Shown: positions 1-64,000 of the stretch, one piece after another
Layout: every line of letters begins with the position of its first letter
Numbering within the stretch: the first letter of the stretch is position 1
Sequence record: MK250019.1
Reading direction: 5' to 3' (one strand)
Length of the DNA: 64,000 nt
The notes under the pieces: generated by a model
What the model saw: only the letters and a program-made list of their open reading frames with translations
Databases searched by the model: none
What the model was told of the DNA's origin: nothing
Program-made: the position numbers and the translations under genes

Positions 1-1
1 A

Positions 2-1396
2 AAAGGACTTAAAATCATATCTTTAAATAAAAAATGTCCAGATTTTCTTACATATATAAGAAATAGATTTACTGACACTACAGGTAATGAAATGGTTAGA
101 GAATTAATTTATAGAATTGAATATGAAATAGAAGAGCATCCTAAATGTCCAGTATGTGGAAAACCTCTTGCATTTTATAAACGAGAATGGAAATATAAAA
201 GTTTCTGTTCTCAAGAATGTAAAAATTCAGATAAAGGTAAAGAAATAATACAATAGAAAACAGTAGAAACAAATTTAAAACGATATGGATGTGAAGTTAG
301 TTCATAGAATAAAGAAGTAAAAGAAAAAATGAAGCAAACATGTTTAGAAAAATATGGTGTTGATTGTACTCTTAAAGATAATGATATAAAAAATAAAACA
401 ATAAATACATGGTTATTAAATTATGGGGTTTCACACCCACATAAATCAGATAAAATTAAATAGAAGATTAAAGAAACATGTTNNNNNNNNNNNNNNNNNN
501 NNNNNCCATTTGAATTAAAAGAAATACGTAATAAAGCAAAATAGACATGTTTAAAAAAGTATGGTGTTGAATATGCTATGCAAAATGAACAAATTAAAAA
601 GAAAAATAAAGATACATGTTTAAATAATTATGGTGTTGAATATGTCACTCAAACTGAATTATTTAAATAGAAATCTAAAGAATCATGTTTAAATCGATAT
701 GGTACTGAATATGTAATGTAGTCTGATTTATTTAAGAAACGCACAAAGCAAACATGTTTAGAAAAATATGGAGTTGAATATATTATGCAATCAGATATAT
801 TTAAATAGAAATCTAAGCAAACATGCATAGAAAAATATGGAGTTGAATATCCAATACAATCAGATATATTTAAATAGAAATCTAAACAAACATGTTTAAA
901 TCATTTTGGATGTGAATACCCAGCGTAGAATAAAGAGATTATGTTAAAAGTATTTAATACACGTATTAAATTAAGTAAAGGAAAATGCTTTTCAAAAAAA
1001 GAAAATGAAATATATGATTATTTAATTACATTAGATAAAGATACTAAAAGATAGTATTATTCAGAATTATATCCATTTCATTGTGATTTTTATTTACCTA
1101 AATATGATTTATACATAGAATATCAAGGTATGTGGACGCATGGAAAACACCCTTTTAATAAAAATGATGAAAATGATATAGAAATACTTAATAATTGGAA
1201 AATTAAATCAGAAGCAAGTAAATTTTATAAAAGCGCTATACAAAATTGGACTATAACCGATCCATTGAAAAGAAAAACAGCGAAAGATAATAAATTAAAT
1301 TATTTAGAACTATTTCCTAATGATTTATATAAAGATAAGATAAATAATTACTTAAATAAGTTAATATTGAAAATAAATATTAAAAATATATATTAA
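2..1396 (+). CDS. Free-standing homing-endonuclease-like protein (5' truncated by window edge): Zn ribbon, KxTCLxKYGVEY repeats, C-terminal PD-(D/E)xK/Vsr-like nuclease; code 15
   Basis: Frame 2 is open from base 2 to TAA 1394-1396 when TAG=Gln. It contains CPVCGK...FCSQEC, about 10 repeats of KQTCLEKYGVEY and C-terminal YPFHCDFYLPKYDLYIEYQGMWTHG. It spans N-gap 483-505 in frame. Confidence 0.75.
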
Positions 1397-1401
1397 CTTA
1401 A

Positions 1402-2139
1402 ATGACAAGATCTGAATTTATAGAATACCTAAAATCAGAAATTACAATGAGTNNNNNNNNNNNNNNNNNNNNNNNNNNNNNNNNNNNNNNNNNNNNNNNN
1501 NNNNNNNNNNNNNNNNNNNNNNNNNNNNNNNNNNNNNNNNNNNNNNNNNNNNNNNNNNNNNNNNNNNNNNNNNNNNNNNNNNNNNNNNNNNNNNNNNNNN
1601 NGAATAGGTGTATTAAGTTTCCGGATTGTGTTTTAAGTGTTGTTCAATTTATGGAGCTCAAACGTAAAAATTCCATGTGGGGTATTGCAGACCCGGATTT
1701 ATCATGGAATCGAATGTTTCAGACAGATATGTGGATGGGACCATAGATGGCAATGGATACTGTTATGTTTAGAACTATATAGTGGTCTAATTGGGATTAG
1801 TTGAAGCAGTTTAATTTGGTTGATATAAAGCATAGATGGAATAGACCTACACATTAGTTATTTGTAATTGGACATGATCCATATAATGATGTATATTGTG
1901 AATTAGCAACAAAGGTAGATGATTAGGATTTATTTGAAGATCCTTGGGTTAGACAATGGATTGCAGCTAAGTGTAAATTATAGGTAGTAAAGAAATTAGG
2001 TACATTTACAGTAACAGCGATTGGAGGTGTAACAGTAAATACTGGAACATATTCTGAAGAAGCGAATAATGATATAAATGATTGTAAGGAATATTGGAAA
2101 ACTCTTTAGCAAGCAGACTTTTTTGAAACTGGATATTAA
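1402..2139 (+). CDS. Neck/head-completion protein, T4 gp13-like; code 15
   Basis: Reading through TAGs gives C-terminal WVRQWIAAKCKLQVVKKLGTFTVTAIGGVTVNTGTYSEEA, resembling T4 gp13 WVKDYATAL...GGVTIDG. It ends at TAA 2137-2139. N-gap 1453-1601 lies inside. Confidence 0.7.
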
Positions 2140-2263
2140 TTTATTGATTAACAAATAGTTAATATATGTGATATAGGATATTATATTTTAGATGATTAAA
2201 ATATAGTATCCTATATTTTTATAAAATAAATAATGTAAATTTAATAATAGATTTAAATAAACA

Positions 2264-3694
2264 ATGGGATATAAAAGATATGGTAGTAGTGAGTCTGTAC
2301 CAACGTTTAATGATGATAATAATGGGGAAGTTGTTTCAAATGGTATTTTAAAAAATTCATCAAAGAAAGAAATATATTTTGGTATTAAGAAACCAAAATC
2401 TGCTGCAGATTCAGATAAACCTTGGCGAGAATTAACAACAGATGATTTTGATACATAGATAACAAGTGAAACTGGTGGATGTTCAGCAACAATAACAAAA
2501 AATGATAATGATACCACAAATAAAGCAGGTATAATTAGATATATATTATCTAAAAATACAACAGGTAGTAGTAGGTTAATAACATTTAAATATAAAGGTA
2601 CAACATTATTTGAAATAAATTAGGCTGCAGGTCCAGTAGATAATAATACATATGTATATTTAAGATATTGGGTATTTGATAAGTCAACATATGAAAATAT
2701 TATAACATCTGCAAATAATACTACTTAGTTATATCGTTTTTCTCTTGGCATTAACAAAGAAGATGATAATGCGTATATAAGTTATGAAACTTGGAAAACA
2801 TCTGGTAATATAATATATCATGTAACAAATAATGAAGATTTAACTAATATCTTTAATACAGCAACTTCGATAAAAAATTTAGTAGATAATGGAACATTAA
2901 CATATGTTGCAGGAAAAAATTTTGATAATAATACTATATCAAGTATTATAAAATTCCCAACAAAAATGTATGAAAATGAAAATACACTTATTTCTGTTAA
3001 TGATAATAGTATTGTATACATATATAGTGGCAAATATGAAGCAACTGCTGATGCAAATGATTATTATTTTGATAAAAATAATATACATAGCATTATAAAT
3101 TGGGGAAATATTAATAATGATAATGTTACATCTATTGGAAAATATAGATATAATAAAAAATTAGTAATAAAAAAAACATATGAAATTTATATGTTTAAAG
3201 TATTAACTAGTTGGTTTACTTCACATGGTAATGAAGCATTTTTATTTGTACCGACTAGTGATAGTAGGTATACATCAATCTCTAAAGAAAATGCAGATAT
3301 AGATAGATGGGGTTATACATCATTTCCAGTAAGAGAAGACAGAAATAAACTATATACATATTTCTTTGTAGAAACAACAAATACTTTAACAATCAATATG
3401 CTTTCTGGTAAAACATTAAAAGAATTAAAAGATAATTATAATTTAACAAAAGTTTCTGGAAATATGTATGAAGAAGATGATACTTATGTAAATAATATAT
3501 CAGATAAAGTATTAGTAAATCAATGGAATACTATTATACATAAAACATTAAATAAAAATACAGCAACAGATACTGTTGCTGTAGCATGGTTATATGCTTC
3601 AAATGGTTCAGAAATTTATACAAACGCAACATCAAGTAATAGTGTAATAATTGATATGAATAATCCTTCAGGAATATATAATATTACAGTATAA
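2264..3694 (+). CDS. Putative virion surface protein with BACON-like Ig domain (476 aa, code 15)
   Basis: ORFs 2264..2458 and 2966..3694 are the same frame, joined across TAGs. It has GCSATI...AGIIRYILSKNTTGSSRLITFKY, a BACON-like N-x(4)-R signature. Confidence 0.55.
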
Positions 3695-3700
3695 TATTAA

Positions 3701-3788
3701 ATTCGTTATTCAAAAAACATTGAATAACGATTTTTTTATTTATGTAATTTAAGTTGCAGGATCTTATATTTAGACGTATATATAAAAA
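3701..3788 (+). repeat. Intergenic terminator plus leader module, copy 1
   Basis: Hairpin TCGTTATTCAA/TTGAATAACGA followed by TTTTTATTTATGTAATTTAAGTT; imperfect direct repeat of 4654..4742. Confidence 0.75.
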
Positions 3789-3799
3789 ATGAATTTTCC

Positions 3800-4648
3800 A
3801 TGGCAAATTATAAACAAGTTTCTAACATTGGTATAGAAACAATTTCAGCAGATACACATACAAATGAAACATTAAAAGCACATTATCAAAGTAATGATTT
3901 ATAGACTATATATTTTGGATTAAAAGATGATAATGGTAATTATGAAGGTAAGTTAATAGAATCTTCTTATGAATTAACATCTACAATACCTGGATGTTCT
4001 GCAACTATTTCTACTATTGATTTAACAAAAACTGCAGGAATTATTAAATATACGATTTCTAAAAATACAACAAGTAGTGCAAGATTAATAACCTTTAAAT
4101 ATAAGAATACTGAATTATTTAAAATAAATTAGGTTGATACTAATACATTAATATATAATTCTGAATATGTATATGTATGTACGGTTGGTAATATATCAAG
4201 TGCACCTAATAAAATATGGTTATTTGCTATACTTGCTGAAAATGGTAGTTTACCTAATAAGTCAGATTTATTAAATAATTATAAAACAATGGTGCAATTT
4301 GATAGTTCATATGCAGGAGATAATCGAAAAAATGGTAGAACATTGTATTTTTCAGAGAAAACGTTACCTGCAAATAAAACAATACAGGAATTAAAAAATA
4401 GTGCGGTATTAACAGTTGTTAGAGAAAATAAAGTTAAGTATGATACAGATATTCCTTATCATTTAGTACTAGTAAATAATAATGCATATAATGCACCATA
4501 TAATATTTAGTCTAACATTGAAGACGCATTTAAAACTCCATATGAGATGTATGTTATAAATTAGAGTGATACTGTTATTTCATATTAGAAGACAATATTT
4601 AATATATTTGATTATTATTATTGTGGTATATATAAATTTAATTCATAA
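3800..4648 (+). CDS. Paralog of 2264..3694, BACON-like domain protein (code 15)
   Basis: ATG 3800 is open to TAA 4646-4648 with TAG=Gln. GCSATIS...AGIIKYTISKNTTSSARLITFKYKNTELFKINQ aligns with the previous gene. Confidence 0.6.
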
Positions 4649-4653
4649 TAATT

Positions 4654-4742
4654 ATTCGTTATTCAATTTGTTTTTAAATAACGAATTTTTTATTTATGTA
4701 ATTTAAGTTACTGGATTTCATATTTAGGCGTAGATATAAAAA
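4654..4742 (+). repeat. Intergenic terminator plus leader module, copy 2
   Basis: Hairpin ATTCGTTATT/AATAACGAAT, then the same 23-nt core and a similar tail as copy 1. Confidence 0.75.
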
Positions 4743-4757
4743 TATATTTTAATTTTT

Positions 4758-5591
4758 ATGTCAACATATAAAGAAACAACAGAACGAGAATTTCATATAA
4801 TTAATTTTATAGATAAATCATTAGTTACATTTACGCCTGATCCAAATATAGATACGAAAGGACTATTAGTAAAAGGTGTAAGTGTAAAGGATTCAAATAA
4901 AAAAGATGTTTTTATAGGATTAACTGATGGCACAAAGTTTAAATATTTAACTAATGATGATTATAACATCTATTATCAATCTGGTGATACAATATATGTT
5001 ACTAAATATGCAGGTTCACAAGGTTGGCCTATATACTTGGATGTTTATAAAGAAAATATAGGGATAATAGGACATGTAAAATATTCATATAATGGAGTAT
5101 ATGATTAGTTTTTTACTATCAATTACATACCATATGAAGTATTATTTATGGGTATTTATTATTCAGAAGATATAAGAAATGTGTATTTATTTAGTGAAAA
5201 ATTACCATCATCATATAGTGTAAGTCCATCTAAACATATAGCATTATATTCAAGTGCATCTGGTGATATATCATTATATGGTCCATATATATATTATGAT
5301 CCCATGAAAATATTAGGTGGTGATGAAAAAAGTATTGATGATTATGTTAATGAAGGTACAATAACATATAAATCTGGAAATGATTTCAATGCTAATATAA
5401 AAAGTATGTATACAATAGAAGTGACATTTGTAAATATACCAAATACAAATAAAGATACAATAGAAATAAGTGAAAAAACAGATATATATTGCTATGAATA
5501 TATTAATAATAAGTGGCAAACATATGGTTCTAGATCTTTTATATCACCAACACCATTAGTTTATAAGAGTGTTGCACATTATTCGAAATAA
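4758..5591 (+). CDS. Hypothetical beta-rich protein (277 aa, code 15)
   Basis: ORFs 4758..5108 and 5148..5591 are the same frame, joined through TAG 5106-5108. Confidence 0.65.
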
Positions 5592-5652
5592 TAAATTAAT
5601 ATAAAAAATATTCATGAATAAATAATAAAAAGTTATTTTTGATATATTTTTT

Positions 5653-6063
5653 ATGAAACATAATATTCCATTAAATATACTAGATGAATATGCAAAAACA
5701 ATTTCATCAAAATAGGTAAAAATGCTTTATGAATCAAAATGTAATAAAAAATTTAAGAAAGCATTATATGAAAATATGAAATATCAAAATGATAATAGTT
5801 TTTCAATATACTTAAATGATTTTACATTAGATGAAGCTCATTCATCTGTTGATAAAGCATTAGTACGTTATGTAAGGAAACATAAACTTCAATATAATAA
5901 AGTCAGCGATGGTGTTTATTTTTATACACCTCTTGAAGAAAATTATATTTCCTTATTAGAAAATCTTGTTCAAGACGGATTTGATATAGATTTATTAAAA
6001 GAAAATGTAGATTCACAAAAAGCTACAGTTTATTTAGAAAAATTAAAGTTAAATAAGAAATGA
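5653..6063 (+). CDS. Hypothetical, putative internal head protein (code 15)
   Basis: Extends upstream to ATG 5653 through one TAG; carries LYE motifs (LYESKC, ALYENM). Confidence 0.6.
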
Positions 6064-6743
6064 TAAAGATTAGAAGACGTAAACCTATTTTTGAGGATGA
6101 TTAGACTACATAGCAGCAACCAGCAACAACAGGTACAACAGCACAACCTGCTGCAACACCTGCTCCTGCAAATAATACAACAACTCCAGCTGCACCAACT
6201 CAGCCTCAGCAACCTGCTCAACCTAATAATACTAACACACCTCAGCAACCAGCAGATCAAAATAATCAACAGCAATAGCAACAACCTAATCCTAATGCTT
6301 AGAAAGTTGCAGATGTGTTGAAAAAAATGGAAAATACATGGTGGATGATTTCTGTTAATCTTCCTGATGAAATTCAAAAAGATATTCCAGATTTTAAACA
6401 AGGAAATCAATAGGCTGATAATGCTATTAAAGCATGGGGAACATTTAAGCAAAATCCGACAGAAGATACATTCAAACAATTCTTAGAAGGATTTAAAGCA
6501 TTTGGTGGTGTAAATAATGATTAGACAAATAATCAATAGAATGGTCAACAACCAGCTGCACCAACTCAGCCTCAACAACCTGCATAGCAACCAGCTCAAC
6601 CACAAACAAATGTTAACGCGGGATTAAAAGCTGCATATTCATTCAGAAAGAATCTTATGGAAAATCTTGAGATTGCAAATAAGAAAAAATATTATAATTC
6701 TGTTTGTGAAGATTATTTTGATAAAACTGAATTTACATTATAA
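6060..6743 (+). CDS. Gln/Pro/Ala-rich low-complexity protein (227 aa, code 15)
   Basis: ATGA overlap with the upstream stop. TAG sits inside poly-Gln runs (CAA CAG CAA TAG CAA CAA). Internal AAPTQPQQPA repeats; ends at TAA 6741-6743. Confidence 0.75.
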
Positions 6744-6765
6744 TAAAAATAAATGAATCTAAAAT

Positions 6766-7539
6766 ATGGTTAAAAAATATAAATATGTTTATAATCAAAA
6801 AACTGGACATTTTATAAAAAAACTAAATGAAGATGATTCAAATGTAAGTACAGATACACAACAATAGCAAAATAATAATTCTAATACTACTTCATCAACA
6901 ACTGATAATAAAGATACATCAACAAATAATACATCTTTTAAATCTGTTGAATCTGATGAAACAATTCAAAGTCTCAATGCAAAAATGCAAGATAATGAAA
7001 ATAAATTTCAATAGGATTTAAATACATAGCAGAAACTTTTAGATGCTGCTAAAGTTACTGCATCTAAAAAAACACCAACAGGACCATATGACCCTGTTGC
7101 AACAGATGCAGACGTATTAAATATCATGAAAAAAATAAATGATATTACTAAACAACATGCTATTGATATTGCAAATTTTCAAGATTAGAAATTAGCATAG
7201 CTATAGAAACTATCACAAACAAATGAATCATATTATAAAATTCCAGAAAAATATAAATGGTTAAACGAATCTAATATTCATACTGCAAAAATATATATGG
7301 GTGATCTTATAGCTCCAGATGATTAGCACATATTAAAAGGTATGGCTGATTTTAAGAGAGCTTTTAAAGATACAGATTTATTATATGGGAAAGACAGAAA
7401 TGGATACTTTCTTATCGCAGTTGATAAAGATGATATGACAAAAGCATTTGACACACTAGAAGAAATAGGATACCTTCGTGATGAAATAATTGATACAATG
7501 CTTCCATAGGTATTAGATAGGACAAAAATGATTTTATAA
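6766..7539 (+). CDS. Hypothetical protein (257 aa, code 15)
   Basis: Open from ATG 6766 to TAA 7537-7539 with TAG=Gln; absent from the standard-code track. Confidence 0.7.
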
Positions 7540-7546
7540 TTTAATT

Positions 7547-8320
7547 ATGCATTATATACAAGAAACAGATAATTTTAACATAAATCTTCCTTTGTATGGT
7601 TCATATTTATTATATAATCCAAATACAAAAGAAACTGTAGTTAAAAAATCACCGAATCCTAAATATATTTCTGTTGATACATTTATTGATGTTGCTAATG
7701 AACTTAAACAAATTGCAACTGATTTAAAAATTACACCTACTGAATTACCATTATTTCAATATATTAGATATAGTCGTTATAAAGATGCAACATGGACAAT
7801 TATTGCAGGTACAATAGATAATAATTTTAAACAAAAAGCAGATGTATCATATTCAATGGTTCCTAATATTCAATAGATGATTTTACCTTCAAAAGAAACT
7901 TTAGATTTTCCTCATTTTTGTGGAACTATAAACGGTTTAATAAAAGGACATGGTGATCTTTGTGGATGGGCAGGTGATGCAGTCGAATATGCAGCAGATT
8001 TAATGAAAGATTAGAATGCAGTATTTCCATCAGGTGGGTTTGACAGTGAAGATTTAAGAACTGATTTAGATGCTTATAATTTATATAATATTAGTAATAC
8101 AAATATTATAGATAATATAAAATCATATTATGAAAATATTACAGATAGTAAAAGAATTTCATTATTTTTAAAAGGTGGTGAAAATATTACTACAAGATTT
8201 AACAGTTCACCAGATATATTTTATCTTAATATATTAAAACAAAAGATGAATGTAACTGATGAATATATGACATTAGCATTAAATAAAATACAAACATATA
8301 TGAATAAAAATAAAGGTTGA
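7547..8320 (+). CDS. Hypothetical protein with DFxH...GWxGD...DLxxDxDAxN motif (code 15)
   Basis: Reads through TAG 7874-7876 to TGA 8318-8320; contains DFPHFCGTINGL...DLCGWAGDA...SEDLRTDLDAYNL. Confidence 0.65.
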
Positions 8321-8349
8321 TAATTTTTAATATTATCAACCTTTATTTT

Positions 8350-8997
8350 TTATAAACTTGCAATATATTTCTTTATACCTTCCACATGAATATCTGTAAT
8401 TATATTTCTACCTTCATTACTTAATAACCATGTAGCATCTTCTTTATTATCCATAAACATATTTTCTGTTAAACATGCAGGACATGTAGTTTTTGATAAT
8501 ACATAGTAATTTGCTTCCTGATCAGGATCACCATCTGAATTATCAGGACGTAATTTCTTACCCAATGGTTTTAATTTAGATTCGGCAACTTCATAGATAC
8601 ATGTTGATAATTTATCTGCAGATGTTTGTCCTTTACTTGTATATACAGACCAACCTTGTGCATTCATCCATGAACCATTTCCAGCGGCATTTACATGAAT
8701 AGAAATAAAAATTGCTTTATTTCCCTTTGCTTTTTCTTCAAGATATTTTTTATTAGCACGTTGAACTCGAAGATTTAAATCATAAGATTGACTTGTAATC
8801 TCTTCCACTTCAGGATGTGTAATATAACATCTATATCCTTCTGAAATTAACTTATTGTAAACTTCATATCCTATTGCACGAACATATGCATATTCTTTTA
8901 ACTATGTTTTACCATCGTCAAATACAGGACTGGATTTCCCTGGTGTATTACAACCATGTCCCATATCAAGCATTACTAAAACTTTACTCTTTTCCAT
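8350..8997 (-). CDS. N-acetylmuramoyl-L-alanine amidase (Amidase_3), probable endolysin; one in-frame TAG
   Basis: MEKSKVLVMLDMGHG...Q(TAG 8902-8904)LKEYAY...ISIHVNA...ACLTENMFMDN supplies the Zn ligands H, E, H and the catalytic E. Confidence 0.9.
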
Positions 8998-8999
8998 AA

Positions 9000-10475
9000 T
9001 TAATACATCTTATCATATAATTTAAATGTAAATACTGATAATTCTTTTAAGCAATTATTACTTAAACAAACACCATCTCCAGCAGCAGTTGGTGCCAAGA
9101 AATTTTTATAATTATCAGAAATACTCTTATTTACTTTAATTGTTTTTCTATCTCTCTTTCCTTGTTTAATTTCTTCTTTACATCTATTTAAAATTGATGT
9201 GAGATTATCATATATATTTTGTACATCTTCTTTCTTCAACATATAAACAATATAATCAATATTACTTGTTCCAATATATCTAGGAAATAAAATATATTGA
9301 ATATTATCATCAGATAATATATCTAATTCTCCTTTTCTTGAAATATTAATTCTAAAATTATCTTCGCTTGATTTACGTCTCTATGCAACAGCAATACTAA
9401 AAACAGATGGAAATCCAGGAGCATTATTAATATTTCTTACTATAAAATCTTGATTTCCTCTTCTTGCAGATTTATTGAAAAATGTAGATTTACCAAATTT
9501 TTTCATAAGCACACCATTCAATCTTTCCTTTAAATGTGTAGATGAATTATTATGTGAATAATCATATCTATCTTCATTTAAACTACGTTTAATACTAACT
9601 GCAATAGATTCAATTAATGATTTATATAACTAATTATTATTCATTTTTTCTGATACCTATTTTAATTTATTTATTGTATTTTTATCAATAATTGCATAAT
9701 CATCTCCATCATATCGTATTTCAGAATTATCAGCTAATATATCAAAAAACTTAGGATTCTTTTTATCAAATTGATATATAGGTATATTATCTATACATGT
9801 TGTACATGTATTTACAAATACTTTATTAAACTGTTTAAGTAATGAATTAAGTAATGAAATACATGTAGTTTCATCCTATATAGATAATTGTCTTACATAG
9901 ACTATATTCGCTATACATTCTGATTTTATATTTAATAATTTTGGAAAATTACAGGCAAATCCATCTGATATTGTATAATCATTATTTGTCTTTACTCTTT
10001 GCTTATTATATATTACACAAAAAGAATCTCTTACATTATTATATGTAATGTCATCATAACCATATATAATTTTATCTGTTATAATATCATATTCATCATA
10101 TAATATATTTGCAAATTTTATGATATAAAAATCATCATCACTTATACGCGTTTTATTGGTACTATACATATATGGATAAACCTATATATATTCTATTCTT
10201 GTATAATTATTATTAAATTTAAATGTTAAATAAATACAATCAGGATTAAATGGTAATTTTACATTATCATATGTTAACTATTCTCCTTTATTATAATCTT
10301 TGTAACAATCTTTATCTAACATAATTAAATAATGATCATATATCTCATAGGATACTTTCATCCAATCAATTTCTCTAGCAAATCTATGTGCAATCTCTTC
10401 TACATCATTAGATAATATAGATGATGTTAAAATATTATTATCATCATTAAAATCTATATCATTAAATAAATCCAT
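9000..10475 (-). CDS. Hypothetical protein (491 aa, code 15); possible internal second start at 9644
   Basis: ORFs 9000..9242, 9876..10169 and 10278..10475 are one frame with only TAG interruptions (translated codon by codon in the gaps). Confidence 0.65.
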
Positions 10476-10505
10476 TAAAATAAACTACTATTTTAAATAT
10501 TTATT

Positions 10506-10847
10506 TTAAAAGGGTAATTCTTCTCCAGGTTCCATAGGTAAAAATGAAAGTGTTGGAATTATATTATGTTTTCTAAAATACTTTTTATGCATTTTCTTTG
10601 CAGTTCTCCATTCTCTTATAGATTCTCTTGAAACAGAAAAACTTGGACAATTTGCACAAATATCAAATATATTTTTATTTAATTCATTTTCAATTTCATA
10701 TACTGGTCTATTATCATAACTTGGTTGACGAGAACAACAAAACCAATTAATATACATAGGATATGGATCATCTGTTACCATATCATCAAATGACTTATCA
10801 TGTGCGCATTTACAACCACAAAATTTTTTTCTTAATCTACTTTTCAT
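10506..10847 (-). CDS. Small Cys-rich hypothetical protein
   Basis: TAG-free ORF with CGCKC, FCCS and CANC; TAA stop. Confidence 0.6.
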   Translation of the reverse strand: MKSRLRKKFCGCKCAHDKSFDDMVTDDPYPMYINWFCCSRQPSYDNRPVYEIENELNKNIFDICANCPSFSVSRESIREWRTAKKMHKKYFRKHNIIPTLSFLPMEPGEELPF

Positions 10848-10918
10848 ATTTGTTTAATTTAAAATATCATATAACATTTATATAATAATAAATCTATTAA
10901 TGTTTGTTAAATTTTACT

Positions 10919-10926
10919 TATAAATA
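10919..10926 (+). promoter_or_regulatory. T4-type late promoter TATAAATA upstream of terminase
   Basis: Exact T4 late consensus, 27 nt before terL ATG. Confidence 0.6.
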
Positions 10927-10952
10927 TGTTAAATGCTAAATAATTTAATTAT

Positions 10953-13106
10953 ATGGCAAGAAGAAGTTCAACTATTAGAGATATTAGAGCAAATGCATTG
11001 GATAAGCAGTCAGAGAGCGTAAAAATGTCTACTGTTTATACAACTGCAAAAATTAATTAGATATTAGACGATATAAAGAAAGGTAAAAAACCAGATCTCA
11101 ACCCGTTTTATCATGGTAAAAAAGATTTAAGGGATTCTGGTATTACTTTTGAACGTACACAAGAAGAAGATGATGAATATAAAAAATGTGCAATGGATTG
11201 CATATATTTTGTTTCAAGATATGTAAAATTCAGAAACGACAAAGGTTTTACATTAGTTAAATTAAGAGATTATTAGGAAGACGTTATTCATCTTTTTTCT
11301 GATGAAATATGGGATGAAGAACTACAAGATGTTCGTATGAAAAATAGAAGAGTAATTCTTTTGTAGGCAAGACAAACGGCTAAAAGTACCACTTGCGTCG
11401 CGTATTTTGTATGGTACTTGATTTTTCATGCAGACCGTAACTTAATGATCACAGCTAATAAAGAGTCTACTACAAAGGAAATTCTTAAAAAATGTATGGA
11501 TGTATTTAAAGCATTACCATACTTCTTGAAGCCGGGTATTGAAGAATATTCAAAAACAACTTTAAGAACTGAGAATGGTTGTTCTTTAAGAGCAGTTGCA
11601 ACTACTGGTGATTCTGCAACAGGTGATTCAATAAATATCCTTCTCATTGATGAATGTGCACTAATATCTCAAAATGTAATTAAGGAATTCTGGGCATCAG
11701 TTTACCCAACAATGTCAAACTTCCAGTAGTCTTAGATTATTGTTTTGTCAACACCACGTGGTAGAACAGGACTTTATTATGATTTATGGGAGGGTGCATA
11801 GAACGGTAAAAATGGTTTTGTGTCAAAACGTGTAGACTGGTGGCAGGTACCAGGTAGAGATGAAAAATGGAAGCAAGATTAGATTTCTGTATTCGGACAA
11901 GATTTATGGGAACGTGAGTTTGAACTTTCATTTGATACTAATGAATCTAGATTGTTATCAAAGAATGCATTAGAGAAAATAGATCATATAAAGAGAAAAT
12001 TTGAACATGTTGAGATATATGGTGTACCTAAACGTGTAACTGATAAAATATATTGGGATCCAGAATTTCATCCAGATTAGTTAACATATGAAGATAAGAT
12101 ACAACGAAGATTTGTATGTATAATTGATACTGCATAGGGAACTGAAGCTGGTGAATATGGTAAAGAAGATTCAGATTATAATATTATTAATATATTTGAA
12201 ATGAAACTTTTAGATCCTGAAATAATTTTAAAGAATAGACTTGGATATAAAGCAGTTAAATATACTAACTGTATATGTTTAGAATAGGTTGGTATTTACA
12301 TAGATAATAATTTTGATGAAGAAGAATGCGCAGCAGCTGCCCAACATATTGCATTTGATGTATTCAGTAATGGTGGTGGTTATGAAGGTGAAATAGATAA
12401 TATGAGAATATTGTATGAAACTAATTTTAATGGTAAGAATTTCAGAAAGATTTTTTAGAAGCATGATTAGTTTTATGATACAATATTAAAAGGTTTCTTA
12501 ACAACTGGTGGAAATCACGGCAAGAAATATTTCTGTGAACTTGGTGCAAAGCTTATTGATCTTGATTAGATTATTGTTAAGTAGGATCATGAAATACCTG
12601 TATTATCTTCTGTTGAATAGTTAAAGTCATTCGGTAAAGTAAAGAATAGTTATGCAGGTTTATCTATGCATGATGATATATCTATTACTATATTATTTGC
12701 AAGTCGTTTCTTTGAAGATGACAGTCAATTTGAATGGCTTGATGAATGGTTTAGCCAATTACTAAATTATAATTATAATACAATAGAAGAAAGAAATAAG
12801 GTTTTACAGATATTAAATTATCTTGAAATATATGAATATACTAATGAAGATGATGATACTGAAGCTGATAATTATTCAGAATTAGTAAGTGCAGCAACCT
12901 CAGGATTTGGACAAATAACATAGCAAGCATCTGGAACATATGGTTCATTAATGCATAATTAGAATACATCAACACCGTATCATAATAATCCTAATAATAT
13001 GAATGGAAATTATTATCCACCTCAACAACAAACACCTATGTATTAGGGAACATATTCTAGTTTAAGTAGAAATAATTTAATGAATTCACGTTTTATCAAG
13101 CGTTAA
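10953..13106 (+). CDS. terL: Terminase large subunit (T4 gp17-like), 717 aa, code 15
   Basis: Q-motif LRDY(TAG)ED, Walker A ARQTAKST, Walker B LLIDECA, coupling motif LSTPRG, and nuclease IIDTA(TAG)G...DSDYNII. One frame to TAA 13104-13106. Confidence 0.93.
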
Positions 13107-13142
13107 AATAAATATATTAATAATTTAATAAAATTTAGATAC

Positions 13143-14660
13143 ATGAATAAGAAATTATATAATTCTATAGTTAGAGTAATATCAGAGTCATTATAGAAAT
13201 CATTGTATGAAGGTTTATTTGATGATGTAGATGATATATTATCAAATGATGATATATATTCTTCTTAGTTAATGGATGATTATTTAAAAAAAGTTATATT
13301 AGAAACATTATGTACAACTGATGCTTATCATAATGTTGAAGCAGATGAAGATGACGGTTTACCTATGATAAAATAGAATCCTGATAATAATTTATAGTAT
13401 TATATTGCACCTTACACTACATATAAACGTGAAAAGTTAGGGCCTAGAAAAAGGAAGAGATATAATTTAAATTATTTCTACAGATATATTTTAACATTTG
13501 ATGAAACAGGGGGAATGATATTAGATATTACAAAATTCGGTAATAAAAGAAATTTCATTATTAATGATCAATTATATTAGTTTATTTGTAAAACTCCATA
13601 TACAATAAGTGAAATAAAATATCATTTACCATATAATGAATATACTCCATATACAGAACAATGGGAAAAAATATGGATAATAAACAGAACACCACTTTCT
13701 ATGTCAAAAAATATTCCAAATTCATTTGTTAATAAATTTCCAGAAAAAATAACACCTATGTATTCAGATGAATTAAAAGATGATATGAATCCATCTAATA
13801 ATTCTATAATAGACAGAAAATGGTTTACATCAGATGAAATGTTTTTAACATTTATCCAGAAACTTGTAAATAATCAATTTGATATTTCAGATAAAGAATT
13901 TTTTGTATATAATTAGAATACAATAGATGAACGTAGAAAAGAACTTTTATCAGGTAATCAGGATAAACAAATAGAAGAAGAAAATGATGCAAAATTGAAT
14001 TTCAGTAGAAGTATACTGGGTGAAAAATATTATCAAAAATTTAATCAAATTTCGCAATATTTTCAAGAAAATAACATAAAATTTTACTTAAAAACAATAA
14101 ATACTTTTAGAACATGTAAAATTTGCTTAAAAGATACAGTATTGAATTTAAGACGTTAGAATGGATATATATTTGATGAGATTGATAATATAGAAGAACC
14201 TAATAGAGTAGAACCATTTTTTGAACGATAGCTATTATATAAAATGTTTTGTATAATGAAACATGAAAAATTAAATGACTGGAAAATTCAGCAGACTTAT
14301 GATGAATGTATAAATGGTACTCTGGTAAGTTATAATTTTTATAATACATCAACTTCATATTATGATATAAACACATTACCTATAAAATTTGATAACAAAT
14401 ATGCTATATATAATTTGTATTATGTAATTGGTAAAGCTATATCAGACAGTAAACCGATTTATGAATTAGGCGTTAAAAAATTTGACAAATATCCATATCA
14501 AAATGATGTAACATTAGGTCCAACATCTATATTAGCTGCTAATGAAATAGAAACAACCGGTAATGCATCATTTAATATGTCAATGTTCGATTATAGTTAT
14601 TTAACAGATTAGTTAAAGACAATTATTGATAAAGTTTGTAAAAAATACAAAATAAAGTGA
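13143..14660 (+). CDS. Hypothetical protein (505 aa, code 15) with N-terminal ISE/LYE-GLFDD leader
   Basis: Translated continuously from ATG 13143 to TGA 14658-14660 with TAG=Gln. Confidence 0.7.
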
Positions 14661-14673
14661 AATTGTTATTAAT

Positions 14674-15264
14674 ATGAGAATAACCACATTAAACCAATTA
14701 AAAGAATATACTACATATACATATTATAAATTAAATAAACCTGAATATACAAAAAAGAAAAAAGTTTATATTTGTCAACCTATTAACTATATAGATGAAG
14801 GATGTACACATATGGATATATGGTCAGGATATATATTTTATAAAACTAATGCAGTTTCCAGGAATGTAGGTTATTATGGTTTTTTATTAGATAAAGAATC
14901 AGATGAAACATATAATAATATAATTAAAAAACAACCAAAATATCTTGGTAAAATTTCACCTATGTGGTATGTAAATACTACATTGTATAATATACAATCT
15001 GAAGAAAATTGTAAGTTATATAAAAATCTGAAATTAGAAGAAAATCTATTAACTGAAAATAATAAAGCTATATTTACAGATAAGCATGAAATAGAACAAT
15101 ATATAGATGATATAAGAAATAATATCATTAAGATTCCAGAAGTAGAACATATTGTTACAATGAAAACATGGTATAATGATAAAGATGGAAATAAAATAGA
15201 AGAAACATCAGTTAGACATTTACCAAGTGGGAAAACAGATATAATAAAAACAATAATAAAATAA
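14674..15264 (+). CDS. Hypothetical protein
   Basis: 196-aa TAG-free ORF followed by terminator hairpin AAAGTCTTCAC...GTGAAGACTTT. Confidence 0.6.
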   Translation: MRITTLNQLKEYTTYTYYKLNKPEYTKKKKVYICQPINYIDEGCTHMDIWSGYIFYKTNAVSRNVGYYGFLLDKESDETYNNIIKKQPKYLGKISPMWYVNTTLYNIQSEENCKLYKNLKLEENLLTENNKAIFTDKHEIEQYIDDIRNNIIKIPEVEHIVTMKTWYNDKDGNKIEETSVRHLPSGKTDIIKTIIK

Positions 15265-15352
15265 TGTTAAAATTTAAAGTCTTCACATGCCGTTGTGAAG
15301 ACTTTTTTATTTATTATTATATAAACACTAATTAACTATATTTTTATAAAAA

Positions 15353-16489
15353 ATGAATACTGAAAATAAATTTAATTATGTTCTTGTCGGCGGAACATTT
15401 AATGATAATAAAGGAAAAGAATCTGGCGTAGTGAATAAATTATATCACGCATTAGGTACATTTAATTCTGTTATGTATAATGGTGGTAATTATTTCGATT
15501 TGGTTGGTAATGCTTTATCATCTATTACAGAAACAGATCTTATTATATGGATGGCAGATGTAGATAATGCTAAAGAGAAAATATATCCAGTTAAAAATAC
15601 AGGGTCTGTATTAATTTGCTCAAAAGTTATTAGAGACGGTTATACATATAAAGATGCAATTGCACGTATATTTAAAATGCATGGTAATGCTGTTATTGCA
15701 ATTACAAAAGATAGTAAAACGAATATGTTTGTGTTTGAATTTTGGGATGCATTAGCAAATTGTTGGTACAGTGGTTCTGATATTGAAAAATTAGCATTAA
15801 CAATATATAGGTTTTATATATTCAGTAAAGGCAGTATTCGTCGACAAACAGCACGAGATACCTCATTAATTAAATATAATGATGGTAGACCTGATGATCT
15901 AAATGATTTTATTAAGTTGAATAATAGTCTTGCTGATTTTATTCAAACATCATGTGGTGATAGGTTTTTTGGTAATTTATCTACACGTTGTCAAAAGTTA
16001 TTTCCATCAGAACGTGATGGTAAATTTATTTATGTAAGTCCAAGAAATGTAGATAAAAATAGGTTAACTCCTTCTGATTTTGTTTTATTTAATACAGATG
16101 ATTATACTTATTATTCAGTAGATGAAAAAATAAAGCCATCTGTTGATTCTCCTGTACAATCTGAAATATATAAAGAATTCCCATCTATCAATTATATGAT
16201 TCATGGACATGCATTTATATCTATTATGAAAGAGTTAGATGAAAATAATATTCCTTGTGCAAGTACAGAGAATTATTTTCCATGTGGAGACTTAAGAGAA
16301 TTAACAGAAGTAAAGAAACTTATGAAACATATCATATATGATGAATGTCATAAAGATTATGGTATAATAAATTTGAAAGGACATGGTTTTTTAATGTTCA
16401 GTCAGACTTTTGAACAAATGAAATATATGATTAATGATATATATGCATTCAGAATGAATGATGGTAAACAATTATTTAAATTTTATTAA
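15353..16489 (+). CDS. Class II aldolase/adducin-family domain protein with extra N-terminal domain
   Basis: GNLSTR...KPSVDS...YMIHGHA...INLKGHG matches the class II aldolase metal-binding His pattern. Confidence 0.7.
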   Translation: MNTENKFNYVLVGGTFNDNKGKESGVVNKLYHALGTFNSVMYNGGNYFDLVGNALSSITETDLIIWMADVDNAKEKIYPVKNTGSVLICSKVIRDGYTYKDAIARIFKMHGNAVIAITKDSKTNMFVFEFWDALANCWYSGSDIEKLALTIYRFYIFSKGSIRRQTARDTSLIKYNDGRPDDLNDFIKLNNSLADFIQTSCGDRFFGNLSTRCQKLFPSERDGKFIYVSPRNVDKNRLTPSDFVLFNTDDYTYYSVDEKIKPSVDSPVQSEIYKEFPSINYMIHGHAFISIMKELDENNIPCASTENYFPCGDLRELTEVKKLMKHIIYDECHKDYGIINLKGHGFLMFSQTFEQMKYMINDIYAFRMNDGKQLFKFY

Positions 16490-16491
16490 TA

Positions 16492-17187
16492 ATGGGAAAA
16501 TTCAATATTAAATCATTATTTGTTGAAGAAACAAATACAGACGATGAAGTTAAAGATACTACAGTCGAAACTTCAAATAATTCAAATAATAAACCAAATG
16601 TAGAAAGTAATGTATCTACATCAAACGTACAATCACCAGCATCTATTCCAGCTGATGCATCAGTTAATTCTGGAAAGGAAGAAGTAAATCAAGAACTACT
16701 TAATAAACTATGTAATTATCTAGAAACATGTAAAATCGAAGGTGGTGATTATATGCAACTTAAAAAAGCAGCAAACAGTGATGGAATGAAAGTTATTCCA
16801 GATGAAGCTGTCAGATTCCAAGCTGCATATGCAACGCTAAAAAGTGTAAATCCAAATCTTACAAAAGATATTATTATCAATTCTATTGATACATATATTT
16901 CTGAAATGAATAAACAATATGATATTGCTATTAAACAGATTGAGGAAAAAAGAAAGATTAATGTAGGTGATAAGAAAAGAGCACATGAGGAGAAAGCTCA
17001 ACGAATTGCAATGCTTCAAAAGGAGATTGTAGAATTATCTACTGAAATGACAAAATTATCTGATGAAATTAAAGAAGGTGATGCAGAATGTGATAAGAAT
17101 GTAAAGGAATTTAGAAATGCTGTAGATGTTATTGTATCTGCATTAGAATCAGATAAGAAAAAGATTTCAGAAAAGTTAGTAAATTAA
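16492..17187 (+). CDS. Coiled-coil protein, member of the ABC/OmpA module
   Basis: Disordered N-terminus, then GGDYMQLKKA...FQAAYATL and a long C-terminal coiled coil. Confidence 0.6.
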   Translation: MGKFNIKSLFVEETNTDDEVKDTTVETSNNSNNKPNVESNVSTSNVQSPASIPADASVNSGKEEVNQELLNKLCNYLETCKIEGGDYMQLKKAANSDGMKVIPDEAVRFQAAYATLKSVNPNLTKDIIINSIDTYISEMNKQYDIAIKQIEEKRKINVGDKKRAHEEKAQRIAMLQKEIVELSTEMTKLSDEIKEGDAECDKNVKEFRNAVDVIVSALESDKKKISEKLVN

Positions 17188-17191
17188 TAAT

Positions 17192-17374
17192 ATGAGAGTA
17201 ATAATTAAAAATTACGATTCTACAAAAGCAAAGGATATTATTATTCCTGTAGAAAATAATATGGATAAACATGTAGACTTTTCAGGTGGTTATGTTGTAT
17301 TAAATGATGCAGATGGTAATAAAGTTGTTTATGTAGATTTTATGAAATATCCTGAAGTAACATTAGATTTATAA
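17192..17374 (+). CDS. Small hypothetical protein
   Basis: 60-aa ORF tightly packed between its neighbours. Confidence 0.5.
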   Translation: MRVIIKNYDSTKAKDIIIPVENNMDKHVDFSGGYVVLNDADGNKVVYVDFMKYPEVTLDL

Positions 17375-17389
17375 TAATTAAATAAAAAT

Positions 17390-18454
17390 ATGGCAGAATA
17401 TAACACAAGTGATATTGTAAATGTAGCAAAAAATACAGTATCAAAATGGGAAAAACCTGGTGGAACAACAGGTATGATTGTATTAGGTGTTGTAGTAGGT
17501 GCAATTGCAATTAATATTACACCTATTATGAATTTTATTGCAGCAGCATGCGCAAGCACACTATCTGCAATTGGTATGGCGGCAGCACTTTTTCTAGTTT
17601 TATATTGTTTATTTGATCCTCGTATTCGTAATATTGGTTCAACAATATATTTTATGATTATGCGTAAGATTGAAGGTCTTCTTGTTGATTATGATCCAAT
17701 CTCTATTGTTAAGAGAAAAATTATGCAGATGAATAAGAAGATTCAGGAAATTACCGATAATATGGGAAAGCTTCGAGGTCTTATTGATAAATCAGAAAAA
17801 CGTATTCAAGATAAAAAGAAACAATGTGATCATGATTTTCAACTATTAAATAAGTATAAAGAAACTGGTAAAGCACAAGATGCTGCTGTATATGAACGAC
17901 AAGTTACTCGCCTTACTGAAGTAATTAAAAATTCAGAAGCACGTCTTATTCAGTCAAAACAATGGTATGAAATTATGGGTAAACTGAAACACCAGGCTGA
18001 ATTAACAGTACTTGATGCAACAAATGAAGTAAATGAACGTGTAGAAGAGTGGGAAATGATTAAAGCACAGCATAAGGCATTTACATCTATTGTTGGAATT
18101 ATTAATGGTAAGGATGATCAGTTTAGCTTATTTACTCGTGCAATGGATCATATGGCTGATGATATTTCACAGAAACTTGGAGAAATGTCATTTATCATCG
18201 AGGAAACAGGTGGTTTGATGTCAAAGATTGATATGGATAATCTTGTGATGTCAGATAAAGCAAATGCACTTCTTGCACAATATAATTCTGGTGGTCTTGA
18301 TGCTGTTCTTCTTGGAAGTTTTGCAAAGCAACCAATTGAACACGCACCAGCAGAAAATGTAGAGTTCAAAGAAGCAGAATTTACAAATTTGAATACTATT
18401 ACAAATAATAGGAATAATGTACAACAAACATTAGGTCAACCAAATTGGTTTTAA
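17390..18454 (+). CDS. Membrane-anchored coiled-coil protein, PspA/IM30-like
   Basis: Two N-terminal hydrophobic helices followed by about 250 aa of heptad coiled coil. Confidence 0.55.
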   Translation: MAEYNTSDIVNVAKNTVSKWEKPGGTTGMIVLGVVVGAIAINITPIMNFIAAACASTLSAIGMAAALFLVLYCLFDPRIRNIGSTIYFMIMRKIEGLLVDYDPISIVKRKIMQMNKKIQEITDNMGKLRGLIDKSEKRIQDKKKQCDHDFQLLNKYKETGKAQDAAVYERQVTRLTEVIKNSEARLIQSKQWYEIMGKLKHQAELTVLDATNEVNERVEEWEMIKAQHKAFTSIVGIINGKDDQFSLFTRAMDHMADDISQKLGEMSFIIEETGGLMSKIDMDNLVMSDKANALLAQYNSGGLDAVLLGSFAKQPIEHAPAENVEFKEAEFTNLNTITNNRNNVQQTLGQPNWF

Positions 18455-18516
18455 TAAAATTAAAGAGAATTGTGTAAAAAATACATGATTCTCTTTTTTA
18501 TTTTTAAAAATATATG

Positions 18517-18524
18517 TATCTTTG
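18517..18524 (+). promoter_or_regulatory. Bacteroidetes sigma-A -7 element (TAnnTTTG)
   Basis: TATCTTTG about 20 nt upstream of ATG 18546; the same motif recurs at 23230, 23813, 26547, 28851 and 54352. Confidence 0.7.
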
Positions 18525-18545
18525 AATTAATAAAATATTTATGTT

Positions 18546-18875
18546 ATGATAAAAATAGTTGATACATCATATTATATTATTAATAATAAAGAAAAGAAAG
18601 AATTATTTATATATTACGATACAGAACATAAATTGGATTGTAATATGGATATACTTTCTTTTCAATTAGATTTTAATCTCAAAGATATTGATAATGATAA
18701 TAAAGATGAAATTATTGAACAATATTTTAAAGATAATTGGACAAGATTTTTTATGATAAAATCAGTACCATATGGAGATTTAATGTCTATTGGTATTTCA
18801 TTTGAACAAATATTAAATATGGTTAATGAAATAGCTAAATCAAAAATAATATTTGAAGATTATAAATCAATTTAA
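18546..18875 (+). CDS. Hypothetical protein
   Basis: 109-aa TAG-free ORF behind the promoter. Confidence 0.55.
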   Translation: MIKIVDTSYYIINNKEKKELFIYYDTEHKLDCNMDILSFQLDFNLKDIDNDNKDEIIEQYFKDNWTRFFMIKSVPYGDLMSIGISFEQILNMVNEIAKSKIIFEDYKSI

Positions 18876-18963
18876 TAGACTTTTTAATAAACACGATATA
18901 AAAGAAAAATAGAGAATAATATTAAACATTAATTTAAATAACTTTAATTAAGAATTAAAAATT

Positions 18964-20553
18964 ATGGCAAATGTTGTTTTGCGACCTTGGGTAAAGGTTG
19001 TTGGTGTTATTGCAGTTGTTGCTGCAATTATGTTTGGTGCTTCTAAATTTTTTGGAGGCAGTAATGATGGTGATAATAAGTCATCGAGTGACAGCGGCGG
19101 TTTTTTCAGCGGCATGTTTTCTGGTGGTGATGATGATGTAATCACCATTGGTACAAATACTTATGCAGGTTTTCTGCCATTTATGTATTTGAATAATGGT
19201 CTTGAACCTAATGAAGATTGTCCTATTTATAAGGAATATGGTCTTAAGTTGAAGATTGTTGTTCAGGATGATTTTGCTGCAGGACGTGCAGCATTCAATA
19301 ATGGTGATATTGACATTATTTATTGTACTGCTGATGCTCTTCCTGTTGAGATGAGTGAAGGTTCAAATATGAATGATGCTCGTTTCTTTAATGTATCAAA
19401 CTGGTCACGTGGAGCTGATGCTATTGTAGTTAATAAGAGTATTCAGAATGTAAGTAACTTGATTGGTAAGGTTGTTTGTTGCTCTCAGGGTACAGCATCT
19501 CATACACTGTTGTTGAATACACTTGAAACAAATGGTATTGGAGCTGATAAGGTAAATATGGGAAATTCTACAGATCCTAATAAGGTTAATATTAAGGTTG
19601 TAGATAACGGTCTTGAAGCTGCTTCTGCATTCCGTGCAGGTTCTTGTGATGCAGCTGTTGTATTCTCTCCAGATGATCAGGATTTGGTTGCAACTGTAAA
19701 GGGTGCACATGTATTGATTTCAACAAAGCAAGCATCTAATATTATTTGTGATGGTTTGATTGCAAAGCAGAGCTACCTTGATTCTAATAAAGAGAATGTA
19801 AAGAAACTTATTTCTGCATTGTTGTATGCAAATGATAAAATGAATAGTGACGAAGCAGCAGTAAAGATTGCAGCTAAGGCTTTTGCAAAGGCATATGGAA
19901 CAGATGAGAAGTTTGCAATTGATGGTTCTAAGAATATTCATTATATTACATTGGGAGATGCACAGAACTTCTTTGGTTTGAATAGTTCATATACAGGTAT
20001 GCAGGGTGATGAGCTATATTCAAAAATGGCACGTACTTATGAAAAGTTGGGTCTTTGTAAGAAACCACTTTCATGGCGAAAAGTTTCTTATCCTGATATT
20101 ATTGAATCACTTGCATCTAATGCTGGTGAAGTAAAGGGTGATCAGGCTGCAGAAGCATCAGTAAAGTTTAAAGAAACATCTACATCTGATGCAGAAACAA
20201 AGACTGCAATTTCAGATAAGAAGGTAACTATTGAATATCCTGTTGATAGTGATATTCTTGATAATAATGCGCAGTGTATTATTGATAGAGAGTTCGCTGG
20301 TATTGCAAAGCAGTTTGCAGGTGCAAAGATTCGTATTGTAGGAAATACTGATAATACTGGTAATTATGCATATAATGTTGAATTGTCACGAAGACGTGCA
20401 CAATCAGTTGCAAATTATCTTGTAAAGGAATATGGATTTGATAAGAATCGATTCATTATTGTTGGTAATGGTCCTAAACGTGCAGTAGAAGATAAAGTAG
20501 TAGGAAGTAATAATGCATATCGTACTACAGATTTTCAGTTGGTAACAGAGTAA
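18964..20553 (+). CDS. ABC substrate-binding protein (NMT1/SsuA-like) fused to OmpA-like peptidoglycan-binding domain
   Basis: N-terminal membrane anchor; SBP motif WSRGADAIVV; C-terminal IVGNTDNTG...NVELSRRRAQSV...NGP...YRTTDF OmpA signature. Confidence 0.85.
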   Translation: MANVVLRPWVKVVGVIAVVAAIMFGASKFFGGSNDGDNKSSSDSGGFFSGMFSGGDDDVITIGTNTYAGFLPFMYLNNGLEPNEDCPIYKEYGLKLKIVVQDDFAAGRAAFNNGDIDIIYCTADALPVEMSEGSNMNDARFFNVSNWSRGADAIVVNKSIQNVSNLIGKVVCCSQGTASHTLLLNTLETNGIGADKVNMGNSTDPNKVNIKVVDNGLEAASAFRAGSCDAAVVFSPDDQDLVATVKGAHVLISTKQASNIICDGLIAKQSYLDSNKENVKKLISALLYANDKMNSDEAAVKIAAKAFAKAYGTDEKFAIDGSKNIHYITLGDAQNFFGLNSSYTGMQGDELYSKMARTYEKLGLCKKPLSWRKVSYPDIIESLASNAGEVKGDQAAEASVKFKETSTSDAETKTAISDKKVTIEYPVDSDILDNNAQCIIDREFAGIAKQFAGAKIRIVGNTDNTGNYAYNVELSRRRAQSVANYLVKEYGFDKNRFIIVGNGPKRAVEDKVVGSNNAYRTTDFQLVTE

Positions 20554-20564
20554 TAAAAATATAT

Positions 20565-20621
20565 AAACATGCGGTTTATAGAATAATATAATTTTAATTA
20601 TATTCTATAGATCGCATGTTT
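20565..20621 (+). terminator. Long hairpin after SBP-OmpA gene
   Basis: AAACATGCG..TATAGAATA..ATAT / ATAT..TCTATAG..CGCATGTTT followed by T-run. Confidence 0.6.
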
Positions 20622-20632
20622 TTAATTTAGTT

Positions 20633-21085
20633 ATGAAATATAGAAATGATTTAATAGGTAAAAAAATTTTAATTATATGTAATAGTATAGGCAGCAGTTA
20701 TAAAAGGTTATATTGTTCTTATGTATTAGGAAAAATAATTGAATATAACCCAGCTACAAATAAGATTATGGTTATTAGAAATACTGGACATATTGGTTCA
20801 GCTGTTGAATTTAAAATTAATAATCATGATCCTTTTGAATATCCATATTATTTTGATAATCGGTTCGCATCAAGAGAACCAGAAAATGATAATGAAACAT
20901 GGTGGTATGTAGCATTTGCTGATGATGAAGCTATACAATTATTAAAACGAAATTTATTAAAACAAAATAATAGAAGACCTGTATATAAATCATACTATTT
21001 ATCAACTCTTTGCTATGGTAAACATAAATCTAAAAAAGAATATTTAACATATCTATTAAATGAATTAAACAATGAATCTAATTAA
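20633..21085 (+). CDS. Hypothetical protein inserted in the ABC cluster
   Basis: 150-aa ORF overlapping the permease start. Confidence 0.55.
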   Translation: MKYRNDLIGKKILIICNSIGSSYKRLYCSYVLGKIIEYNPATNKIMVIRNTGHIGSAVEFKINNHDPFEYPYYFDNRFASREPENDNETWWYVAFADDEAIQLLKRNLLKQNNRRPVYKSYYLSTLCYGKHKSKKEYLTYLLNELNNESN

Positions 21086-21908
21086 ACGTCTATTTAAATT
21101 TGGTGGTGATTCTGATTTTGGAACAGTTACCAATGTAATTATTAGTATTATTGGTGCAGTTATTATTATTATGGGATGGCATTGTATTTCAGCATATAAC
21201 GTAGTACCTAGTAATATTCTTCCTGATCCTTTTAAAGTGATTGGTAGTATTCCAACATTAATTTCAGAAAATCATTTATTTGCAAATATTTGGTATACAG
21301 TAAAATTGAATTTATCATGTTATGTGTATGCTATTTTATTTTCATTTCCTATAGGATTCTTAATTGCATTGTATCCTATTAATAATATCTTATTTGGAAA
21401 ATATATTAATTCAGTCCGATTTATTCCATTACCTTCTATTACAGGAATTTTCCTTGCAATATTTGGTTTGACATTTGGAATGAAGGTATGGTTTTTGACA
21501 GTTGCAATTATGATTTATATTATTCCATCTGTTGTAAATAAAGTAAATGATTTGCAAAACCCTGCTAATGAAAAAGATAATGTATATTTGCAAACTGCAC
21601 AGACAATCGGAATGACTTCATGGCAAAAATTTCGTTATGTATATTTCCCTTATGTAACAGGTGGCGTAGTTGATTCTTGTATTGACTTATTGGCTATTAG
21701 TTATAGTTATGTTGTTATTGCAGAAATGATTTATAAAGATGGTGCAGTAAGTGGAATGGGTGCATTGATTAATACGATGGTTAGACAATCACAAATGGCA
21801 TCTGCATTTGCATTACTTTTCCTTATTATTATTATCGGTTGTGTACAAGATTTTCTTTTTAAGAAAGGTGCAAAACTATTATTTCCTTACAAATATAAAA
21901 ATGAATAA
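21072..21908 (+). CDS. ABC transporter permease (SsuC/TauC-like)
   Basis: Multiple TM helices; EAA-loop-like TAQTIGMTSWQKFRYVYFP. Confidence 0.85.
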   Translation: MNLIKRLFKFGGDSDFGTVTNVIISIIGAVIIIMGWHCISAYNVVPSNILPDPFKVIGSIPTLISENHLFANIWYTVKLNLSCYVYAILFSFPIGFLIALYPINNILFGKYINSVRFIPLPSITGIFLAIFGLTFGMKVWFLTVAIMIYIIPSVVNKVNDLQNPANEKDNVYLQTAQTIGMTSWQKFRYVYFPYVTGGVVDSCIDLLAISYSYVVIAEMIYKDGAVSGMGALINTMVRQSQMASAFALLFLIIIIGCVQDFLFKKGAKLLFPYKYKNE

Positions 21909-21913
21909 AAATT

Positions 21914-22858
21914 ATGAGTGATTTTAAAACATTATTCGGACAAACAAATAATAATCAAGACGAGAAAAAGAATGATATTATTTCTGAACAGAATAATACA
22001 TCTGTAGATGATTCTAATATACAATCAAAGAATACAAATTCACAAGTAATTAATACTACAACTGATGGCAAATATGAATGTGAAGATGTAGATGTATTTA
22101 ATTTTGTAAATATCAATAAATCATTTGGTGATTTTAAGTTATTTGACAATCTTAATCTTACAATTAAAGACTTTAAAGATGAGGGACAATTCATTACATT
22201 TATAGGTCAATCTGGATGTGGGAAAACTCAGCTTCTTAAGATGATCTCAGGAATCTCAAAACCTGATTCCGGTAAGATTATGTTATATGGTAAGGAAATT
22301 AAAGAATCTGATAATATACCTATGGTATTTCAGCAGTATTCAAGTTTTGAATGGATGACTGTTCTAGAAAATATCGCATTACCTATGAAACTTGCTGGTA
22401 TTGATAAGAAAACGCGTGAAGAAAGAGCACGTAAAATTATTAATCTTATAGGTCTAGATGGTAGTGAAAATAAGTATTGTAGATATGGTGTATTATCTGG
22501 TGGTATGTTGCAACGAGCATCAATAGGTAGAGCATTAGCATGTGATTCGAAACTATTGATGTTAGATGAATATTCATCTGGTCTTGATTATTTTACAAAA
22601 TTTGAACTTCAAGATTTGCTTCTTAAAATTTTCAATAATAGAGATGTTGACAGAACATTTCTTATGGTAACACATGATATTTCAGAGGCAGTTTACCTTT
22701 CTAATAGAATTTATATTTTGGAACCAAATCCATGTAGAATTAAGGATATTATCGATATTAAATTCAGTCAACCACGAACACAAGCTATTCGTGAAACAGA
22801 TGAATTTAAAGACTATTACGCAAAAGTTTTAAAGGCATTAAATGAAACTGTTAAATAA
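21914..22858 (+). CDS. ABC transporter ATP-binding protein (SsuB/TauB-like)
   Basis: Walker A GQSGCGKT, signature LSGGM, Walker B LLMLDE, and H-loop MVTHDISEA. Confidence 0.92.
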   Translation: MSDFKTLFGQTNNNQDEKKNDIISEQNNTSVDDSNIQSKNTNSQVINTTTDGKYECEDVDVFNFVNINKSFGDFKLFDNLNLTIKDFKDEGQFITFIGQSGCGKTQLLKMISGISKPDSGKIMLYGKEIKESDNIPMVFQQYSSFEWMTVLENIALPMKLAGIDKKTREERARKIINLIGLDGSENKYCRYGVLSGGMLQRASIGRALACDSKLLMLDEYSSGLDYFTKFELQDLLLKIFNNRDVDRTFLMVTHDISEAVYLSNRIYILEPNPCRIKDIIDIKFSQPRTQAIRETDEFKDYYAKVLKALNETVK

Positions 22859-22863
22859 ATTAT

Positions 22864-23175
22864 ATGGTATTTTCAGAATTAACAAATAATAATACAGTTA
22901 CTATATATACAAAAAATGAGGTAAATACTTATTTTGTAAAACGAATAGAATCTAATGATATTTCAACAAATGTCATATTAGAAGACTATAATTATATGAT
23001 TACAGTTCCAAGAGATGTATCATTTTATATAATACATATAAATAATGATATTTCTATTATCACATGTGACAATAGAATAATTGAGTTAATTAATACGGTT
23101 AAGAGATTAACAAAAAATTCTATAGGTCTTCAACTAAATGAACTATTTGGAAATGTATTCAAAACAAATATTTAA
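22864..23175 (+). CDS. Hypothetical protein
   Basis: 103-aa ORF followed by a terminator hairpin. Confidence 0.5.
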   Translation: MVFSELTNNNTVTIYTKNEVNTYFVKRIESNDISTNVILEDYNYMITVPRDVSFYIIHINNDISIITCDNRIIELINTVKRLTKNSIGLQLNELFGNVFKTNI

Positions 23176-23263
23176 TTATAAATCATGGGTATTTTTTATC
23201 CATGATTTTTTTATTTTGAATAAAATATGTATCTTTGTATTATTAATAAAATAATTAATTATT

Positions 23264-23788
23264 ATGAAGCAGTCTAAATTGTATACTAAGAATGAAGGAG
23301 GAAATTGTCATAGAGGTCATAATCATGGTTCTGAAAAGAAATACAGATCTCGATATGATAGACATAAAAAGATTACAAAATTTGAAATTGATAATGAAAT
23401 AACAAGGAAGAAATCTCATTATAATAAAAATAAACGAACAAATTATGATTATGGACCTCTATATAATTACTTACTTAAACAAGTAGGAAAGAAATGGGAA
23501 ACTGTATGGAAAGATATATTTCCACGTGTTGATAACAATCCTGAACCTATTGTATATATGGTTATAAATATAAATACACATGGAATTGTTATTACACATG
23601 ATATAAGTAATGCAGAACCTATGTTTAATTGTTCATTATATAATAATGGTGTTCGTTCTTATTCAACATTATATGTTGATGAAAATGATATATTACAATT
23701 TGTTGATAAAGATTTCAAACCCAATGATAGATATGAAGGTCTTGGCTTTGGACAATCTTTCAATGGAAAAGAAATTTCTACCATATAA
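23264..23788 (+). CDS. Hypothetical early protein
   Basis: 174-aa ORF behind TATCTTTG at 23230. Confidence 0.6.
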   Translation: MKQSKLYTKNEGGNCHRGHNHGSEKKYRSRYDRHKKITKFEIDNEITRKKSHYNKNKRTNYDYGPLYNYLLKQVGKKWETVWKDIFPRVDNNPEPIVYMVININTHGIVITHDISNAEPMFNCSLYNNGVRSYSTLYVDENDILQFVDKDFKPNDRYEGLGFGQSFNGKEISTI

Positions 23789-23862
23789 TTTTTTTATTTG
23801 GAATAAAAGGTGTATCTTTGTATTGTTAATGAAATAATAAACAATTAAAAATATAAAGAAAA

Positions 23863-24189
23863 ATGAGAGCAAATTTCACAACAGTTATCAAAAAGAGAGC
23901 AATTAAGAATGTACCAGCATTTCATGAGTTCTCTATGAGACAGATTAAGGTTATTAGTAATTCAGCTAATTATCCAAATTCTGTTACATTGTCTATGGAC
24001 ATTTATTGTGATAATGTTGATGGATATATTTTCAATAATGCATCTACAAATGAGCAATATGCACTTACTGCAATTCAACTCAGTGAAGCATTACAGAAGA
24101 TGATAAATAATAGAAAATGTTATAAGCCTAATAGTGAATCTGATTTACTTAGACTTACATTTGATATTATTGAATCTTTTAAATTTTAA
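23863..24189 (+). CDS. Hypothetical early protein
   Basis: 108-aa ORF behind TATCTTTG at 23813. Confidence 0.6.
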   Translation: MRANFTTVIKKRAIKNVPAFHEFSMRQIKVISNSANYPNSVTLSMDIYCDNVDGYIFNNASTNEQYALTAIQLSEALQKMINNRKCYKPNSESDLLRLTFDIIESFKF

Positions 24190-24431
24190 TTGATTTAATG
24201 TAGACAATAATAAGATATTAGTATATAATATATAAATTGTTTAATGAAACAAATTAATGAATTTAAAATTAAATTNNNNNNNNNNNNNNNNNNNNNNNNN
24301 NAATTAATAATAAATAACATATAAATAATATAACAATTAAAAACAAACGCTTATTTAATTTTCGTAGCGTTATGGATAAGTTGAATGAAAATTCAGAAAT
24401 TCCTTTTAGGACGAAGATACTAGTTATGTAT

Positions 24432-24517
24432 GCCAAGATGGTGGAATAGGTAGACACGCTAGACTTAAAATCTCGTGGACTGAAAAGTCCGTACGGGTTC
24501 GAGTCCCGTTCTTGGTA
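24432..24517 (+). tRNA. trnL: tRNA-Leu(TAA), CCA not encoded
   Basis: Acceptor GCCAAGA/TCTTGGT, D-arm GTGGAATAGGTAGACAC, anticodon loop CT-TAA-AA (24466-24468), long variable arm GGAC/GTCC, T-arm ACGGG-TTCGAGT-CCCGT. Followed by CAA, then a 13-bp terminator hairpin. Confidence 0.93.
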
Positions 24518-24573
24518 CAAAAATTATTATAGAGAATAAACAACATATGTTTATTCTCTATTTTTTATATAAT

Positions 24574-25350
24574 ATGGCATATATAAATTTACATAAAATA
24601 TCTGATACTTTATATAAATGTGATTGTGGAAAAGAATTTAATTCTGCACGTTCATTAGCATCTCATGCTAGATTTTGTAATTAGTATATAAAAGTAGATA
24701 AAACGACAATATATAAACAAAATGATGTATATAAATGTGAATGTGGTAACACATTTAAAAATTATTAGAGTTTTAATGCACATTTATCACATTGTGATAT
24801 TCATCATAATTATAATAATACTACAAGAAAATTAAGACCATCTGAATTATATCATACAATGTCATGGGATAATAAATCATTATTTGAAATAGAAATGATT
24901 AGATAGAGATCTGGACAAACATTTTCAAAAAAACAAAAAGCTGGAGAAATAATTAATTGGTGGAAAAATAGGCATTTAACAAATTTACATAAATTACATA
25001 TACGCGAAGGTATGTTAAATTATTTAGATAATTTATATGATACACATATATAGGCGCATTATAATAAAAAATCTATTTAGTTTATAAATGATTTAAATCT
25101 AAAAAATAATTGGCATTTACAACATGCTGAAAACGGAGGAGAAATACGTTGTTTAGGATATTTTTTAGATGGATATGATAAGGAAAAAAATATTGTATTT
25201 GAATATGATGAATCTAGACATTATATAGATGTTTATAATAATATATTAAGTAAAAAAGATATAGAACGACAAAATAACATTATTGATAAATTACATTGTC
25301 AATTTTGGAGATATAATGAAAAAATAAAATTATTATATAGAGTATATTAA
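24574..25350 (+). CDS. Free-standing homing-endonuclease-like protein (two Zn fingers + EDxHD/Vsr-like nuclease), 5 in-frame TAG
   Basis: YKCDCGKEF...HARFC and YKCECGNTF...HLSHC; C-terminal FLDGYDKEKNIVFEYDESRHY. Absent from the standard-code track. Confidence 0.72.
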
Positions 25351-25352
25351 TC

Positions 25353-26489
25353 ATGATTACAATAACAGAACAATATATAAAGGATTATAAAGATAAGTTA
25401 GATAAAATAGCAAAGTCATTCGATTTGGATAAACAGAAGATAATCGTTGAAGAATTATCTATTAAAGTTTCAGCACCAGATTTTTGGGATGATTTTGAAA
25501 ATGCAACAACTATTACAAAGGAACTTAATACAGCAAAAGAAAAAATTAAAGATGTTTCACATATCAATATATTAATAGATGATCTTGAAACTGCTTTAAT
25601 GTATTATAAAGAGTTTGAAGGTAAGGATGAAGAAGAACTTGTTAATCTTGCTAATGATGAATTAATTAAAGAATTTAAAATATTTGAAAACAAATATAGA
25701 TTTGTAGATCCGACTGATTCATTGGGAGCAGTATTAGATATTAATGCAGGTGCAGGTGGAACAGAAGCAAATGATTGGGCAAATATGTTATTCAGAATGT
25801 ATGATATGTGGGCTAAATCAAATGGTTATAAATTTAAGATTTTATATTATTCAGAAGGTGATAAAGTAGGTATTAAAAATGTATCTATTGAAATTACCGG
25901 TAATAATGCATATGGTACATTAAAAGGTGAAACTGGTGTTCATCGTCTTGTTCGTGTTTCTCCTTATAATGCGCAGGGAAAGAGAATGACAAGTTTTGCG
26001 GCAGTTTCTGTTGTTCCGTTGGTAGATAATTCAATTAAAGTTGAAATTGATGAGTCTAAATTAACAATAGATACATTTAGATCTTCTGGTGCCGGTGGAC
26101 AAAATGTTAATAAAGTTGAATCAGGTGTACGTGTAAATTATATGTATACAGATCCTGATACAGGTGAAACTGAAAAGATTCAGGTTGCAAATACAGAAAC
26201 GCGTGATCAACCAAAAAATAAGGAACGTGCAATGCAAATTCTTAAATCTATTCTTTATAAAAAAGCGTTAGATAAACAGCTTGCAAAGAAAAAGGAAATT
26301 GAAGATGCTAAACTAAAAAATGAATGGGGTGCACAGATTAGATCTTATGTATTTGATGATAAGCGTGTAAAGGATCATCGTACTGGTTATCAAACAACTG
26401 ATGTAGATTCTGTTATGAATGGAAATTTAAATGGATTTATAGAATCTTATAATAATTGGATAATTGAGCAGGAAAATAATAAACTTTAA
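25353..26489 (+). CDS. prfB: Peptide chain release factor 2
   Basis: AGAGGTEANDWA, GETGVHRLVRVSPY (RF2 SPF-type anticodon), SGAGGQNVNK, WGAQIRSYV. Continuous ORF with no internal frameshift site. Confidence 0.95.
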   Translation: MITITEQYIKDYKDKLDKIAKSFDLDKQKIIVEELSIKVSAPDFWDDFENATTITKELNTAKEKIKDVSHINILIDDLETALMYYKEFEGKDEEELVNLANDELIKEFKIFENKYRFVDPTDSLGAVLDINAGAGGTEANDWANMLFRMYDMWAKSNGYKFKILYYSEGDKVGIKNVSIEITGNNAYGTLKGETGVHRLVRVSPYNAQGKRMTSFAAVSVVPLVDNSIKVEIDESKLTIDTFRSSGAGGQNVNKVESGVRVNYMYTDPDTGETEKIQVANTETRDQPKNKERAMQILKSILYKKALDKQLAKKKEIEDAKLKNEWGAQIRSYVFDDKRVKDHRTGYQTTDVDSVMNGNLNGFIESYNNWIIEQENNKL

Positions 26490-26594
26490 TATATATTCAT
26501 TATATAAGTATTTAATGAATTATTTTTCTATTTAAATAAAAATGTGTATCTTTGTATTGTTAATGAAATAATAAACAGTTAAAAATATAAAGAT

Positions 26595-26813
26595 ATGAAA
26601 ATTAAGGTTGGTAGAAATAATGAGTTCGTAGAACTTGAAGAATATGATTCAATTGTAATTATTGATGATAATGGTCATGAATTTCGTATCTCACCTACAC
26701 AGAAATGTTGGGGTAAGGGTTTTGAAATTAATGATCCTGATGGAAGTTTGGTAATTCGTCCATGTGTATCTAATGAAGTAATGGTATTCTCATCTTCAGA
26801 TGTTGGTTTGTAA
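26595..26813 (+). CDS. Small hypothetical early protein
   Basis: ORF behind TATCTTTG at 26547. Confidence 0.55.
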   Translation: MKIKVGRNNEFVELEEYDSIVIIDDNGHEFRISPTQKCWGKGFEINDPDGSLVIRPCVSNEVMVFSSSDVGL

Positions 26814-26892
26814 ATTATAACTTTCATTAATAACACAATCACAATAATTATTATTTTACAGTTTGATTTTAAACTAAATTTAATTATTATAT

Positions 26893-27444
26893 ATGAGTTG
26901 TCATACTTGGGTTTACAAACGTATTGATTCAATGTCTCGTGAAGAGATTAATCAAGAAATTGATTGTGTTATTAATGAACGTTTATCTCGTGCATACATG
27001 AGTGAAAATGAAGATGAATATGCAAATAAAATGGTTAAGTTAACAAAAGACAGTTCAATTTCTCCATTATCATATTCAGATGCAATTAAACGATATAAAG
27101 AAGCACGATATGAAACATCACTTATTGTAAAGAAATTACATGAAGCTAAACGTACAGGTGATTTATCTCTTATAACAGATATAAATGGATTTGATACAGC
27201 TGAAAATAATACATATCTATTTTTATGTAATGATATGCCATTTAGATGTTATGAATATACATATAAACAATGTCATAATAAAGATGAACTTATTGAATTT
27301 GTACATACAGTTGAGCCAAATAATATTGCAATATATGATGAAAATAATAATCAACATATAGGTATTCCTGAAGACATAGATGAACGAATATCTGATTTTT
27401 TTGATAAACATGGTATTAACAATTTATTAATTGAATTTGGTTGA
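26893..27444 (+). CDS. Hypothetical protein
   Basis: 183-aa TAG-free ORF with TGA stop. Confidence 0.6.
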   Translation: MSCHTWVYKRIDSMSREEINQEIDCVINERLSRAYMSENEDEYANKMVKLTKDSSISPLSYSDAIKRYKEARYETSLIVKKLHEAKRTGDLSLITDINGFDTAENNTYLFLCNDMPFRCYEYTYKQCHNKDELIEFVHTVEPNNIAIYDENNNQHIGIPEDIDERISDFFDKHGINNLLIEFG

Positions 27445-27445
27445 T

Positions 27446-27898
27446 ATGAGAACAAATATAGATTTATATACTATTGCAATGAACTATACAAATTGTAATA
27501 TTGAACTTGATTCATTTTCATTACTTTGTTGTCTTGATGAAATAGGATTTACATATCCAAAAACAAACAAATATTTAAATGTTGGTGCATGTAGGAATTT
27601 AAGAGAATTTAATGAAATACATGATAAAATATATTATTATATGATTTATGATTTTCTACGTTCTACATATGGTATTTCAGTAACATTTTTTGAAGGTAAA
27701 TCTATTTCTTATAACGAACGAGGTGTAATAGAAAAAGTTGAAATTGAAGGAATGGATAAAGAATCTGACATATATATGATTATATCAAATATGGTATTTG
27801 ATAATATTGATGTAGCATATAAGACTGTTGCACATATGATTGTATCAGATTTAAATTGGAGACATATTCAAAAGAAAAATTTTTCTAAGATAAAATAA
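27446..27898 (+). CDS. Hypothetical protein (paralog family with 53895 and 55851)
   Basis: ATG 27446 chosen over TTG 27431; similar architecture to the other two members. Confidence 0.55.
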   Translation: MRTNIDLYTIAMNYTNCNIELDSFSLLCCLDEIGFTYPKTNKYLNVGACRNLREFNEIHDKIYYYMIYDFLRSTYGISVTFFEGKSISYNERGVIEKVEIEGMDKESDIYMIISNMVFDNIDVAYKTVAHMIVSDLNWRHIQKKNFSKIK

Positions 27899-27968
27899 GA
27901 CTTTATTATTAAACACATATATAAAGAATAATTAATTTAACATATTAACTTTTAAATTTAGATTTAGC

Positions 27969-28532
27969 ATGGGATTATTTGAACTTTTTAATAAGAAAAA
28001 TGCTGCAGATGTAAGTACATTGTTTACAGATGAAAATAAAGTTTCTATTTCAGCAGCAGATGCATATAAGAAGTCTCGCTATGGTATCTTGAAATCTGAT
28101 AAGATGATGCTTGAGGAATTCTTTACAGATGTAAAACTTATGGTAGAGCAGAAGAATATGGAGCGTAGTTATTGTGGTATGCTTCAGCTTGATGATGACA
28201 TTATTAAGTTTCTTCCTCGTATTAAGGATCGATTAATGCGTCAACTTGGATTTAAGGTAATCATTCTTGATGATAATTCTGTTATTACAAATAAAGAATT
28301 GAAGTCAGAAGATACAATTAAAACAGGTAGTACATTTGTTTTGCTTGTATGGAATAAACAGGCAATTGAGGAAGTTGAAGAAATGAAAGCAAACAATTTG
28401 TTGGAACCTATTTCAGATGACTCATCAATTGCAACAGAAACAGTAGATTCGATTAAGGATGAAAAGAAAGAGGAAATAACTCCTGCTATTTCTGGAAATT
28501 CTAATCCTATTAAGAAACATCTTAATAGTTAA
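27969..28532 (+). CDS. Hypothetical protein
   Basis: 187-aa TAG-free ORF with host-like codon usage. Confidence 0.65.
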   Translation: MGLFELFNKKNAADVSTLFTDENKVSISAADAYKKSRYGILKSDKMMLEEFFTDVKLMVEQKNMERSYCGMLQLDDDIIKFLPRIKDRLMRQLGFKVIILDDNSVITNKELKSEDTIKTGSTFVLLVWNKQAIEEVEEMKANNLLEPISDDSSIATETVDSIKDEKKEEITPAISGNSNPIKKHLNS

Positions 28533-28571
28533 AAAAATTGTTAAAATATAGACTTTTTAAGTATTAAGACA

Positions 28572-28815
28572 TATAAATAATAAGAAGAGAAAAATGGTGA
28601 TTATATGATTATACATAAGATGCTTTTTAATTATCCTTAGTTTTTAAATGTATAATCATTTCCGTTTAAATGTTTTGGTTTTGGATAATTAACAATCATT
28701 TAAACAAATTAAAAAGAAGGGAGTGTTTATCACTTAGATAAACACAAAAGAAGAAAAGGAAAGATAGATGATAAGGGTGAAAGTCGTTGTGATAACGGTT
28801 TTCACTCATTTTTTT
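28572..28815 (+). ncRNA. Candidate structured ncRNA with kissing-loop architecture
   Basis: TATAAATA at 28572. Stems 28605-16/28648-59 (12 bp) and 28664-72/28697-705 (9 bp) have complementary loops 28627-36/28683-92 (10 bp). Hairpin 28723-45; terminator 28775-28815. Confidence 0.6.
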
Positions 28816-28897
28816 ATTATTTAATATTTTTATATTTAAATAAAAATGTGTATCTTTGTAATATACTATAATAGTAATTATTAAAATTAATTTATAT

Positions 28898-30487
28898 ATG
28901 AAATATTTGTTGAATTGGATCGAAAAAGAATTAAATCCAGAACGGCATGTAAGTTCAAAAACAACATCATCTGAATATTTTTATTTTTATGGTGCAAAAG
29001 TTCGATTTGCTGATCATATTTCAGATAGAAATGATAGTGATTTGGAAATTATATTAGTAAAGGATTTAACTGGTCAAAATAAACATTATCTGATAAAAGA
29101 ACAGAATTATCCTGCAATGGTATCTGTTCCTGATGTAAAAACTTTAAAAATTGTATTATCTACATTTATATTCCAATTTAAGAATAGATATTCAGATAAT
29201 ATAGTAAAAGAAGCAAATAAGTCAGAAGAGAATAAAAAAATATTAAATACTTGTTTAAATCAGCTACGTTCAAATAATAATGCTAATTTAGATATATTTC
29301 AAACATTTGATAAATGCATTTATAGTATTATTCCTCAATGGCATAATATGAAACAAATATATAAAATTATATTCATGCATTTATTTAAATTATGTGGTGA
29401 TATTGACAGTATTAAGAATATTATTGATGTAGAATTTCCAAATGATAACCAAAATGATTGGCATCATAAGAATACTAATGATATTATTAATATATTAGTA
29501 ACATATTTTCCTGATGATTATAATATCAGAAATATTATTGGATTAGACGAAACTATTAGTCCTAAAGAAAAATTTGCTAATTGTTTTAATGAATACTATA
29601 AGAATCTTGATATTAATATAGAAGATATGAAGGAAGAAGATAAATCTAAATTCTTAAATGCATTTGGAAGTCTTCTTGCATTAGATACAAAAAATAAATA
29701 TGCTAAATGTTCAGATCATCAAAAGAAGTATATCCGTTCATTACTTAATGAACATATATCATATGATAATATTTTGAAATTTGTGAATAGTATATTTGAT
29801 GTTATGTTTACACCAAAGATGAAACATAAAAACGATGCGCCACAAATGAAAGTTATTGTTGATAAATTCTTGCGGTTGTATAATATTGGAATTATTAAAT
29901 TCCCAAATGAATATGACTTTGATTCTACTTATAACAATAATTTTAATCATATTGATGTAACACAGGAAGAATCTACTGATATTGAAAAAACTACTGATGA
30001 TACTACTATTAGTGAAAATATAGAAGTAACAGAAGTTAAAGAACCATGTAATGATATTCAATATGAAACTATAGTAGATTATATTCCTGATACTGATATT
30101 ACTATTAAAGATTCATATAATTATGCATCTACAGAATTTGATGATATTCAAGATATTCATGAAATGTTTGAACATAATCAAATTAATATACTTAATGATG
30201 TAATTAAGAAAATTAATGATACCAATAAGTATACATCATTTGAAACTAGACGTATTACTGATATATTTGCATCACATTATTCAGATATATGGGAGAAACT
30301 TACATGGACACAAAAAGAACTTTGCTCATCTATTATAACAAATGAACGAATGAATTTGAGTGAAACTGATTATATTATCAATAAAATATTTGATAAAACA
30401 TCGTTTAATTTCCCTGTAACGGAACTTTGTCGTAAATATATAAAAGAATATAGTCAACGTATAAAGGAGAGCCGTATGGCTGCTTAA
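28898..30487 (+). CDS. Hypothetical protein (529 aa)
   Basis: TAG-free ORF behind TATCTTTG at 28851; followed by hairpin AAATAGGATAGAT...ATCTATCCTATTT. Confidence 0.7.
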   Translation: MKYLLNWIEKELNPERHVSSKTTSSEYFYFYGAKVRFADHISDRNDSDLEIILVKDLTGQNKHYLIKEQNYPAMVSVPDVKTLKIVLSTFIFQFKNRYSDNIVKEANKSEENKKILNTCLNQLRSNNNANLDIFQTFDKCIYSIIPQWHNMKQIYKIIFMHLFKLCGDIDSIKNIIDVEFPNDNQNDWHHKNTNDIINILVTYFPDDYNIRNIIGLDETISPKEKFANCFNEYYKNLDINIEDMKEEDKSKFLNAFGSLLALDTKNKYAKCSDHQKKYIRSLLNEHISYDNILKFVNSIFDVMFTPKMKHKNDAPQMKVIVDKFLRLYNIGIIKFPNEYDFDSTYNNNFNHIDVTQEESTDIEKTTDDTTISENIEVTEVKEPCNDIQYETIVDYIPDTDITIKDSYNYASTEFDDIQDIHEMFEHNQINILNDVIKKINDTNKYTSFETRRITDIFASHYSDIWEKLTWTQKELCSSIITNERMNLSETDYIINKIFDKTSFNFPVTELCRKYIKEYSQRIKESRMAA

Positions 30488-30538
30488 AATAAGAAATAGG
30501 ATAGATATACTAATACAGTTATCTATCCTATTTTATTT

Positions 30539-33500
30539 TTATATTGCATATCCAGAATTTCCAGTTGATTTATTATCAGAATTTGCATTTTGCTTTGCTT
30601 GCCATGCCCTATCCATTGCAGCTTTATCAACATCCTAAAATTTATGTATATCATCAACTATATATGTATTTCGTTTAGGCTGTTTTATTGATTGCATCTT
30701 CATATGTTTATGAGGCGGAATATGAGGCTTATTATCCTATAACTTCATATTTTTCTATCTACTTCGTAATTCATCATATGTTGATTCTATAATATCCGCA
30801 AGAGATAACATATCTTCTGTACTTATATTATCTAATTCATTAATATCTATTGACGTTAATGCTTTTAATTTTTCTGTAAGTTTTTTATCATCTGTAATAT
30901 TTACTAATTTCATTTCTGGTTTATAATCATTATTATCAGTAATATTATCAAATAACATTGCGGAAGGAATATCATCTGTAATAACAGGTTTATTCATTAC
31001 CATTTCTGATTTTTCATTAACAGATGTATTAGAAATAAATGGAATATTTGCAGTTGAACTATTATTAATATTCTATGTCATTTGCATATCTATAATACTT
31101 TCATTCTTTAATAACTTACTCATTACCATCTTTGTTTTATATTCATTTGCATTTAATTCTGTCATACTCATATCAGGATTATTATCAACAAATTCTGTAT
31201 GTGTCATCTGCATATTAGGTATAGACGAATCAGTATTTAATCTTGTCATATCCATATCAGATAATGAAGTATTTGATATTACTTCTGTCATTTTCATACT
31301 CGGATTTTCAGTAATCTAATCGATATTAGTCATTTTCATATCAGATGTAGAAGCATTCATATCAAGATGAATCATATCCATATTTGCAATAGATACATCA
31401 TTATTAGTAGTTGTTAATATCATATCAGGTAATGATGTATCAGTTATAGGGTAAATAAAATCCATATCAGAAGTAGAAACATCTATATTAAGATGTATCA
31501 TATCCATATTTGCTGTAGATATATTCTAGTTTAATGTTGTCATATCCATATTTGCAATAGATGAATTCTGTATTAACTGTAACATCTAACCATTAGCAAT
31601 AGAAGTATTAGATATAAGTGTTGTCATATCCATATTTGCTATAGAAACATTCTAATTTAATGACGTCATATCCATATTTGTTATAGATGTATTTTGACGT
31701 AATGATGTCATATTCATTTTTGGATTTGTCTATTGAGAATTTAACATAATCATATCCGTAGGATTTGTCTAATCTGTAATTTCAATATTATTCATTAATG
31801 TTGAAGATTTGAATGTATCATTTTCTGTTGGAATTAAACCAGATGTTGGCTTAGAAAGATACATATCCATTGTTGTCATTTGATTATGTGCCTATGGTCT
31901 TGCATCGCCTTCTAATGGTTGTAAATTATGCTGTTCTTTACTAATAGTCTATGGATTATTTACTAATGTCATAGATGAATTACTTACATCCTATGATACT
32001 GGTATAAATGTCATTGAATTATGATCTGAATTTATATTATTAGTAACTAAATTCATTGATGCCTTACTTGTATCTATATATGTTGAATCATTACTCATAT
32101 TCATATCGTTATGATCTGTATTTAATTCAGGTTTTGTATACTCCATTGAATTATGTTCTGTATTAATCTATGGTTCTACAAATGTCATTGAATTATGTTC
32201 TGTATTCATAACAGGTGAAATATAATTCATATCATTATGTTCATCATTTATATCAGGATTAACATAATTCATATCATTATGATCTAAATTCATTTCTGGA
32301 GAAACATAATTCTAATCAGTCTTACTAAGATTAAATTCTGGTTCTACATAATTATGATGTTCTTTATGTAGATTCATTTCTGGTTCTACATAATTCTAAT
32401 CAACTTTATCAAGATTAAATTCTGGTTCTACATAACTATGATGATTTTTATGTAAATTCATTTCTGGAGAAACATAATTCATATCATTATGATCTAAATT
32501 CATTTCTGGAGAAACATAATTCTAATCAGATTTATCAAGATTAAATTCTGGTTCTACATAATTATGTTTATTTTTGTCTAAATTCATTTCAGGTGAAACA
32601 TAATTCTAATCAACTTTATCCAAATTCATATATGGTTTAATATAATCCATAATACTATGGTCTAAATTAAACTCAGGCTCAACATATGTTTGATTTGGTT
32701 TATTAAGATTAAACTCTGGTTTAATATAATTCTATTTAAATTTATCGAGATTAAATTCTGGTTTCACATAATTCATATCATTATGATCTAAATTCATTTC
32801 TGGTGAAATATAATTCATATCATTATGCTCTAAATTAAATTCTGGTGTTATATAATCATATTCTGGTTTATCTAGATTTTCATCAAGTTCTGTATAATTC
32901 TATGATATTTTATCTAAGTTTTCATTCAGATGAATATAATTATGTTCAGGTTTTTCAAGATTTTTCTAAATAGAAGGATCAATTAATCCAAAACTTGCAT
33001 CACTTCCAATAATCTGAATTTTTGGTTCTAACTTAGTTGCAGATGTATCTATAATACCTGGATCTATTATATTATAATATGCATTACTTCCTACAACATA
33101 AGTATTTCTTAACATATGTAATAACATTACCTTTATACGATTTTTCATCTATTGCTAAGCTTTAACAACATCTGGACCGCATAAAAGTTGCTCATGATCA
33201 TATATATAAGACCATTCATATGGTCTCTATAAATCATTATAGAACTAATCTCTGTCTGGATTTCTAGAATCACGAACTAATACAGGTCTTGAATGAATAA
33301 CTTTTTTAAGATATTTTTTCAAATCCTTCCATGAACTTATAGTATAAAGATTATCTCTTACATTTGCCTCATGCCAACTATTATCTGGTAATTGTGGACC
33401 ATATACATCTGCAGTTCCATATAATTTGTCATAATCTGCATTATCACCAACTTTATGTGTAATTTCTTTATCAAAATATGCAGTATATTCAGATGGCATC

Positions 33501-34699
33501 ATAAACATACGTCTCATCCATCTTGTTCTGAAATTCGCATGATTATCTGCATTAGTTGATGTATAGTCATTTCGTTCTGATATGGACTAAAAATCAGAAA
33601 TCCAATTAACTGTATTTTTTACATTTGAATTTGGTTTATGGTCTGTCTAATTAGGATCTAATGCATCTATCTTTTTCATTAAACCATTAGAATAAAATGT
33701 TTTTACATTTTTTACAGAAATTGTTATTTTTGTTTCTGCATCTTTATGTTCATCATATGCAGTTGCATACTCATTATCCCATATTGATTCAATATCAATT
33801 TCACATGGACCGCATTCTAACGCATATATAGGAAAGTCGTTTTGCTCTACACTATATACAGCAGTTGCATTTCCTGTAGATTTATCCCATTTATAACCAG
33901 TCTATAAAATACGTCTGTCAAATACATAAATAATCATTTTGAAATATCTATATATATCTGGTAATATCCATCTTTGCCAAACATCATCATATGCAGCTTT
34001 TCTATACATTTCCAATAATGTACGAATTTTCAAATCAATTCCTTCATAACATTCTAATGTAATCTTTGCATCCTTAAGTCGTACTCCTTTTCCCGGTTCA
34101 AATGATGTCAGTTTTTCTAATCCCGTAATTTTTTTGAACAGATAAGGCATACTTCTCTATATTTCATAAAGACCTTGAACAAATGTTTTAATATAAGATG
34201 CACGCGCATCTTCATTCCTGTTCATCAGATAATTATATGTATTATAATGTTCTTGATTACTCCAATTTTCCGTATTATCAAATTCTAAAAAATTTAAATC
34301 AAGTAAACCCATTGGAAATTGATCATAATCTTCATAATATATATTATTATAAAGACTTGTTTTCTATTGGTTCTTTATTGTTTCTGTATCAAGAACTGAA
34401 CAACCCCAATCACCAAATTCAACTTTAAACATAAGTCGAGTAGGATCTTCAAAACCTGATCTGAATACTTCAGAAGACATATCAGTACCATATTCATTTC
34501 CCATATGAAATCGTTCCATGATTTCATTCTGTTCCATAAATCGTCCAGATGATAAAATCCACGATTCACTGTCAGTTACTTTCTACTCTAATTCATTTGT
34601 TTTAGTATCTCCAGTAAGTAATGAATTAAATCCTTTTAAAAAATTGTATGCAGAATTTGTCTTTTTATTTAAGCCTTTTAATGTACTAAAAATACCCAT
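30539..34699 (-). CDS. Large structural protein (1386 aa, code 15): tail-tube/baseplate-like N-terminal domain + long 14-aa tandem repeats
   Basis: Six track ORFs share one frame and are joined by TAGs (both ends and part of the interior translated by hand). Contains ITLECYEGIDLKIRTLLEMYRKAAYD...WILPD and repeats EMNLDHNDMNYVSP / NMDMTSLNQNVSIA. Confidence 0.7.
31070..32960 (-). repeat. 42-nt (14-aa) coding tandem repeat array, two sub-families
   Basis: The unit CATTTCTGGAGAAACATAATTCATATCATTATGATCTAAATT (42 nt) recurs about 32050-32960; a MDMT-type 42-nt unit recurs about 31070-31740. Confidence 0.85.
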
Positions 34700-34715
34700 A
34701 ATTTAATTAATCATT

Positions 34716-36266
34716 TTATTTTACTGGTGTAATGAATGGTGTTTTATTAGGATTATTCGGTGTATCTACCAATATCAATTTACTTTCATTTCGTGTTACT
34801 GGTGAATACATATCTAATTTATAATTATCTCCTATTTCATATTCATTTTCATATAATCTGATATTACACATCTATATATTACATCCCTTATCTTCTATAC
34901 TAAATTCATGTACAGAAAAATCAGATATATTCCAAGCAATAGTTGTATCTGTTTTAACAACATCTTCTATTACGCGATCACCAACTTCCTTCGGTGTACT
35001 TATTAATATTCTAGTATTATCAGGTGATATATCTAACATAATATAAGACCATATATCAAATTCAAAATTAATAGGTATATGTTTAGATTTATTACCTACC
35101 TATATCTATAATTCATTCTATCTTATAAGAACGTCAAATGTTATTTTACTATTTTCATCATAACCTCTGATTAATTTATAAATATTAGTTTTATAAATTT
35201 TCAAAAATTGTGAATTTTCATACCATTTTGTTAATTTCTTATTTGCTTTTGCCATATCAGAATTTTTAATGGCAATACCCAATGATTCAACACATTCATC
35301 AAGTTCAACAACAACTGCATTAACTTTTATTAATGTTCCTCTTGTTATTGTTACATTATCTCCTAATTCTAATTTTATTGAAGTGGAAACTCTAAAATAC
35401 CAATTATCAGAATCTTTAGAATAATATACCAATTTTATTACTTTACTATCTTGAATATAACTATTGAGAAAACACCAGCATGAATATATAAGATGATTTC
35501 TTGATGATGATATTTCATATAATAATTCATCATTATATGTAATATTTTTTGATGCAATAGAAAAATCATAATACGCATTTGATATAAGATTTCCATTTGA
35601 ACCAAATATCTAATTTGATACTATAGAATCTATGTCATAATCCTTCTGAGGATCTACATAAGTTGTATTATTATATGATGTTTCTACTGGTGCATCTACA
35701 TCTGCTACTTCTTCTGATATAGTATCTCCAAATAATTCTTCTTGTGATGTTGTAAGTTCTTCTACAGAATCTCTAAATTCCTATGTTTCTTTTCTAGATG
35801 CAGTTGGACTATATTTTGATAAAATAACTTTATAATATGTAGGTAATGCAGCTATTGTATAAATTAATTCAGAAGACTATACTTCAAATAATTTATGATA
35901 AATCTATACATATACAATATCTCCTTTCTATGGCATAGTATTATTTCCAAACATATTTTGCCATTCCTATATAGTTATATTAATTTCAAGGGGCTAAACA
36001 TAATTAAGACCATATAAATCAATAGTATATTCTCCTGGATTATAGTCTGGATTTGAAACAATAACTTTAACAATTTTAGGACATTCGAGACCTACCTATG
36101 TTAATGTATATTCCTATAAAACAACATCTTCAGAATTGATGACAGGTGTTGCACGCGCCCATAAACAGTCAGTACCAACAGTCTCTGTCGCAGACTGTTG
36201 GATTTCCTTTACTGTTTCATACGCGGATTTTATAATTTCATTAATATCAATTCCTAAACCTGCCAT
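34716..36266 (-). CDS. Neck/head-completion protein, T4 gp14-like, with C-terminal extension (code 15)
   Basis: DLYGLNY...MPQKGDIVYVQIYHKLFEV resembles gp14 PREGDLIYFPMDNSLFEI; TAA stop at 34716. Confidence 0.7.
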
Positions 36267-36268
36267 AA

Positions 36269-37978
36269 TTAATTATTTAATGTTTCATTTATTTTTTGTT
36301 CCATTGAAGATAATTCATTACATAATTCTTTAATATTATGTATACGTATCTTTATTTGATTACTATCTTCCTAACATCTTTTTAATTTCTATTCTTTCGC
36401 CCATGTTGACATATATGCATCTTCCTTATTATTCGCATATGTATCTTTAAATGATGATATAGCAATCTATATATTACCATATTGTTGTAACATATTATTT
36501 AACAATTTACTATATACACCATATAACATCATAAGTGATTTAAATTTTATAACGTCATTCCTGTATATATTTTTAATTTCATTACATAATACTTTACCTG
36601 TTTGTGTAAATGCCTATAACTATGGTAATATTTCCTTTAATTCTTTATTAAAATTAGAAATGCCTATTTTTGATCTATTCTATGCAATTAATTTTTTATA
36701 TCTCAAAATATTAGCTCTTGCTATTTTATTGCAATAATCATCTGTTCCATATAATTTCTCATAATCATATGATTCTAATTTTCTACCAAACGCAAAAAGT
36801 TCTGATGATTTTCCACCAGCATATGGATGATATTTTCCTAAAATATCTTTAGTCCATTTATATATCTTTCGTTGCTATTCTTCAAAATCTAATTTTCTCT
36901 GACGTGTTTTTTCTGTATCCAATTTAAACTCATTGTATCCTTTTAAATTAGAATCATCCATTTTTCGTTTACCATTATCTTTAGTTGATATAACATTTCC
37001 ATCATAATCTTTATGTCCACTTTCTGGTATATAAACAATGAAATAATCATCATTTGAATTTCCCCAACCAGTAAACTTATTTAACTTACTTGATTTTGAA
37101 TATGGATTAGCACCGACTTTCTATAATTTCTTTTTAAAATCTCCATATGCATTTATATATTTCGACAAATCTAAAAAATTCTTCACAAAACCTATTCCAC
37201 ATAATTCTCGTTTATCACCACCACGAGATAAACGAGCAACAGTAGGATATGTTAATACAGTTCCGTCTTTTAATGTCTATGTTAAATTATTAACAATAAG
37301 ATTATCTTTCTTGCATGCGTCTTCAATAATTTCCGGTGTTAATTTATGTGCTTGAAAACTTTGCCACACACGTCCATCTTCAAATGTTATATTTTCATTA
37401 TCTATAGCAAATAATACCATTCTGCCATATACAGAAACTACAAGAATTTTACCTTCTGAATTAAACCAAAATATTGCATATTCATTAATGTATTGTTTTA
37501 GATCCTTATTTTTCTTTAAATCCGATACGGTATACTTTTTAAAGTTTTCATCTGTTAAATTAAATAAATCCAATTTCTGCATAGGAAAAGTTCCATCCGC
37601 ATTACTTAATATTACAGAAGATAATACCTAAGGATCTGGTTTAATAAACAATTTTGATGTATAATCTTTATATAATTCTAATGTTTGCATATATTTGTCA
37701 TGTAATGCTTTCTTCTATTCATCTGTTTTTATAGATTCATGTTGATAACTATACGAATCATATGCTTCAGTTGAATATACAGGAAATGTATTAGAAATAA
37801 TATCATTTAATATTTCAAATTGATTTAATGCTTTTTTATACATTGTTCCAGGATATGGTTGTTTATAATATGTAAACATCTTTCCTTTATCATTAAGAAT
37901 ATCATGAATAACTGTATCTGACTATAAACGTTCAGTTAAATATTTTTCAGTAATATATTTTTTTAAACTAAATTGCAT
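36269..37978 (-). CDS. Hypothetical protein (569 aa, code 15), N-terminal YITEKYLTE
   Basis: Open frame from ATG 37978 to TAA 36269 with TAG=Gln; includes track ORF 37277..37582. Confidence 0.65.
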
Positions 37979-38068
37979 AATGATAGATTTATTCTATTTT
38001 TATTATTTATTTGATAATATAGTATATGTTGAAATAAATAATAAAACCAATATTTTATTATTTACAAA

Positions 38069-40657
38069 ATGGGACTTAATATTAATAGCATAGGAGAACA
38101 ATTTAAAAACGGTTTTATAGATAAATTTAATAAAGATATATCAAATGAGGATTTAGATAGAGTTATTTCACAAATGACAACATTAACTAATTCATCTACA
38201 TACTCATAGCAAAACAGTCCGTTATATGGTACATTTAAATATGCAATAGATTCATCTAAATCATTAGATAGTTTTGAACCTGGTGGCTCAATAAATGATG
38301 AAATAACGGAATATCGTGCATGGGATCCAAGACTTGCACGTGTTGATGGGTTTGTGTCTCGTAGTTCAACAAGTGATGATCATCCTACTGTTGTTCCATT
38401 CGCCTCTGAAACAGCAGCTGGCGCATTTTATGATTTAGTATTTACTGCAGAAAAAGCAGTAGGTGACAAAATGACAGGGTCTACAACGCATAAAGAAAAA
38501 CCAAAAGAAACTGATAAAAATGGACAACAACAAACATCGTCATCAGAAAAATATTATACTGTTACAGAAGATGGTGAAACAATACCAGATGTAAAGTTAT
38601 CAACTAAAAACTTTTATATATCAAATACGTCAAACGGAGAAAAAATAAAAAATACTATATTAAATGATGGTAATTCATATGGTGTTGCTTCTATTGTTAA
38701 CCCATATACATTAACTAAATTATGTGGAGGACTTGTAAAAGCAAAATCAAATAGTACAGAAAAAAATAGTGATGACATATAGGTAGAAAACCATATGTAT
38801 GATATACGAAATTCACGTAGATTTTATGGTGATGTAATGGAAAAGGGTGGAGATGTTTTAACTGTATCAAATCCTACAACTACTAATATTATTACATGGA
38901 GTAATAAAGATAAATGGGGAAGAACACCTTATTATTTTTAGGATTTTGTATTTTGCAAATATTGGAATGTTATACCTAATAACAGGTTAATTACATTAAG
39001 AAAGTATCATGCACCTGTATATGATAACCTTCAATTTTCTAATATGTTTGATGGAACAACTGCAACACCATTTGCACCTATTGCTACTGTTATAACTTAT
39101 TTTGGTGATGATACTGGTAATACATTATCTTCTTTATTCGGATTTACTGCTGGTACTAAATGGAAAGAAATAACATCTGATGTATATGATGTACAAGGAG
39201 AAAGTGGTTCAGACCCTCATGCACTTATTGATGAAATGTTTACTGGAGGTGGAGGATTTCCTACAGGTGAATCAAATATTATGAAAAATATTATTGGTGG
39301 AACTAATTTATTAACAGGTAAAATGTTTTCATTAGGTAAATTTGTTGGATTATTAAGTCCTGGTGGTTATAATATGGGTAAAGATCAAAAAACATTTGAT
39401 AAATTATCACAAGCAAATGTAGATCCATCTGAACAACTTTACAGCAACAAAATAAAAGGTCCTGTTAATAGAATTAATATGACTAAAGCAAGAGATGCTG
39501 GAATTACATTTGATTAGAAATTCAGTTTAACATGTCAATATATAGCCAGACCTATTGGTGGTGTTAATACAAAAGCAGCAATGCTTGATATTTTATCAAA
39601 CTGTATGGAAATGGCATCAGCTGATGCAGTATTCTGGGGTGGTGGATATAGATTTAATATACACCCACATATGTATCCATTTAAAAACACTGCGTTTAAA
39701 AATAGAATTATGGATGATTTATATGCAGGTAGAATATTCGGTAAAGATGGTGCATTATCTCATACTGTTGAAGGTATAAAAAGTTTTGGAACAGATTCAA
39801 CTGGTTCATTTTCATGGAGTGAAATAGGTAAACATTTAAGTGAATATCTTGGTGAAACATTGGGTGCGTTAGGTGAAATGTTTAACACATTACAAAACAT
39901 GGTATTCGGTACAAATGGTAGTTCTATTGGTGATTGGCTAAAAGGAAAAGGTAATGATGTTGGTGATGGTGAGTCTGGAGATAAAGGTGCAAAAAAATTA
40001 AATTCGCTTGGTTAGAATCTTAATATGATGTGGAGATCTAAAGTTATACAAGCATCAACAATGCCATCTATAACTGGTATGCGTGCATTATTAACTGGTG
40101 AACCTGTCGGTAACTGGCATTTAACAGTTGGAAATCCTTTAAATCCTATTATGGTAATAGGTAATCTTATATGTACTGATATGAAAGTTGAAGTAGGAGA
40201 AGAATTAGGACCAGATGATTTCCCAACAGAATTAAAAGTAGTTTATACATTAGAGCATGGTATGCCTCGTGATAAATCTGGAATTCAATCTATGTTTAAT
40301 AGAGGTAGCGGACGTATATATCAGTTACCCGACTGGATAAGAGCATCATCTGATTATGAGTCAAAAGTTGATAATTTTACGGGAGGAAGTAATTTTTATC
40401 AGCCAAAATATATGAGTGCATCAAAAATGATGGCAATCGGAGGTGCTCATGGTTATTAGACATATAAAATAGATAAAGGAAAAAATCCTGCAATGGATGA
40501 ACATACATCTAATACAGTAATAGCAAAATTTACTCCACCTGACGTAGATGCGGCTATTAGCAATATTGTTGATAAATCATCTTCATTTTTTGGTTCTAAT
40601 AATTCATCAAGAGCATGGATTAGAGGTACAGCAGCAACTAGAAAACTTATGAATTAA
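38069..40657 (+). CDS. Putative baseplate/tail-tube-initiator protein (862 aa, code 15)
   Basis: Four track ORFs are one frame. C-terminal GNLICTDMKVEVGEELGPDDFPTELKVVYTL has a tube-fold-like pattern; the gene is adjacent to the gp53-like gene. Confidence 0.55.
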
Positions 40658-40662
40658 TTAAA

Positions 40663-41397
40663 ATGTTTACTTATACAATAGATAAAAAACCGACAATTAT
40701 AGATTCAAAAGGAAATACAATAGTTAATTTTATTACACCATTATTTACAAAAAATTCAACAGGTGTTAAAGACTATTAGATAATGCGAATAAATGCAGAT
40801 AAGTATTAGATGAGACCTGATCTTATATCAATGGCGATGTATGGTGATATTGATGAAGCTGAATATATTTTAAAGTTTTCAGGTATTTCAAATCCTTTTT
40901 CATTAGATAAAGATGATGTATTAAAAATACCGAATGATTAGGAAGTTTACGGTATGATGGAAGTTAATACACCAAGTGATGATAATGAAGATGCAATTGA
41001 TAATGAAGCAGAAATCAGACATAGTTTTAAATATTATGATCCTACATTAAACCCTTATAATAAAGATGGATAGTCTTATAGAGATCTTGAAAATAAGAAA
41101 ATACCTTCAGGTATTATAGATAAAGGTAAGATTGTTAATAAAACAGGTAATATAATGGTTCCATATATTTCTGAAGATGGAAGAACTGCAGTTACTATCA
41201 GAAATGGTAAAGTATATTTTGGAGAAGATAGTGGTTTAAATATTGCTTCATCTGAAAAAATATCATAGGTTGCAAATATTACATCAACTATATAGAACGC
41301 TATAAATAATACAATGACAAAATTATCAGATTCGAATTGTTTATATAACGGTTCGAACTTAGCAGATTTTGTAAGAACAAATTTTAATAATAACTGA
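40663..41397 (+). CDS. Baseplate wedge protein, T4 gp53/LysM(tail X)-like (code 15)
   Basis: RPDLISMAMYGDIDEAEYILKFSGISNPFSLDKDDVLKIP. Confidence 0.75.
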
Positions 41398-41404
41398 TTG
41401 AAAT

Positions 41405-44400
41405 ATGAATACAAAATATCCTATAAATGGTAGAGTTGCCACATTAAATGACATAGTACATGAATATGGTGCTTCTTCCTCATGGCCTAAAACTACTGTT
41501 TATCCATTTATCGATACACCAGAAAAAATTGTGTCTTAGCCTTTTTAGAATTTAGTATTTAAAGATGCTTTAGATGCTAATAATAAATTCGTCGGTGAAA
41601 GACCATATGAAATTGTTTATTTTGATAATGTATATTCAAATACAGAAAGAGATACTACTGGTAAACATATGAAAATTATACAGAAACGTGATTCTGATGT
41701 ATTTAGTGGTTTATATCCAGGAGGAATGTCTGGACATGAATATATAAAAGCAGGTGATGTAGCAAATCCATTAAAGATAATAGAAGGCAAATATGGTTTT
41801 AAATTTATAGTAGCAAGTTAGAATGATAAAAAACAATACTATTATAATTATAGAACATCTACTGGTGAAGCTACTGTTATGTATGCATTAAGAAATATAA
41901 TTAAAATATTAAAAAAACAAGGTATTGCGAATTTATCAGAATCTTTTAAACCGTTATTTATTCCTGAAAAAACGGAAGACGGTGATAATAAGTATCATAT
42001 TGATAATATTATAGATAAAAATAATGAGTTGAAGAGTGACGCATATAAGTATTTAGGAGATTTTATATGGACATATAAAAATATAAACATTAAAAATTAT
42101 ACAAGAACAGAATAGTCTATTTTAAATATTGCAGAAAGTAAAGGTTATTTAACGTTAAATAATAATAGTGTAAATAGTATTAATACATTATTAAAAAATT
42201 GGTTAGGTGACAATAAAGATGACAATTATTCGTATAATCAAGAATCTGATTATAATCAACTTAAATATTATTTAAATATTTTTGCAAATTCGTAGAGATT
42301 TTTCGTAAGTTATGTTACAGGATTTAGATTTGGAAAGATTTCAAATAAATCATATTTACAGATAGAACCTGTATTAAGATGTGATCTTGGTGCATTTGTA
42401 TTATATAACTCTATTGAAATTTTATCATCAATTCATGATTATCGTACTGCATTACCATAGAGTGATATTTCACCATCTACACAACTTGATATTATATTAA
42501 AATATAAAGTGACATATGAAAATATAAGTAAAGAATCAACACCTATAACAACAACTATATCATTAACATGGTATGATATTATTAATCATACAACGGAAGA
42601 TAAAAACATATGGTTTACTTTAAGAAATGCAGTATGTGATGAAGATAGCGTTATTGAATACTATAAAAAAAATCATAAGAAATTTGGAAAATATGTATAC
42701 GGTGATGAGAACTTTTTTTTTGATATTAAAAAGAAAACAACATCATTAGGTATTTTAGATTGGCCAGTTGAAGATGGAGGATTATTATTAACTGATGAAA
42801 CTGAATTTAAAAATATAATAAATAATCCATCATATAATAAAAATGGAATAACAAATTATGCAAATACATCAGATCCAAGTACATTTGGTAAAAATAAAAA
42901 CAAAGAGGATATAAAAAATACTATTGCAGGACAATTTGCACCTTTTGGTACATTAAGAATGCATAATTTTTTAGATAAAGATAATGACAAATCTGGATAC
43001 TATTGTGATGTTGATATACTTAGATGTAAAAATTTTTATATGATACAATAGAATTTAAAAGTTTCAAATATTGGTATTAATATTTATTATAGCATACCAT
43101 ATGATACTATAATACCAAATACTTGTGTAAGATTAATATCTAAATCTTTTGAAGAAGCTGGAACATCAGATGATAATATAGCAGTAAATGATAAACCATA
43201 TAAAATATTAGAATGGCAACAAGAGTTGGATGAAAATATAATATATTCTATTCCAAATAATAGTGATAATGAAGTATTTATAACTATATCTAGTTCTTCT
43301 GCTAAAGTAAGATTATATGCATCAGGCAAAACTAAACCAATAACATCAACATAGAAAGACTCATATATTAATAATTTAAATCTGGAATTATATTATCTAG
43401 ATCAACAAACATGGTAGCTTGCAGAAAAGGGAGTAGATTATATTATTAATGCATATACACGAACAAATACTTTACCATATTATTCATTTAAATTTACAAA
43501 TTCAACTACAACACATGTATTTTGGAAATTTAAATTTAATGATATAAAATAGTTTTTATATTTCAGATCAAATAATATTCAAAGGAATGATAAACAACAA
43601 TTAACAATAATATCTTTATATGTATAGGATGAAAATTCTGCAACTATAGAATAGAAGGTTAGAGGTTTAAATAATATAGATATATCTTTATAGTATTTAA
43701 TATATCATGCTGATACTAATGCAGAATCATATACAAACGGTACAACATGTTTAAATTGTTTCACGCAAGCGTTTATTAGATAGTCTACAACATAGAATCA
43801 AAATGCATATGTAAATAAAAATCAAAGGTTCTATATAGAACCTTTATCATTCAAGACATCAGATTCATATCAATATCAAGAATTTAATACAATAACGCAT
43901 AAACCATTTAATGTTGCTTATAAAACATCAACAGTTATGAATAAAAAGAATATTTATAAATTTGAACAATGTAGTACATTATTTGGAAAAGATATTGATA
44001 ATCGTAGAGTTCGAATAGATACATTAACTACAGAAACATAGCCTTCAATATATTTAGCATTTGAACCAATATATATAATAGAATTTGGTTCAATACAGTA
44101 TTCTACTGAAATTGATAAAAATGATGGAAAGCTATTAGTGGAAGATGAATGTAACACACGTTATAAAGATAATATATCGCTAAATATATTTAAATATAGA
44201 ATAAATTCAGGTGCAAGTGCATCATCAATAAATTTACAAGATAAGATTAATAATTTAAATATATTATCATTATATACTACTGATATATTTATTGATAGTG
44301 ATTTCTTAAAAATACTAAGTACTTCAATTGATGAAGATCTACAATAGATTTCATAGTAGTATTTAATAAGTTATGATGTTGTAATATCATCGTATGATTT

Positions 44401-44968
44401 CACATCAACGAATTATGTAGAACAAGGTCGTGCTTCTATTTCAAATGGTCTTACAAAATCTCAAATTAATGAAAATTTTTATAAAATAAAATTTGACCCA
44501 AATAAACAATATCTTGTGGATGTTATATTTACAAAGTATAGAAAACGTACGAGTGAAATAGCTTGTACATTCTTTTGTACAGATTCACGATTTGATGGTT
44601 TTATAACACTATTAATTACAGAATTACCTAAAGGTTATAACGGAGAATTATCTAACATTAAGGTTCCACCATATTATAGTACTCCTGGAAGTACACGCCC
44701 GATAAGTTTACCTATTGGATGTACTGTTAATCTTAAACATAATTTTGATGCGTTATTAAAAGCAAATGGAGATAAAATAAAATGGAATGGATGGATTTAT
44801 CCAGGTGTAACTGAACCAGACATAAATAAGGAGATAACGTTTAAAATAGGAGATACATCAAATATATCAATTACTGCAAATTTATATGCAGATCCTTCAA
44901 TTACTGTAAATTCACAGTCTACACCAACAACTCCTTCTACACCAGATACATCTAATAATAAACCATAA
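41405..44968 (+). CDS. Large putative structural protein (1187 aa, code 15)
   Basis: Track ORFs 41879, 42509, 44138 and 44516 are all in frame; the largest gap was translated without TAA/TGA. Followed by a terminator. Confidence 0.6.
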
Positions 44969-45067
44969 AAATAAAAAATCCAAACAACCTAACATTGTTT
45001 GGATTTTTTATTTTATAAAATAATTTATAAAGTTAACAGTGGGAATATTCATTTTATTAAAAACATT

Positions 45068-45544
45068 TTACTCAAGACCTAACTTAATACGGTTAGAAAT
45101 AAGGTTCCATACTGTATTTGTAATGAAGTTTTCCTTAAGTTTCTTACCAACAGCAGGTTCAATATCTGATTTAAATGTTTCTACTACATATTTACCATTT
45201 CCAGAACGATATGCTTCTGTAATAGCAACAAGATTTTTCTTAGTCTGTTTCTCTATATAAAGACGAATATCATCCTTAGTTGAATTCGCGCTAAGAGTAA
45301 TCATATTTTCATTTAAGAGTTTAATACCTGCTTTATTAATTCCTGTTTTAGGTGACCAGTATTCAAATACTTTCTTGGCCATTTCTTTTTTCTGATCAGC
45401 AGGAAGATCTGACATATTTCCAGTAATCATATATGTCTCTTTAAGTACGTTAATAACGGCTACTTTCTGAGATTCATATAATTTCTCATGAGCCTCAAGT
45501 ACCTATTTTTTACTATTATTATATACTGTACTAAAACTTTTCAT
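45068..45544 (-). CDS. Hypothetical, putative head-associated protein (code 15)
   Basis: Extends to ATG 45544 through one TAG: MKSFSTVYNNSKKQVLEAHEKLYESQK. Confidence 0.65.
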
Positions 45545-45602
45545 TTGCTTGAATTTAAATGTTTTTATTTATTATTTTATTTATCTATGTTTTTATAAAA
45601 AA

Positions 45603-46055
45603 TTATTTTCTGATATTCAAAACGAGCTTTGTATTTTTCGGTATTCGATTTAAAGCCCTTATTATTATTTTATTATTATCACCATCCCACATATAATCAC
45701 AATTAGGAACAGGATTTGATTTGCTTATAACATCATAATATTGACAATAACCGAATGGAATAACATATTTCTCATTAGGAATAACTTCAAATACAATATC
45801 TCTCATATCTTTAGTATAAAGAGATAATTTATCTATAGATTTTGTAGGACATACTTCTATAATATCTCCTGGATAAAACTATGAATTAGAATAAACAGAT
45901 TTACCGTCAGAACAAATTTTACATTGATTTAAATTTGTCGGTATCATTGTTACTTTCTTTATGTTAGTTTTATCACGTGGTTCCTAACCATAAAATAATC
46001 CATACCATGATTTCTCATTTACAGATTTAAACTTTTTATTTGTTCTTTGTTTCAT
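45603..46055 (-). CDS. Degenerate SET-domain-like protein (code 15)
   Basis: SVYSNSQFYPGDIIEVCP...IVF...PFGYCQYYDV...PNCDY...IIIRALNRIPKNTKLVLN follows the viral SET pattern; two TAGs. Confidence 0.6.
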
Positions 46056-46099
46056 AATTAAANNNNNNNNNNNNNNNNNNNNNTAATGTATTTTAAAAA

Positions 46100-47737
46100 T
46101 TAACTATTCTCTACATCTATTACAAGCTATTCTGCTCTTTCAACAGCGGCTATAGTTGCATTTAATGTAGTATTTCCATCTACATCTGTTCCTTTATTTT
46201 CTTCTGGTACATTTTCCTAATTATTTGTTGACTTATATAAACTAATTGCAAAATCAGTTAACGTTGTATCAGTTCCTACTTTCTTTTTTATATATTTATA
46301 TGCTTTATCAATTAAATTCTCTGTACCTTTCTTTTCAAATAAACATATATCATTATCTCTATAATATAAAATAGATTCAGCTTTAATATTATCCATAAAA
46401 TACATTAATGTATAAAACACTGATAATGCTGGATATGGTTTATTATTTGAAATATAATTTAATATAATTGTATATACATTAAATATATTAGAACCGTTTA
46501 TTTTATTACTAAGATTTTTAAAAAATTTAAAAATATTGATAGTATCATCACTTACTAATAGATTAAATGATTTAAAGAAACTGTTATCTTTATTACTTAT
46601 TTGAATGTCCATATCTGGTAAATTAGTATTGAATAATTCCTGCAATTCTTTAATAATATTTTCTCCAACACTATACTTATTTCCTGACTTTGTATCACGC
46701 CCATTTAATGTCTTTAATGCAGAAGGTGTTGTATAAAATAATTCAAATATTTTTTTACATATTATTGGTGTTCTTGTTTCTTTATCTATAACAACAGATA
46801 TTTTATCTGACTTTAATGATTCTTTAATTTTTTCTATATTATTTTTTAATTCTTCTGAATTTATATTTATTGATACTAAAGTTTCTGATAATAATGTATT
46901 CCATTTTGTAAACTATTCATTAGTTATTACATCTAAATTCTATATATTTTCTAAGAATTTACTTACTGTTAATTTATTGGTTTTAAATACATCTTTATCT
47001 ACATCAATCTGTTTTTTAAGAAATACATCTTTAATACCTTCTTTTATATCTATATTTGAAATATTCTATTTGAAATATTCTATATATTCCTATTCATTAT
47101 CTTTTTTTAATAATTCTAATAATGTTGAATATATATCTTTATAACGCTATGTATTTATATTATTCTAAACATCTTTATTACCTAATGTATTATATATATT
47201 AATTGGAATTTCAAACTATGAAAATTTATCATCAATTAATTTATTATAATATGAACTGAAATTATTAGAAAAAATAAATTGTAATATACTTATTAACGTT
47301 TTTTGAGAAATCATATTATTAAATGTATCAATAAACTATTTCATTTCATCATCAGTTATTGGTTCAATATTATATAATTTATCTTTATCGATTTCTGTAG
47401 TTTCATTCTATATAATATATTTTATTATAGTTTTATATGATATATTTGAAATATCATTTTGCCTTAACTATATATTATTTTTAAATATATCATTTTCTAT
47501 AATTTGTAAAATTTTTTCATTTATTAAATTATTTGGTTCTAAGTAAATATTTAATGGCGTTATTCCACATTTTCTTAAAAACTAATTTAATTTAATTGCC
47601 TTATTTTTTATATCTGCATTTGTATTGTTATCATCATTTAATTCATTTATAATATTACTAAATTCATTGAATAAATCAGTTGATAACATATTATGATATA
47701 CTACATTATATATTATATTATCTATTTGCTATAACAT
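46100..47737 (-). CDS. Hypothetical protein (about 545 aa, code 15)
   Basis: Track ORF 46217..46645 extends both ways through TAGs to TAA 46100; start is 47737 or 47689. Confidence 0.55.
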
Positions 47738-47750
47738 AACTTATATTCAT

Positions 47751-50387
47751 TTAATTTTGATTATTTTTTGAGTTATTCAATATATTTAATAACTACGCAT
47801 ATGTATATAATGTTTCTTGCTCTTCTTGCTGTTTCTTTAATTCATCTGAAGATTCTTTTGTAATAGGATATTTATCAGTATATAGTTTTATAAGGTAGAA
47901 TATCTGTTTATAATAAAGCATTACAGCTAGTAAATTTGGATATTGAACTGTCAAAAATTCCTATATAGACTTATACATACAACTATTACCATTATCACCT
48001 GTAATTGAACGAATACGTGATTCTATTCTATCATCTAAATCATCTGCATATCGTGCCCATATATTTTGAAGACTTGCAGCACGAACAGGATGTTTAGACA
48101 GTGCAGCTTTAAACTTATCACCTAATGTTGACGATGCAGACTATGATGTTCTGCATATTAATCCTATTTTTTCGGTAATTTCTTTATCTGCTGCTTCTTT
48201 TAATTTTTTCATTCGTTCACGAGCATTTTTAATTATATACCATTCTTCTGGATTACCATAACTTGTAATAATTCCTGTAATTTCTCTTGTTAAATTGTCC
48301 TTAACAAACTTGTATGTTTGCTCATTTCCGTCTTCTAACTATTTAATAATTTCATCACTATTTTTAATTTGTTCATTTTCAAATAGAGAATTATATGCAT
48401 AACTATACTTATCATTATAAGTAAATACTGATACTGATTCATCCTTTAAGTTTAAAGAATATGCTACTTTTTGTAACTCGTCATATTTACTATATGGTGT
48501 ATATTTTGCAATTATAAGGTCTAAATCTTTATTACGTGAATCTGTATCTTGTATTTTAGAAGTTACACGGTCTTTAAATTCTTTTAATTTTTTCTTATCT
48601 GTTATACCTAATTTCTATATAAACTTATCAGATGATGTCCATGATAGAATTTTGCTTGATCTTCTTGCAGTTTCACTAAATTCTCGCCAACCATTTAAAT
48701 CCTTTTGATATTCATTATCCATAATTTGTTTTAATACTGCATCTTCTTTCTTCATATACTTATCCATATTACCTTCGGATGCATTATTCATATCAGATAC
48801 TTTCTAAGCGAAATTACTCATCTCTTTAGTACCATTATTACCACAAATTGATTTCATTAATGTTGTTACAATAGATATACTACTACGTACATAATTATCA
48901 ATTGCATCTATTAAATTACCATTAAATGCAGATGCTTCATTTTCTACACGTTTCTTTGTTTCCTAATCTAATTCACTTCCTAATACAGAAGTTGGATCTA
49001 AATCTCCAGTTAATGGTCCACTTAATGAAACACCTTTTGTTTTATCTAATCCTTCTTCATTCTCAACTTCAAATAATGATAATACTTTATTTAAAGATAA
49101 CATATATGACTCATTTTTTAATGTTTCATATTTTACAATATCATCTAATTTCACATGTTCTTTATTAAAATATTTAAGTCCTATATCAGAAGCTTTATCC
49201 TATATAATTTCCTTTGTAGGTTTCATGAATAATGAACCATTTGGATTTTCATTTGCTTTTGTAGGATAATCAATATTAGACATTAACATTGCATAATTTG
49301 TTGGTAATGATGGTAACATTAATAATGACTTATTAAAACGTTTTTCATTTACCTTAATTGGTAATAGTTTTTTTGTACCTTCATTTATATAAGCATCTTC
49401 TCCTTCTGTAGAAACACCATTTACAATATCAAAAAATTGACCTAAACCTGAATCATCTGACGGCTCATCACCTGAAGTTATACTATTAAAATTAGTTAAT
49501 GAAGGTGATAAAAAACCTAATCTGTGAATACATTGTGTATATAAACATGCCATATTTCTTTCTGCAGTTTCCTGGATAGTTCTAAAACATGCTTTATTGT
49601 AATCACCTGTATTTTGTTTATTCTTTCTACCAGGTAATAAAAATGAATACCAAGGACGTTTTTTATTTACACCTGAATCTGTTAACTCTACAAGCTTATT
49701 CATATATTGCTTAAGCTTCATCATCGCTAATCTATCTTTTCCTTTCATAAACAACCACGCAATAATACCTAATAAACCTGTTAACAAACCAGCACTTAAT
49801 TTCAAAATCCAAGAACAATCCATCCACCAATCAGCTGCATGACCTTCAGCTTCATTTAATGTATGAAGATCTGGATCATTCATAATATATTCAAAAATAT
49901 TCTTTTTGATATTATTATATTCATCTAAACCAACTTCGGCAATAAGTTCCTTATCAAATAATTCATCAAACTATGATTCGAATAACATCTCATCCATCAT
50001 TTGTTTTATTTGACGTTTCTCTTCTTCACTATATTCATTAGAAAGTTTTATATCCTGAATATCTTCATATGTTATTTCATCATCTGAATTATCAATAACA
50101 TCTTCAGATTCTTTAAGATTAAACGGCATTGTACCATAATATGCATCGCAGTTACTGCATACATATACAGGTTCTCCTTGTATTTTCAAAACAACTTTAC
50201 CTCCGCATTTTGGACATATATTTGGAACAATATTACCGTCATCATTATATATACGTTTCTTTTTCTTAGATTCTTGAAGTTGTTTCATTTCAGGACATAA
50301 ACCGGAATGTTCGTATTCATATATTTTTCTATCTTCAGGACTAAGTAGACTTAAACGTTCTTTAGATAATTTTCTTGGAAATTTCAT
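47751..50387 (-). CDS. Large hypothetical protein (878 aa, code 15) with N-terminal Zn ribbon and multiple LxE sites
   Basis: ORFs 49971, 49200 and 48963 are in frame; CPKCGG...CSNCD; TAA at 47751. Confidence 0.65.
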
Positions 50388-50499
50388 TTAATTAAAAACT
50401 TTGTTTTCATATTTATTATTGAAAATAAATTATCTCATTTTTATAAATAAAAAATAAGGAATTAGAATATCAGCAAATTCTAATTCCTTATTATATTTT

Positions 50500-50790
50500 T
50501 TAACGTCCACTAATCATTTTATCAATCTTTCTGAAAATTGCATTTACTTCATCATATGAAATATCACCATCATTCAATAGTCCAACTATTTTAAGAATAT
50601 CTTCTAACATCCATTGAATATTATTAATAACTTCAGCTTTCAAACTTTCGTCACCAGTTTTATCAAGACACACATTGATATTATATGCATAATCTTCATA
50701 ACTTTGATTTTCATTCAAACGTCTTTTAATAGTTTTTGATACACTTCTCATGATATTCTCATAAAGTGCTTTCTTTTGCATTTTATTCAT
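50500..50790 (-). CDS. Small putative internal head protein
   Basis: MNKMQKKALYENIMRSVSKTIKRRLNE leader. Confidence 0.6.
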   Translation of the reverse strand: MNKMQKKALYENIMRSVSKTIKRRLNENQSYEDYAYNINVCLDKTGDESLKAEVINNIQWMLEDILKIVGLLNDGDISYDEVNAIFRKIDKMISGR

Positions 50791-50871
50791 AATTTTTAAT
50801 AGTTTTTTTTCTTATATGTTATTTATCAAATAAAACAAACAATATATTTTTTGATATAATTAAATAATAAT

Positions 50872-51246
50872 ATGATGCAATTAAAACTTTTAGGAGTACT
50901 TCAGGATTATGATAGTCCTTATGTCTCCTTATATAGAGACGATAATAGTCAAAATTTATATTTGGCTGTGGAACAAAACTCAGATAAACCAAAAGAGTTT
51001 TGCACATTGTTACTTCATGTGTCTAAAAGATTAGTCGAATATTATTTGCAGAATAAAATTGGCCTCCGAGAAATCTATAAGAATGTGAAAAGTAAATATA
51101 TTTGGTTTCACAAAAAAGATCAGATTTGTACATTGGTAGATGTAGGTAATGAAGATGTGTCTAAATACATAGATATTGATGATGATATGTTTGATCCTGA
51201 TTTTTGCAATCATGAAGCTAGCATAAAGTATTATTTAAACAAGTAA
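50872..51246 (+). CDS. Hypothetical protein
   Basis: 124-aa TAG-free ORF with host-like codon usage. Confidence 0.6.
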   Translation: MMQLKLLGVLQDYDSPYVSLYRDDNSQNLYLAVEQNSDKPKEFCTLLLHVSKRLVEYYLQNKIGLREIYKNVKSKYIWFHKKDQICTLVDVGNEDVSKYIDIDDDMFDPDFCNHEASIKYYLNK

Positions 51247-51475
51247 AATTACTAAATGTACTAGAGAGTGACTTGAAATATGATCGAACACTTGATTTCA
51301 AGAAAGCCTTAAAAATAAAGAGATAGAACTTGACGTTGGTGCAACTTTGTTACAACATAAGGAGAATGACATTTTAGTAAGGTTTTCAAAGATTTCTCGT
51401 GCTTACAGCGTATAGCTGCTTAGCACATTATTGAATTATTAACGAACTATTGATATAATATATAACTATATTTTT

Positions 51476-52375
51476 ATGAATGCAAAACCAATTATCAAAT
51501 GGGTAGGTGGAAAAACCCAATTATTAAATACAATAAATGATAATCTTCCACAAAATATATCACATTTTAACACATATATGGAACCATTCATTGGTGGTGC
51601 TGCAGTATTATTTTATATTGTTCCCAAGTTACCTAATATAAAAAATGTGTTTATAAATGACTTAAATTATAAATTGACAAATTTATATACAGTTGTAAAA
51701 AATAAACATTTGAAATTAATTAATCAATTAAAAACAATACAGGAAGAATATAGAAAATCTGAAGATCCGAAAATGTTTTATTATAATACCCGTGATTCAT
51801 TCAATATATATGATATGAATATGGAACCAGATGCAGATGTATTACATGCAGCTGAATTTATATTCTTAAATAAGACATGTTTTAACGGATTATACAGAGA
51901 GAATTCAAAAGGTGAATTTAATGTACCATGGAATAAGAATGTAAATGTTTGTATATGTGATGAAGAAAATATTAAAGCAGTACATAATTTTTTCATTAAA
52001 TACAATGTTCAAATATCTACTGGTACATATAATGATTTTTTTAAAGGTAAAGGAATGTATATGAAAAATGCGTTTGTTTATATGGATCCACCTTATAGAC
52101 CTATTACTAAATCATCTGCATTTACGTCATATACAAAATCAGGATTTAATGATGATAGTCAAAAAGATTTAAAAGTATGGTTTGATGTATTGACTAGTGA
52201 TTGCGCTTATTGTATGTTAAGTAATTCTGATCCAAAAAATTCTGACATGAATGATATGTTTTTTGATAACTTATATTCAGATTATAACATAATTAGAGTA
52301 AATGCTAAAAGATCCATCAATTCAAAAGGAAATGGACGTGGTAGTATAACAGAAATATTGGTAAAAAATTATTAA
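51476..52375 (+). CDS. dam: DNA adenine methyltransferase (Dam/D12 class)
   Basis: IIKWVGGKT, YMEPFIGGAAV, FLNKTCFNGLYRENSKGEFNVP, YMDPPY. Confidence 0.92.
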   Translation: MNAKPIIKWVGGKTQLLNTINDNLPQNISHFNTYMEPFIGGAAVLFYIVPKLPNIKNVFINDLNYKLTNLYTVVKNKHLKLINQLKTIQEEYRKSEDPKMFYYNTRDSFNIYDMNMEPDADVLHAAEFIFLNKTCFNGLYRENSKGEFNVPWNKNVNVCICDEENIKAVHNFFIKYNVQISTGTYNDFFKGKGMYMKNAFVYMDPPYRPITKSSAFTSYTKSGFNDDSQKDLKVWFDVLTSDCAYCMLSNSDPKNSDMNDMFFDNLYSDYNIIRVNAKRSINSKGNGRGSITEILVKNY

Positions 52376-52406
52376 TAAAATAAATACTTAAACATATATC
52401 TGATAT

Positions 52407-53399
52407 ATGAAATTTATACATAATCTGACTGAATAGAATAATATATTGTCATATAATGAAATATTAAATACAATTAATAACATTAATGAAGAATATCATG
52501 AAGTAACAAATTTTGATAATATGATAAAAGATGTTGCTAAACAAATATATTATTCTAATTATACTGATTTTTATACAGGTTGGAATTGGTTTATTAAAGA
52601 ACAAACATGTTTAAAAGTTAATACTGAATATAAATCAGATAATACAGTTTATAAAGATAATATAGGATGTCCTATATATATTAAATTTGATGATTTAGAA
52701 AATAATACATATTTTGCTGTATAGATGAGAGATAATACGTATAACATACCAATATATGTTAACAAACATTATAACTTATCTATATAGCAATATGCATATA
52801 AATTAAAACATGAAATTACACATATACGTACAATGTATTCTAAAATAGATTCAAATCCGTTAGATTCATTAAAGAATAGATCATCAAGTATTGAATTGGA
52901 TAATATAAGATTAATAAATAATAAACAATTTCCATTTATATATAATGTTTGTTATTTATTATCACCAACTGAATAGCAAGCACGTATAAATGAATATATA
53001 TTTTTTATAAAAGATTATTTAAAAGAAAATGATATAGATAATGTAAACAGTCATAAATTAATAAATGAATTAATTGAAAAAGGATATGAACATACATTAT
53101 TAAAAGATTTCTTTGATATATATGAAAAATTAGAATTTATGGTAAATGCTTAGATTTATATATAGGTAATATCATTAGGATATGTGTTATAGAAATATAA
53201 TTTATTTAAATCTAATATAACAGATGCAGATTTACTGAGATTAGAATCTGATAGAACAGGAATGATATATAAGTATATTAAATCAGATGAAGATAATTCA
53301 TATAAAATATTAGAATTTTTAAAATAGAATTTATCTGATTACTATACAAAATTAAAAAACGTAACATACAAAACATTAAAAGAAAATAACATAATTTAA
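52407..53399 (+). CDS. Putative zincin-like metallopeptidase (HExxH), 330 aa, code 15
   Basis: KHEITHI plus downstream LSPTEQQARINE; ATG 52407 to TAA 53397-53399 with TAG=Gln. Confidence 0.55.
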
Positions 53400-53405
53400 T
53401 TATAT

Positions 53406-53879
53406 ATGAAGACTAATTTAAATGGTGGTTGTTTATTACCAAATGAAGAAATTATTGTAAAGGATGGACTTGTATTGATGTCTGAAATTAAAGTAGGTGA
53501 TAAAGTTTTATCACATGATGGTGATTACCATGAAGTAGAACATGTATGGAATTTTGAGAAACCTACATACTATGTATCACTTTCAAACGGTGATCATATC
53601 GAATGTTCAAATACACATAGATTCTTGGTAAATAAGAATAAGCTTGAGAAAGAATCATCATGGAAAACTGCTGAAGAACTTCATGATGGAGATGAAATCT
53701 TTACAATGAGTACCATTAATATGGACATTAATGAGAAAATTAAGTTTAATAAAATAAAGATTGCCCGTATATTCAAATCAGGAATTAATAATCATGTGAT
53801 TGACATTACTGTTAAAGATACACATACATATATTTCTGCTAATGGTATTGTTAATCATAATTCAGGAACTAATTTCTGA
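53406..53879 (+). CDS. Stand-alone mini-intein (Hint domain) with 8-aa N-extein and 5-aa C-extein
   Basis: MKTNLNGG|CLLPNEEI (block A), IECSNTHRFLV (block B), VIDITV (block F), IVNHN|SGTNF-stop (block G, +1 Ser). Confidence 0.88.
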   Translation: MKTNLNGGCLLPNEEIIVKDGLVLMSEIKVGDKVLSHDGDYHEVEHVWNFEKPTYYVSLSNGDHIECSNTHRFLVNKNKLEKESSWKTAEELHDGDEIFTMSTINMDINEKIKFNKIKIARIFKSGINNHVIDITVKDTHTYISANGIVNHNSGTNF

Positions 53880-53894
53880 TAATGAATTATAATA

Positions 53895-54293
53895 ATGAAT
53901 TATAAAGAAACATATTTAAAACCAGAAATTGCATTCTTACTGAAAAAGCATAACTATAATATCGATAAAACTCGATATATGGTAAACAGAGACGGAACAT
54001 TAGTTGAATCTACTAATGAATTATAGAAACATTATAATCATTTAGAATTAGCTTATAATCCTAATGCAGAAGAAGTAATCGATTATTTCAAAAAACAATC
54101 AATTTATATTAACATTAATAAAATAGATGATAATAAATGGGAATGGATTATTTCATTTGGTAAGAAAACTGTATATTCTGGTGAAACTGCAAACGGAAAT
54201 ATCGGGCATAATCTTCCAGAATCACGTCAATTTTTTAACAATGAAAAAGACGCGTATTATGATGCAGTTATAGAACTTATTATTTTAATTTAA
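53895..54293 (+). CDS. Hypothetical protein (132 aa, one TAG), paralog of 55851
   Basis: YLKPEIAFLLKKHNY...YNPNAEEVIDYF...DAYYDAVIELII. Confidence 0.6.
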
Positions 54294-54389
54294 TATATAA
54301 GAGGATATGGATTTAATTCTATATTCTCTTTTTTCTTTCAAATAAAATATGTATCTTTGTATAAAATATGAATTAATAATTATAAGAGA

Positions 54390-55643
54390 ATGGATACAAA
54401 AACATATATGGCAATTAAAGATTGCCTTAGAATAATTATTCAAGGATCTGAATTTGAAAATAATTTATTTGCTGTTGGCGGATGTTGTAGAGATGAGATT
54501 TTAGGAAATAATATAAAAGATTTAGACCTTGTTGTTTCATTAGAAAATGGCGGTATTAAATTTGCAGAATGGTTGGAAAAGAATCATTATACAAAAGGAA
54601 CTGTTGTGACATATCCTCGATATGGAACTGCTATGTTCAGACTAAAGGATTTTCCTAATGAAGAACTTGAAGTTGTACAAACAAGAACTGAAATTTATAC
54701 AACAGATTCAAGAAAACCAGATACAACATTCGGTTCACTTAAGCAGGATTGCATGCGTAGAGACCTTACAATCAATGCAATTTATTATGATATTTCAAAC
54801 AGTAAATTTATTGATGTTACAAACAGATCATTTGATGACATTAAAAATAAAATTATTGTAACACCATGTGAACCAGATCAGACATATATTGATGATCCTC
54901 TTCGCATTATGAGATGTGTAAGATTTGCATGTAAACTTGGTTGGAATATAGATAAAAATGTATTCAACAGTATGAAGAAAAATATAGATAGACTATCTAT
55001 TATTTCAAAAGAAAGAATACAGGATGAACTTATGAAAATATTGAATACACCAAATTCAAAATTAGGTATTGATTATCTATTTGATATTGATGCAATGAAA
55101 TTTATTTTCCCTTGTATAAATCATAATATTCCTGGACATTTTATTGATTTAGATAAGACATATAAACCTTATTTAAAATTAGCATTAATTAATATTAATA
55201 ATTCTAATGTTAAAGAAGATTTAATTAATCTTAAATTTTCTACATATGAAATTAATACAATAATGAATTATATTAATTTATATCATGATATGTCGAAAAT
55301 TAATAATCAATCATCACCCAGTGATATTAGACGAATGTTATATAAATGCAAAACATTAAATATATTCTTTGATGTATATAACATGATAGTAATATATGAA
55401 TCAAATAACAATAAATTAAAATCAATTCATGATGCTATTTCGAAAGGAATAAATTGTAATGATTTAATTAAGATGTTTGAATATAAGTTACCGGTTAATG
55501 GTAATGATATTATGGATGCATTTAATATTAAACCAGGACCAAAAATTAAAGAATATCTTGATAAAAGTTTTGATATTGTCTTTGATAATCCTTATATAAC
55601 AAAAGATGAAATTTTAAATAAGTTAAAAGAGATTAAAAATTAA
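54390..55643 (+). CDS. cca: CCA-adding tRNA nucleotidyltransferase (class II)
   Basis: AVGGCCRDEILG...KDLDLVV, DCMRRDLTINA, DDPLRIMRCVRFA; promoter TATCTTTG at 54352. Confidence 0.88.
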   Translation: MDTKTYMAIKDCLRIIIQGSEFENNLFAVGGCCRDEILGNNIKDLDLVVSLENGGIKFAEWLEKNHYTKGTVVTYPRYGTAMFRLKDFPNEELEVVQTRTEIYTTDSRKPDTTFGSLKQDCMRRDLTINAIYYDISNSKFIDVTNRSFDDIKNKIIVTPCEPDQTYIDDPLRIMRCVRFACKLGWNIDKNVFNSMKKNIDRLSIISKERIQDELMKILNTPNSKLGIDYLFDIDAMKFIFPCINHNIPGHFIDLDKTYKPYLKLALININNSNVKEDLINLKFSTYEINTIMNYINLYHDMSKINNQSSPSDIRRMLYKCKTLNIFFDVYNMIVIYESNNNKLKSIHDAISKGINCNDLIKMFEYKLPVNGNDIMDAFNIKPGPKIKEYLDKSFDIVFDNPYITKDEILNKLKEIKN

Positions 55644-55694
55644 AACAATTTATTGGTTAAACATTATAAACATTAATTAAAACAGTTATTAGAT

Positions 55695-55844
55695 ATGGAT
55701 TTAAATATTACACAGAGAGAAGGAATTAAGAAGTGTCTCTATGAGGATTTAAAGAAAATGTATGATGCATTTATTTTGACTGATAGAGATAAAGTAGAAA
55801 GTGTATTTAATGAGTTTTTGAATAAATGTGAACGTTATATTTAA
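55695..55844 (+). CDS. Small hypothetical protein (49 aa)
   Basis: ATG 55695 to TAA 55842-55844, filling the gap between genes. Confidence 0.45.
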   Translation: MDLNITQREGIKKCLYEDLKKMYDAFILTDRDKVESVFNEFLNKCERYI

Positions 55845-55850
55845 TTTGAT

Positions 55851-56249
55851 ATGAATTATTTTACTCATACAGTAGATGATAATATTTGTAAGTGGTTACT
55901 CGATAATAAGTTTCCACTTACAAAGTGTATACGAAATGATCATAATGAATCATTATATTATACATTGCCATATGAAGATTCTGATGGATGGCAATATTGT
56001 GATGCATATTATAAACCTACATATTTTGATGTAAAAGAATGGTTATATAAAGAACATAATATACTTATTAATTCGAATATTTATACTGATAGATTTTCTG
56101 TACAAATTAGATATAAATCAAAATCAGATAAGTATTTTGGAAATTGTTGGGAAATTGGTTATGGTTGTAAAACATTTGAAGATTGTTTAAAATCTGCAAT
56201 TGAATATATTATTGAAAATAATATACTGAACGAAAAGAGTACAGAATAA
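55851..56249 (+). CDS. Hypothetical protein
   Basis: YKPTYFDVKEWLYKEHNILI family motif. Confidence 0.6.
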   Translation: MNYFTHTVDDNICKWLLDNKFPLTKCIRNDHNESLYYTLPYEDSDGWQYCDAYYKPTYFDVKEWLYKEHNILINSNIYTDRFSVQIRYKSKSDKYFGNCWEIGYGCKTFEDCLKSAIEYIIENNILNEKSTE

Positions 56250-56254
56250 TTTAA

Positions 56255-56797
56255 TTATGTTAATGGATGAAATATTTCTTTTTGTTCTTTAATATATTTT
56301 TTTGCTTCAGGTAGATTATCAAATAAAATATCATTTTCATCTGGTTGACAGTAAACCATATTTCCATCATCTTCTATAATATAGATAATACCGAATGTAT
56401 CTTGCATTGATGTTGGTTCAATTGGTTTACTGAATATGATTTTTCTTATTTGATTATCTACAATTACATAGTAAATATTTGCATTTGCATCTATATTACT
56501 AGTCCATTTACCGATATAATTTATTTTATCATCATATGATGATAATTCATTATTCATGACATTATCACCGAAAAATGAAGCTAAGTAATTATTATTTGCA
56601 TTTACTTTATCTATGTTATCTCTAATAAGTCCATCAGATGTTAAATTAATTTGAGATTTATTATCATCTGGATAAAAATATCCACCTATTATAATATCAT
56701 CAAATTCATCATTATCTTCTTTTGGATTTAACAACATATCAGATAAGTTATTTAACTGCGGAATATATTTATGTAATAATTTATAGGTATATTTCAT
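56255..56797 (-). CDS. Hypothetical protein
   Basis: 180-aa TAG-free ORF, isolated on the minus strand. Confidence 0.55.
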   Translation of the reverse strand: MKYTYKLLHKYIPQLNNLSDMLLNPKEDNDEFDDIIIGGYFYPDDNKSQINLTSDGLIRDNIDKVNANNNYLASFFGDNVMNNELSSYDDKINYIGKWTSNIDANANIYYVIVDNQIRKIIFSKPIEPTSMQDTFGIIYIIEDDGNMVYCQPDENDILFDNLPEAKKYIKEQKEIFHPLT

Positions 56798-56835
56798 TTA
56801 ATTTATTATATATAAACTTTAAAATATTTATTTAT

Positions 56836-57150
56836 ATGATTATAACATATACAGCATTTGATGGAAAGGTATTTAATGATCAAAAGGAATGTGAAGACTA
56901 TGAATATAAATTAAAACTTTTAGGAGTTGCATATTCAGAATTCAGTAAATTTCTTGATAAAATTCCAGAAGATTATAATGATAATCTTTGGATATGTAAA
57001 GAAAAATTAGAAATTAATGATGCATGTGGACAAGAACTTCCTACAATTGGAGATACTATAAAGGTTTTAACAAAAGATGATTTATCACATATGAGAGTAA
57101 TTAAGACTCTGCTTAAAAATTTTAAATTGGATGATAATGGAAACAACTAG
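56836..57150 (+). CDS. Hypothetical protein
   Basis: ATG 56836 (MIITYTAFDGKVFNDQKECEDYE) is preferred to the track start, which overlaps the minus-strand gene. Confidence 0.6.
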   Translation: MIITYTAFDGKVFNDQKECEDYEYKLKLLGVAYSEFSKFLDKIPEDYNDNLWICKEKLEINDACGQELPTIGDTIKVLTKDDLSHMRVIKTLLKNFKLDDNGNN

Positions 57151-57685
57151 AAATGTTATAGATAAAATTAAATATCTATATAAAAGGTTATATAAAGCCG
57201 AATTATTTTCTTCATCGTTAGCAGTTCGTATGAATGAGCGTGATGACTTTTATGAATATTCTAGACAACATCAACCTGCGTTTAAGATAGCTATGATGGA
57301 ATTACTTAGTCATCCAGATGAAATGAATGCTCGTATTCCTTTTTACTGTTGTTATATATTACGTGAAAATGATTTTCTTAAATTATATGAAAATAAAAAG
57401 GATAAATTACCTTTAAATGAAGATTATGAATGGGATGAATGTAATTTATGGTTGAATCATTTTAAATCAACAAAAGATATAGATTACTACAAAGATTACA
57501 AAGAATATAAAAGATATTTAAATTTGAATTTTAAACTATTTAATCCATTTACTGGTAAAGATCCAAATCCTACATATGAAGAATATATCAGAAAAAGAGA
57601 TTCTATCGATTCAATAAATAAATTTGTAACTAAATTAATAAAAGATAATAATATAAAGATAACATGGAAGTACGAGACGAAGTAA
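57131..57685 (+). CDS. Hypothetical protein
   Basis: 184-aa TAG-free ORF overlapping both neighbours. Confidence 0.6.
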   Translation: MIMETTRNVIDKIKYLYKRLYKAELFSSSLAVRMNERDDFYEYSRQHQPAFKIAMMELLSHPDEMNARIPFYCCYILRENDFLKLYENKKDKLPLNEDYEWDECNLWLNHFKSTKDIDYYKDYKEYKRYLNLNFKLFNPFTGKDPNPTYEEYIRKRDSIDSINKFVTKLIKDNNIKITWKYETK

Positions 57686-58017
57686 AAAAGCGTATGGAAG
57701 AATCGTTAAAAGGATGTAAGATTATAGATAAACAAGACACACCTAAAACTACAATACTTCCAGATCTTTCAGATCCTGCTGAATATAAAAGATGGTTTAA
57801 TATGGGTCCAAAAGAAGCAATGGTAAATCTACAAAAATATGTTGATTTAAACAAGAAAGATAATATTAACTTTGAAACGGAGTTTAACTATCTTTATACG
57901 AATGGTGGAATTTGTGGATGGAATAAAATACCATATACAACATTTTATAATATTATATATGGTAAACAGCGTGTTGATTTTAATGGTAATTTAACAGGTA
58001 ATTTAACAAATAATTAA
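57664..58017 (+). CDS. Hypothetical protein
   Basis: 117-aa TAG-free ORF. Confidence 0.55.
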   Translation: MEVRDEVKKRMEESLKGCKIIDKQDTPKTTILPDLSDPAEYKRWFNMGPKEAMVNLQKYVDLNKKDNINFETEFNYLYTNGGICGWNKIPYTTFYNIIYGKQRVDFNGNLTGNLTNN

Positions 58018-58019
58018 AC

Positions 58020-58166
58020 ATGAATGTAGAACGAGCATTATTAAAATTAAATAAATTAAAATCTGAAATGGAAGTAGAATGCTTTTATAATACCAATGTT
58101 GAATATAAAGCAAAACCATGGTTAGAATTGGTGGAAGATACTATAGCATTTTTAGATGGTAAATAA
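58020..58166 (+). CDS. Small hypothetical protein (48 aa)
   Basis: ATG 2 nt after the upstream stop; TAA 58164-58166. Confidence 0.45.
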   Translation: MNVERALLKLNKLKSEMEVECFYNTNVEYKAKPWLELVEDTIAFLDGK

Positions 58167-58181
58167 AATTTATATAAAGTT

Positions 58182-58535
58182 ATGTCATATAATTTAATAC
58201 CAAAATATTATACATTATATCCTGAGTGTTCAAGTTCAACTTATTTATATTTTCATGATGAACCTTATGCTTATTGGTTAGAGAATAGTGAATATAAAGT
58301 TTATGAATGGGTTTTATTTAAAGAATATAATGATTATAAATCTGTCTGTCATCCAAATGATTGTATATCTGCAATAAGTTATAATGATCTTATTGATTCA
58401 TTTAAAACATATTCATTTTATGAGAATATGGATCGTGAAAAGATGTGCAGAACATTTAGACAAAGATCATTAGAAACAGAATTTGGACCTGAATCTGAAC
58501 CTTATTGGGATTTTGAAGATTTTGTTGATGAATAA
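58182..58535 (+). CDS. Hypothetical protein
   Basis: 117-aa TAG-free ORF. Confidence 0.55.
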   Translation: MSYNLIPKYYTLYPECSSSTYLYFHDEPYAYWLENSEYKVYEWVLFKEYNDYKSVCHPNDCISAISYNDLIDSFKTYSFYENMDREKMCRTFRQRSLETEFGPESEPYWDFEDFVDE

Positions 58536-58559
58536 TATATTTTATTTTTAAATAAGAAA

Positions 58560-58590
58560 ATGGGAGATGAAATGAATTTCATCTCCCATA
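58560..58590. terminator. Perfect hairpin between convergent genes
   Basis: ATGGGAGATGAAAT-GA-ATTTCATCTCCCAT flanked by A/T runs. Confidence 0.75.
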
Positions 58591-58605
58591 TATTTTATAA
58601 ATATT

Positions 58606-59529
58606 TTATGATTCCAGTCCATGAACTTCTACTGCTAAGAAACCTAAGGCATAGAAGTTATTTTCCTTACTGTTGCCGTAGATGCCACCATTATCGAGAC
58701 CGACAAAGTACTCAGTGATACTTGTATCCTCTCTACTACTCCAATAATAGTCGTCCTCACCGAAACCACTACCAACCAATGCAGTTCTCTTTTCATCTAT
58801 AGCTGTTTTATTCGCATAAATCTGATATAATTCACCAGGCATTGGTAGATACCAGTCACCTGGTTTAGTACCAGGCGTAGAATATGCAACGCAGCAACAT
58901 GCTGGAGCACAGTAACCAGTATCTGAATTATTTGTTACACCATCACCACCACATATATTCTAATCTTGATTTGTAGCTTTAGATAAACATTGTTGTGTGT
59001 TCCATTTACCACCTATATATGCGGTTTCGTCAGTTCCACCTTTTACATTACCTATTCTTGTATCATAATTACCAAAGTACATATTCTGAGCATCGTCAGT
59101 TCCAGTTGTAGGTATTTTATAATTCATATAATTTATAGAAACGAATCTTGCTGTTTTAACAGCACCAGTTGAATCATCTCCTTCTTTAAAGTTTTCCATT
59201 ACTTCAGGAATTACACAAATTGCAATTGCGGTGTTATTTTTATTATTAGTCTATGCATCAAGTGTAAGTTTACCATCCGCAGTTGAATAAAGAACATCTG
59301 CAACAGCAGGAGTCTTCTTTGTTGATGAAGGATCTAACTTAACAGGAGTCATATTTACTGAATTTAGTTTCAAACAATTAGGTCCTGGATGTATATGATC
59401 ACAAAAATCTACATTCTTTATACCATTAGTTGTTGAAACACCAAATACAAATGCACCATCTCCATGTTTAATTTGTGATATTGCATTATTCATTTCTGTA
59501 TCAGATGAAAACTATTTAATGAATTTCAT
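58606..59529 (-). CDS. DUF1566/Lcl-type C-type-lectin-fold protein (307 aa, code 15), possible DGR target
   Basis: Three track ORFs are joined. Contains GDWYLPMPGEL...YYWSSRE...GLDNG; TATAAATA on the minus strand at 59551-59558. Confidence 0.75.
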
Positions 59530-59759
59530 AAATAATATAATTTTTTATTATATTTATACAGATAGAAAATGTTTTTATACAATCTCATAACTTAATAAAC
59601 ATAACTTAATTATTATAAAATAAACATCACTATTATTAAAACTTAATAATTTTAATAAAATTCTATTAAAATAACTAAAATTTTATTAGTTTTTTAATAT
59701 AATTTTGATAATATTTTTCAACCAGTATATAGTATCTGTGATTAATTATTTTATACTAA

Positions 59760-61694
59760 TTATGAATTATTTATAATTTTTTCTACTTCTGCTCTTTTCT
59801 TTGCAGATACAATCCAACCCGGTGTTTTAACACCATTTATATTTAAAAATTTATTATATCGACAACCAATTTCTTTTAATTTATCTTTAATAGGAAGAAT
59901 ATCTTTATAATCACCATATATAGCAATTGCTCTATCTGAATAATCATAAATCTTTACATTACTATTATTTGTTACTTCAGTTCCCTTATTATTTTCAGAA
60001 TTAACTTCTGTATTATTTGTTGCAGTAATATCTGATTTACGTGGTCTTCCTCTACGTTTCTTTACCGGTTGAATTTCATCATTATTTGTTTCATCTGATG
60101 TCTGTTTAACAACATTATTTTCTTTTACTTTATTTCTTAATTCTTTCCTTAATTGTTTAGCTTCTTCTTTTCGTTGTTCAACAATTTTAGCTCTACGCTC
60201 TTCAACAGGTTTAACAATTACATCGCGTAAAGTTTCTGTACCACCTTTTTCAAGTTTAAATGATGTATGATCTAACCATTTACAGAATGCTTCATATGTT
60301 CTATGTCCATCTGTAATAGAAAGACGTTTCATAAGAGTATATGAAATAAATCTATCACCTAATGATTTTATACGTATTACCCAGTTATTACCAAAATATG
60401 TTGTGTCAGGTTTTAAATATTTGATACAGTTTTCTTTCATTAATTCTGCATCTTCTTTCTTATCTTCTGTACGTTTATTTACAGAATCAATTTTTGCTTT
60501 TTCTTTTATAAAAGCTTCTTGTGCTTCTTTATTATCTGGTTCTACATATTCTCTATGTGGTCCATCTTTTGAACTATAGCAATCAAGGAACCAATCTTTC
60601 GATGTCAATATTGTTTTCCATTGTGGTTTTGTTGGTTTCCATCGTCTGCAATTAGCCTCAAATTTATAAGAACCTAGTTGAATCATAATTCCATAATTTT
60701 TACCAGGAAATCCACCAGCTTCAAAATTAAATTTAGGTAAATTCTCCATAGTAATACCTTCAAATGATATATAAGGCAAAACTCTCCATGGTAATTGTCT
60801 AACTCTTACTCTCAATTCTGAGCAATTAGAAGGGAAACCGACAAAATTTATTTTAACTTTTCCATCTAATGGTTGATATGGTTGATTAACAGTTCTTTCA
60901 TCATCAAATTCTAATTGAGCTCTATATGTTCCATTAGGTAAACCTGTAAGATTTCCTGTTTTTGGTAATCCTTTATATGAATAAGTAGTATTCTTGAATG
61001 TATTATTTACTTTTTTAATAAATGAATAATCATTCATATTATAACATTCCATTAAACTTATTGAATCAGTTGATTCAATGTTAATAGTTTCATTATCAAT
61101 CCAACATCTTAATAAATTAATATCAACATCACCTTTATAATAATAGTTATGTTCATCAAATACAGTAGAATATAATTTCTCTTCCTTAATATCATCACCA
61201 TTAACATAAAAGTTTTTTGGATAAACACCCTTTAAACCGGCACTAATAAAATTGATATTTTTTAAGTCTATTATATTATTAATTACATCTGAATCTTTTG
61301 CATTTACATATCTTCCAACTTCTAGATTATATCTAAGCAATACATTACTGATACTGAATTCATTAAGTTCATCAATAAATTTCTGTGCATCATTTAAACG
61401 TCTAAAAGATACATGTGTTAAATAAACTTTCGGTTCTTCTGGTTTTTTTGTTTCATAATAGAATGCTACTGTAGAACCTTCTACTTCTGAATGAACTTTT
61501 TTATCTACCGCATTTTTAATATCAATATAGCTATTACTGAAGGTTTGCTCTGTTAAATACGATTCACAATATGTTAACATATTTTTCGTTATCTTACCAG
61601 CAAGATCAGATGATAAATCATCTCGGTTATCTACAATATCCTCAAAATCATCATCAAATAAACTTTCAATCAAACGTTTTACACATTTATTCAT
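59760..61694 (-). CDS. Hypothetical protein (644 aa) with AT-hook and C-terminal YSDRAIAIYGD...GWIVS domain
   Basis: KKRRGRPRKS AT-hook; N-terminal LIESLFDD leader; no in-frame TAG. Confidence 0.7.
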   Translation of the reverse strand: MNKCVKRLIESLFDDDFEDIVDNRDDLSSDLAGKITKNMLTYCESYLTEQTFSNSYIDIKNAVDKKVHSEVEGSTVAFYYETKKPEEPKVYLTHVSFRRLNDAQKFIDELNEFSISNVLLRYNLEVGRYVNAKDSDVINNIIDLKNINFISAGLKGVYPKNFYVNGDDIKEEKLYSTVFDEHNYYYKGDVDINLLRCWIDNETINIESTDSISLMECYNMNDYSFIKKVNNTFKNTTYSYKGLPKTGNLTGLPNGTYRAQLEFDDERTVNQPYQPLDGKVKINFVGFPSNCSELRVRVRQLPWRVLPYISFEGITMENLPKFNFEAGGFPGKNYGIMIQLGSYKFEANCRRWKPTKPQWKTILTSKDWFLDCYSSKDGPHREYVEPDNKEAQEAFIKEKAKIDSVNKRTEDKKEDAELMKENCIKYLKPDTTYFGNNWVIRIKSLGDRFISYTLMKRLSITDGHRTYEAFCKWLDHTSFKLEKGGTETLRDVIVKPVEERRAKIVEQRKEEAKQLRKELRNKVKENNVVKQTSDETNNDEIQPVKKRRGRPRKSDITATNNTEVNSENNKGTEVTNNSNVKIYDYSDRAIAIYGDYKDILPIKDKLKEIGCRYNKFLNINGVKTPGWIVSAKKRAEVEKIINNS

Positions 61695-61753
61695 ATTTTA
61701 TAATTAAAAATTAACTTTTTATTATTTATTAAAAAGAAAAGATACAAGTTATA

Positions 61754-62944
61754 TTATCTAACTGTACCTTTTCCGAAAGCTTTATTAATATCTCGCTTAA
61801 TTTCTATTATCGTATTCTTTATATATGTTTTATCATAATCCAATATATAATCTTTAAATCTACTACCATTATACTTATATCCTTTAAGTTCATGAAATAA
61901 CTATAATACACGACTTAAACAATCTGTATATGTATTATTTTCTATTTTATATACAGATAATATATCATATATTTTTTGTTTTATATCATTAAACTATTTC
62001 TTTAATACATAAAAATCTCCTTCTGTATTATGGATTAACCTGTTAATCCCTTTTGATGTATAACCGGTAGATATAAGTAATGCTCTATCTACTAATGTAT
62101 TATATTTGTTAAATGGTGTTCTTATTTTTAGATTTAAGACTGTATTGAAATTTGTATCTGATTTTTGTCCAAGTTTTTTAAAGGTACCATCTTTATTAAA
62201 TTCACAATCAATTGCAATAGGTGCAGGCATAACATATGTTTTAAAATATTCAGCTTCACCTGTTTCTGAATTACAGAAATAAAAGAAAAATACAGTAGTA
62301 ATATTTCGAAGACATGTTTGACATTTATTTTCTTTTATTTCCAACTATCGCATATCATTTAAAATCTAATCAATACCTTTCATTGCATTATTAACTTTAC
62401 CCTTAAATGTATTATCATCAAAGAAACTACATAAAACTGATTTAACTTCTATATATGTTTCATCTCCATTTGGATATGTTAATTTAATATCTGGACATTC
62501 ATTCCTACCATTTGGTTCATGTTCAATTTTATAACCGTCAGTTTCTGAAAATATTCTATGTACAATATATTCTGATGTATCATGACATAAAGTCATAAGC
62601 ATTGAATCTTTATATAACAATTTATTTTCATATGACATAAACTATGTTAATGAACCATTAAATGTAATATTTTCAGTATCCTTATAGATTTCTGTAAAAT
62701 TCGGTTCTGGTAATGAAAGTGTTAAATAATAATCATCCATATAAGTATAAATGGAATTATACAATTTATAGAACTATCGTTTATACTCATCATCAGTAGA
62801 ATACTCTAACCACTATCGAATACTTTCTTCCAAATCATTTGCTACAAAAATACTATCATCTAATGATGATAGAAACTATCGTCTTTCCTATGGATTATTA
62901 ATACATTTAAGAATACGCTACGGACTTTTTGATTTATTTAACAT
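61754..62944 (-). CDS. PD-(D/E)xK restriction-endonuclease-like nuclease (396 aa, code 15)
   Basis: Track ORFs 61994 and 62366 are joined and extended through TAGs; PNGRNECPDIKL...YIEVKS catalytic motif. Confidence 0.65.
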
Positions 62945-62989
62945 TTTTTATTTTAGATTTATTTTAATACATATTATAATGAAACTGTA

Positions 62990-63349
62990 TTAAAAAGTCT
63001 TTTTAAAATTAATCAAAGATTCAGTTATATTTATAATTGTATCTCCTTTATAAACTGTTTCATTGAAATGATATTCATCTATAAGTTTCCCTTGTTTTGT
63101 CCGTATATTTAATTTCACATTAAAATTTAAAACATCATTATCTTCATCAGACACAATTAAATATTCATCATCAAATTTCATAATTACATGATGTTCAGAA
63201 TGTTCGTCTCCTATTAATACATTTAAATTGGTTATACAATAATTTTTAATTTTATTCTTTACAATAACATTAAATCTTTTATCTGATAATTTTCGCTCAT
63301 TATTTTTATTACCATTAAAAATATTTCTTAATAACGTAATCAATTTCAT
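62990..63349 (-). CDS. Hypothetical protein
   Basis: 119-aa TAG-free ORF with TAA stop. Confidence 0.55.
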   Translation of the reverse strand: MKLITLLRNIFNGNKNNERKLSDKRFNVIVKNKIKNYCITNLNVLIGDEHSEHHVIMKFDDEYLIVSDEDNDVLNFNVKLNIRTKQGKLIDEYHFNETVYKGDTIINITESLINFKKTF

Positions 63350-63434
63350 TTATTCTTAACAATTTATTTTCACCTAAAAATAAAAAGGAATATACTATCA
63401 CAATATATTCCTTTTATTTTATATATTTTGTCTT

Positions 63435-63986
63435 TTATTTATATTTAACCATATAATTAAATACCTGATCAAATGTTGATCCAATTGACCAGAAATTTTT
63501 TATATCTTTTATACTTTCATCTGCTACTATAACTGTTGTATCATAAAATTCATTATCATAAACTTCAGTTAACATTCTTAATTCATCACTTATTATACAA
63601 ATGGTATTTTCTGTTTGAAATTGTCTTGTTAACTTCAATTCTTTATCATCATTATATAAATTATATGGATATTCTTTATAAATATCGATAATAGGATTTA
63701 TAGCAATGAGATTTCCATCATAAAAAGATTGTAACCAGAAGTATGCTGCAGGTCCATCTGTTATAACACATGCATATTTGTCTATACATGCATATATAGT
63801 TTCAGAATCAATTTCCATCTGTATGTTTTCTGGCACATAATTATATTGTTTCTGTATATCATTAAATAGTTTAAAGACTATATCATAATTATCACCATAA
63901 CAAAATTTTATTTGTTCTATAAACATATTATAACGTTTATCAGTATTATAATCATGATCAAGAATAATTAAGATTTTTTGTTTCAT
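63435..63986 (-). CDS. Hypothetical protein
   Basis: 183-aa TAG-free ORF with TAA stop, followed by a terminator hairpin near 63384-63416. Confidence 0.55.
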   Translation of the reverse strand: MKQKILIILDHDYNTDKRYNMFIEQIKFCYGDNYDIVFKLFNDIQKQYNYVPENIQMEIDSETIYACIDKYACVITDGPAAYFWLQSFYDGNLIAINPIIDIYKEYPYNLYNDDKELKLTRQFQTENTICIISDELRMLTEVYDNEFYDTTVIVADESIKDIKNFWSIGSTFDQVFNYMVKYK

Positions 63987-64000
63987 AATTCAAAACATAT

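What the first reader, a model, noticed from the sequence alone, without database searches (positions are those of the whole stretch)
1..64000. TAG=Gln recoding is block-structured and tracks with two promoter classes
Seen: TAG aligns with CAA in repeats (ATG TAG TCT at 716-724 versus ATG CAA TCA at 785-793), lies in poly-Q runs (6060 gene) and occupies the terminase RDYQ motif (11274). Structural, lysis and nuclease genes carry TAG and often follow (T/A)ATAAATA. Blocks 14674-24189, 25353-30487 and 54390-58535 have no TAG, either as sense or as stop, and are interspersed with TATCTTTG promoters. Established: code 15 with TAG enriched in late genes is known in Lak and crAss-like phages. Here the promoter-code coupling can be read directly from the sequence.
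Basis: partly seen in the sequence, partly recalled or inferred. Interest (0 to 1): 0.65.

Follow-up and report, generated by a model that had tools for sequence, protein, structure and literature searches.

The report
Promoter classes track TAG recoding in Lak megaphage
In this gut megaphage, which reads the TAG stop codon as glutamine, genes without TAG sit behind host-type or sigma-70-like promoters and genes rich in TAG sit behind T4-style late promoters, so the timing model for phage stop-codon recoding becomes readable from sequence and testable.

Summary
The window is Prevotella megaphage Lak-A2 (MK250019.1, record 261866-325865). TAG read as Gln, the TAG-free versus TAG-rich blocks, RF2 and tRNA-CUA were already published for this genome (Devoto 2019; Borges 2021).

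The promoter coupling is real and I found no prior report of it. For first genes of at least 100 aa, 1 of 33 behind TATCTTTG carry in-frame TAG, against 81 of 99 behind (A/G/T)ATAAATA (p=1e-16). The effect extends to whole transcription units. Both motifs are retained at orthologous sites in Lak-B4.

Refinements:
- TATCTTTG fits the Bacteroidetes sigma-A -7 consensus.
- ATAAATA is a T4-type late promoter, and the genome has one gp55-type late sigma, itself carrying three in-frame TAGs.
- A third class, AGACT-N17-TATAA, precedes mostly TAG-free genes and the likely code-switch genes (a suppressor tRNA, RF2, tRNA arrays).
- The major capsid gene is TAG-free, so "structural genes carry TAG" is not a strict rule.

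No transcript-start data exist, so promoter function and timing are inferred.

The parts
1..14660 (.). TAG-rich region (15 of 16 called genes carry in-frame TAG), including the amidase 8350-8997(-) and the terminase
10953..13106 (+). T4-type large terminase with 18 in-frame TAG. The TAG at 11274-11276 is the Q of the RDYQ ATPase motif.
14674..24189 (+). TAG-free block 1 (13 genes: aldolase-like, ABC ATPase, OmpA-domain protein and others). Orthologs in Lak-B4 are also TAG-free.
25353..30487 (+). TAG-free block 2, beginning with RF2
25353..26489 (+). Release factor 2 (prfB model 406 bits, cut-off 370). One ORF, no in-frame TAG, SPY in place of the SPF tripeptide.
54390..58535 (.). TAG-free block 3, beginning with a CCA-adding tRNA nucleotidyltransferase behind an E promoter
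30539..50387 (.). TAG-rich region (115 TAG in 10 genes) in divergent operons started by L motifs
18517..18524 (+). E-class core TATCTTTG, preceded by terminator 18462-18496
23230..23237 (+). E-class core, preceded by terminator 23180-23208
23813..23820 (+). E-class core, conserved in Lak-B4
26547..26554 (+). E-class core just after RF2
28851..28858 (+). E-class core, preceded by terminator 28775-28807
54352..54359 (+). E-class core before the CCA-adding enzyme gene, conserved in Lak-B4
10919..10926 (+). L-class TATAAATA, 34 nt before the terminase ATG. The core is conserved in Lak-B4 while the flanks have diverged.
13107..13114 (+). L-class AATAAATA before gene 13143-14660 (9 TAG)
10498..10505 (-). 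L-class AATAAATA before 9000-10475 (6 TAG). The amidase gene lies downstream in the same unit.
2225..2232 (+). L-class AATAAATA before 2264-3694
5617..5624 (+). L-class AATAAATA before 5653-6063 and the poly-Q gene 6060-6743
38004..38040 (.). Back-to-back L-class pair (38004-38011 on the minus strand, 38033-38040 on the plus strand) driving the two divergent TAG-rich operons. Both are conserved in Lak-B4.
45566..45585 (-). L-class GATAAATA and AATAAATA before 45068-45544
50410..50417 (-). L-class AATAAATA before 47751-50387 (9 TAG)
52379..52386 (+). L-class AATAAATA before 52407-53399 (8 TAG)
59551..59558 (-). L-class TATAAATA before 58606-59529 (3 TAG)
56825..56832 (-). L-class AATAAATA before the TAG-free gene 56255-56797 (an exception). 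Conserved in Lak-B4.
61723..61730 (-). L-class AATAAATA before the TAG-free 644-aa gene 59760-61694 (an exception; P of no TAG is 0.005). Conserved in Lak-B4.
24203..24228 (+). M-class site (GACA-N17-TATAA; TAGACA/TATAAT is 11 of 12 to the sigma-70 consensus), upstream of tRNA-Leu, a 5-TAG gene and RF2. Mask 24276-24301 lies in between.
24432..24518 (+). tRNA-Leu(UAA)
27899..27924 (+). M-class site before the TAG-free gene 27969-28532
62974..62999 (-). M-class site before 61754-62944 (10 TAG, an exception). The -35 part is changed in Lak-B4.

Best explanation
Lak-A2 runs a temporal programme in which promoter class and codon repertoire are matched.

(1) About 54 near-identical E promoters have the core TATCTTTG, which fits the Bacteroidetes primary-sigma -7 consensus TAnnTTTG, and each usually sits right after an intrinsic terminator. 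I infer that unmodified host RNA polymerase reads them. They drive genes with essentially no in-frame TAG, which host ribosomes can translate under the standard code.

(2) A second set, the M promoters (AGACT, 17 nt, TATAA), also precedes mostly TAG-free genes. It sits upstream of the likely code-switch parts: a suppressor tRNA-CUA, the RF2 operon in this window, the large tRNA array, and the operon holding the late sigma.

(3) L promoters have (A/G/T)ATAAATA with no -35 element, placed 25-44 nt before start codons. This is the T4 late-promoter architecture. I infer that the phage's single gp55-type late sigma reads them. They drive units that hold 76% of all in-frame TAG, including terminase, portal and the lysis amidase operon. 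Those genes give full-length protein only once TAG is decoded as Gln.

Shown here: the motifs, their positions, their statistical coupling to TAG, their conservation in Lak-B4, and the presence of gp55-like sigma, RF2 and tRNA-CUA. Inferred: that the motifs are promoters, which sigma reads which class, and the order in time.
For: - Code 15: ORF cover rises from 0.50 to 0.93.
- TAG as Gln: the RDYQ TAG aligns to the Q of T4 gp17. Internal repeats pair TAG with CAA. Where TAG has changed between Lak-A2 and Lak-B4, CAA/CAG is the commonest partner. tRNA-CUA_1 is most like the phage's own tRNA-Gln(CUG). Published evidence agrees.
- Blocks: 409 TAG-free genes against 222 expected; 150 runs against 230+-10.
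- Unbiased discovery: AATAAATA splits 54 to 18 (p=8e-10) and TATCTTTG splits 2 to 38 (p=3e-8). They are also the most enriched upstream 8-mers.
- Position and strand: 37% of all AATAAATA copies lie 20-49 nt before a start codon in sense orientation, against 3% for the reverse complement and a 7.8% median for composition-matched 8-mers. There is no -35 signal.
- First genes of at least 100 aa: 1 of 33 (E) against 81 of 99 (L) carry TAG, p=1e-16.
- Whole units: TAG share 0.059 (E) against 0.335 (L); 0 of 5000 permutations reach the observed difference.
- Footprint in Lak-B4: the L core is kept at 10 of 11 orthologous sites and E at 3 of 3, often within diverged flanks. Per-gene TAG status is conserved.
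- E and L genes share GC, GC3 and synonymous codon usage (r=0.98), so the TAG-free genes are not recent imports.
- Late sigma: phrog_234 'late sigma transcription factor' E=9e-11. The only PDB hit is T4 gp55. There is a single copy in the genome.
- T4-type terminase, portal and capsid are present.
- T4-family late consensus is TATAAATA at -13 to -6, with A or T at -13 (PMC1524935). The Bacteroidetes -7 consensus is TAnnTTTG (PMC7366714).
- M class: 34 sites at 17-nt spacing against 1-8 at every other spacing from 11 to 23. Its targets are listed.
- RF2 is confirmed as prfB.
Against: - There are no transcript 5' ends. The only public RNA data are assembled contigs, which cannot show starts and may include DNA.
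- 112 of 268 inferred units have no recognised promoter.
- Exceptions exist. Five long TAG-free genes sit behind L motifs. The capsid gene is TAG-free. Several TAG-rich genes lie inside E or M units.
- The gp55-like gene has no clear promoter of its own and follows a terminator.
- No T4-type clamp was found with the Pfam models.
- A generic sigma-70 scan is at chance level in this AT-rich DNA, so the M class rests on the spacing peak alone. Of the four M or M-like sites I could compare, one is conserved in Lak-B4, and the site before 18964 and the -35 part of 62974-62999 are not.
- The upstream TTTG of the E motif is only 12 nt from the core and overlaps the terminator T-tract, so the -33 element is not established.
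Confidence: 0.7

Rival explanations
1. TAG avoidance follows expression level or translational accuracy rather than timing. Genes that need high or reliable output avoid a codon that is decoded in competition with host RF1, and the promoter classes differ mainly in strength.
For: The most abundant virion protein (gp23-type capsid) has no TAG and uses CAG 24 times against CAA twice. Five long genes behind L motifs are TAG-free, with P of no TAG between 1e-4 and 0.04.
Against: E-unit genes include many small genes of unknown function that are still TAG-free. The E core matches the host sigma-A consensus and the L core matches a late-sigma consensus. L units contain the classic late functions: terminase, portal, amidase. 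The two ideas are not mutually exclusive.
Confidence: 0.12
2. (A/G/T)ATAAATA is not a promoter but an element of the mRNA leader, such as a processing site or translation enhancer, that late-gene leaders share.
For: The motif was defined by its distance to start codons, not to transcript starts. There are no TSS data.
Against: At 25-44 nt from the ATG it is too far away to be a ribosome-binding site. Identity to the T4-family late -10 element together with a gp55 homolog in the same genome is a specific match. It often sits directly after terminators or at divergent gene pairs such as 38004-38040.
Confidence: 0.1
3. The blocks reflect modular ancestry. TAG-free modules were imported from standard-code organisms together with their own promoters, and there is no regulatory logic.
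For: Block 1 carries host-like auxiliary genes: aldolase, ABC ATPase, OmpA-domain protein.
Against: GC, GC3 and synonymous codon usage are the same in E and L units (r=0.98). TAG-free status persists in Lak-B4 orthologs at 40-94% protein identity. The 54 E promoters are near-identical copies across the genome, which is not what diverse imports would give.
Confidence: 0.04

Closest known systems
Stop-codon recoding in Lak and other gut phages (Devoto 2019, PMC6784885; Borges et al. preprint 10.1101/2021.08.26.457843)
   Same: This is the same genome. TAG as Gln, TAG-free large regions, TAG in structural regions, RF2, tRNA-CUA, and the model of early standard code followed by late alternative code are all published.
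   Different: Those papers never use the word 'promoter'. New here: the three motif classes, their coupling to TAG, the TAGs inside the late sigma gene, and the TAG-free capsid gene.
T4-type late transcription (gp55 late sigma, TATAAATA at -13 to -6, gp33, gp45)
   Same: The core motif is the same, there is no -35 element, and A or T is tolerated at the first base. A gp55-family protein is present. Terminase, portal and capsid are T4-type. Lak-B8 is placed in the T4-like jumbo group 2.2, with a minimal sigma and gp33 (PMC7824862).
   Different: The host is a Bacteroidetes member with an unusual primary sigma. G is accepted at the first base. The late sigma gene carries three in-frame TAG. A T4-type clamp was not detected.
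Bacteroidetes primary-sigma promoters (-7 TAnnTTTG, -33 TTTG)
   Same: The E core TATCTTTG fits TAnnTTTG exactly.
   Different: E sites are about 37 nt of near-identical sequence. They are fused to an upstream terminator, and a TTTG lies only 12 nt upstream of the core.
Code-15 crAss-like phages (Peters 2022, PMC9523058)
   Same: TAG as Gln, enriched in late genes, in phages of Bacteroidetes hosts. Supported by metaproteomics (abstract).
   Different: These are a different phage order with a different transcription apparatus. I did not examine promoter coupling there.

Membership tests
Genetic code 15 phage (TAG read as Gln) | Coding density and ORF length recover when TAG is read as sense | tested here: met
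   Cover 0.50 to 0.93; longest ORF 644 to 1386 aa
Genetic code 15 phage (TAG read as Gln) | In-frame TAG aligns with Gln in homologs | tested here: met
   RDYQ against T4 gp17. Repeat copies pair TAG with CAA. Lak-B4 partners of changed TAG are led by CAA/CAG.
Genetic code 15 phage (TAG read as Gln) | Phage-encoded tRNA with CUA anticodon | tested here: met
   Two genes at record 144866-144938 and 145771-145845, outside the window. The first resembles the phage tRNA-Gln.
Genetic code 15 phage (TAG read as Gln) | Release factor that does not read TAG (RF2) | tested here: met
   Window 25353-26489; prfB 406 bits over a cut-off of 370; RF1 models below their cut-offs
Genetic code 15 phage (TAG read as Gln) | Peptides with Gln at TAG positions | not testable with these tools
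   No proteomics for Lak. Shown only for crAss-like phages (PMC9523058).
T4-type late promoter / gp55 regulon | Short conserved ATAAATA-type -10 element without a -35 element | tested here: met
   120 sites; information content is confined to the 8-mer plus two A's downstream
T4-type late promoter / gp55 regulon | gp55-family late sigma encoded | tested here: met
   phrog_234 E=9e-11. Only PDB hit is T4 gp55, 7D7C_F, E=0.037. Unique in the genome and absent from 14 control genomes.
T4-type late promoter / gp55 regulon | Motif lies at -13 to -6 from the transcript start | not testable with these tools
   Only assembled contigs are available
T4-type late promoter / gp55 regulon | Sliding clamp gp45 and co-activator gp33 | tested here: inconclusive
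   Pfam gp45 models found nothing. gp33 orthologs are reported for the jumbo group that holds Lak-B8 but were not searched here.
T4-type late promoter / gp55 regulon | Drives late (virion, packaging, lysis) genes | tested here: met
   Terminase, portal and the amidase operon are in L units. The capsid gene has L-type motifs only further upstream.
Bacteroidetes sigma-A promoter | -7 element TAnnTTTG | tested here: met
   Core TATCTTTG in 52 of 54 PWM sites; consensus from PMC7366714
Bacteroidetes sigma-A promoter | -33 element TTTG at the usual distance | tested here: inconclusive
   A TTTG lies 12 nt upstream of the core and overlaps a terminator T-tract
Sigma-70-type -35/-10 promoter (M class) | Two hexamers at a preferred 17-nt spacing | tested here: met
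   AGACT-N17-TATAA: 34 sites against 1-8 at other spacings
Sigma-70-type -35/-10 promoter (M class) | A cognate sigma with regions 2 and 4 | tested here: inconclusive
   Two phage candidates exist: 316 aa, TAG-free; and 338 aa, RpoD-like with 4 TAG. Which one, if either, reads M sites cannot be told.

The most novel reading that the evidence does not exclude
The code switch sits upstream of late transcription and gates it. The gp55-type late sigma (three in-frame TAG inside its conserved domain, at the same positions in Lak-A2 and Lak-B4) and the RpoD-like sigma (four TAG) can only be made full-length once the suppressor tRNA-CUA is active. L promoters would therefore fire only after the change of code. 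The M promoters would form a dedicated 'code-switch' middle regulon (suppressor tRNA, RF2, tRNA arrays, late-sigma operon). If so, stop-codon recoding would be a checkpoint wired into the transcription cascade as well as a translational lock on late proteins.
Probability: 0.3. Interest if true: 0.8.

Novelty: new variant of a known kind. Interest (0 to 1): 0.6.

Why it matters
The current model for phage stop-codon recoding says that early genes use the host's code and late genes use the phage's code. For these uncultivated phages it rests only on gene-function correlations.

Showing that TAG use partitions with distinct promoter classes gives an independent, sequence-level read-out of timing. 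One class is host-type and one is T4-late-type with its sigma encoded in the same genome.

It also supplies concrete test objects: about 54 E, 30-60 M and 110 L sites, one late sigma, RF2 and two suppressor tRNAs. These can be taken into in vitro transcription, reporter assays or TSS mapping. The motifs could further be used to predict gene timing in other Lak genomes, and to ask whether the same coupling exists in other recoded phage clades.

Tried and rejected
- GACTTT k-mer. My first version of the third motif was an enriched GACTTT k-mer. It was partly an artefact of terminator stems followed by T-runs. I replaced it with the spacing test.
- Generic sigma-70 scan. 150 matches against 157 expected, so it carries no information in 74% A+T DNA.
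- Public RNA runs. All are held as contigs. Contig breaks at 54329-54362 reflect the repeated E sequence, not transcript ends. Result: inconclusive.
- Pfam and PHROGs on the large TAG-rich genes. Almost nothing came back, apart from a weak head-closure hit for 34716-36266. 'Structural' is therefore unverified for most window genes.
- T4 clamp. Pfam models gave no hit. The tail sheath model PF04984 also gave no hit.
- Rfam on the window. Only the tRNA was found.
- TAG conservation in the late sigma. The three TAGs are conserved between A2 and B4, but the expected chance of that is about 0.44 given 31 synonymous changes in 129 codons, so it is uninformative.
- Own assembly. It is not held. I used the deposited record for the parts outside the window only. 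The Lak-B4 loci I fetched stop short of the places that correspond to the masks at 24276-24301 and 46063-46083.
- The large protein searches were not needed and were not run.

Full report
**Identity and masks**

The window is 100% identical to Prevotella phage Lak-A2, MK250019.1 (541,299 bp, circular, human faeces), record positions 261866-325865. G+C is 25.9%.

Six anchor points on both sides of all four N runs map to the record with one offset, 261865. The N runs therefore keep the true length and frames across them are comparable. I did not read the masked letters. Of the same record I fetched only the parts outside the window (L001-L011). The Lak-B4 loci I fetched stop short of the places that correspond to the masks at 24276-24301 and 46063-46083.

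**The observation**

- Reading TAG as sense raises ORF cover (100 aa or more) from 0.50 to 0.93 and the longest ORF from 644 to 1386 aa.
- The TAG at 11274 aligns with the conserved Gln of LRDYQ in solved T4 gp17.
- The three blocks have no in-frame TAG, apart from one doubtful ORF at 56836. They carry 86, 37 and 23 CAA+CAG codons, which gives P=3e-15, 6e-7 and 1e-4 under uniform use. All their stops are TAA or TGA.
- TAG is common in the other two frames, so the avoidance is at codon level.

**What was already known**

Devoto et al. [quoted passage not shown] Crisci et al. 2021 infer Gln from terminase alignments. Borges et al. propose early standard-code genes followed by late recoded genes.

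None of these papers contains the word 'promoter'. Further searches found no promoter analysis of a recoded phage. Iyer et al. 2021 place Lak-B8 among T4-like jumbo phages that lack an RNA polymerase and encode a minimal sigma, an RpoD-like sigma and gp33.

**Genome-wide test**

I joined the window to the rest of the record and called 660 ORFs under code 15.
- TAG-free genes number 409 against 222 expected. TAG status is clustered along the genome: 150 runs against 230+-10.
- I compared all 8-mers upstream of genes with and without TAG, using no prior. The two best discriminators were AATAAATA (54 against 18, p=8e-10) and TATCTTTG (2 against 38, p=3e-8). These are also the most enriched upstream words.
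- (A/G/T)ATAAATA peaks 25-44 nt before start codons. 37% of all AATAAATA copies lie in that 30-nt zone in sense orientation, against 3% for the reverse complement and a 7.8% median for composition-matched words. No -35 signal accompanies it.
- For first genes of at least 100 aa, 1 of 33 behind TATCTTTG and 81 of 99 behind the ATAAATA motif carry TAG (p=1e-16). In the window alone the figures are 0 of 5 against 11 of 14 (p=0.005).
- When genes are assigned to units by the nearest upstream promoter, E units have a TAG share of 0.059 and L units 0.335. L units hold 76% of all TAG. No TU-level permutation out of 5000 reaches the observed difference.
- Many apparent exceptions are my own over-long start calls: 25 of 56 single-TAG genes have the TAG in the first tenth of the ORF.

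**Conservation**

Against Lak-B4 (about 82% DNA identity):
- TAG status is kept gene by gene. All orthologs in block 1 are TAG-free in both phages, at 40-94% protein identity.
- 90 TAG codons are shared. Where TAG has changed, CAA/CAG is the commonest partner (23 of 71 and 22 of 77), followed by Lys and Glu codons. CAA/CAG codons show the same spectrum.
- The L core is kept at 10 of 11 orthologous sites and the E motif at 3 of 3, often within diverged flanks.
- E-unit and L-unit genes have the same GC, GC3 and synonymous codon usage (r=0.98). The only clear difference is TAG, at 1.4 against 11.4 per 1000 codons. This speaks against recent import of the TAG-free genes.

**What the motifs are**

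E class. TATCTTTG fits the Bacteroidetes primary-sigma -7 consensus TAnnTTTG. The 54 E sites share about 37 nt and are usually preceded by an intrinsic terminator. Terminator-like sites in 14000-31000 number 12 against 2.5+-1.6 expected, and three of them abut E sites.

L class. The ATAAATA motif equals the T4-family late promoter, described as TATAAATA at -13 to -6 with A or T at -13. The genome has one gp55-type late sigma at record 153610-153996, minus strand, 128 aa from Met34.
- phrog_234 matches at E=9e-11.
- The only PDB hit is T4 gp55.
- It is unique in the genome and absent from all 14 control genomes.
- It carries three in-frame TAG inside the matched domain, at the same positions in Lak-B4. 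The chance expectation of that conservation is about 0.44, so it proves nothing on its own.

Terminase, portal (6 TAG, L promoter) and capsid are all T4-type.

**A third class**

AGACT-N17-TATAA occurs 34 times (21 intergenic), against 1-8 times at every other spacing from 11 to 23. The sites lie mostly 50-70 nt before start codons. 16 of 22 downstream genes of at least 100 aa are TAG-free.

They precede the gene just upstream of tRNA-CUA_2, the operon holding the late sigma, the TAG-free 316-aa sigma, and the large tRNA array. In the window one lies at 24203-24228, upstream of tRNA-Leu, a 5-TAG gene and RF2. The RF is RF2. It is one ORF and has SPY where RF2 normally has SPF.

Which sigma reads this class is open. 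Conservation in Lak-B4 is mixed.

**Limits**

- There are no transcript starts. The RNA libraries found are held as contigs and are inconclusive.
- 112 units have no assigned promoter.
- The capsid gene and five long genes behind L motifs are TAG-free.
- Some TAG-rich genes sit inside E or M units. Several of these look like mobile endonuclease genes.
- CAA+CAG frequency is equal in E and L genes, so TAG comes on top of normal Gln content. I cannot explain this.

**Verdict**

The recoding and its block structure are already published for this genome. The promoter classes, their tight coupling to TAG use, the third class linked to the code-switch genes, and the TAG-bearing late sigma appear to be new and are testable.

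Noticed in passing
window 51374-51452: A 79-nt stretch in the gap before the Dam methylase gene appears at very high depth in contigs of all four metatranscriptomes (up to about 600x). The flanks in those contigs are unlike the window. It has no Rfam match. It may be a small RNA, or a piece shared with an abundant host RNA.
   Followed up: partly
window 52404-53357: Contigs from two runs join 52422 to 53333, and 52404 to 53357, skipping about 910-950 nt. So relatives exist that lack gene 52407-53399 (8 TAG, own L promoter). That gene and gene 47751-50387 are 99% identical to Lak-B4 while their neighbours are 50-95% identical, which suggests recent exchange or mobility. The next gene, 53406-53879, has a Hint/intein domain.
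   Followed up: partly
L003:44866-45845 (record 144866-145845): The two tRNA-CUA genes flank a TAG-rich (10 TAG) gene of 256 aa whose protein has GIY-YIG-like motifs, so it is possibly a homing endonuclease.
   Followed up: no
L005:11337-11409 (record 211337-211409, minus strand): ARAGORN calls a tRNA with anticodon UUA, which would read TAA. TAA is the main stop codon here (579 of 660 ORFs), so this is either a false call or something odd.
   Followed up: no
L003:42605-42997 (record 142605-142997, minus strand): ARAGORN calls a phage-encoded tmRNA with a 10-residue tag peptide ending in AA.
   Followed up: no
L010:35975-37960 (record 511840-513825, minus strand): The gp23-type major capsid gene has no in-frame TAG in its 650-aa open frame. 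It uses CAG 24 times and CAA twice, the reverse of the genome-wide preference (CAA 2664, CAG 1150).
   Followed up: partly
window 25353-26489: The phage RF2 has SPY where RF2 normally has its SPF stop-recognition tripeptide. It is encoded as one ORF, with no frameshift needed to read it through.
   Followed up: partly
window 92-1396 and at least 7 other loci in the record (near 122k, 157k, 166k, 434k, 436k, 439k, 472k): A multi-copy gene family with internal repeats (Pfam DUF7487). All copies seen here are in or near TAG-using regions.
   Followed up: no
record 134215-134541, 167937-168113, 220077-221219, 258235-258726: Four E-unit genes have a single TAG within the last 6% of the ORF. These could be real TAG stops that would be read through after the code switch.
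   Followed up: no
genome-wide: CAA+CAG frequency is the same in E-unit and L-unit genes (about 22-23 per 1000 codons). TAG codons (11.4 per 1000 in L units) therefore add to Gln content rather than replace it.
   Followed up: partly
window 18462-18524, 23180-23237, 28775-28858: E promoters are fused to an upstream intrinsic terminator, whose T-tract forms the T-rich part of the E consensus. This makes insulated terminator-promoter cassettes.
   Followed up: partly

What the first reader, a model, noticed from the sequence alone, without database searches (positions are those of the whole stretch)
16492..22858. Complete host-like envelope module: coiled-coil + PspA-like protein + SBP-OmpA fusion + ABC permease + ATPase
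Seen: a full three-component SsuABC/TauABC-like transporter whose binding protein is membrane-anchored and fused to an OmpA peptidoglycan-binding domain. Two coiled-coil proteins lie upstream, one with TM helices. All are TAG-free, so they can be expressed before recoding. Two unrelated small genes, a promoter and terminators are interspersed, suggesting long residence in the phage. Inference: the system may sense or repair envelope damage, exclude superinfection or delay lysis rather than simply import nutrients; a complete ABC importer is unusual in a phage.
Basis: partly seen in the sequence, partly recalled or inferred. Interest (0 to 1): 0.7.

Follow-up and report, generated by a model that had tools for sequence, protein, structure and literature searches.

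The report
Phage copy of PspA-like/ABC envelope cassette
A Prevotella megaphage (Lak-A2) carries an intact five-gene cassette shared by many huge phages and some Bacteroidota: a membrane-anchored PspA-like protein, a coiled-coil partner and an ABC importer whose binding protein is tethered to the cell wall. This operon type was already described by comparative genomics, but nobody has tested what it does.

Summary
The window is Prevotella phage Lak-A2 (100% identity to MK250019.1) and TAG is recoded. The block 14674-23788 has no in-frame TAG.

The five genes are real:
- 16492-17187: coiled-coil protein.
- 17390-18454: a protein with two TM helices and a PspA/ESCRT-III-like domain. hhalign to Bacteroidota PspA gives 94% probability, E 1.4e-7, with clean controls, and the ten best Foldseek hits are all Vipp1/PspA.
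- 18964-20553: TM anchor + NMT1-type binding protein + OmpA domain.
- 21072-21908: permease.
- 21914-22858: ABC ATPase.

They form a fixed-order cassette. It is complete in 51 of 58 IMG/VR loci and 50 of 80 genome loci, including complete chromosomes of cultured Tenacibaculum and Aquimarina. It is under purifying selection between Lak-A and Lak-B (dN/dS 0.06-0.30).

It is not new as a kind. Ravi et al. 2024 described bacterial operons joining PspA or TM-Snf7, an AAA+ ATPase, an ABC transporter and a PBPb-OmpA protein. An October 2026 preprint notes ABC transporters beside phage pspA.

Additions here:
- the Lak instance;
- a conserved fifth gene family;
- no AAA+ partner found in phages;
- a TAG-free coding block with its own promoter-like motif.

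The function (membrane maintenance coupled to import of an unknown solute) is inferred, not shown.

The parts
16492..17187 (+). Gene 1 ('CC' family, 231 aa). It has an N-terminal motif M..K..[FL]...[FL]V[ED][ED], a disordered linker, a small 3-helix domain (67-119) and one long helix (125-228).
   Evidence: No Pfam, NCBIfam or PDB match. The model has pLDDT 82. It is always directly upstream of gene 2 in viral and bacterial loci. Its own clusters in the ESM Atlas are from Uroviricota and Bacteroidota.
17192..17374 (+). 60-aa ORF inserted between genes 1 and 2; specific to Lak-A and Lak-B.
   Evidence: Found only in Lak-close loci L004, L007-L011 and L014. It is 78% identical in Lak-B2.
17390..18454 (+). 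Gene 2 (354 aa): TM hairpin (helices 25-54 and 57-75) followed by a cytoplasmic PspA/IM30 (ESCRT-III superfamily)-like domain (about 99-301).
   Evidence: AF2 pLDDT 77. The Foldseek PDB top 10 are all Vipp1/PspA, E 3e-3 to 3e-2. VIA gives Vipp1 Z 12.2 and E. coli PspA Z 11.6. The first named Atlas hit is PspA_IM30. hhalign to Bacteroidota PF04012 proteins gives 94%, E 1.4e-7, with reversed controls at 0.9-1.3% and shuffled controls at 0.3% or less. The family has 751 representatives of 50%-identity clusters.
18462..18496 (+). Terminator-like hairpin (15 pairs) with a T-run, 8 nt after the stop of gene 2.
   Evidence: The region has 10 terminator-like sites against 1.5 expected from shuffles.
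18515..18527 (+). Promoter-like motif TGTATCTTTGAAT. It contains TAnnTTTG, which I recall as the Bacteroidetes -7 element. It lies 19 nt before the ATG at 18546.
   Evidence: It differs by one mismatch from a motif that occurs exactly at 23228, 23811, 26545 and 54350. There are 18 matches with up to 2 mismatches, against 9.6 expected (repeat family D5; sequence).
18546..18875 (+). 109-aa ORF, a Lak-specific insert.
   Evidence: Found only in Lak-close loci. No family hit.
18964..20553 (+). Gene 3 (529 aa): N-terminal TM anchor, then an NMT1/SsuA-type substrate-binding domain (about 60-375), a linker, and an OmpA-like peptidoglycan-binding domain (427-516).
   Evidence: Pfam OmpA 2e-15, NMT1_2 1.8e-9, NMT1 8e-8. 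PHROG 25518 matches over the full length at 8e-46. The OmpA motif NTD..G....N..LS..RA is invariant in alignment A2. 649 relatives at E up to 1e-5 among the 8000 candidates scored.
20565..20621 (+). Long AT-rich imperfect hairpin (outer arms AAACATGCG / CGCATGTTT) followed by a T-run, just after gene 3.
   Evidence: Read by eye. The terminator scan did not report it, possibly because the stem is too AT-rich for its rule.
20633..21085 (+). 150-aa ORF, a Lak-specific insert that overlaps the permease start by 14 nt. It has four paralogues in Lak-B2.
21072..21908 (+). Gene 4 (278 aa): type I ABC importer permease of the NitT/TauT type, with an EAA-like loop QTAQTIG...P.
   Evidence: NCBIfam SaoP 5e-17 and TauC 3.7e-8, both below cut-off. 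PHROG 6743 at 1.6e-20. 94% identical in Lak-B2 with dN/dS 0.067.
21914..22858 (+). Gene 5 (314 aa): ABC ATPase with an N-terminal low-complexity extension of about 60 aa. All catalytic motifs are present.
   Evidence: ABC_tran 2e-26. Best NCBIfam hits are SaoA, NtrCD and TauB types, all below cut-off. Motifs read.
23180..23208 (+). Terminator-like hairpin that closes the second transcription unit, after the 103-aa ORF at 22864-23175.
   Evidence: An exact promoter-like motif follows at 23228.

Best explanation
Shown. The region is the phage copy of a conserved five-gene envelope cassette with a fixed order:
1. a coiled-coil protein;
2. a PspA/ESCRT-III-like protein anchored by two TM helices;
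3. a TM-anchored NMT1-type binding protein fused to an OmpA peptidoglycan-binding domain;
4. a permease;
5. an ABC ATPase.
The cassette occurs in many huge phages of Bacteroidota and, patchily, in Bacteroidota chromosomes. In Lak it lies in a TAG-free block. A terminator and promoter-like motif split it into two units. It is under purifying selection.

Inferred mechanism:
- Translation of the cassette does not need the TAG reassignment, so it can be made at any stage of infection, including before recoding is established.
- The PspA-like protein sits in the host inner membrane through its TM hairpin and polymerises on the cytoplasmic face. There it would stabilise or remodel the membrane and keep the proton-motive force during the megaphage's infection cycle.
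- The coiled-coil protein would be its regulator or adaptor. Its short N-terminal hydrophobic and acidic peptide would dock on the membrane or on a partner.
- The ABC importer, held at the membrane-wall interface by the TM anchor and the OmpA domain of its binding protein, would import a still unidentified solute that supports this state.
- The phage version appears to work without the AAA+ ATPase that abuts the cassette in one bacterial clade.
For: - Identity of the window: 100% to MK250019.1.
- Cassette order: 51 of 58 IMG/VR loci carry all five genes in the same order; the other 7 are shorter or more fragmentary loci, most cut by a contig end. 50 of 80 genome loci are complete, including complete chromosomes of Aquimarina sp. 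SS2-1 and Tenacibaculum sp. nBUS_03. It is also in the 735-kb phage LR756501 and in Lak-B.
- PspA-like nature of gene 2.
- Intact ABC and OmpA motifs.
- TAG-free block. Terminator and promoter-like motif.
- dN/dS Lak-A2 against Lak-B2: gene 2 0.058, permease 0.067, gene 3 0.149, gene 1 0.30.
- The region is covered by contigs in metatranscriptome libraries of 4 studies. This fits transcription but does not prove it.
- Published comparative genomics reached the same functional reading for the bacterial operon type (PMC11237479; supplement). A 2026 preprint notes complete ABC transporters beside 15 phage pspA genes (10.64898/2026.10.24.761521).
- A Band_7/SPFH gene, a known PspA neighbour, lies next to the cassette in L006.
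Against: - There is no experiment in any organism.
- Gene 2 does not reach the Pfam PspA_IM30 model. The structural Z-scores lie within the range that long helices reach by chance (note).
- The binding domain is too far from any solved or curated binding protein to name a ligand: best PDB E about 0.1 and NCBIfam scores far below cut-off.
- The complex prediction for gene 1 with gene 2 gave no verdict.
- The RNA evidence comes from contigs and could be carried-over DNA.
- Absence of TAG allows early expression but does not show when the genes are expressed.
- The patchy bacterial distribution (3-6% of sampled genomes), with helicase and AAA+ neighbours, would also fit a defence island.
Confidence: 0.5

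Rival explanations
1. Superinfection exclusion or anti-phage defence. The wall-tethered, membrane-embedded complex senses or blocks envelope breach by another phage. It would act as a defence island in bacteria, and megaphages would carry it to protect the infected cell.
For: - The distribution in bacteria is patchy: 10 of 301 Bacteroidota and 19 of 301 Bacteroidales genomes sampled.
- In Flavobacteriia the cassette is followed by an AAA+ ATPase, an SF1 helicase that matches Mokosh MkoA/MkoC models (1e-45) and a 2OG-Fe dioxygenase.
- The OmpA domain resembles ZorB/MotB anchors.
- In the midpoint-rooted tree, viral and bacterial copies are interleaved.
Against: - None of the five core proteins matches a PADLOC defence model beyond generic OmpA or ABC similarity.
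- The helicase and the dioxygenase accompany only 6 and 11 of the 80 loci, and no viral locus.
- The cassette holds no nuclease or other effector.
Confidence: 0.2
2. An ordinary auxiliary metabolic transporter. The ABC importer simply brings in a nutrient (sulfonate, taurine, nitrate, or a thiamine or pyrimidine precursor) for phage replication, and the two helical proteins are unrelated neighbours.
For: The binding protein, permease and ATPase all fall in the NitT/TauT (SsuABC/TauABC/NrtBCD-like) group. All catalytic motifs are intact.
Against: - The two helical genes accompany the transporter in the same order in virtually every complete locus, across sequences down to about 21% identity.
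- The binding protein is always TM-anchored and fused to OmpA.
- Scores lie far below every curated equivalog cut-off.
- Gene 2 has the lowest dN/dS of the set.
Confidence: 0.15
3. Control of lysis timing. The PspA-like protein counteracts holin-type membrane damage to delay lysis until the very large virions are complete.
For: From general knowledge, PspA is induced by and counteracts inner-membrane damage. The cassette lies next to late genes such as the terminase at 10953-13106.
Against: - The same cassette exists in bacterial chromosomes with no visible phage context.
- No holin or endolysin was identified beside it.
- It is TAG-free, whereas the late genes around it are recoded.
Confidence: 0.05
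4. An assembly chimera of host and phage DNA at this point.
For: The module is host-like, and G+C is slightly higher here (0.28-0.31) than in the flanks (0.24-0.26).
Against: - The locus is collinear in 15 independently assembled Lak genomes: 6 at 99% identity or more, 9 at about 78%.
- It also occurs in Lak-like contigs of 230-550 kb.
- It carries the phage's own promoter-like motif.
- At 25-31% G+C it is far from a typical bacterial chromosome.
Confidence: 0.01

Closest known systems
Bacterial operons joining PspA or TM-anchored Snf7, a double AAA+ ATPase, an ABC ATPase, a permease and a PBPb+OmpA binding protein (Ravi et al., mSystems 2024, PMC11237479; example OGG56892.1)
   Same: Both have a membrane-anchored ESCRT-III-superfamily protein, a binding protein with a signal or TM segment fused to OmpA, a permease and an ABC ATPase in one operon. 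In 16 Flavobacteriia/Cytophagia loci an AAA+ gene abuts the ABC ATPase. The authors propose the same reading: membrane remodelling linked to solute transport, with OmpA binding the wall.
   Different: In the published example the order is PspA, PBPb-OmpA, permease, ATPase, TM-Snf7, AAA+. Here the TM-anchored protein is PspA-like and lies upstream. The soluble partner is a separate coiled-coil family with no PspA similarity. None of the 58 viral loci, and none of five near-complete phage genomes, has the AAA+ gene.
Phage-encoded PspA of huge phages (Yuan & Chen, bioRxiv 2026, 10.64898/2026.10.24.761521)
   Same: The preprint reports PspA homologues in huge phages, 15 of 189 next to a complete ABC transporter and 36 next to SPFH proteins, with a proposed role in mitigating membrane stress.
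   Different: The main text does not mention the OmpA fusion, the coiled-coil partner, the fixed five-gene order, the Lak locus or the bacterial chromosomal copies. I could not tell whether its 15 loci are this cassette, because its supplement is not held.
Classical Psp and Lia systems (E. coli PspABC, B. subtilis LiaIH) and Vipp1/IM30
   Same: Both share the ESCRT-III-type helical hairpin fold and the DP...I..L motif at the start of helix 1. The expected site of action is the cytoplasmic face of the inner membrane.
   Different: Gene 2 has no match to Pfam PF04012. The amphipathic helix alpha-0 is replaced by a TM hairpin, so no PspBC or LiaI recruiter would be needed. Tenacibaculum sp. nBUS_03 has a canonical PspA elsewhere as well as this cassette.
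SsuABC / TauABC / NrtBCD (NitT/TauT-family ABC importers)
   Same: Both have an NMT1-type binding protein, a TauC/SsuC-like permease and a TauB/NtrCD-like ATPase.
   Different: All scores are far below the equivalog cut-offs. The binding protein is membrane-anchored and wall-tethered rather than free or a lipoprotein. The ligand is unknown. The invariant residues include several aspartates (QDD, SPDD) whose position in the fold was not determined.
Bacillus phage G gp243-gp250
   Same: It has a permease (gp243), an ABC ATPase (gp245) and two NMT1+OmpA fusion proteins (gp249, gp250; 28% identity over 85% of the query). A soluble coiled-coil protein (gp246) and a TM + coiled-coil protein (gp247) lie between them.
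   Different: The gene order differs. gp246 and gp247 show no detectable homology to genes 1 and 2 by BLASTP or HMM. The host is Gram-positive.
Wall-anchored inner-membrane complexes (MotB/PomB, Pal, TssL, ZorB)
   Same: Both have a TM anchor and a C-terminal OmpA-like domain with the conserved peptidoglycan-binding motif.
   Different: Here the anchored module is a solute-binding domain that serves an ABC transporter, not a stator or a channel.

Membership tests
PspA/IM30/Vipp1 (Pfam PF04012; ESCRT-III superfamily) - gene 17390-18454 | Match to the curated family model PF04012 above its gathering score | tested here: not met
   Gene 2 has no PF04012 hit at E up to 0.1. The nearest held Lak record has none at E up to 1. 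The same holds for the LR756501 homologue.
PspA/IM30/Vipp1 (Pfam PF04012; ESCRT-III superfamily) - gene 17390-18454 | Profile-level sequence homology to bona fide PF04012 proteins | tested here: met
   hhalign of the 138-sequence family alignment against an alignment of 22 Bacteroidota PF04012-positive proteins gave probability 94%, E 1.4e-7 and 162 columns, starting at the shared DP motif. Reversed alignments gave 0.9-1.3%, 20 column shuffles gave 0.3% or less, and the gene 1 family gave 3.7%.
PspA/IM30/Vipp1 (Pfam PF04012; ESCRT-III superfamily) - gene 17390-18454 | ESCRT-III fold: a long alpha1-alpha2/3 hairpin followed by alpha4 and alpha5 | tested here: met
   The model has helices 103-159, 162-239, 244-272 and 276-301. 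The Foldseek top 10 are all Vipp1/PspA, aligned over about 215 columns, E 3e-3 to 3e-2. VIA gives Vipp1 Z 12.2 and PspA(1-144) Z 11.6 at rmsd 2.8. The Atlas PspA_IM30 cluster aligns with TM 0.49/0.60. Caveat: the Z values are within the range seen for unrelated long helices.
PspA/IM30/Vipp1 (Pfam PF04012; ESCRT-III superfamily) - gene 17390-18454 | N-terminal amphipathic helix alpha-0 as the membrane anchor; a soluble or peripheral protein | tested here: not met
   Two hydrophobic TM helices (25-54, 57-75) precede the PspA-like domain.
PspA/IM30/Vipp1 (Pfam PF04012; ESCRT-III superfamily) - gene 17390-18454 | Assembly into rings or rods and membrane remodelling or protection | not testable with these tools
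   This needs purified protein, EM and liposome assays.
NitT/TauT-type ABC importer (SsuABC/TauABC-like) - genes 18964-20553, 21072-21908, 21914-22858 | ABC ATPase with Walker A, Q-loop, signature, Walker B and H-loop | tested here: met
   ABC_tran 93.6 bits against a cut-off of 25. Motifs GQSGCGKT, FQQ, LSGGM, LLMLDE and THD were read.
NitT/TauT-type ABC importer (SsuABC/TauABC-like) - genes 18964-20553, 21072-21908, 21914-22858 | Type I importer permease (BPD_transp_1 fold with EAA loop) | tested here: inconclusive
   The Lak protein has no Pfam hit. It matches NCBIfam SaoP/TauC/CysT permeases below cut-off. Homologues in phage G and in L005 carry BPD_transp_1. An EAA-like loop is visible by eye.
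NitT/TauT-type ABC importer (SsuABC/TauABC-like) - genes 18964-20553, 21072-21908, 21914-22858 | NMT1/SsuA-type periplasmic binding domain | tested here: met
   NMT1_2 38.2 bits (cut-off 24.7) and NMT1 32.9 bits (cut-off 20.5). Atlas look-alikes are all SsuA/THI5/NMT1 clusters.
NitT/TauT-type ABC importer (SsuABC/TauABC-like) - genes 18964-20553, 21072-21908, 21914-22858 | Equivalog-level identity with SsuA/TauA, SsuC/TauC or SsuB/TauB, which would give the substrate | tested here: not met
   SsuA_fam 67.8 against 163.5; TauA 34 against 304; TauC 33 against 342; TauB 168 against 357. The best solved binding proteins reach only E about 0.1-0.4.
OmpA-like peptidoglycan-binding domain (PF00691) - residues 427-516 of 18964-20553 | Family model match and the conserved NTD..G....N..LS..RA motif that holds the wall-binding Asp and Arg | tested here: met
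   OmpA 57.4 bits against a cut-off of 27.2. T462, D463, G466, N471, L474, S475, R478 and A479 are invariant in alignment A2. PDB hits to OprF, Omp38, Pal and MotB C-terminal domains reach 2e-22.
PspA/TM-Snf7 + AAA+ + ABC + PBPb-OmpA operon (Ravi et al. 2024) | One operon with a TM-anchored ESCRT-III-like gene, a PBPb-OmpA binding protein, a permease and an ABC ATPase | tested here: met
   compared with the published example.
PspA/TM-Snf7 + AAA+ + ABC + PBPb-OmpA operon (Ravi et al. 2024) | A linked AAA+ ATPase (inactive and active domains in tandem) | tested here: not met
   The gene is absent within 9 kb in the window and in all 58 viral loci. It is not found in five whole huge-phage records that carry the cassette, at E up to 1e-3. 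It abuts the ABC ATPase in 16 bacterial loci.
PspA/TM-Snf7 + AAA+ + ABC + PBPb-OmpA operon (Ravi et al. 2024) | A second, soluble PspA gene in the operon | tested here: not met
   The soluble partner (16492-17187) shows no PspA similarity: hhalign 3.7% and no structural match.

The most novel reading that the evidence does not exclude
The five genes would form one self-contained machine that megaphages install before TAG recoding takes hold. In it the ATP cycle of the wall-tethered ABC transporter, rather than a Vps4- or PspF-like AAA+ ATPase, would drive or gate the assembly of a membrane-anchored ESCRT-III-like polymer through the coiled-coil adaptor. The phage would then actively reshape or reinforce the host inner membrane. 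The cassette may also be primarily phage-borne, with the bacterial copies derived from phages. That reading rests on viral lineages occupying the deep branches of the midpoint-rooted tree, and that tree has no reliable root.
Probability: 0.1. Interest if true: 0.8.

Novelty: new member of a known kind. Interest (0 to 1): 0.45.

Why it matters
Bacterial ESCRT-III relatives (PspA, Vipp1) protect and remodel membranes, but little is known about how their assembly is controlled outside the classical Psp and Lia systems. This cassette couples such a protein to a wall-tethered ABC transporter. It has been kept intact in the largest known gut phages and in culturable marine Bacteroidota such as Tenacibaculum and Aquimarina.

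That gives two practical openings:
- culturable bacterial hosts in which the cassette could be studied;
- a concrete candidate for how megaphages keep the host envelope working during infection.

Lak phages have no cultured system, so the bacterial copies are the realistic route to a function.

Tried and rejected
1. The equal ORF sizes 10,000 bases apart (15353/25353 at 378 aa; 18964/28898 at 529 aa) looked like a duplication. BLASTP shows no similarity, so it is coincidence.
2. Pfam, NCBIfam and PHROG gave nothing consistent for genes 1 and 2. An HMM search of PDB sequences with the gene 2 profile gave only coiled-coil noise; CHMP1B appeared at E 1.5-3.
3. Homology of phage G gp246 and gp247 to genes 1 and 2 was not detectable by BLASTP or HMM. 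Only the architecture is alike.
4. The search for related loci with the gene 2 alignment failed because it has no conserved stretch. The gene 3 alignment was used instead.
5. Complex prediction for gene 2 (77-312) with gene 1 (60-231) scored 0.00 and gave no verdict. It counts neither for nor against binding.
6. PADLOC gave no defence-system match for the core genes.
7. NCBIfam's top names (SaoX, SaoP, SaoA) refer to an ABC transport system treated in a preprint on selenoprotein families (title seen; the paper was not read). Scores are far below cut-off, so this is not relevant.
8. A naive ORF-length test for alternative codes in related loci was uninformative and was not used.
9. The sigma-70 promoter scan gave fewer sites than the shuffles did (79 against 91). 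A spaced TTTG...TAnnTTTG pattern was not enriched either. Only the repeated 13-mer motif is.
10. RNA-library contigs cover the cassette, but they cannot show strand, ends or expression level, and DNA carry-over is not excluded.

Full report
What the window is. The region 16000-23500 is 100% identical to Prevotella phage Lak-A2 (MK250019.1, 541 kb). It is 99.2% identical to Lak-A1 and Lak-C1, and about 78% identical over its first 5 kb to the nine Lak-B genomes. G+C is 23-31%. Reading TAG as a sense codon raises the number of ORFs of at least 150 aa from 27 to 49. Among 51 non-overlapping genes there are 221 in-frame TAG in 18,813 codons. The nine genes between 14674 and 23788 (2,604 codons) have none, where about 30 would be expected. 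A terminase large subunit with 18 TAG lies just upstream (10953-13106). A TAG-free release factor gene lies downstream (25353-26489). The locus is therefore part of a genuine megaphage genome, in its TAG-free gene class, and is not a chimera.

The observation.
- Gene 3 (18964-20553) has an N-terminal hydrophobic anchor, NMT1 and NMT1_2 domains and a C-terminal OmpA domain. All three domains score above Pfam gathering thresholds.
- Gene 5 is an ABC ATPase with every catalytic motif.
- Gene 4 has no Pfam hit. It matches TauC/SaoP-type permeases in NCBIfam and PHROG 6743, and its homologues carry BPD_transp_1.
- Gene 2 (17390-18454) has two TM helices followed by long helices.
- Gene 1 (16492-17187) is largely a coiled coil.

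Three small ORFs (60, 109 and 150 aa) lie between these genes. A strong terminator-like hairpin (18462-18496) is followed by a promoter-like motif (18515-18527). That motif differs by one base from a 13-mer found exactly at four other intergenic sites in the window, and it contains TAnnTTTG, which I recall as the Bacteroidetes -7 element. A second hairpin follows gene 3, and a terminator closes the block at 23180-23208. In Lak-A the module is therefore split into two transcription units.

A conserved cassette. The fused binding protein matches PHROG 25518 over its full length. tblastn finds it in all Lak genomes, in the 735-kb phage LR756501 (41% identity), in Bacillus phage G gp249 and gp250 (28%) and in a 38-kb faecal phage contig. 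Distant members of the gene 2 family (22% identity) sit in the same arrangement: a protein of about 200 aa, then a TM-helical protein of about 335 aa, then the OmpA fusion, the permease and the ATPase. One of these loci has a Band_7 gene beside it.

A scan of IMG/VR with an alignment of gene 3 returned 58 loci, mostly on contigs of 100-550 kb. Profiles of the five families find all five, on one strand and in the same order, in 51 of them. The other 7 are shorter or more fragmentary loci, most cut by a contig end. The three small ORFs and the upstream class II aldolase-like gene occur only in Lak-A and Lak-B, so they are lineage-specific insertions into an otherwise contiguous cassette. Between Lak-A2 and Lak-B2, dN/dS is 0.058 for gene 2, 0.067 for the permease, 0.149 for gene 3 and 0.30 for gene 1. 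The genes are maintained by selection.

The cassette is also bacterial. The same scan of one genome per prokaryotic species found 168 relatives, of which the best 80 were kept; 50 of the 80 loci hold the full cassette. Many are gut or rumen MAG contigs that cluster with Lak-like phages and may be misbinned. Others are complete chromosomes or assemblies of cultured strains: Aquimarina sp. SS2-1, A. litoralis, Tenacibaculum sp. nBUS_03, T. finnmarkense, T. halocynthiae, T. caenipelagi, Aureisphaera galaxeae and Lacihabitans sp.

In Tenacibaculum the upstream flank holds panC, a RadA-like gene and a ClC channel gene, so there is no visible prophage there. The family is patchy: 10 of 301 sampled Bacteroidota genomes and 19 of 301 Bacteroidales genomes have gene 2. 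In 16 Flavobacteriia/Cytophagia loci a 635-aa AAA+ ATPase (AAA plus AAA_lid_6) follows the ABC ATPase closely, abutting it in most. Some of these loci add an SF1 helicase and a 2OG-Fe dioxygenase. No viral locus has this AAA+ gene, and five whole huge-phage records with the cassette lack it at E up to 1e-3.

A maximum-likelihood tree of gene 3 places Lak in a well-supported clade of viral and gut-MAG sequences. The isolates fall in a 42-row bacterial clade nested among viral lineages. The tree is midpoint-rooted and has long branches, so the direction of transfer is open.

What gene 2 is. The family is large: 751 representatives of 50%-identity clusters at E up to 1e-3. It has no Pfam or NCBIfam model. 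The AlphaFold model (pLDDT 77) shows a TM hairpin, then helices 77-101, 103-159, 162-239, 244-272 and 276-301.
- The ten best Foldseek matches in the PDB are all Vipp1 or PspA, aligned over their whole length (E 3e-3 to 3e-2).
- The independent aligner ranks Vipp1 first (Z 12.2) and E. coli PspA 1-144 fourth (Z 11.6, rmsd 2.8). These values are within the range that long helices reach by chance.
- The first named cluster in the ESM Atlas is PspA_IM30.
- As a sequence-level test I aligned 22 PF04012-positive proteins from Bacteroidota genomes and compared the profiles. The result was probability 94%, E 1.4e-7 and 162 columns, starting at the shared DP motif. Reversed alignments gave 0.9-1.3%, twenty column shuffles gave 0.3% or less, and the gene 1 family gave 3.7%.

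Gene 2 is therefore a divergent, membrane-anchored member of the PspA/ESCRT-III superfamily and not a canonical PspA. Tenacibaculum sp. nBUS_03 has a canonical PspA elsewhere in its genome.

What gene 1 is. It belongs to a family found only with the cassette. Its features are a conserved N-terminal peptide (basic residues, a few hydrophobic residues, then acidic residues, as in MGKFNIKSLFVEE), a disordered linker, a small three-helix domain with a PG.DY motif and a single helix of about 100 residues. It has no match in the PDB, and only its own clusters appear in the Atlas. I read the N-terminal peptide as a membrane-docking or partner-docking element; that is inference. A complex prediction with gene 2 gave no verdict.

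The transporter. Its parts fall in the NitT/TauT group, but every curated equivalog cut-off is missed by a wide margin. The nearest solved binding proteins (TauA, SsuA, an NrtA-like protein) reach only E about 0.1-0.4. The substrate cannot be named. The OmpA domain keeps the peptidoglycan-binding motif. The topology implied by the sequence is a binding domain held between an inner-membrane anchor and the wall.

Expression. Contigs from metatranscriptome libraries of four studies cover 28-29 of 30 bins of the cassette in three runs, at 90-99% identity (most pieces 95% or more). This fits transcription. However, contigs give no strand or ends, and DNA carry-over is not excluded.

Comparison with what is known. 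Ravi et al. [quoted passage not shown] They proposed a link between membrane remodelling and solute transport. Yuan and Chen (bioRxiv, October 2026) report 189 pspA genes in huge phages, 15 of them beside complete ABC transporters. The kind is therefore known from comparative genomics, and phage carriage of PspA with ABC transporters has been noted. No function has been tested anywhere.

This analysis adds:
- the Lak locus;
- the fixed five-gene core, including a fifth, unannotated family;
- the breadth of the cassette in huge phages and in culturable Bacteroidota;
- no AAA+ partner found in phages;
- the TAG-free coding block with its own promoter-like motif.

Verdict. The most likely reading is a membrane-maintenance and remodelling cassette coupled to import of an unknown solute, whose translation does not depend on the TAG reassignment (confidence about 0.5). 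The main rivals are a role in defence or superinfection exclusion (0.2) and a plain nutrient importer (0.15). Novelty: a new member of a known kind. Interest is moderate.

Noticed in passing
L004 (Lak-B2) 12854-13858 and 14909-15307; window 21914-22858: In Lak-B the ABC ATPase keeps the first 10 residues of the Lak-A gene, but its core is only 40% identical, with a canonical LSGGQ signature. An 83%-identical 3' remnant of the Lak-A-type ATPase lies about 1 kb downstream. This looks like a replacement inside the gene. RNA-library contigs of other Lak strains also diverge from the window at 22068.
   Followed up: partly
window 20633-21085; L004 10662-12040 and 15683-16165: The 150-aa ORF inserted before the permease has four paralogues in Lak-B2 (36-49% identity). 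No family match was found. It may be a small gene family spreading within Lak genomes.
   Followed up: partly
window 25353-26489: A TAG-free peptide chain release factor gene (PCRF + RF-1 domains) sits in the same TAG-free class of genes. It is probably relevant to the TAG reassignment. I did not determine whether it is RF1-like or RF2-like.
   Followed up: no
window 15353-16489: A 378-aa protein with a C-terminal class II aldolase/adducin domain (E 2e-13) and an unknown N-terminal half ends 2 nt before gene 1. It is specific to Lak-A and Lak-B and under purifying selection (dN/dS 0.11).
   Followed up: partly
window 23228, 23811, 26545, 54350 (exact); 18515, 28849 (one mismatch): A repeated intergenic motif TGTATCTTTGTAT lies within a conserved block of about 75 nt (repeat family D5). 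It is probably the promoter of one class of Lak genes and carries a TAnnTTTG element.
   Followed up: partly
window 31172-32982 (- strand ORF 30539-34699) and 332-918: There are long arrays of 42-nt repeats (14 aa) inside a 1386-aa TAG-recoded ORF, and 69-nt repeats (23 aa) inside the ORF at 92-1396.
   Followed up: no
L127 12990-18528; L142 12355-17896: In Aquimarina and Tenacibaculum the cassette is followed by an AAA+ ATPase (AAA + AAA_lid_6), an SF1 helicase that matches Mokosh MkoA/MkoC models (1e-45) and a 2OG-Fe dioxygenase (PF10014). In Tenacibaculum sp. nBUS_03 the AAA+ gene is split into two ORFs.
   Followed up: partly
window 24547-25350: A TAG-recoded 267-aa ORF (5 TAG) sits between two TAG-free blocks and matches a C2HC zinc-finger model (PF22992, E 4e-9).
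   Followed up: no
L006 988-1887: A Band_7/SPFH gene lies two genes upstream of the cassette on an environmental contig of 15 kb, and also on a 191-kb contig. The same PspA-SPFH association is reported for bacterial and phage PspA.
   Followed up: no
L061-L064, L063, L006 (viral or environmental loci): A deep-branching clade of the cassette has a longer gene 3 (590-650 aa). In L006 the precomputed Pfam hits show only OmpA and no NMT1 domain, and gene 2 scores are very low (19-49 bits). This may be a distinct variant.
   Followed up: no

What the first reader, a model, noticed from the sequence alone, without database searches (positions are those of the whole stretch)
28572..28815. Intergenic RNA with two hairpins whose loops are perfectly complementary (kissing loop), behind a late promoter
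Seen: TATAAATA (28572); a 12-bp stem ATGATTATACAT/ATGTATAATCAT enclosing TTAATTATCC; a 9-bp stem GTTTAAATG/CATTTAAAC enclosing GGATAATTAA (exact complement, 10 bp). Then a 9-bp hairpin GTGTTTATC/GATAAACAC, purine-rich linkers and a terminator before the next promoter. No ORF longer than about 16 codons was found on the plus strand. A tandem TGATTATA offers an alternative register for stem 1. Inference: a roughly 230-nt late ncRNA that folds as an H-H pseudoknot or oligomerises through loop-loop contacts, as phi29 pRNA does.
Basis: partly seen in the sequence, partly recalled or inferred. Interest (0 to 1): 0.8.

Follow-up and report, generated by a model that had tools for sequence, protein, structure and literature searches.

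The report
Kissing-loop small RNA of Lak megaphages
A gene-free gap in a giant gut phage (Prevotella phage Lak-A) encodes a conserved, roughly 225-base structured RNA in which the loops of two neighbouring hairpins pair with each other, a new RNA family whose fold is well supported by evolution but whose job is still unknown.

Summary
The window is Prevotella megaphage Lak-A1/A2 (100% identity). Positions 28533-28897 are non-coding, also when TAG is read as Gln.

The two-hairpin arrangement with complementary loops is unique in the 64 kb. It appeared in none of 30 shuffled windows.

Homologous gaps sit behind the same 187-aa gene in Lak-B, Lak-C and four more distant clades. All four stems and the loop-loop helix are kept there through compensatory changes:
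- 99% of cells are paired and 37 of 54 pairs change on both sides.
- One loop-loop position is U-A, A-U or C-G depending on the clade.
- G-U pairs occur only on the + strand.

A conserved two-part promoter (TAGAC-N17/18-TATAAATA) and an intrinsic terminator frame the RNA. No reading frame is conserved on either strand. This is therefore a true RNA gene of a new family, with no Rfam match.

"Late" is not supported. TATAAATA is not enriched in the window. The same promoter type precedes tRNA clusters and a GOLLD-like giant RNA.

Whether the loops pair within one molecule or between molecules cannot be told from sequence. Direct transcript evidence for this locus could not be obtained, and the function is inferred only.

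The parts
28549..28579 (+). Two-part promoter: TAGAC (28549-28553), an 18-nt spacer, then TATAAATA (28572-28579). The predicted start of the RNA is about 28585-28588.
   Evidence: It is the only exact match in the window (0.09 expected). It is conserved as TA(G/A)AC-N17/18-TATAA(A/T)(A/T)A in front of the RNA in all clades. The same type, 85% identical over 46 nt, precedes the GOLLD-like RNA. It also precedes tRNA clusters in Lak-A1. The start site is inferred, not mapped.
28580..28604 (+). Purine-rich 5' leader with the conserved AAUGGUG (28593-28599).
   Evidence: AATGGTG is kept in 14 of the 17 sequences (L017 has AAGGTG; L025/L026 lack it at the 5' end). The short frame that starts at its ATG varies from 4 to 26 codons and has no conserved peptide.
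28605..28659 (+). Hairpin H1: a 12-bp stem (28605-28616 / 28648-28659) with a 31-nt loop. The loop carries kissing strand K5 (28627-28636).
   Evidence: Folded in the MFE structure of every clade. Eleven of 12 pairs show changes on both sides and 99% of cells are paired.
28627..28636 (+). K5, the loop-1 strand of the loop-loop helix (TTAATTATCC).
   Evidence: Exact complement of 28683-28692. The core pairs are 100% kept in 13 distinct sequences. Position 8 is U-A in 7, C-G in 4 and A-U in 2. The duplex energy stays between -8.6 and -13.1 kcal/mol in all clades.
28664..28705 (+). Hairpin H2: a 9-bp stem (28664-28672 / 28697-28705) with a 24-nt loop. The loop carries K3 (28683-28692, GGATAATTAA).
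   Evidence: Six of 9 pairs change on both sides and 100% of cells are paired. K3 lies 0-4 nt from the 3' strand of H2 in every clade.
28706..28722 (+). Purine-rich linker 1.
   Evidence: Unpaired in all folds. Purine-rich in all clades that have H3.
28723..28745 (+). Hairpin H3: a 9-bp stem with a 5-nt loop.
   Evidence: Kept with different sequences in Lak-B, L028 and L025. Absent from the short clades L027, L029, L047 and L048.
28758..28775 (+). Conserved single-stranded purine tract GGAAAGATAGATGATAAG.
   Evidence: The core GAAAGATAGAT is invariant in Lak-A, B, C, L027, L029, L047 and L048. It is unpaired in the folds.
28775..28815 (+). Intrinsic terminator: a 14-bp hairpin (28775-28788 / 28794-28807, loop 28789-28793) and a T run (28809-28815).
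   Evidence: Fold. The homologous hairpins in L027 and L025 are called terminators by the scan (14 pairs, none in shuffles). Seven of 14 pairs change on both sides. Two adjacent G-U/U-G pairs are nearly invariant. The apex GTCGTTGTGA(T)AACGG is almost invariant.

Best explanation
This is a gene for a stable, structured non-coding RNA of about 225 nt, specific to Lak-type megaphages of Prevotella.

Shown:
- It has its own conserved promoter, a TAGAC-N17/18-TATAAATA site. In this genome that promoter type also drives tRNA clusters and a GOLLD-like giant RNA.
- It ends at its own intrinsic terminator.
- The transcript folds into two adjacent hairpins whose loops pair with each other over 6-10 bp.
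- Downstream come purine-rich single-stranded linkers, an optional third hairpin, an invariant purine tract (GAAAGAUAGAU) and a terminator hairpin with a conserved apex.

Inferred:
- The loop-loop helix most likely forms within one molecule. It would stack on hairpin 2, giving a compact pseudoknotted 5' domain that makes the RNA stable and fixes its shape.
- The invariant single-stranded purine tract and the terminator apex would then be the surface that a partner reads. The partner could be a protein or an RNA of the phage's or host's translation or RNA machinery.
- In other words, it would act in trans, as an RNA expressed together with the phage's tRNAs.
For: Identity and non-coding status:
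- The window is 100% identical to Lak-A1/A2.
- The gap has no ORF under code 11 or with TAG=Q.
- No frame is conserved on either strand.

Conservation:
- A gap of 275-430 bp with the same architecture follows every homolog of the 187-aa gene. This holds in Lak-B, Lak-C and in contigs whose protein is only 46-60% identical.
- The gene downstream of the gap differs between clades: an unknown 529-aa protein, ClpP or PolB.
- A covariance model built from Lak-A finds one copy in the window. It finds all these clades at E values from 1e-7 to 1e-68.

Structure:
- 99.0% of 834 cells are paired. Thirty-seven of 54 pairs change on both sides. None of 500 shuffles reaches this, and slid controls give 34-48% paired.
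- The loop-loop helix was not part of the model, yet it covaries (4 of 10 pairs).
- On an alignment of all 17 sequences its core is 100% paired, and one position is U-A, C-G or A-U.
- Its predicted stability stays at -8.6 to -13.1 kcal/mol while its length varies from 6 to 10 bp.
- MFE folds of six clades give the same two hairpins with open loops.

Strand:
- There are 8 G-U and 0 A-C pairs in the hand-checked helices, plus nearly invariant G-U pairs in the terminator. The + strand RNA is therefore the folded molecule.

Transcription signals:
- The promoter is conserved in all clades.
- The terminators are recognised by the scan.
- The same promoter type precedes a GOLLD-like RNA and tRNA clusters.

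Expression, general only:
- Devoto et al. [quoted passage not shown]
- One true metatranscriptome run holds 53% of the RNA's sampled words.

Geometry favouring pairing within one molecule (inference):
- Loop 1 always keeps 6 nt or more of spacer on each side of K5.
- K3 abuts the 3' strand of H2, 0-4 nt away, and the H1-H2 linker is 3-6 nt.
Against: - There is no direct transcript map for this locus.
- The true RNA runs that hold the flanking genes were not listed as holders of the RNA.
- No partner is known. Antisense matches to the invariant tract in Lak-A1 and Lak-B7 are at control level.
- The upstream protein gave only a poor model with no fold match.
- Covariation cannot separate pairing within a molecule from pairing between molecules. 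In ROOL RNA, a kissing loop first read as tertiary proved to be intermolecular (bioRxiv 10.1101/2024.12.08.627333).
- The more distant clades L050 and L051 keep only one hairpin, the purine linker and the terminator. The kissing domain is therefore not needed for whatever the ancestral RNA does.
Confidence: 0.6

Rival explanations
1. Same RNA gene, but the loop-loop pairing forms between molecules. Loop 1 of one RNA would pair with loop 2 of the next. That would give dimers, closed rings or larger RNA-only assemblies, as in phi29 pRNA or the ROOL, GOLLD and manA RNAs of phages.
For: - The two loops are complementary and covary, which fits either kind of pairing equally well.
- In ROOL, a kissing loop found by covariation is quaternary in the cryo-EM structure.
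- Natural RNAs under 200 nt can form cages, trimers and filaments (bioRxiv 10.64898/2026.07.01.735769).
- The same phage carries a GOLLD-like RNA under the same promoter type.
- The stability of the kissing duplex is held constant across clades.
Against: - The hairpins are adjacent (3-6 nt linker). Loop 1 always has long spacers on both sides of the motif, which pairing within one molecule needs and pairing between molecules does not.
- Pairing within one molecule is favoured kinetically during transcription (inference).
- There is no match to the pRNA, ROOL or GOLLD models in this region.
Confidence: 0.25
2. It is a cis-acting end module rather than a free RNA. It would be a structured 3' UTR plus terminator that stabilises or insulates the RF2-to-187-aa operon. 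Alternatively it would be a conditional terminator (attenuator or riboswitch-like) that gates read-through into the next gene.
For: - It always follows the 187-aa gene, and no terminator lies between that gene's stop and the RNA. Read-through transcripts must therefore carry it.
- The terminator is unusually conserved.
Against: - A promoter is conserved directly in front of it in all clades.
- The downstream gene differs between clades and has its own promoter-like element.
- No conserved alternative pairing competes with the terminator. The 5' AAUGGUG can pair with the 3' strand in Lak-A/B, but that pairing does not covary in L027, L047 or L048 (sequences).
Confidence: 0.09
3. The conservation reflects a small protein. 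It would be encoded either on the minus strand (37 aa, 28696-28809, 'NRYHNDF...LSF') or in a short plus-strand frame.
For: - Minus-strand frames of 26-40 aa with similar peptides exist in Lak-A, Lak-B, L028, L033 and L048.
- An ATG lies behind the purine tract in several clades.
Against: - The invariant 12-mer is read in different frames in Lak-A and Lak-B, because 1 nt is lost between them.
- L048 changes frame within the terminator.
- The start codon is ACG in L027, L029 and L047 (sequences).
- The plus-strand frames differ in frame and length, and stop after 2 codons in Lak-B.
- Compensatory changes keep pairing, not codons.
Confidence: 0.03
4. It is a DNA-level element: nested inverted repeats that serve as a replication origin, a packaging site or a protein-binding site.
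For: - The inverted repeats are AT-rich.
- In some clades the locus lies next to a family B DNA polymerase gene.
Against: - G-U pairs occur only on the + strand, and there are no A-C pairs.
- Stem sequences change freely while pairing is kept.
- A promoter and a terminator frame it.
- GC skew in the window follows gene direction and shows no turning point at this site.
Confidence: 0.03

Closest known systems
ROOL and GOLLD 'ornate' RNAs of phages and prophages (Rfam RF03087, RF02032)
   Same: - Phage-encoded structured RNAs of unknown function.
- They lie near tRNA genes.
- Kissing loops supported by covariation are central to their architecture.
- A GOLLD-like RNA sits in this same phage behind the same promoter type.
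   Different: - Those RNAs are 2.5 to 4 times longer, with many domains.
- This RNA has no sequence or structure match to their models.
- Its multimer state is untested.
phi29 pRNA (packaging RNA, Rfam RF00044)
   Same: One RNA carries two loops that are complementary to each other. A phage RNA is built around loop-loop contacts.
   Different: - In pRNA the pairing is 4 nt, strictly between molecules, and the loops cannot reach each other within one molecule.
- pRNA sits at the genome end of small protein-primed podoviruses and docks on the portal.
- Here the helix is 6-10 bp, the hairpins are adjacent and have long loop spacers, and the phage is a 540-kb megaphage.
- The locus lies among translation and replication genes, and there is no Rfam match.
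Loop-loop tertiary contacts that organise one RNA, such as L2-L3 of purine riboswitches and L5-L13 of cobalamin riboswitches (own knowledge)
   Same: Two hairpins of one RNA are held side by side by pairing between their loops, and the pairing is kept by covariation.
   Different: - Those contacts are a few pairs within a ligand-binding three-way junction and control an expression platform.
- Here a long Watson-Crick helix joins two independent hairpins.
- No junction, ligand pocket or regulated downstream gene is evident.
T4 'species 1 and 2' stable RNAs (RNA C and RNA D) in the phage tRNA cluster (own knowledge)
   Same: Small stable phage RNAs are made together with the phage's tRNAs, and their function is unknown.
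   Different: - There is no sequence relation.
- Those RNAs are processed out of the tRNA precursor.
- This one has its own promoter and terminator and a kissing-loop domain.

Membership tests
phi29 pRNA (RF00044) | Match to the family's covariance model | tested here: not met
   No hit in 27500-30000 even at E up to 10. No hit in seven homologous loci.
phi29 pRNA (RF00044) | Two loops of one RNA complementary to each other | tested here: met
   10-nt exact complement, kept by covariation.
phi29 pRNA (RF00044) | Loop pairing is between molecules and gives a ring on the portal | not testable with these tools
   Needs native gels, SEC-MALS or cryo-EM. The geometry (adjacent hairpins, long loop-1 spacers) leans towards pairing within one molecule.
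phi29 pRNA (RF00044) | Encoded at the end of a small phi29-like genome | tested here: not met
   The host genome is the 541-kb circular Lak-A1. The locus lies at about 371 kb, among RF2 and small genes of unknown function.
GOLLD / ROOL ornate RNAs | Match to the family's covariance model | tested here: not met
   No hit at this locus. For comparison, the same scan finds a GOLLD-like match elsewhere in the phage (L008, 59 bits, E 3e-14, below the gathering score).
Independent ncRNA gene (promoter, structured body, intrinsic terminator) | Own promoter, conserved in relatives | tested here: met
   TA(G/A)AC-N17/18-TATAA(A/T)(A/T)A stands in front of the RNA in all clades. It is a single exact copy in the window, with 0.09 expected. 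Its activity was not tested.
Independent ncRNA gene (promoter, structured body, intrinsic terminator) | Intrinsic terminator at the 3' end | tested here: met
   14-bp hairpin plus T run. Homologs are scored as terminators, with none in shuffles.
Independent ncRNA gene (promoter, structured body, intrinsic terminator) | Secondary structure kept by compensatory changes; no conserved reading frame | tested here: met
   structure; frames.
Independent ncRNA gene (promoter, structured body, intrinsic terminator) | A discrete transcript is made | tested here: inconclusive
One true RNA run holds 53% of the RNA's words, as contigs only. The literature reports highly expressed Lak intergenic regions without coordinates.
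Riboswitch / transcription attenuator | Terminator competes with a conserved alternative pairing and controls the gene downstream | tested here: not met
   No conserved anti-terminator was found (sequences). The downstream gene differs between clades and has its own promoter-like element.
Type III antitoxin RNA (ToxI-like) | Tandem repeats of a roughly 36-nt pseudoknot unit in front of a toxin gene | tested here: not met
   There are no tandem units in the RNA (sequence). The downstream genes are unrelated between clades.
T4-type late promoter (TATAAATA) | Motif enriched in the genome and placed before late genes | tested here: not met
   25 copies against 41 expected in the window. The two-part site precedes tRNAs, ncRNAs, and NAMPT-like and DnaK-like genes.

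The most novel reading that the evidence does not exclude
The loop-loop helix is a quaternary contact. The RNA would self-assemble head-to-tail into rings or cages. Together with the GOLLD-like RNA and the tRNA clusters driven by the same phage promoter type, it would form a stable-RNA regulon through which a TAG-recoded megaphage takes over or shields host translation.
Probability: 0.15. Interest if true: 0.85.

Novelty: new variant of a known kind. Interest (0 to 1): 0.62.

Why it matters
Lak megaphages are among the largest known phages and are common in human and animal guts. Their 'highly expressed intergenic regions' have been noted but never characterised (bioRxiv 10.1101/356790).

This locus turns one of those regions into a defined RNA family. 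The family has a promoter, a terminator and a fold backed by covariation, including a long loop-loop helix. That makes it directly usable for probing, native-gel and cryo-EM work.

It also points to a shared promoter class for the phage's stable RNAs: tRNAs, a GOLLD-like RNA and this RNA. That gives a handle on the unknown transcription programme of an uncultivated phage that uses an alternative genetic code.

If the kissing contact proves to be intermolecular, this would add a small natural RNA to the short list of self-assembling RNAs.

Tried and rejected
- **Rfam.** No family matched at the locus or in seven homologous loci, even at permissive E-values.
- **PHROGs and NCBIfam on the neighbours.** Only RF2 (25353-26489) could be named. 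The 187-aa and 529-aa neighbours have no family.
- **Fold of the 187-aa protein.** AlphaFold2 with a 10-row alignment gave pLDDT 55.6. Foldseek against the PDB found no match at E 0.001 or better. The result is uninformative.
- **Reads.** The second run search gave only weak presence data.
- **Antisense targets of the invariant tract.** In Lak-A1 and Lak-B7 there were 8 and 6 matches, against 6 and 4 for the reversed control. The one extra exact copy lies inside a coding region. There is no support for a phage target. Host genomes were not tested.
- **Pattern scan of 185,579 bacterial and archaeal genomes.** It gave 44 hits, all by chance. None aligns to the RNA.
- **Metagenome and IMG/VR scans with the flanking proteins.** They returned only close Lak-A/B relatives. 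The diversity came from the protein-cluster route instead.
- **Replication origin.** GC skew follows gene direction only.
- **Small proteins on either strand.** Rejected.
- **5'-3' closing stem between AAUGGUG and the terminator's 3' strand.** It is possible in Lak-A/B but is not kept in the L027-type clades.
- **Alternative register of stem 1, and the TTTAAATG direct repeat.** Both are limited to the Lak-A clade.
- **CM alignment A7.** It places hairpin 2 of the short clades under hairpin 3. The H3 counts are therefore inflated by four rows. The kissing helix was recounted on a purpose-made alignment. There MAFFT puts one gap in L025/L026, which costs one pair.
- **GOLLD family search on whole Lak genomes.** The genome search found nothing, and its own control did not ring.
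- **Masked stretch.** One of the seven genome-wide promoter matches (L054) falls on the window's masked N stretch. That locus was not read or used.

Full report
**What the window is**

The stretch 28400-29000 is 100% identical to Prevotella phage Lak-A1 and Lak-A2. It is 97% identical to Lak-C1 and about 74% identical to the nine Lak-B genomes. None of these records carries annotation.

The genome itself shows TAG read as an amino acid. The minus-strand genes at 30539-37978 carry 31, 13 and 12 in-frame TAG codons. The plus-strand block 25353-30487 around the finding carries none. The gene at 25353-26489 is release factor 2 (TIGR00020, 406 bits, above its cut-off). This agrees with what Devoto et al. 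describe for Lak phages.

**Checking the observation**

The gap 28533-28897 has no sizeable frame under code 11 or with TAG=Q.

There are frames of 23 and 33 codons on the plus strand and 37 codons on the minus strand.

The 236-nt RNA folds 3.2 sd better than its shuffles.

I scanned for two adjacent perfect hairpins of 9 bp or more whose loops share 8 nt or more of complementarity. This site is the only one on either strand of the 64 kb. Thirty shuffled windows gave none at that threshold. Shuffling the two loops reaches the observed 10 nt in 25 of 20000 trials.

**Relatives**

Scans with the flanking proteins in IMG/VR and JGI metagenomes gave only close relatives. The large protein-cluster collection gave homologs of the upstream 187-aa protein down to 46% identity, together with their contigs.

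In every contig that extends far enough past the gene (L031 ends just after it), a gap of 275-430 bp follows that gene. The gene after the gap varies. It is an unknown 529-aa protein in Lak-A/B, ClpP in L027, L029, L047 and probably L048, and a family B DNA polymerase in L025, L050 and L051 (one search shows that the first and last are unrelated).

The gaps share one architecture:
- a TA(G/A)AC-N17/18-TATAA(A/T)(A/T)A promoter;
- a purine-rich leader with AAUGGUG;
- hairpin 1 with a large loop;
- hairpin 2;
- a purine linker;
- an optional hairpin 3;
- the tract GAAAGAUAGAU;
- a terminator.

A covariance model built from six Lak-A-like sequences finds a single copy in the window. It also finds Lak-B (107-114 bits), L027/L029 (63 bits), L048 (54 bits), L025/L026 (51 bits) and L047 (37 bits).

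Two still more distant clades, L050 and L051, have RtcB instead of RF2 upstream. They keep a promoter-like site, one hairpin, a purine linker and a terminator, but no second hairpin and no loop complementarity.

**The fold**

I checked by hand all helices in 17 sequences. Every stem and every loop-loop helix is fully paired in every sequence that has it. Counts on the model-fitted alignment:

| Measure | Result |
|---|---|
| Cells paired | 99.0% of 834 |
| Pairs with changes on both sides | 37 of 54 |
| Shuffles reaching this | 0 of 500 |
| Slid controls | 34-48% paired |

The loop-loop helix was not part of the model, so the alignment was not fitted to it. It still shows four pairs with changes on both sides.

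The model put hairpin 2 of the short clades under hairpin 3. I therefore made a separate alignment that runs from the first base of K5 to the last base of K3 for all 17 sequences. On it the six core pairs are paired in all 13 distinct sequences, apart from one pair that MAFFT displaced in L025/L026. The eighth position is U-A in 7, C-G in 4 and A-U in 2. The covariation score is 0.200 against 0.054 in shuffles (0 of 500) and 0.004-0.082 in slid controls.

The most distant clade that still has two hairpins (L025/L026) keeps the core AUUAUC/GAUAAU. It has replaced four flanking pairs by other Watson-Crick pairs.

The helix shortens from 10 to 6 bp in some clades, but it gains G-C pairs as it does so. 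The predicted duplex energy therefore stays between -8.6 and -13.1 kcal/mol. That looks like selection on stability.

Independent MFE folds of six clades give the same two hairpins with open loops.

**Which strand, and RNA or DNA**

The checked helices contain 8 G-U pairs and no A-C pair. The terminator has two adjacent G-U/U-G pairs that hardly vary. On the other strand these would be mismatches. The folded molecule is therefore the plus-strand RNA, not the DNA and not an antisense transcript.

**Coding**

Plus-strand frames differ in frame, length and sequence between clades. The frame behind the purine tract stops after two codons in Lak-B.

A minus-strand frame of 26-40 codons looks conserved at first sight ('NRYHNDF...LSF'). 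It is not, for three reasons:
- the invariant 12-mer is read in different frames in Lak-A and Lak-B;
- L048 shifts frame inside the terminator;
- the start is ACG in L027, L029 and L047.

The conservation is at the nucleotide level.

**Promoter**

TATAAATA alone means nothing here. It occurs 25 times against 41 expected. What is conserved is the two-part site, of which the window has one exact copy against 0.09 expected.

In the whole Lak-A1 genome the exact pattern occurs 7 times, against 3 for a reversed control. What lies downstream of each:

| Match | Downstream |
|---|---|
| L055 | this RNA |
| L057 | a tRNA cluster |
| L059 | a structured-looking stretch followed by a tRNA |
| L060 | about 150 nt ending in a hairpin and T run |
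| L056 | a NAMPT-like gene |
| L058 | a DnaK-like gene |
| L054 | falls on the window's masked N stretch; not read or used |

.

In a near-identical contig, a site 85% identical over 46 nt to this promoter precedes 1.1 kb without frames. That stretch carries a GOLLD match (59 bits, E 3e-14, below the gathering score). The region is present in all 15 Lak genomes and is 89% identical between Lak-A and Lak-B.

The promoter type is thus used largely for stable RNAs. Nothing shows that it is 'late'.

The region just behind the terminator is a different repeated element with more than 30 copies in the nearest contig. It presumably holds the promoter of the next gene.

**Expression**

Run searches show that several animal-gut metatranscriptomes hold parts of 27969-29400. 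Only one run on record as RNA holds half of the RNA's own words, and that as contigs only.

[quoted passage not shown] They give no coordinates in the text held.

Transcription of this locus therefore rests on the conserved promoter, the conserved terminator and the strand-specific structure.

**How it probably works**

The fold, the strand and the non-coding nature are shown. The rest is inference.

The geometry is the same in all clades:
- K3 lies 0-4 nt from the 3' strand of hairpin 2, so the loop-loop helix can stack on hairpin 2.
- Loop 1 always leaves 6-19 nt on each side of K5, enough to reach across from the top of hairpin 1.
- The hairpins are 3-6 nt apart.

This fits a pseudoknot within one molecule. 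An intermolecular contact would not need these spacers. I therefore prefer a compact kissing-loop 5' domain.

The most conserved primary sequence is elsewhere. It is the single-stranded tract GAAAGAUAGAU and the apex of the terminator hairpin. The one-hairpin clades show that this 3' part, together with a hairpin, is the older core. I read that core as the surface recognised by a partner, and the kissing domain as a later module for stability or shape.

No partner was found. Antisense matches in the phage are at control level, and the neighbouring proteins are uninformative.

The neighbourhood (RF2, tRNA-Leu; RtcB in distant clades) and the shared promoter with tRNAs hint at a role in translation or RNA metabolism. 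That is only a hint.

**The main rival**

Covariation cannot tell a tertiary contact from a quaternary one. In ROOL RNA, a kissing loop first seen by covariation is intermolecular in the cryo-EM structure. Natural RNAs under 200 nt can form cages, trimers and filaments.

It is the reading that would make this locus most interesting. Other rivals are weak, for the reasons given above: a cis-acting end module of the upstream operon, small proteins, and a DNA element.

**Comparison with known systems**

The RNA matches no Rfam family. A pattern of its conserved 3' part finds no homolog in one genome each of 185,579 bacterial and archaeal species. The Lak papers held do not describe non-coding RNAs.

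It works like other phage RNAs that are organised by loop-loop contacts. It is not a member of the pRNA, ROOL or GOLLD families. It is a new RNA family within the known kind 'structured phage RNA of unknown function'.

Noticed in passing
L008:1500-2660 (IMG/VR contig near-identical to Lak-A; in MK250015 at 176279-177679, minus strand); outside the window: A 1.1-kb stretch without reading frames stands behind a promoter 85% identical to the one of this finding. It carries a GOLLD match (RF02032, L008:2005-2448, 59 bits, E 3e-14, below the gathering score of 150). The stretch is in all 15 Lak genomes and is 89% identical between Lak-A and Lak-B, more conserved than the small RNA. It may be one of the 'highly expressed large intergenic regions' of Devoto et al.
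   Followed up: partly
Lak-A1 MK250015: 216236-216266(-), 486004-486034(-), 499288-499318(-), 210985-211015(-), 237875-237905(-) (loci L056-L060): Exact TAGAC-N16-19-TATAAATA sites in the whole genome number 7, against 3 for a reversed control. They precede tRNA clusters (L057; L059 after a structured-looking stretch). One precedes about 150 nt ending in a hairpin and T run before a 299-aa gene (L060, perhaps another small RNA). Others precede a NAMPT-like gene (L056) and a DnaK-like gene (L058). This looks like a promoter class used largely for stable RNAs.
   Followed up: partly
window 28826-28872: The stretch behind the terminator, with a TAnnTTTG-type box, is a repeated element with more than 30 copies in the nearest contig. 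It is presumably the common promoter type of the neighbouring protein genes.
   Followed up: no
window 25353-26489 (+) and 30539-37978 (-): Release factor 2 (TIGR00020, 406 bits) heads the block that ends with the RNA, and this plus-strand block has no in-frame TAG. The three large minus-strand genes just downstream carry 31, 13 and 12 in-frame TAG codons. The RNA therefore sits at a border between unrecoded and recoded genes.
   Followed up: partly
L002:1580-1900 (Lak-C1, MK250029): Lak-C1 has an insertion of about 220 bp exactly at the TATAAATA box, between the intact TAGAC half-site and the RNA. Next to the RNA only TCTAAATA remains. The RNA body is 98% identical. In this strain the RNA may be made with a longer leader or from a weaker site.
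   Followed up: no
window 24278-24518: A tRNA-Leu (anticodon UAA) lies at 24432-24518, with a TATAAATA box at 24320. The place where a TAGAC half-site would lie is inside the masked N stretch 24278-24301. A genome-wide pattern match fell there, and I left it unread and unused.
   Followed up: no
L051:2469-2758 and L050:2463-2805: More distant Lak-like clades have RtcB rather than RF2 upstream and PolB downstream. In the same gap they carry a simpler RNA-like unit: one hairpin, a purine linker and a terminator, with no second hairpin and no loop complementarity. L051 also has the promoter-like site; none was found in L050. The covariance model does not detect them, so homology rests on synteny and motifs.
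   Followed up: partly
window 28643-28650 and 28665-28672; 28649-28656: The direct repeat TTTAAATG gives the 3' strand of hairpin 2 a second possible partner that overlaps hairpin 1. In addition, the 3' strand of hairpin 1 contains TGTATAAT, which reads as an extended -10 box. Neither feature is kept in all clades.
   Followed up: partly

Follow-up and report, generated by a model that had tools for sequence, protein, structure and literature searches.

Inteins are thought to persist only because destroying the intein also destroys the essential host protein, which raises the question of what maintains an intein gene that has no host protein. Such a gene is located in the 64,000-nucleotide stretch of sequence record MK250019.1 analysed here, hereafter the window, which has a G+C content of 26% and contains many frames that are open only with TAG as a sense codon (e.g. 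1386 aa with 31 TAG and 1187 aa with 19 TAG). A first-pass annotation of the sequence had described the gene as a stand-alone mini-intein and had proposed that its product is either a short peptide ligated from the two flanks, a thioester-activated leader that ends in two glycines like ubiquitin, or the free Hint domain itself. The features of the locus are listed in Table 1.

Table 1. Features at the stand-alone intein locus (window coordinates; an arrow marks the junction between intein and extein).
Feature	Position	Strand	Remarks
Promoter-like TTGAAT-17-TATAAT, extended TG	51431..51459	+	5' of methylase gene; consensus match only, no functional evidence
D12-class N6-adenine DNA methyltransferase (Dam-type)	51476..52375	+	PF02086, E 3.9e-54, full length
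330-aa ORF, 8 in-frame TAG	52407..53399	+	Open only with TAG read as Gln
Stand-alone intein (HINT) gene	53406..53879	+	ATG start, 157 codons plus stop; ORF list, PF14890, fold model
Apparent relic N-extein leader MKTNLNGG, 8 codons	53406..53429	+	Resembles ...PTN(I/V)(Q/L)(S/A)GG↓ of RecA/UvsX-like exteins
144-aa HINT domain, Cys9-Asn152	53430..53861	+	Blocks A, B, F and G intact; alignments
Apparent relic C-extein tail SGTNF, 5 codons, then TGA TAA TGA	53862..53885	+	Compare ↓SG(I/V)xYN(S/A)S
132-aa ORF, 1 TAG	53895..54293	+	Frequent downstream neighbour; without family match
Terminator-like hairpin and T run	54299..54340	+	Directly 3' of 132-aa ORF; consensus match only
CCA-adding enzyme, complete	54390-55643		Downstream of Hint ORF

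The description of a stand-alone mini-intein with all catalytic residues and 13 flanking residues is borne out by the sequence, by the Pfam profile Intein_splicing (PF14890, E 5.6e-10, 39.7 bits against a curated cut-off of 35.8 bits) and by a HINT fold model, and the flanks and the closing stop codons were likewise confirmed from the sequence. All residues of the class-1 catalytic set (Cys/Ser1, (T/S)xxH, block F Asp, His-Asn and +1 Cys/Ser/Thr) are present: Cys9, which is residue 1 of the intein (codon 53430-53432), Ser68..His71 of block B (His codon 53616-53618), Asp133 (53802-53804) and His140 (53823-53825) of block F, the C-terminal His151-Asn152 (53856-53861) and the +1 Ser153 (53862-53864). 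The domain does not sit in frame inside a host protein with exteins to be joined into a functional product, since only 8 and 5 residues flank it, and it is not split into an IntN and an IntC on separate polypeptides, as one contiguous ORF covers both halves. It is the only HINT domain in the window.

The ORF is closed on both sides. An in-frame TAA is located three codons upstream (53397-53399) and the 3' end reads TGA TAA TGA (53877-53885), so that reassignment of a stop codon cannot fuse the ORF to a neighbour. Recoding or read-through of TAG or TGA as a link to the neighbours was rejected on account of these flanking TAA stops, as was read-through into the downstream ORF, which is in another frame in Lak-B. 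The absence of TAG codons from the gene, also remarked on in the first-pass annotation, is correct but carries little weight because the protein contains no Gln at all.

The closest solved structures by sequence are the gp41-1 and Pho (Pyrococcus) RadA inteins. An AlphaFold2 model built on 14 homologs adopted the HINT fold with a mean pLDDT of 82, and searches with Foldseek aligned the model to gp41-1 with a target TM of 0.82-0.84 and to many mini-inteins with a probability of 1.00, with further matches to NpuDnaB, the Mtu RecA mini-intein, BIL2, a C. thermocellum BIL domain and Hedgehog. The sole weak stretch in the model, residues 101-110, is a short linker of low pLDDT at the positions where relatives are either split or carry an endonuclease. 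No endonuclease domain (LAGLIDADG, HNH etc.) was found in the 144-aa domain, the full-length Pfam matches being to HINT families only, and the Pfam profiles Hint, Hint_2, PT-HINT and Hom_end_hint all scored under their cut-offs. The Hedgehog/Hog profile PF01079 gave 21.0 bits (cut-off 29.7 bits) and there are no extra regions of the Hog kind, while the pretoxin-HINT/BIL profile PF07591 gave 23.9 bits (cut-off 27.7 bits) and only 5 residues follow the domain. Nor does the leader, 8 aa here and 3-11 aa in homologs, hold the beta-grasp domain that precedes Gly-Gly in ubiquitin-like and ThiS carriers. A basic nucleic-acid-binding surface found no support, as the net charge is -3 to -9, similar to that of embedded inteins.

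Identical copies of the protein (100%) were detected with tblastn in Prevotella phage Lak-C1 and Lak-A2, and the other 13 Lak genomes (540-552 kb) encode full-length versions with 83-98% identity; the ORF is thus intact in 15 of 15 Lak genomes. The window itself belongs to a Lak megaphage of Prevotella in which TAG is read as sense. More distant stand-alone homologs, 149-160 aa in size and 55-84% identical to the protein in the window, form at least 14 metagenomic clusters, and in all of these the domain stands alone. The genes around it are of at least two types, one being a position beside the methylase and/or the CCA-adding enzyme. The methylase gene is located immediately 5' of the Hint ORF in six contigs (L002, L016, L027, L028, L029 and L035), and in some relatives it abuts or overlaps the ORF. 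Homologs of the 132-aa ORF (27-73% identity) follow on the 3' side in L002, L015, L020, L022, L023 and L027 but are absent from this position in L035, L016 and L018, with another gene in their place in L035. More distant methylase relatives in IMG/VR, at 47% identity or less, have no Hint ORF alongside, suggesting that the Hint gene is confined to a Lak-like clade. The second type of context is represented by L018, in which the Hint ORF is located three genes downstream of an intact, intein-free RecA-like gene. In this contig the stand-alone intein (3396-3845) is placed between a gene for an IF1/eIF-1A-like protein and, 2 nt downstream, a gene similar to those for IMPDH and GMP reductase; ribosomal protein S21 and the IF1/eIF-1A-like protein are encoded immediately upstream.

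That the Hint ORF might be the central fragment of a fractured gene was also considered. This was rejected because the methylase and the CCA-adding enzyme are both full length, while the 330-aa and 132-aa neighbours have no family matches (searches with Pfam and PHROG gave none for the 330-aa ORF) and are both missing or replaced in L035. In this 553.7-kb relative the 330-aa ORF has an internal deletion with the joint at 52422->53333, and the same is true of contigs from two RNA-library runs. As judged from the gene order, the Hint ORF is neither lodged in nor part of a broken gene, and the 330-aa ORF is dispensable. The latter represents a presence/absence polymorphism, of which L035 (4398-4520) retains the first 6 codons and about the last 20. 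An Rfam scan of positions 50500-56500 for introns and other RNAs yielded nothing credible.

The promoter-like site and the terminator-like hairpin, both of them consensus matches only, bracket the group of genes from the methylase to the 132-aa ORF. In a 3.2-kb scan, 2 terminator-like sites were observed against 0.3 expected. The Bacteroidetes-type promoter motif was no more frequent than expected by chance and did not occur near the Hint gene. The Hint ORF is covered by contigs from four metatranscriptomic libraries, one of which is a 958-nt contig that spans 53347-54303; such coverage demonstrates presence only and is not proof of transcription. Two intergenic segments, 51400-51452 and 54329-54362, were represented in the RNA-library contigs at a depth of about 200-600x as compared to about 5-25x elsewhere, and many contigs diverge at these positions, as if the segments were repeated intergenic elements, possibly regulatory, that are common to the genome or to other phages. 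Co-folding of the methylase with the Hint protein gave a score of 0.00, which counts neither for nor against binding, and the analysis turned up no partner or substrate for the protein.

To trace the origin of the gene, we queried 1.84 billion representative proteins with a profile built from the family. A stand-alone representative was recovered at 250 bits, followed by a series of embedded inteins at 85-155 bits. Inspection of the flanks revealed that nearly all of the top embedded relatives reside in phage RecA/UvsX-like recombinases, at one and the same site with the consensus ...(S/A)GG↓C......HN↓SG(I/V)xY(N/S)(S/A)S. Many of them are naturally split, their genes being of the fractured kind. 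In contig L001, the ORF for the N-terminal part of RecA plus IntN ends in a stop codon and the ORF for IntC plus the C-terminal part of RecA follows 143 nt further on, and in Lak-B4 (L031, MK250023, 525600-529800, minus strand) a 324-aa RecA-N plus IntN protein and a 245-aa IntC plus RecA-C protein are separated by a free-standing 463-aa ORF, which is probably a homing endonuclease. IntN and IntC are thus on separate polypeptides in both of these relatives. The identity of the Hint protein to the Lak-B4 intein is 55% over IntN and 56% over IntC.

The short flanks of the stand-alone gene carry a trace of the same site. The leader TNLNGG↓ aligns with PTN(I/V)(Q/L)(S/A)GG↓ and the tail ↓SGTN with ↓SG(I/V)..N, a homology that rests on about 6 matching residues only, and on this alignment the flanks appear to be the remains of a RecA/UvsX-like junction. 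The two glycines correspond to positions -2 and -1 of the ancestral insertion site, where they are conserved, so the "ubiquitin-like" di-glycine is inherited debris. In Lak-C1, from which the window comes unless it derives from a near twin, the RecA-like gene is located 122 kb from the Hint ORF and is intact and intein-free at the corresponding position (...VVSGG↓SGIIYN). The gene is present in the complete Lak genomes; it was not found in G001 and G002, the nearest IMG/VR records, which are only 61-76% complete. In a maximum-likelihood tree inferred from the IntN part, the 14 stand-alone clusters formed one clade (SH-aLRT 99) that is nested among the recombinase inteins and adjoins the split inteins of megaphages. 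By descent and sequence, the product of the Hint ORF can accordingly be classified as a contiguous, extein-less class-1 mini-intein that originates from a recombinase intein.

The probable route is an ectopic copy, made by mis-homing or illegitimate recombination, of an intein from the ...GG↓SG... site of a Lak-type recombinase, in which a few extein codons were carried along on each side to become the present leader and tail. The copy would thereafter have been inherited vertically as an independent gene in Lak and Lak-like megaphages, usually just downstream of the methylase.

Escape of this kind has occurred at least twice, as a second stand-alone family (P0026/P0031, 191-194 aa) is separate from the first. 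In its members, a complete intein followed by "SL" is joined through a short linker to a preceding degenerate IntC, the latter from the neighbouring site. No RecA-like genes adjoin them, and the tree groups them as sister to another of the embedded recombinase inteins (SH-aLRT 96). Some phage RecA-like genes (P0021, P0023 and P0038) contain two inteins that are only 11-14 residues apart. P0021 is a middle piece only, consisting of the IntC of the first intein, a 14-aa extein and the IntN of the second, an architecture which implies that the recombinase is assembled from three polypeptides in two trans-splicing reactions.

To quantify the selective constraints, we estimated omega for the Hint gene with the Nei-Gojobori method. 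The ratios were about 0.06-0.24, a sign of strong purifying selection, with saturated dS values in the deeper comparisons. Between the window and Lak-B5, the Hint ORF yielded an omega of 0.146 at a dS of 0.65, while four neighbouring genes had similar dS values (0.77-1.07) but higher dN values and omega ratios of 0.16-0.34. Since the dS of the Hint gene equals that of its neighbours, recent horizontal spread is not a likely cause of the low ratio. The amino acid identity was 83% for the Hint protein as compared to 64-81% for the neighbours in Lak-B5, 83% versus 56-60% in L020, and 77% versus 50-62% in L015. In every comparison the Hint protein was the most conserved of its locus, above the methylase and the CCA-adding enzyme. 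The Hint ORF of Lak-B4 (L022, 3001-3474) is a mosaic in which the first approximately 100 codons are of the Lak-C1/A type and the last third is identical to Lak-B5, indicative of recombination between Lak lineages within the gene.

The pattern of conservation differs between the domain and its flanks. Residues C9, C67, H71, D133 and H151 do not vary, whether the relatives are stand-alone or embedded. The leaders (3-11 aa) and tails (1-7 aa) of the 14 clusters have almost no sequence in common outside the two positions that adjoin the intein, with Gly at -1 and Ser at +1 except in one subclade, which has Asn and Cys instead. These two positions are constant within subclades while the remaining flank sequence drifts. 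The leader ends in GG in only the seven closest of the 14 clusters and in AG, YG, FG or N in the others, and the tails read SY, SL, SDVNSL, CN etc. The first-pass annotation had named two findings that would speak against its reading: nearest homologs embedded in long proteins with the same flanks, which would make the gene a deletion relic, and unconserved flanks. As regards the origin of the gene, both apply here, but the estimates of selection contradict a deletion relic.

Cys1, the block-B His and the block-F Asp are the residues required for the N-S acyl shift, whereas C-terminal cleavage requires the terminal Asn and the block-F His. In four clusters (P0010, P0011, P0012 and P0015), the terminal Asn and the block-F His have both been replaced, while Cys1, the block-B His and the block-F Asp are kept. 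These clusters also evolve under purifying selection (omega 0.19-0.49, at dS values near saturation), and full splicing is therefore not the universally selected activity. All stand-alone members retain the HINT fold and the thioester-forming centre; two members have Ala at the position of the block-B Ser. Eight residues (Y56, H64, N69, K77, K79, D94, R121 and A145) are invariant only in the stand-alone clade, which hints at a candidate interaction surface that may have been acquired after the escape.

These data bear on what the gene is for. Since purifying selection is stronger on the Hint gene than on the enzyme-coding genes next to it, the selected product appears to be the HINT protein, in agreement with the last of the proposals in the first-pass annotation. 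We consider it probable that an ectopic copy of an intein arose and was later domesticated without exteins, with the HINT protein as its product. The N-S acyl shift at Gly8-Cys9 would shed the leader and, in the Lak copies, cyclisation of Asn152 would then either remove the tail or splice it to the leader, so that a free 144-aa HINT domain would be released. Judging from the retained residues, the protein probably still self-processes, and the 13-residue "extein" would be a by-product. We infer that it is the free HINT domain which functions in the phage. It is conceivable, if somewhat doubtful, that the bare mini-intein has a new function on other molecules, such as Cys1-dependent attachment or cleavage, or interference with the split-intein recombinase of competing phages.

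The alternatives have to be weighed against the same observations. That the gene serves to make the spliced 13-mer MKTNLNGG-SGTNF as a signal or inhibitor agrees with the full catalytic set, including the +1 Ser, in the window and in the closest relatives. We regard this as the least credible of the readings, given that the flanks have nearly nothing in common beyond -1/+1, that four members are incapable of Asn cyclisation and that the flanking residues are accounted for as RecA-like extein debris. Hardly any more credence can be given to the proposal that the ...NLNGG thioester is transferred to other proteins or acts as a decoy for ubiquitin-like conjugation defences: the residues for the acyl shift are invariant even where the C-terminal chemistry has been lost, and the top Foldseek match is the BIL domain of a ubiquitin-like polyprotein, which is a similarity in fold only, but the leaders are too short for a beta-grasp fold and the two glycines, confined to the seven closest members, match the -2/-1 pair of the recombinase site in the embedded relatives. 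A neutral, decaying remnant, comparable to the intein pseudogene Arth_1007 of Arthrobacter, would account for the relic flanks, the missing host gene and the loss of the Asn and the block-F His in some relatives, and has a precedent in that an inactive intein with 66 aa of exteins has been described (PMC3196547). It is nonetheless very unlikely to apply here, as the omega ratios are low at dS values equal to those of the neighbours, the gene is the most conserved one locally and intact in every Lak genome as well as in 14 diverged clusters, and the block-B His, the most conserved residue of inteins, is retained, unlike in Arth_1007. A pseudogene maintained by horizontal spread would be expected to have dS values far below those of the neighbours, which was not seen.

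Selfish persistence or conflict between phages is a better candidate than a remnant, though still an unlikely one. The stand-alone gene would then be a reservoir copy that re-invades the recombinase gene, or a blocker of trans-splicing of the split RecA-like intein in co-infecting relatives. Consistent with this, a split intein that belongs to one lineage with the stand-alone gene is present in Lak-B genomes, with the 463-aa ORF between its halves, whereas the site in Lak-C1 is empty, a second stand-alone family has arisen independently, and the Lak-B4 copy is a recombinant mosaic. However, the homology in the flanks is degraded and extends over 24 and 15 nt only, and where a genome has both a stand-alone and an embedded copy, these share only about 55% identity, which argues against ongoing gene conversion. 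Furthermore, the stand-alone gene occurs alongside fractured and intact recombinase genes alike, and a folded, contiguous intein is no obvious binder of split halves.

The nearest kin are the inteins of phage RecA/UvsX-like proteins, which share the lineage, the catalytic blocks and the GG↓C...HN↓SG junction with the Lak gene, 55-56% identity being observed for the split intein of Lak-B4. The Lak gene differs in that it has no recombinase exteins, is contiguous, lacks an endonuclease and, in Lak-C1, is remote from the intein-free recombinase gene. The arrangement in Lak-B4 corresponds to the naturally split inteins in fractured genes of the gp41-1 type (Dassa et al. 2009, PMC2677866). In Jug jumbo phages, "stand-alone" Intein_splicing ORFs are located between the fragments of broken genes such as nrdD (PMC12880540); both cases represent separately called Intein_splicing ORFs in huge gut phages, but the Lak ORF is not placed between gene pieces.

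BIL and Hedgehog/Hog HINT domains perform cleavage alone, by which a sizeable flanking protein or toxin is released, and Hog domains have a sterol-recognition region in addition. They have the HINT fold in common with the Lak protein, and the four Asn-less relatives keep only the N-terminal chemistry, as used by BIL and Hog domains. Unlike these, the Lak protein has nothing to release, and by phylogeny it is a true intein rather than a BIL domain.

Two precedents come closest. The Arth_1007 intein of Arthrobacter sp. FB24 is of phage origin and has leftover exteins of 66 aa in total (Tori and Perler 2011, PMC3196547). It lacks the block-B His and the class-3 Cys, does not splice and was judged to be a pseudogene (PMC3196547). 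Both genes have short leftover exteins, but the Lak gene retains all its catalytic residues under strong purifying selection. The HO and WHO genes of yeasts are intein-derived, extein-less and independent, and duplication and mis-homing followed by domestication have been proposed for their origin (Coughlan et al. 2020, PMC7282813). In their products the LAGLIDADG endonuclease was retained and a zinc finger added, motif G is missing and splicing does not occur (PMC7282813), whereas the Lak protein has motif G but consists of the 144-aa HINT domain alone, without a nuclease. The inteins listed in a review of exapted mobile elements of prokaryotes are regulatory ones within hosts only (PMC8987985). 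A literature search for free-standing, orphan or selected extein-less mini-inteins recovered no description of such a gene, although its coverage was limited and the result is not proof of novelty.

If inteins depend on an essential host protein, an extein-less copy should decay, as Arth_1007 did. The Lak mini-intein has instead stayed intact through saturation of synonymous sites, with its catalytic centre kept and at a slower rate of evolution than adjacent enzymes. Its persistence points to a use of the free HINT domain in phage biology, be it regulatory, chemical or in conflicts between phages, and it provides a clean natural example of the escape of an intein from its host gene. Should the reading of a new function prove true, it would be without known precedent as an exapted stand-alone intein among viruses and prokaryotes. 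As a compact natural cis-intein that is close kin to split inteins and has minimal native exteins, it could also interest protein engineers.

Additional observations were made on the coding of the locus and on other inteins. In L029 (851-1762), 6 TAG codons lie in frame in the methylase gene beside the Hint ORF, against none in the window, so that the use of TAG in this gene varies between related phages, and in L002 (4207-5148) it was called as two ORFs. No suppressor tRNA was identified within the 64 kb, the only tRNA found being tRNA-Leu(TAA) at 24432-24518. Two ORF pairs in the window, with members matched in length and spaced by about 10 kb, proved unrelated, and the spacing is a coincidence. 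Further inteins were observed in the Lak relative G001 (IMG/VR, 331 kb) at 51224-53144, 227317-228941 and 21520-21816, and also in L003-L008. Their hosts are a family-B DNA polymerase, a DExH-type helicase and one other gene; the N-terminal part of the helicase ends just past an IntN-like segment, suggesting that this intein may be split too.
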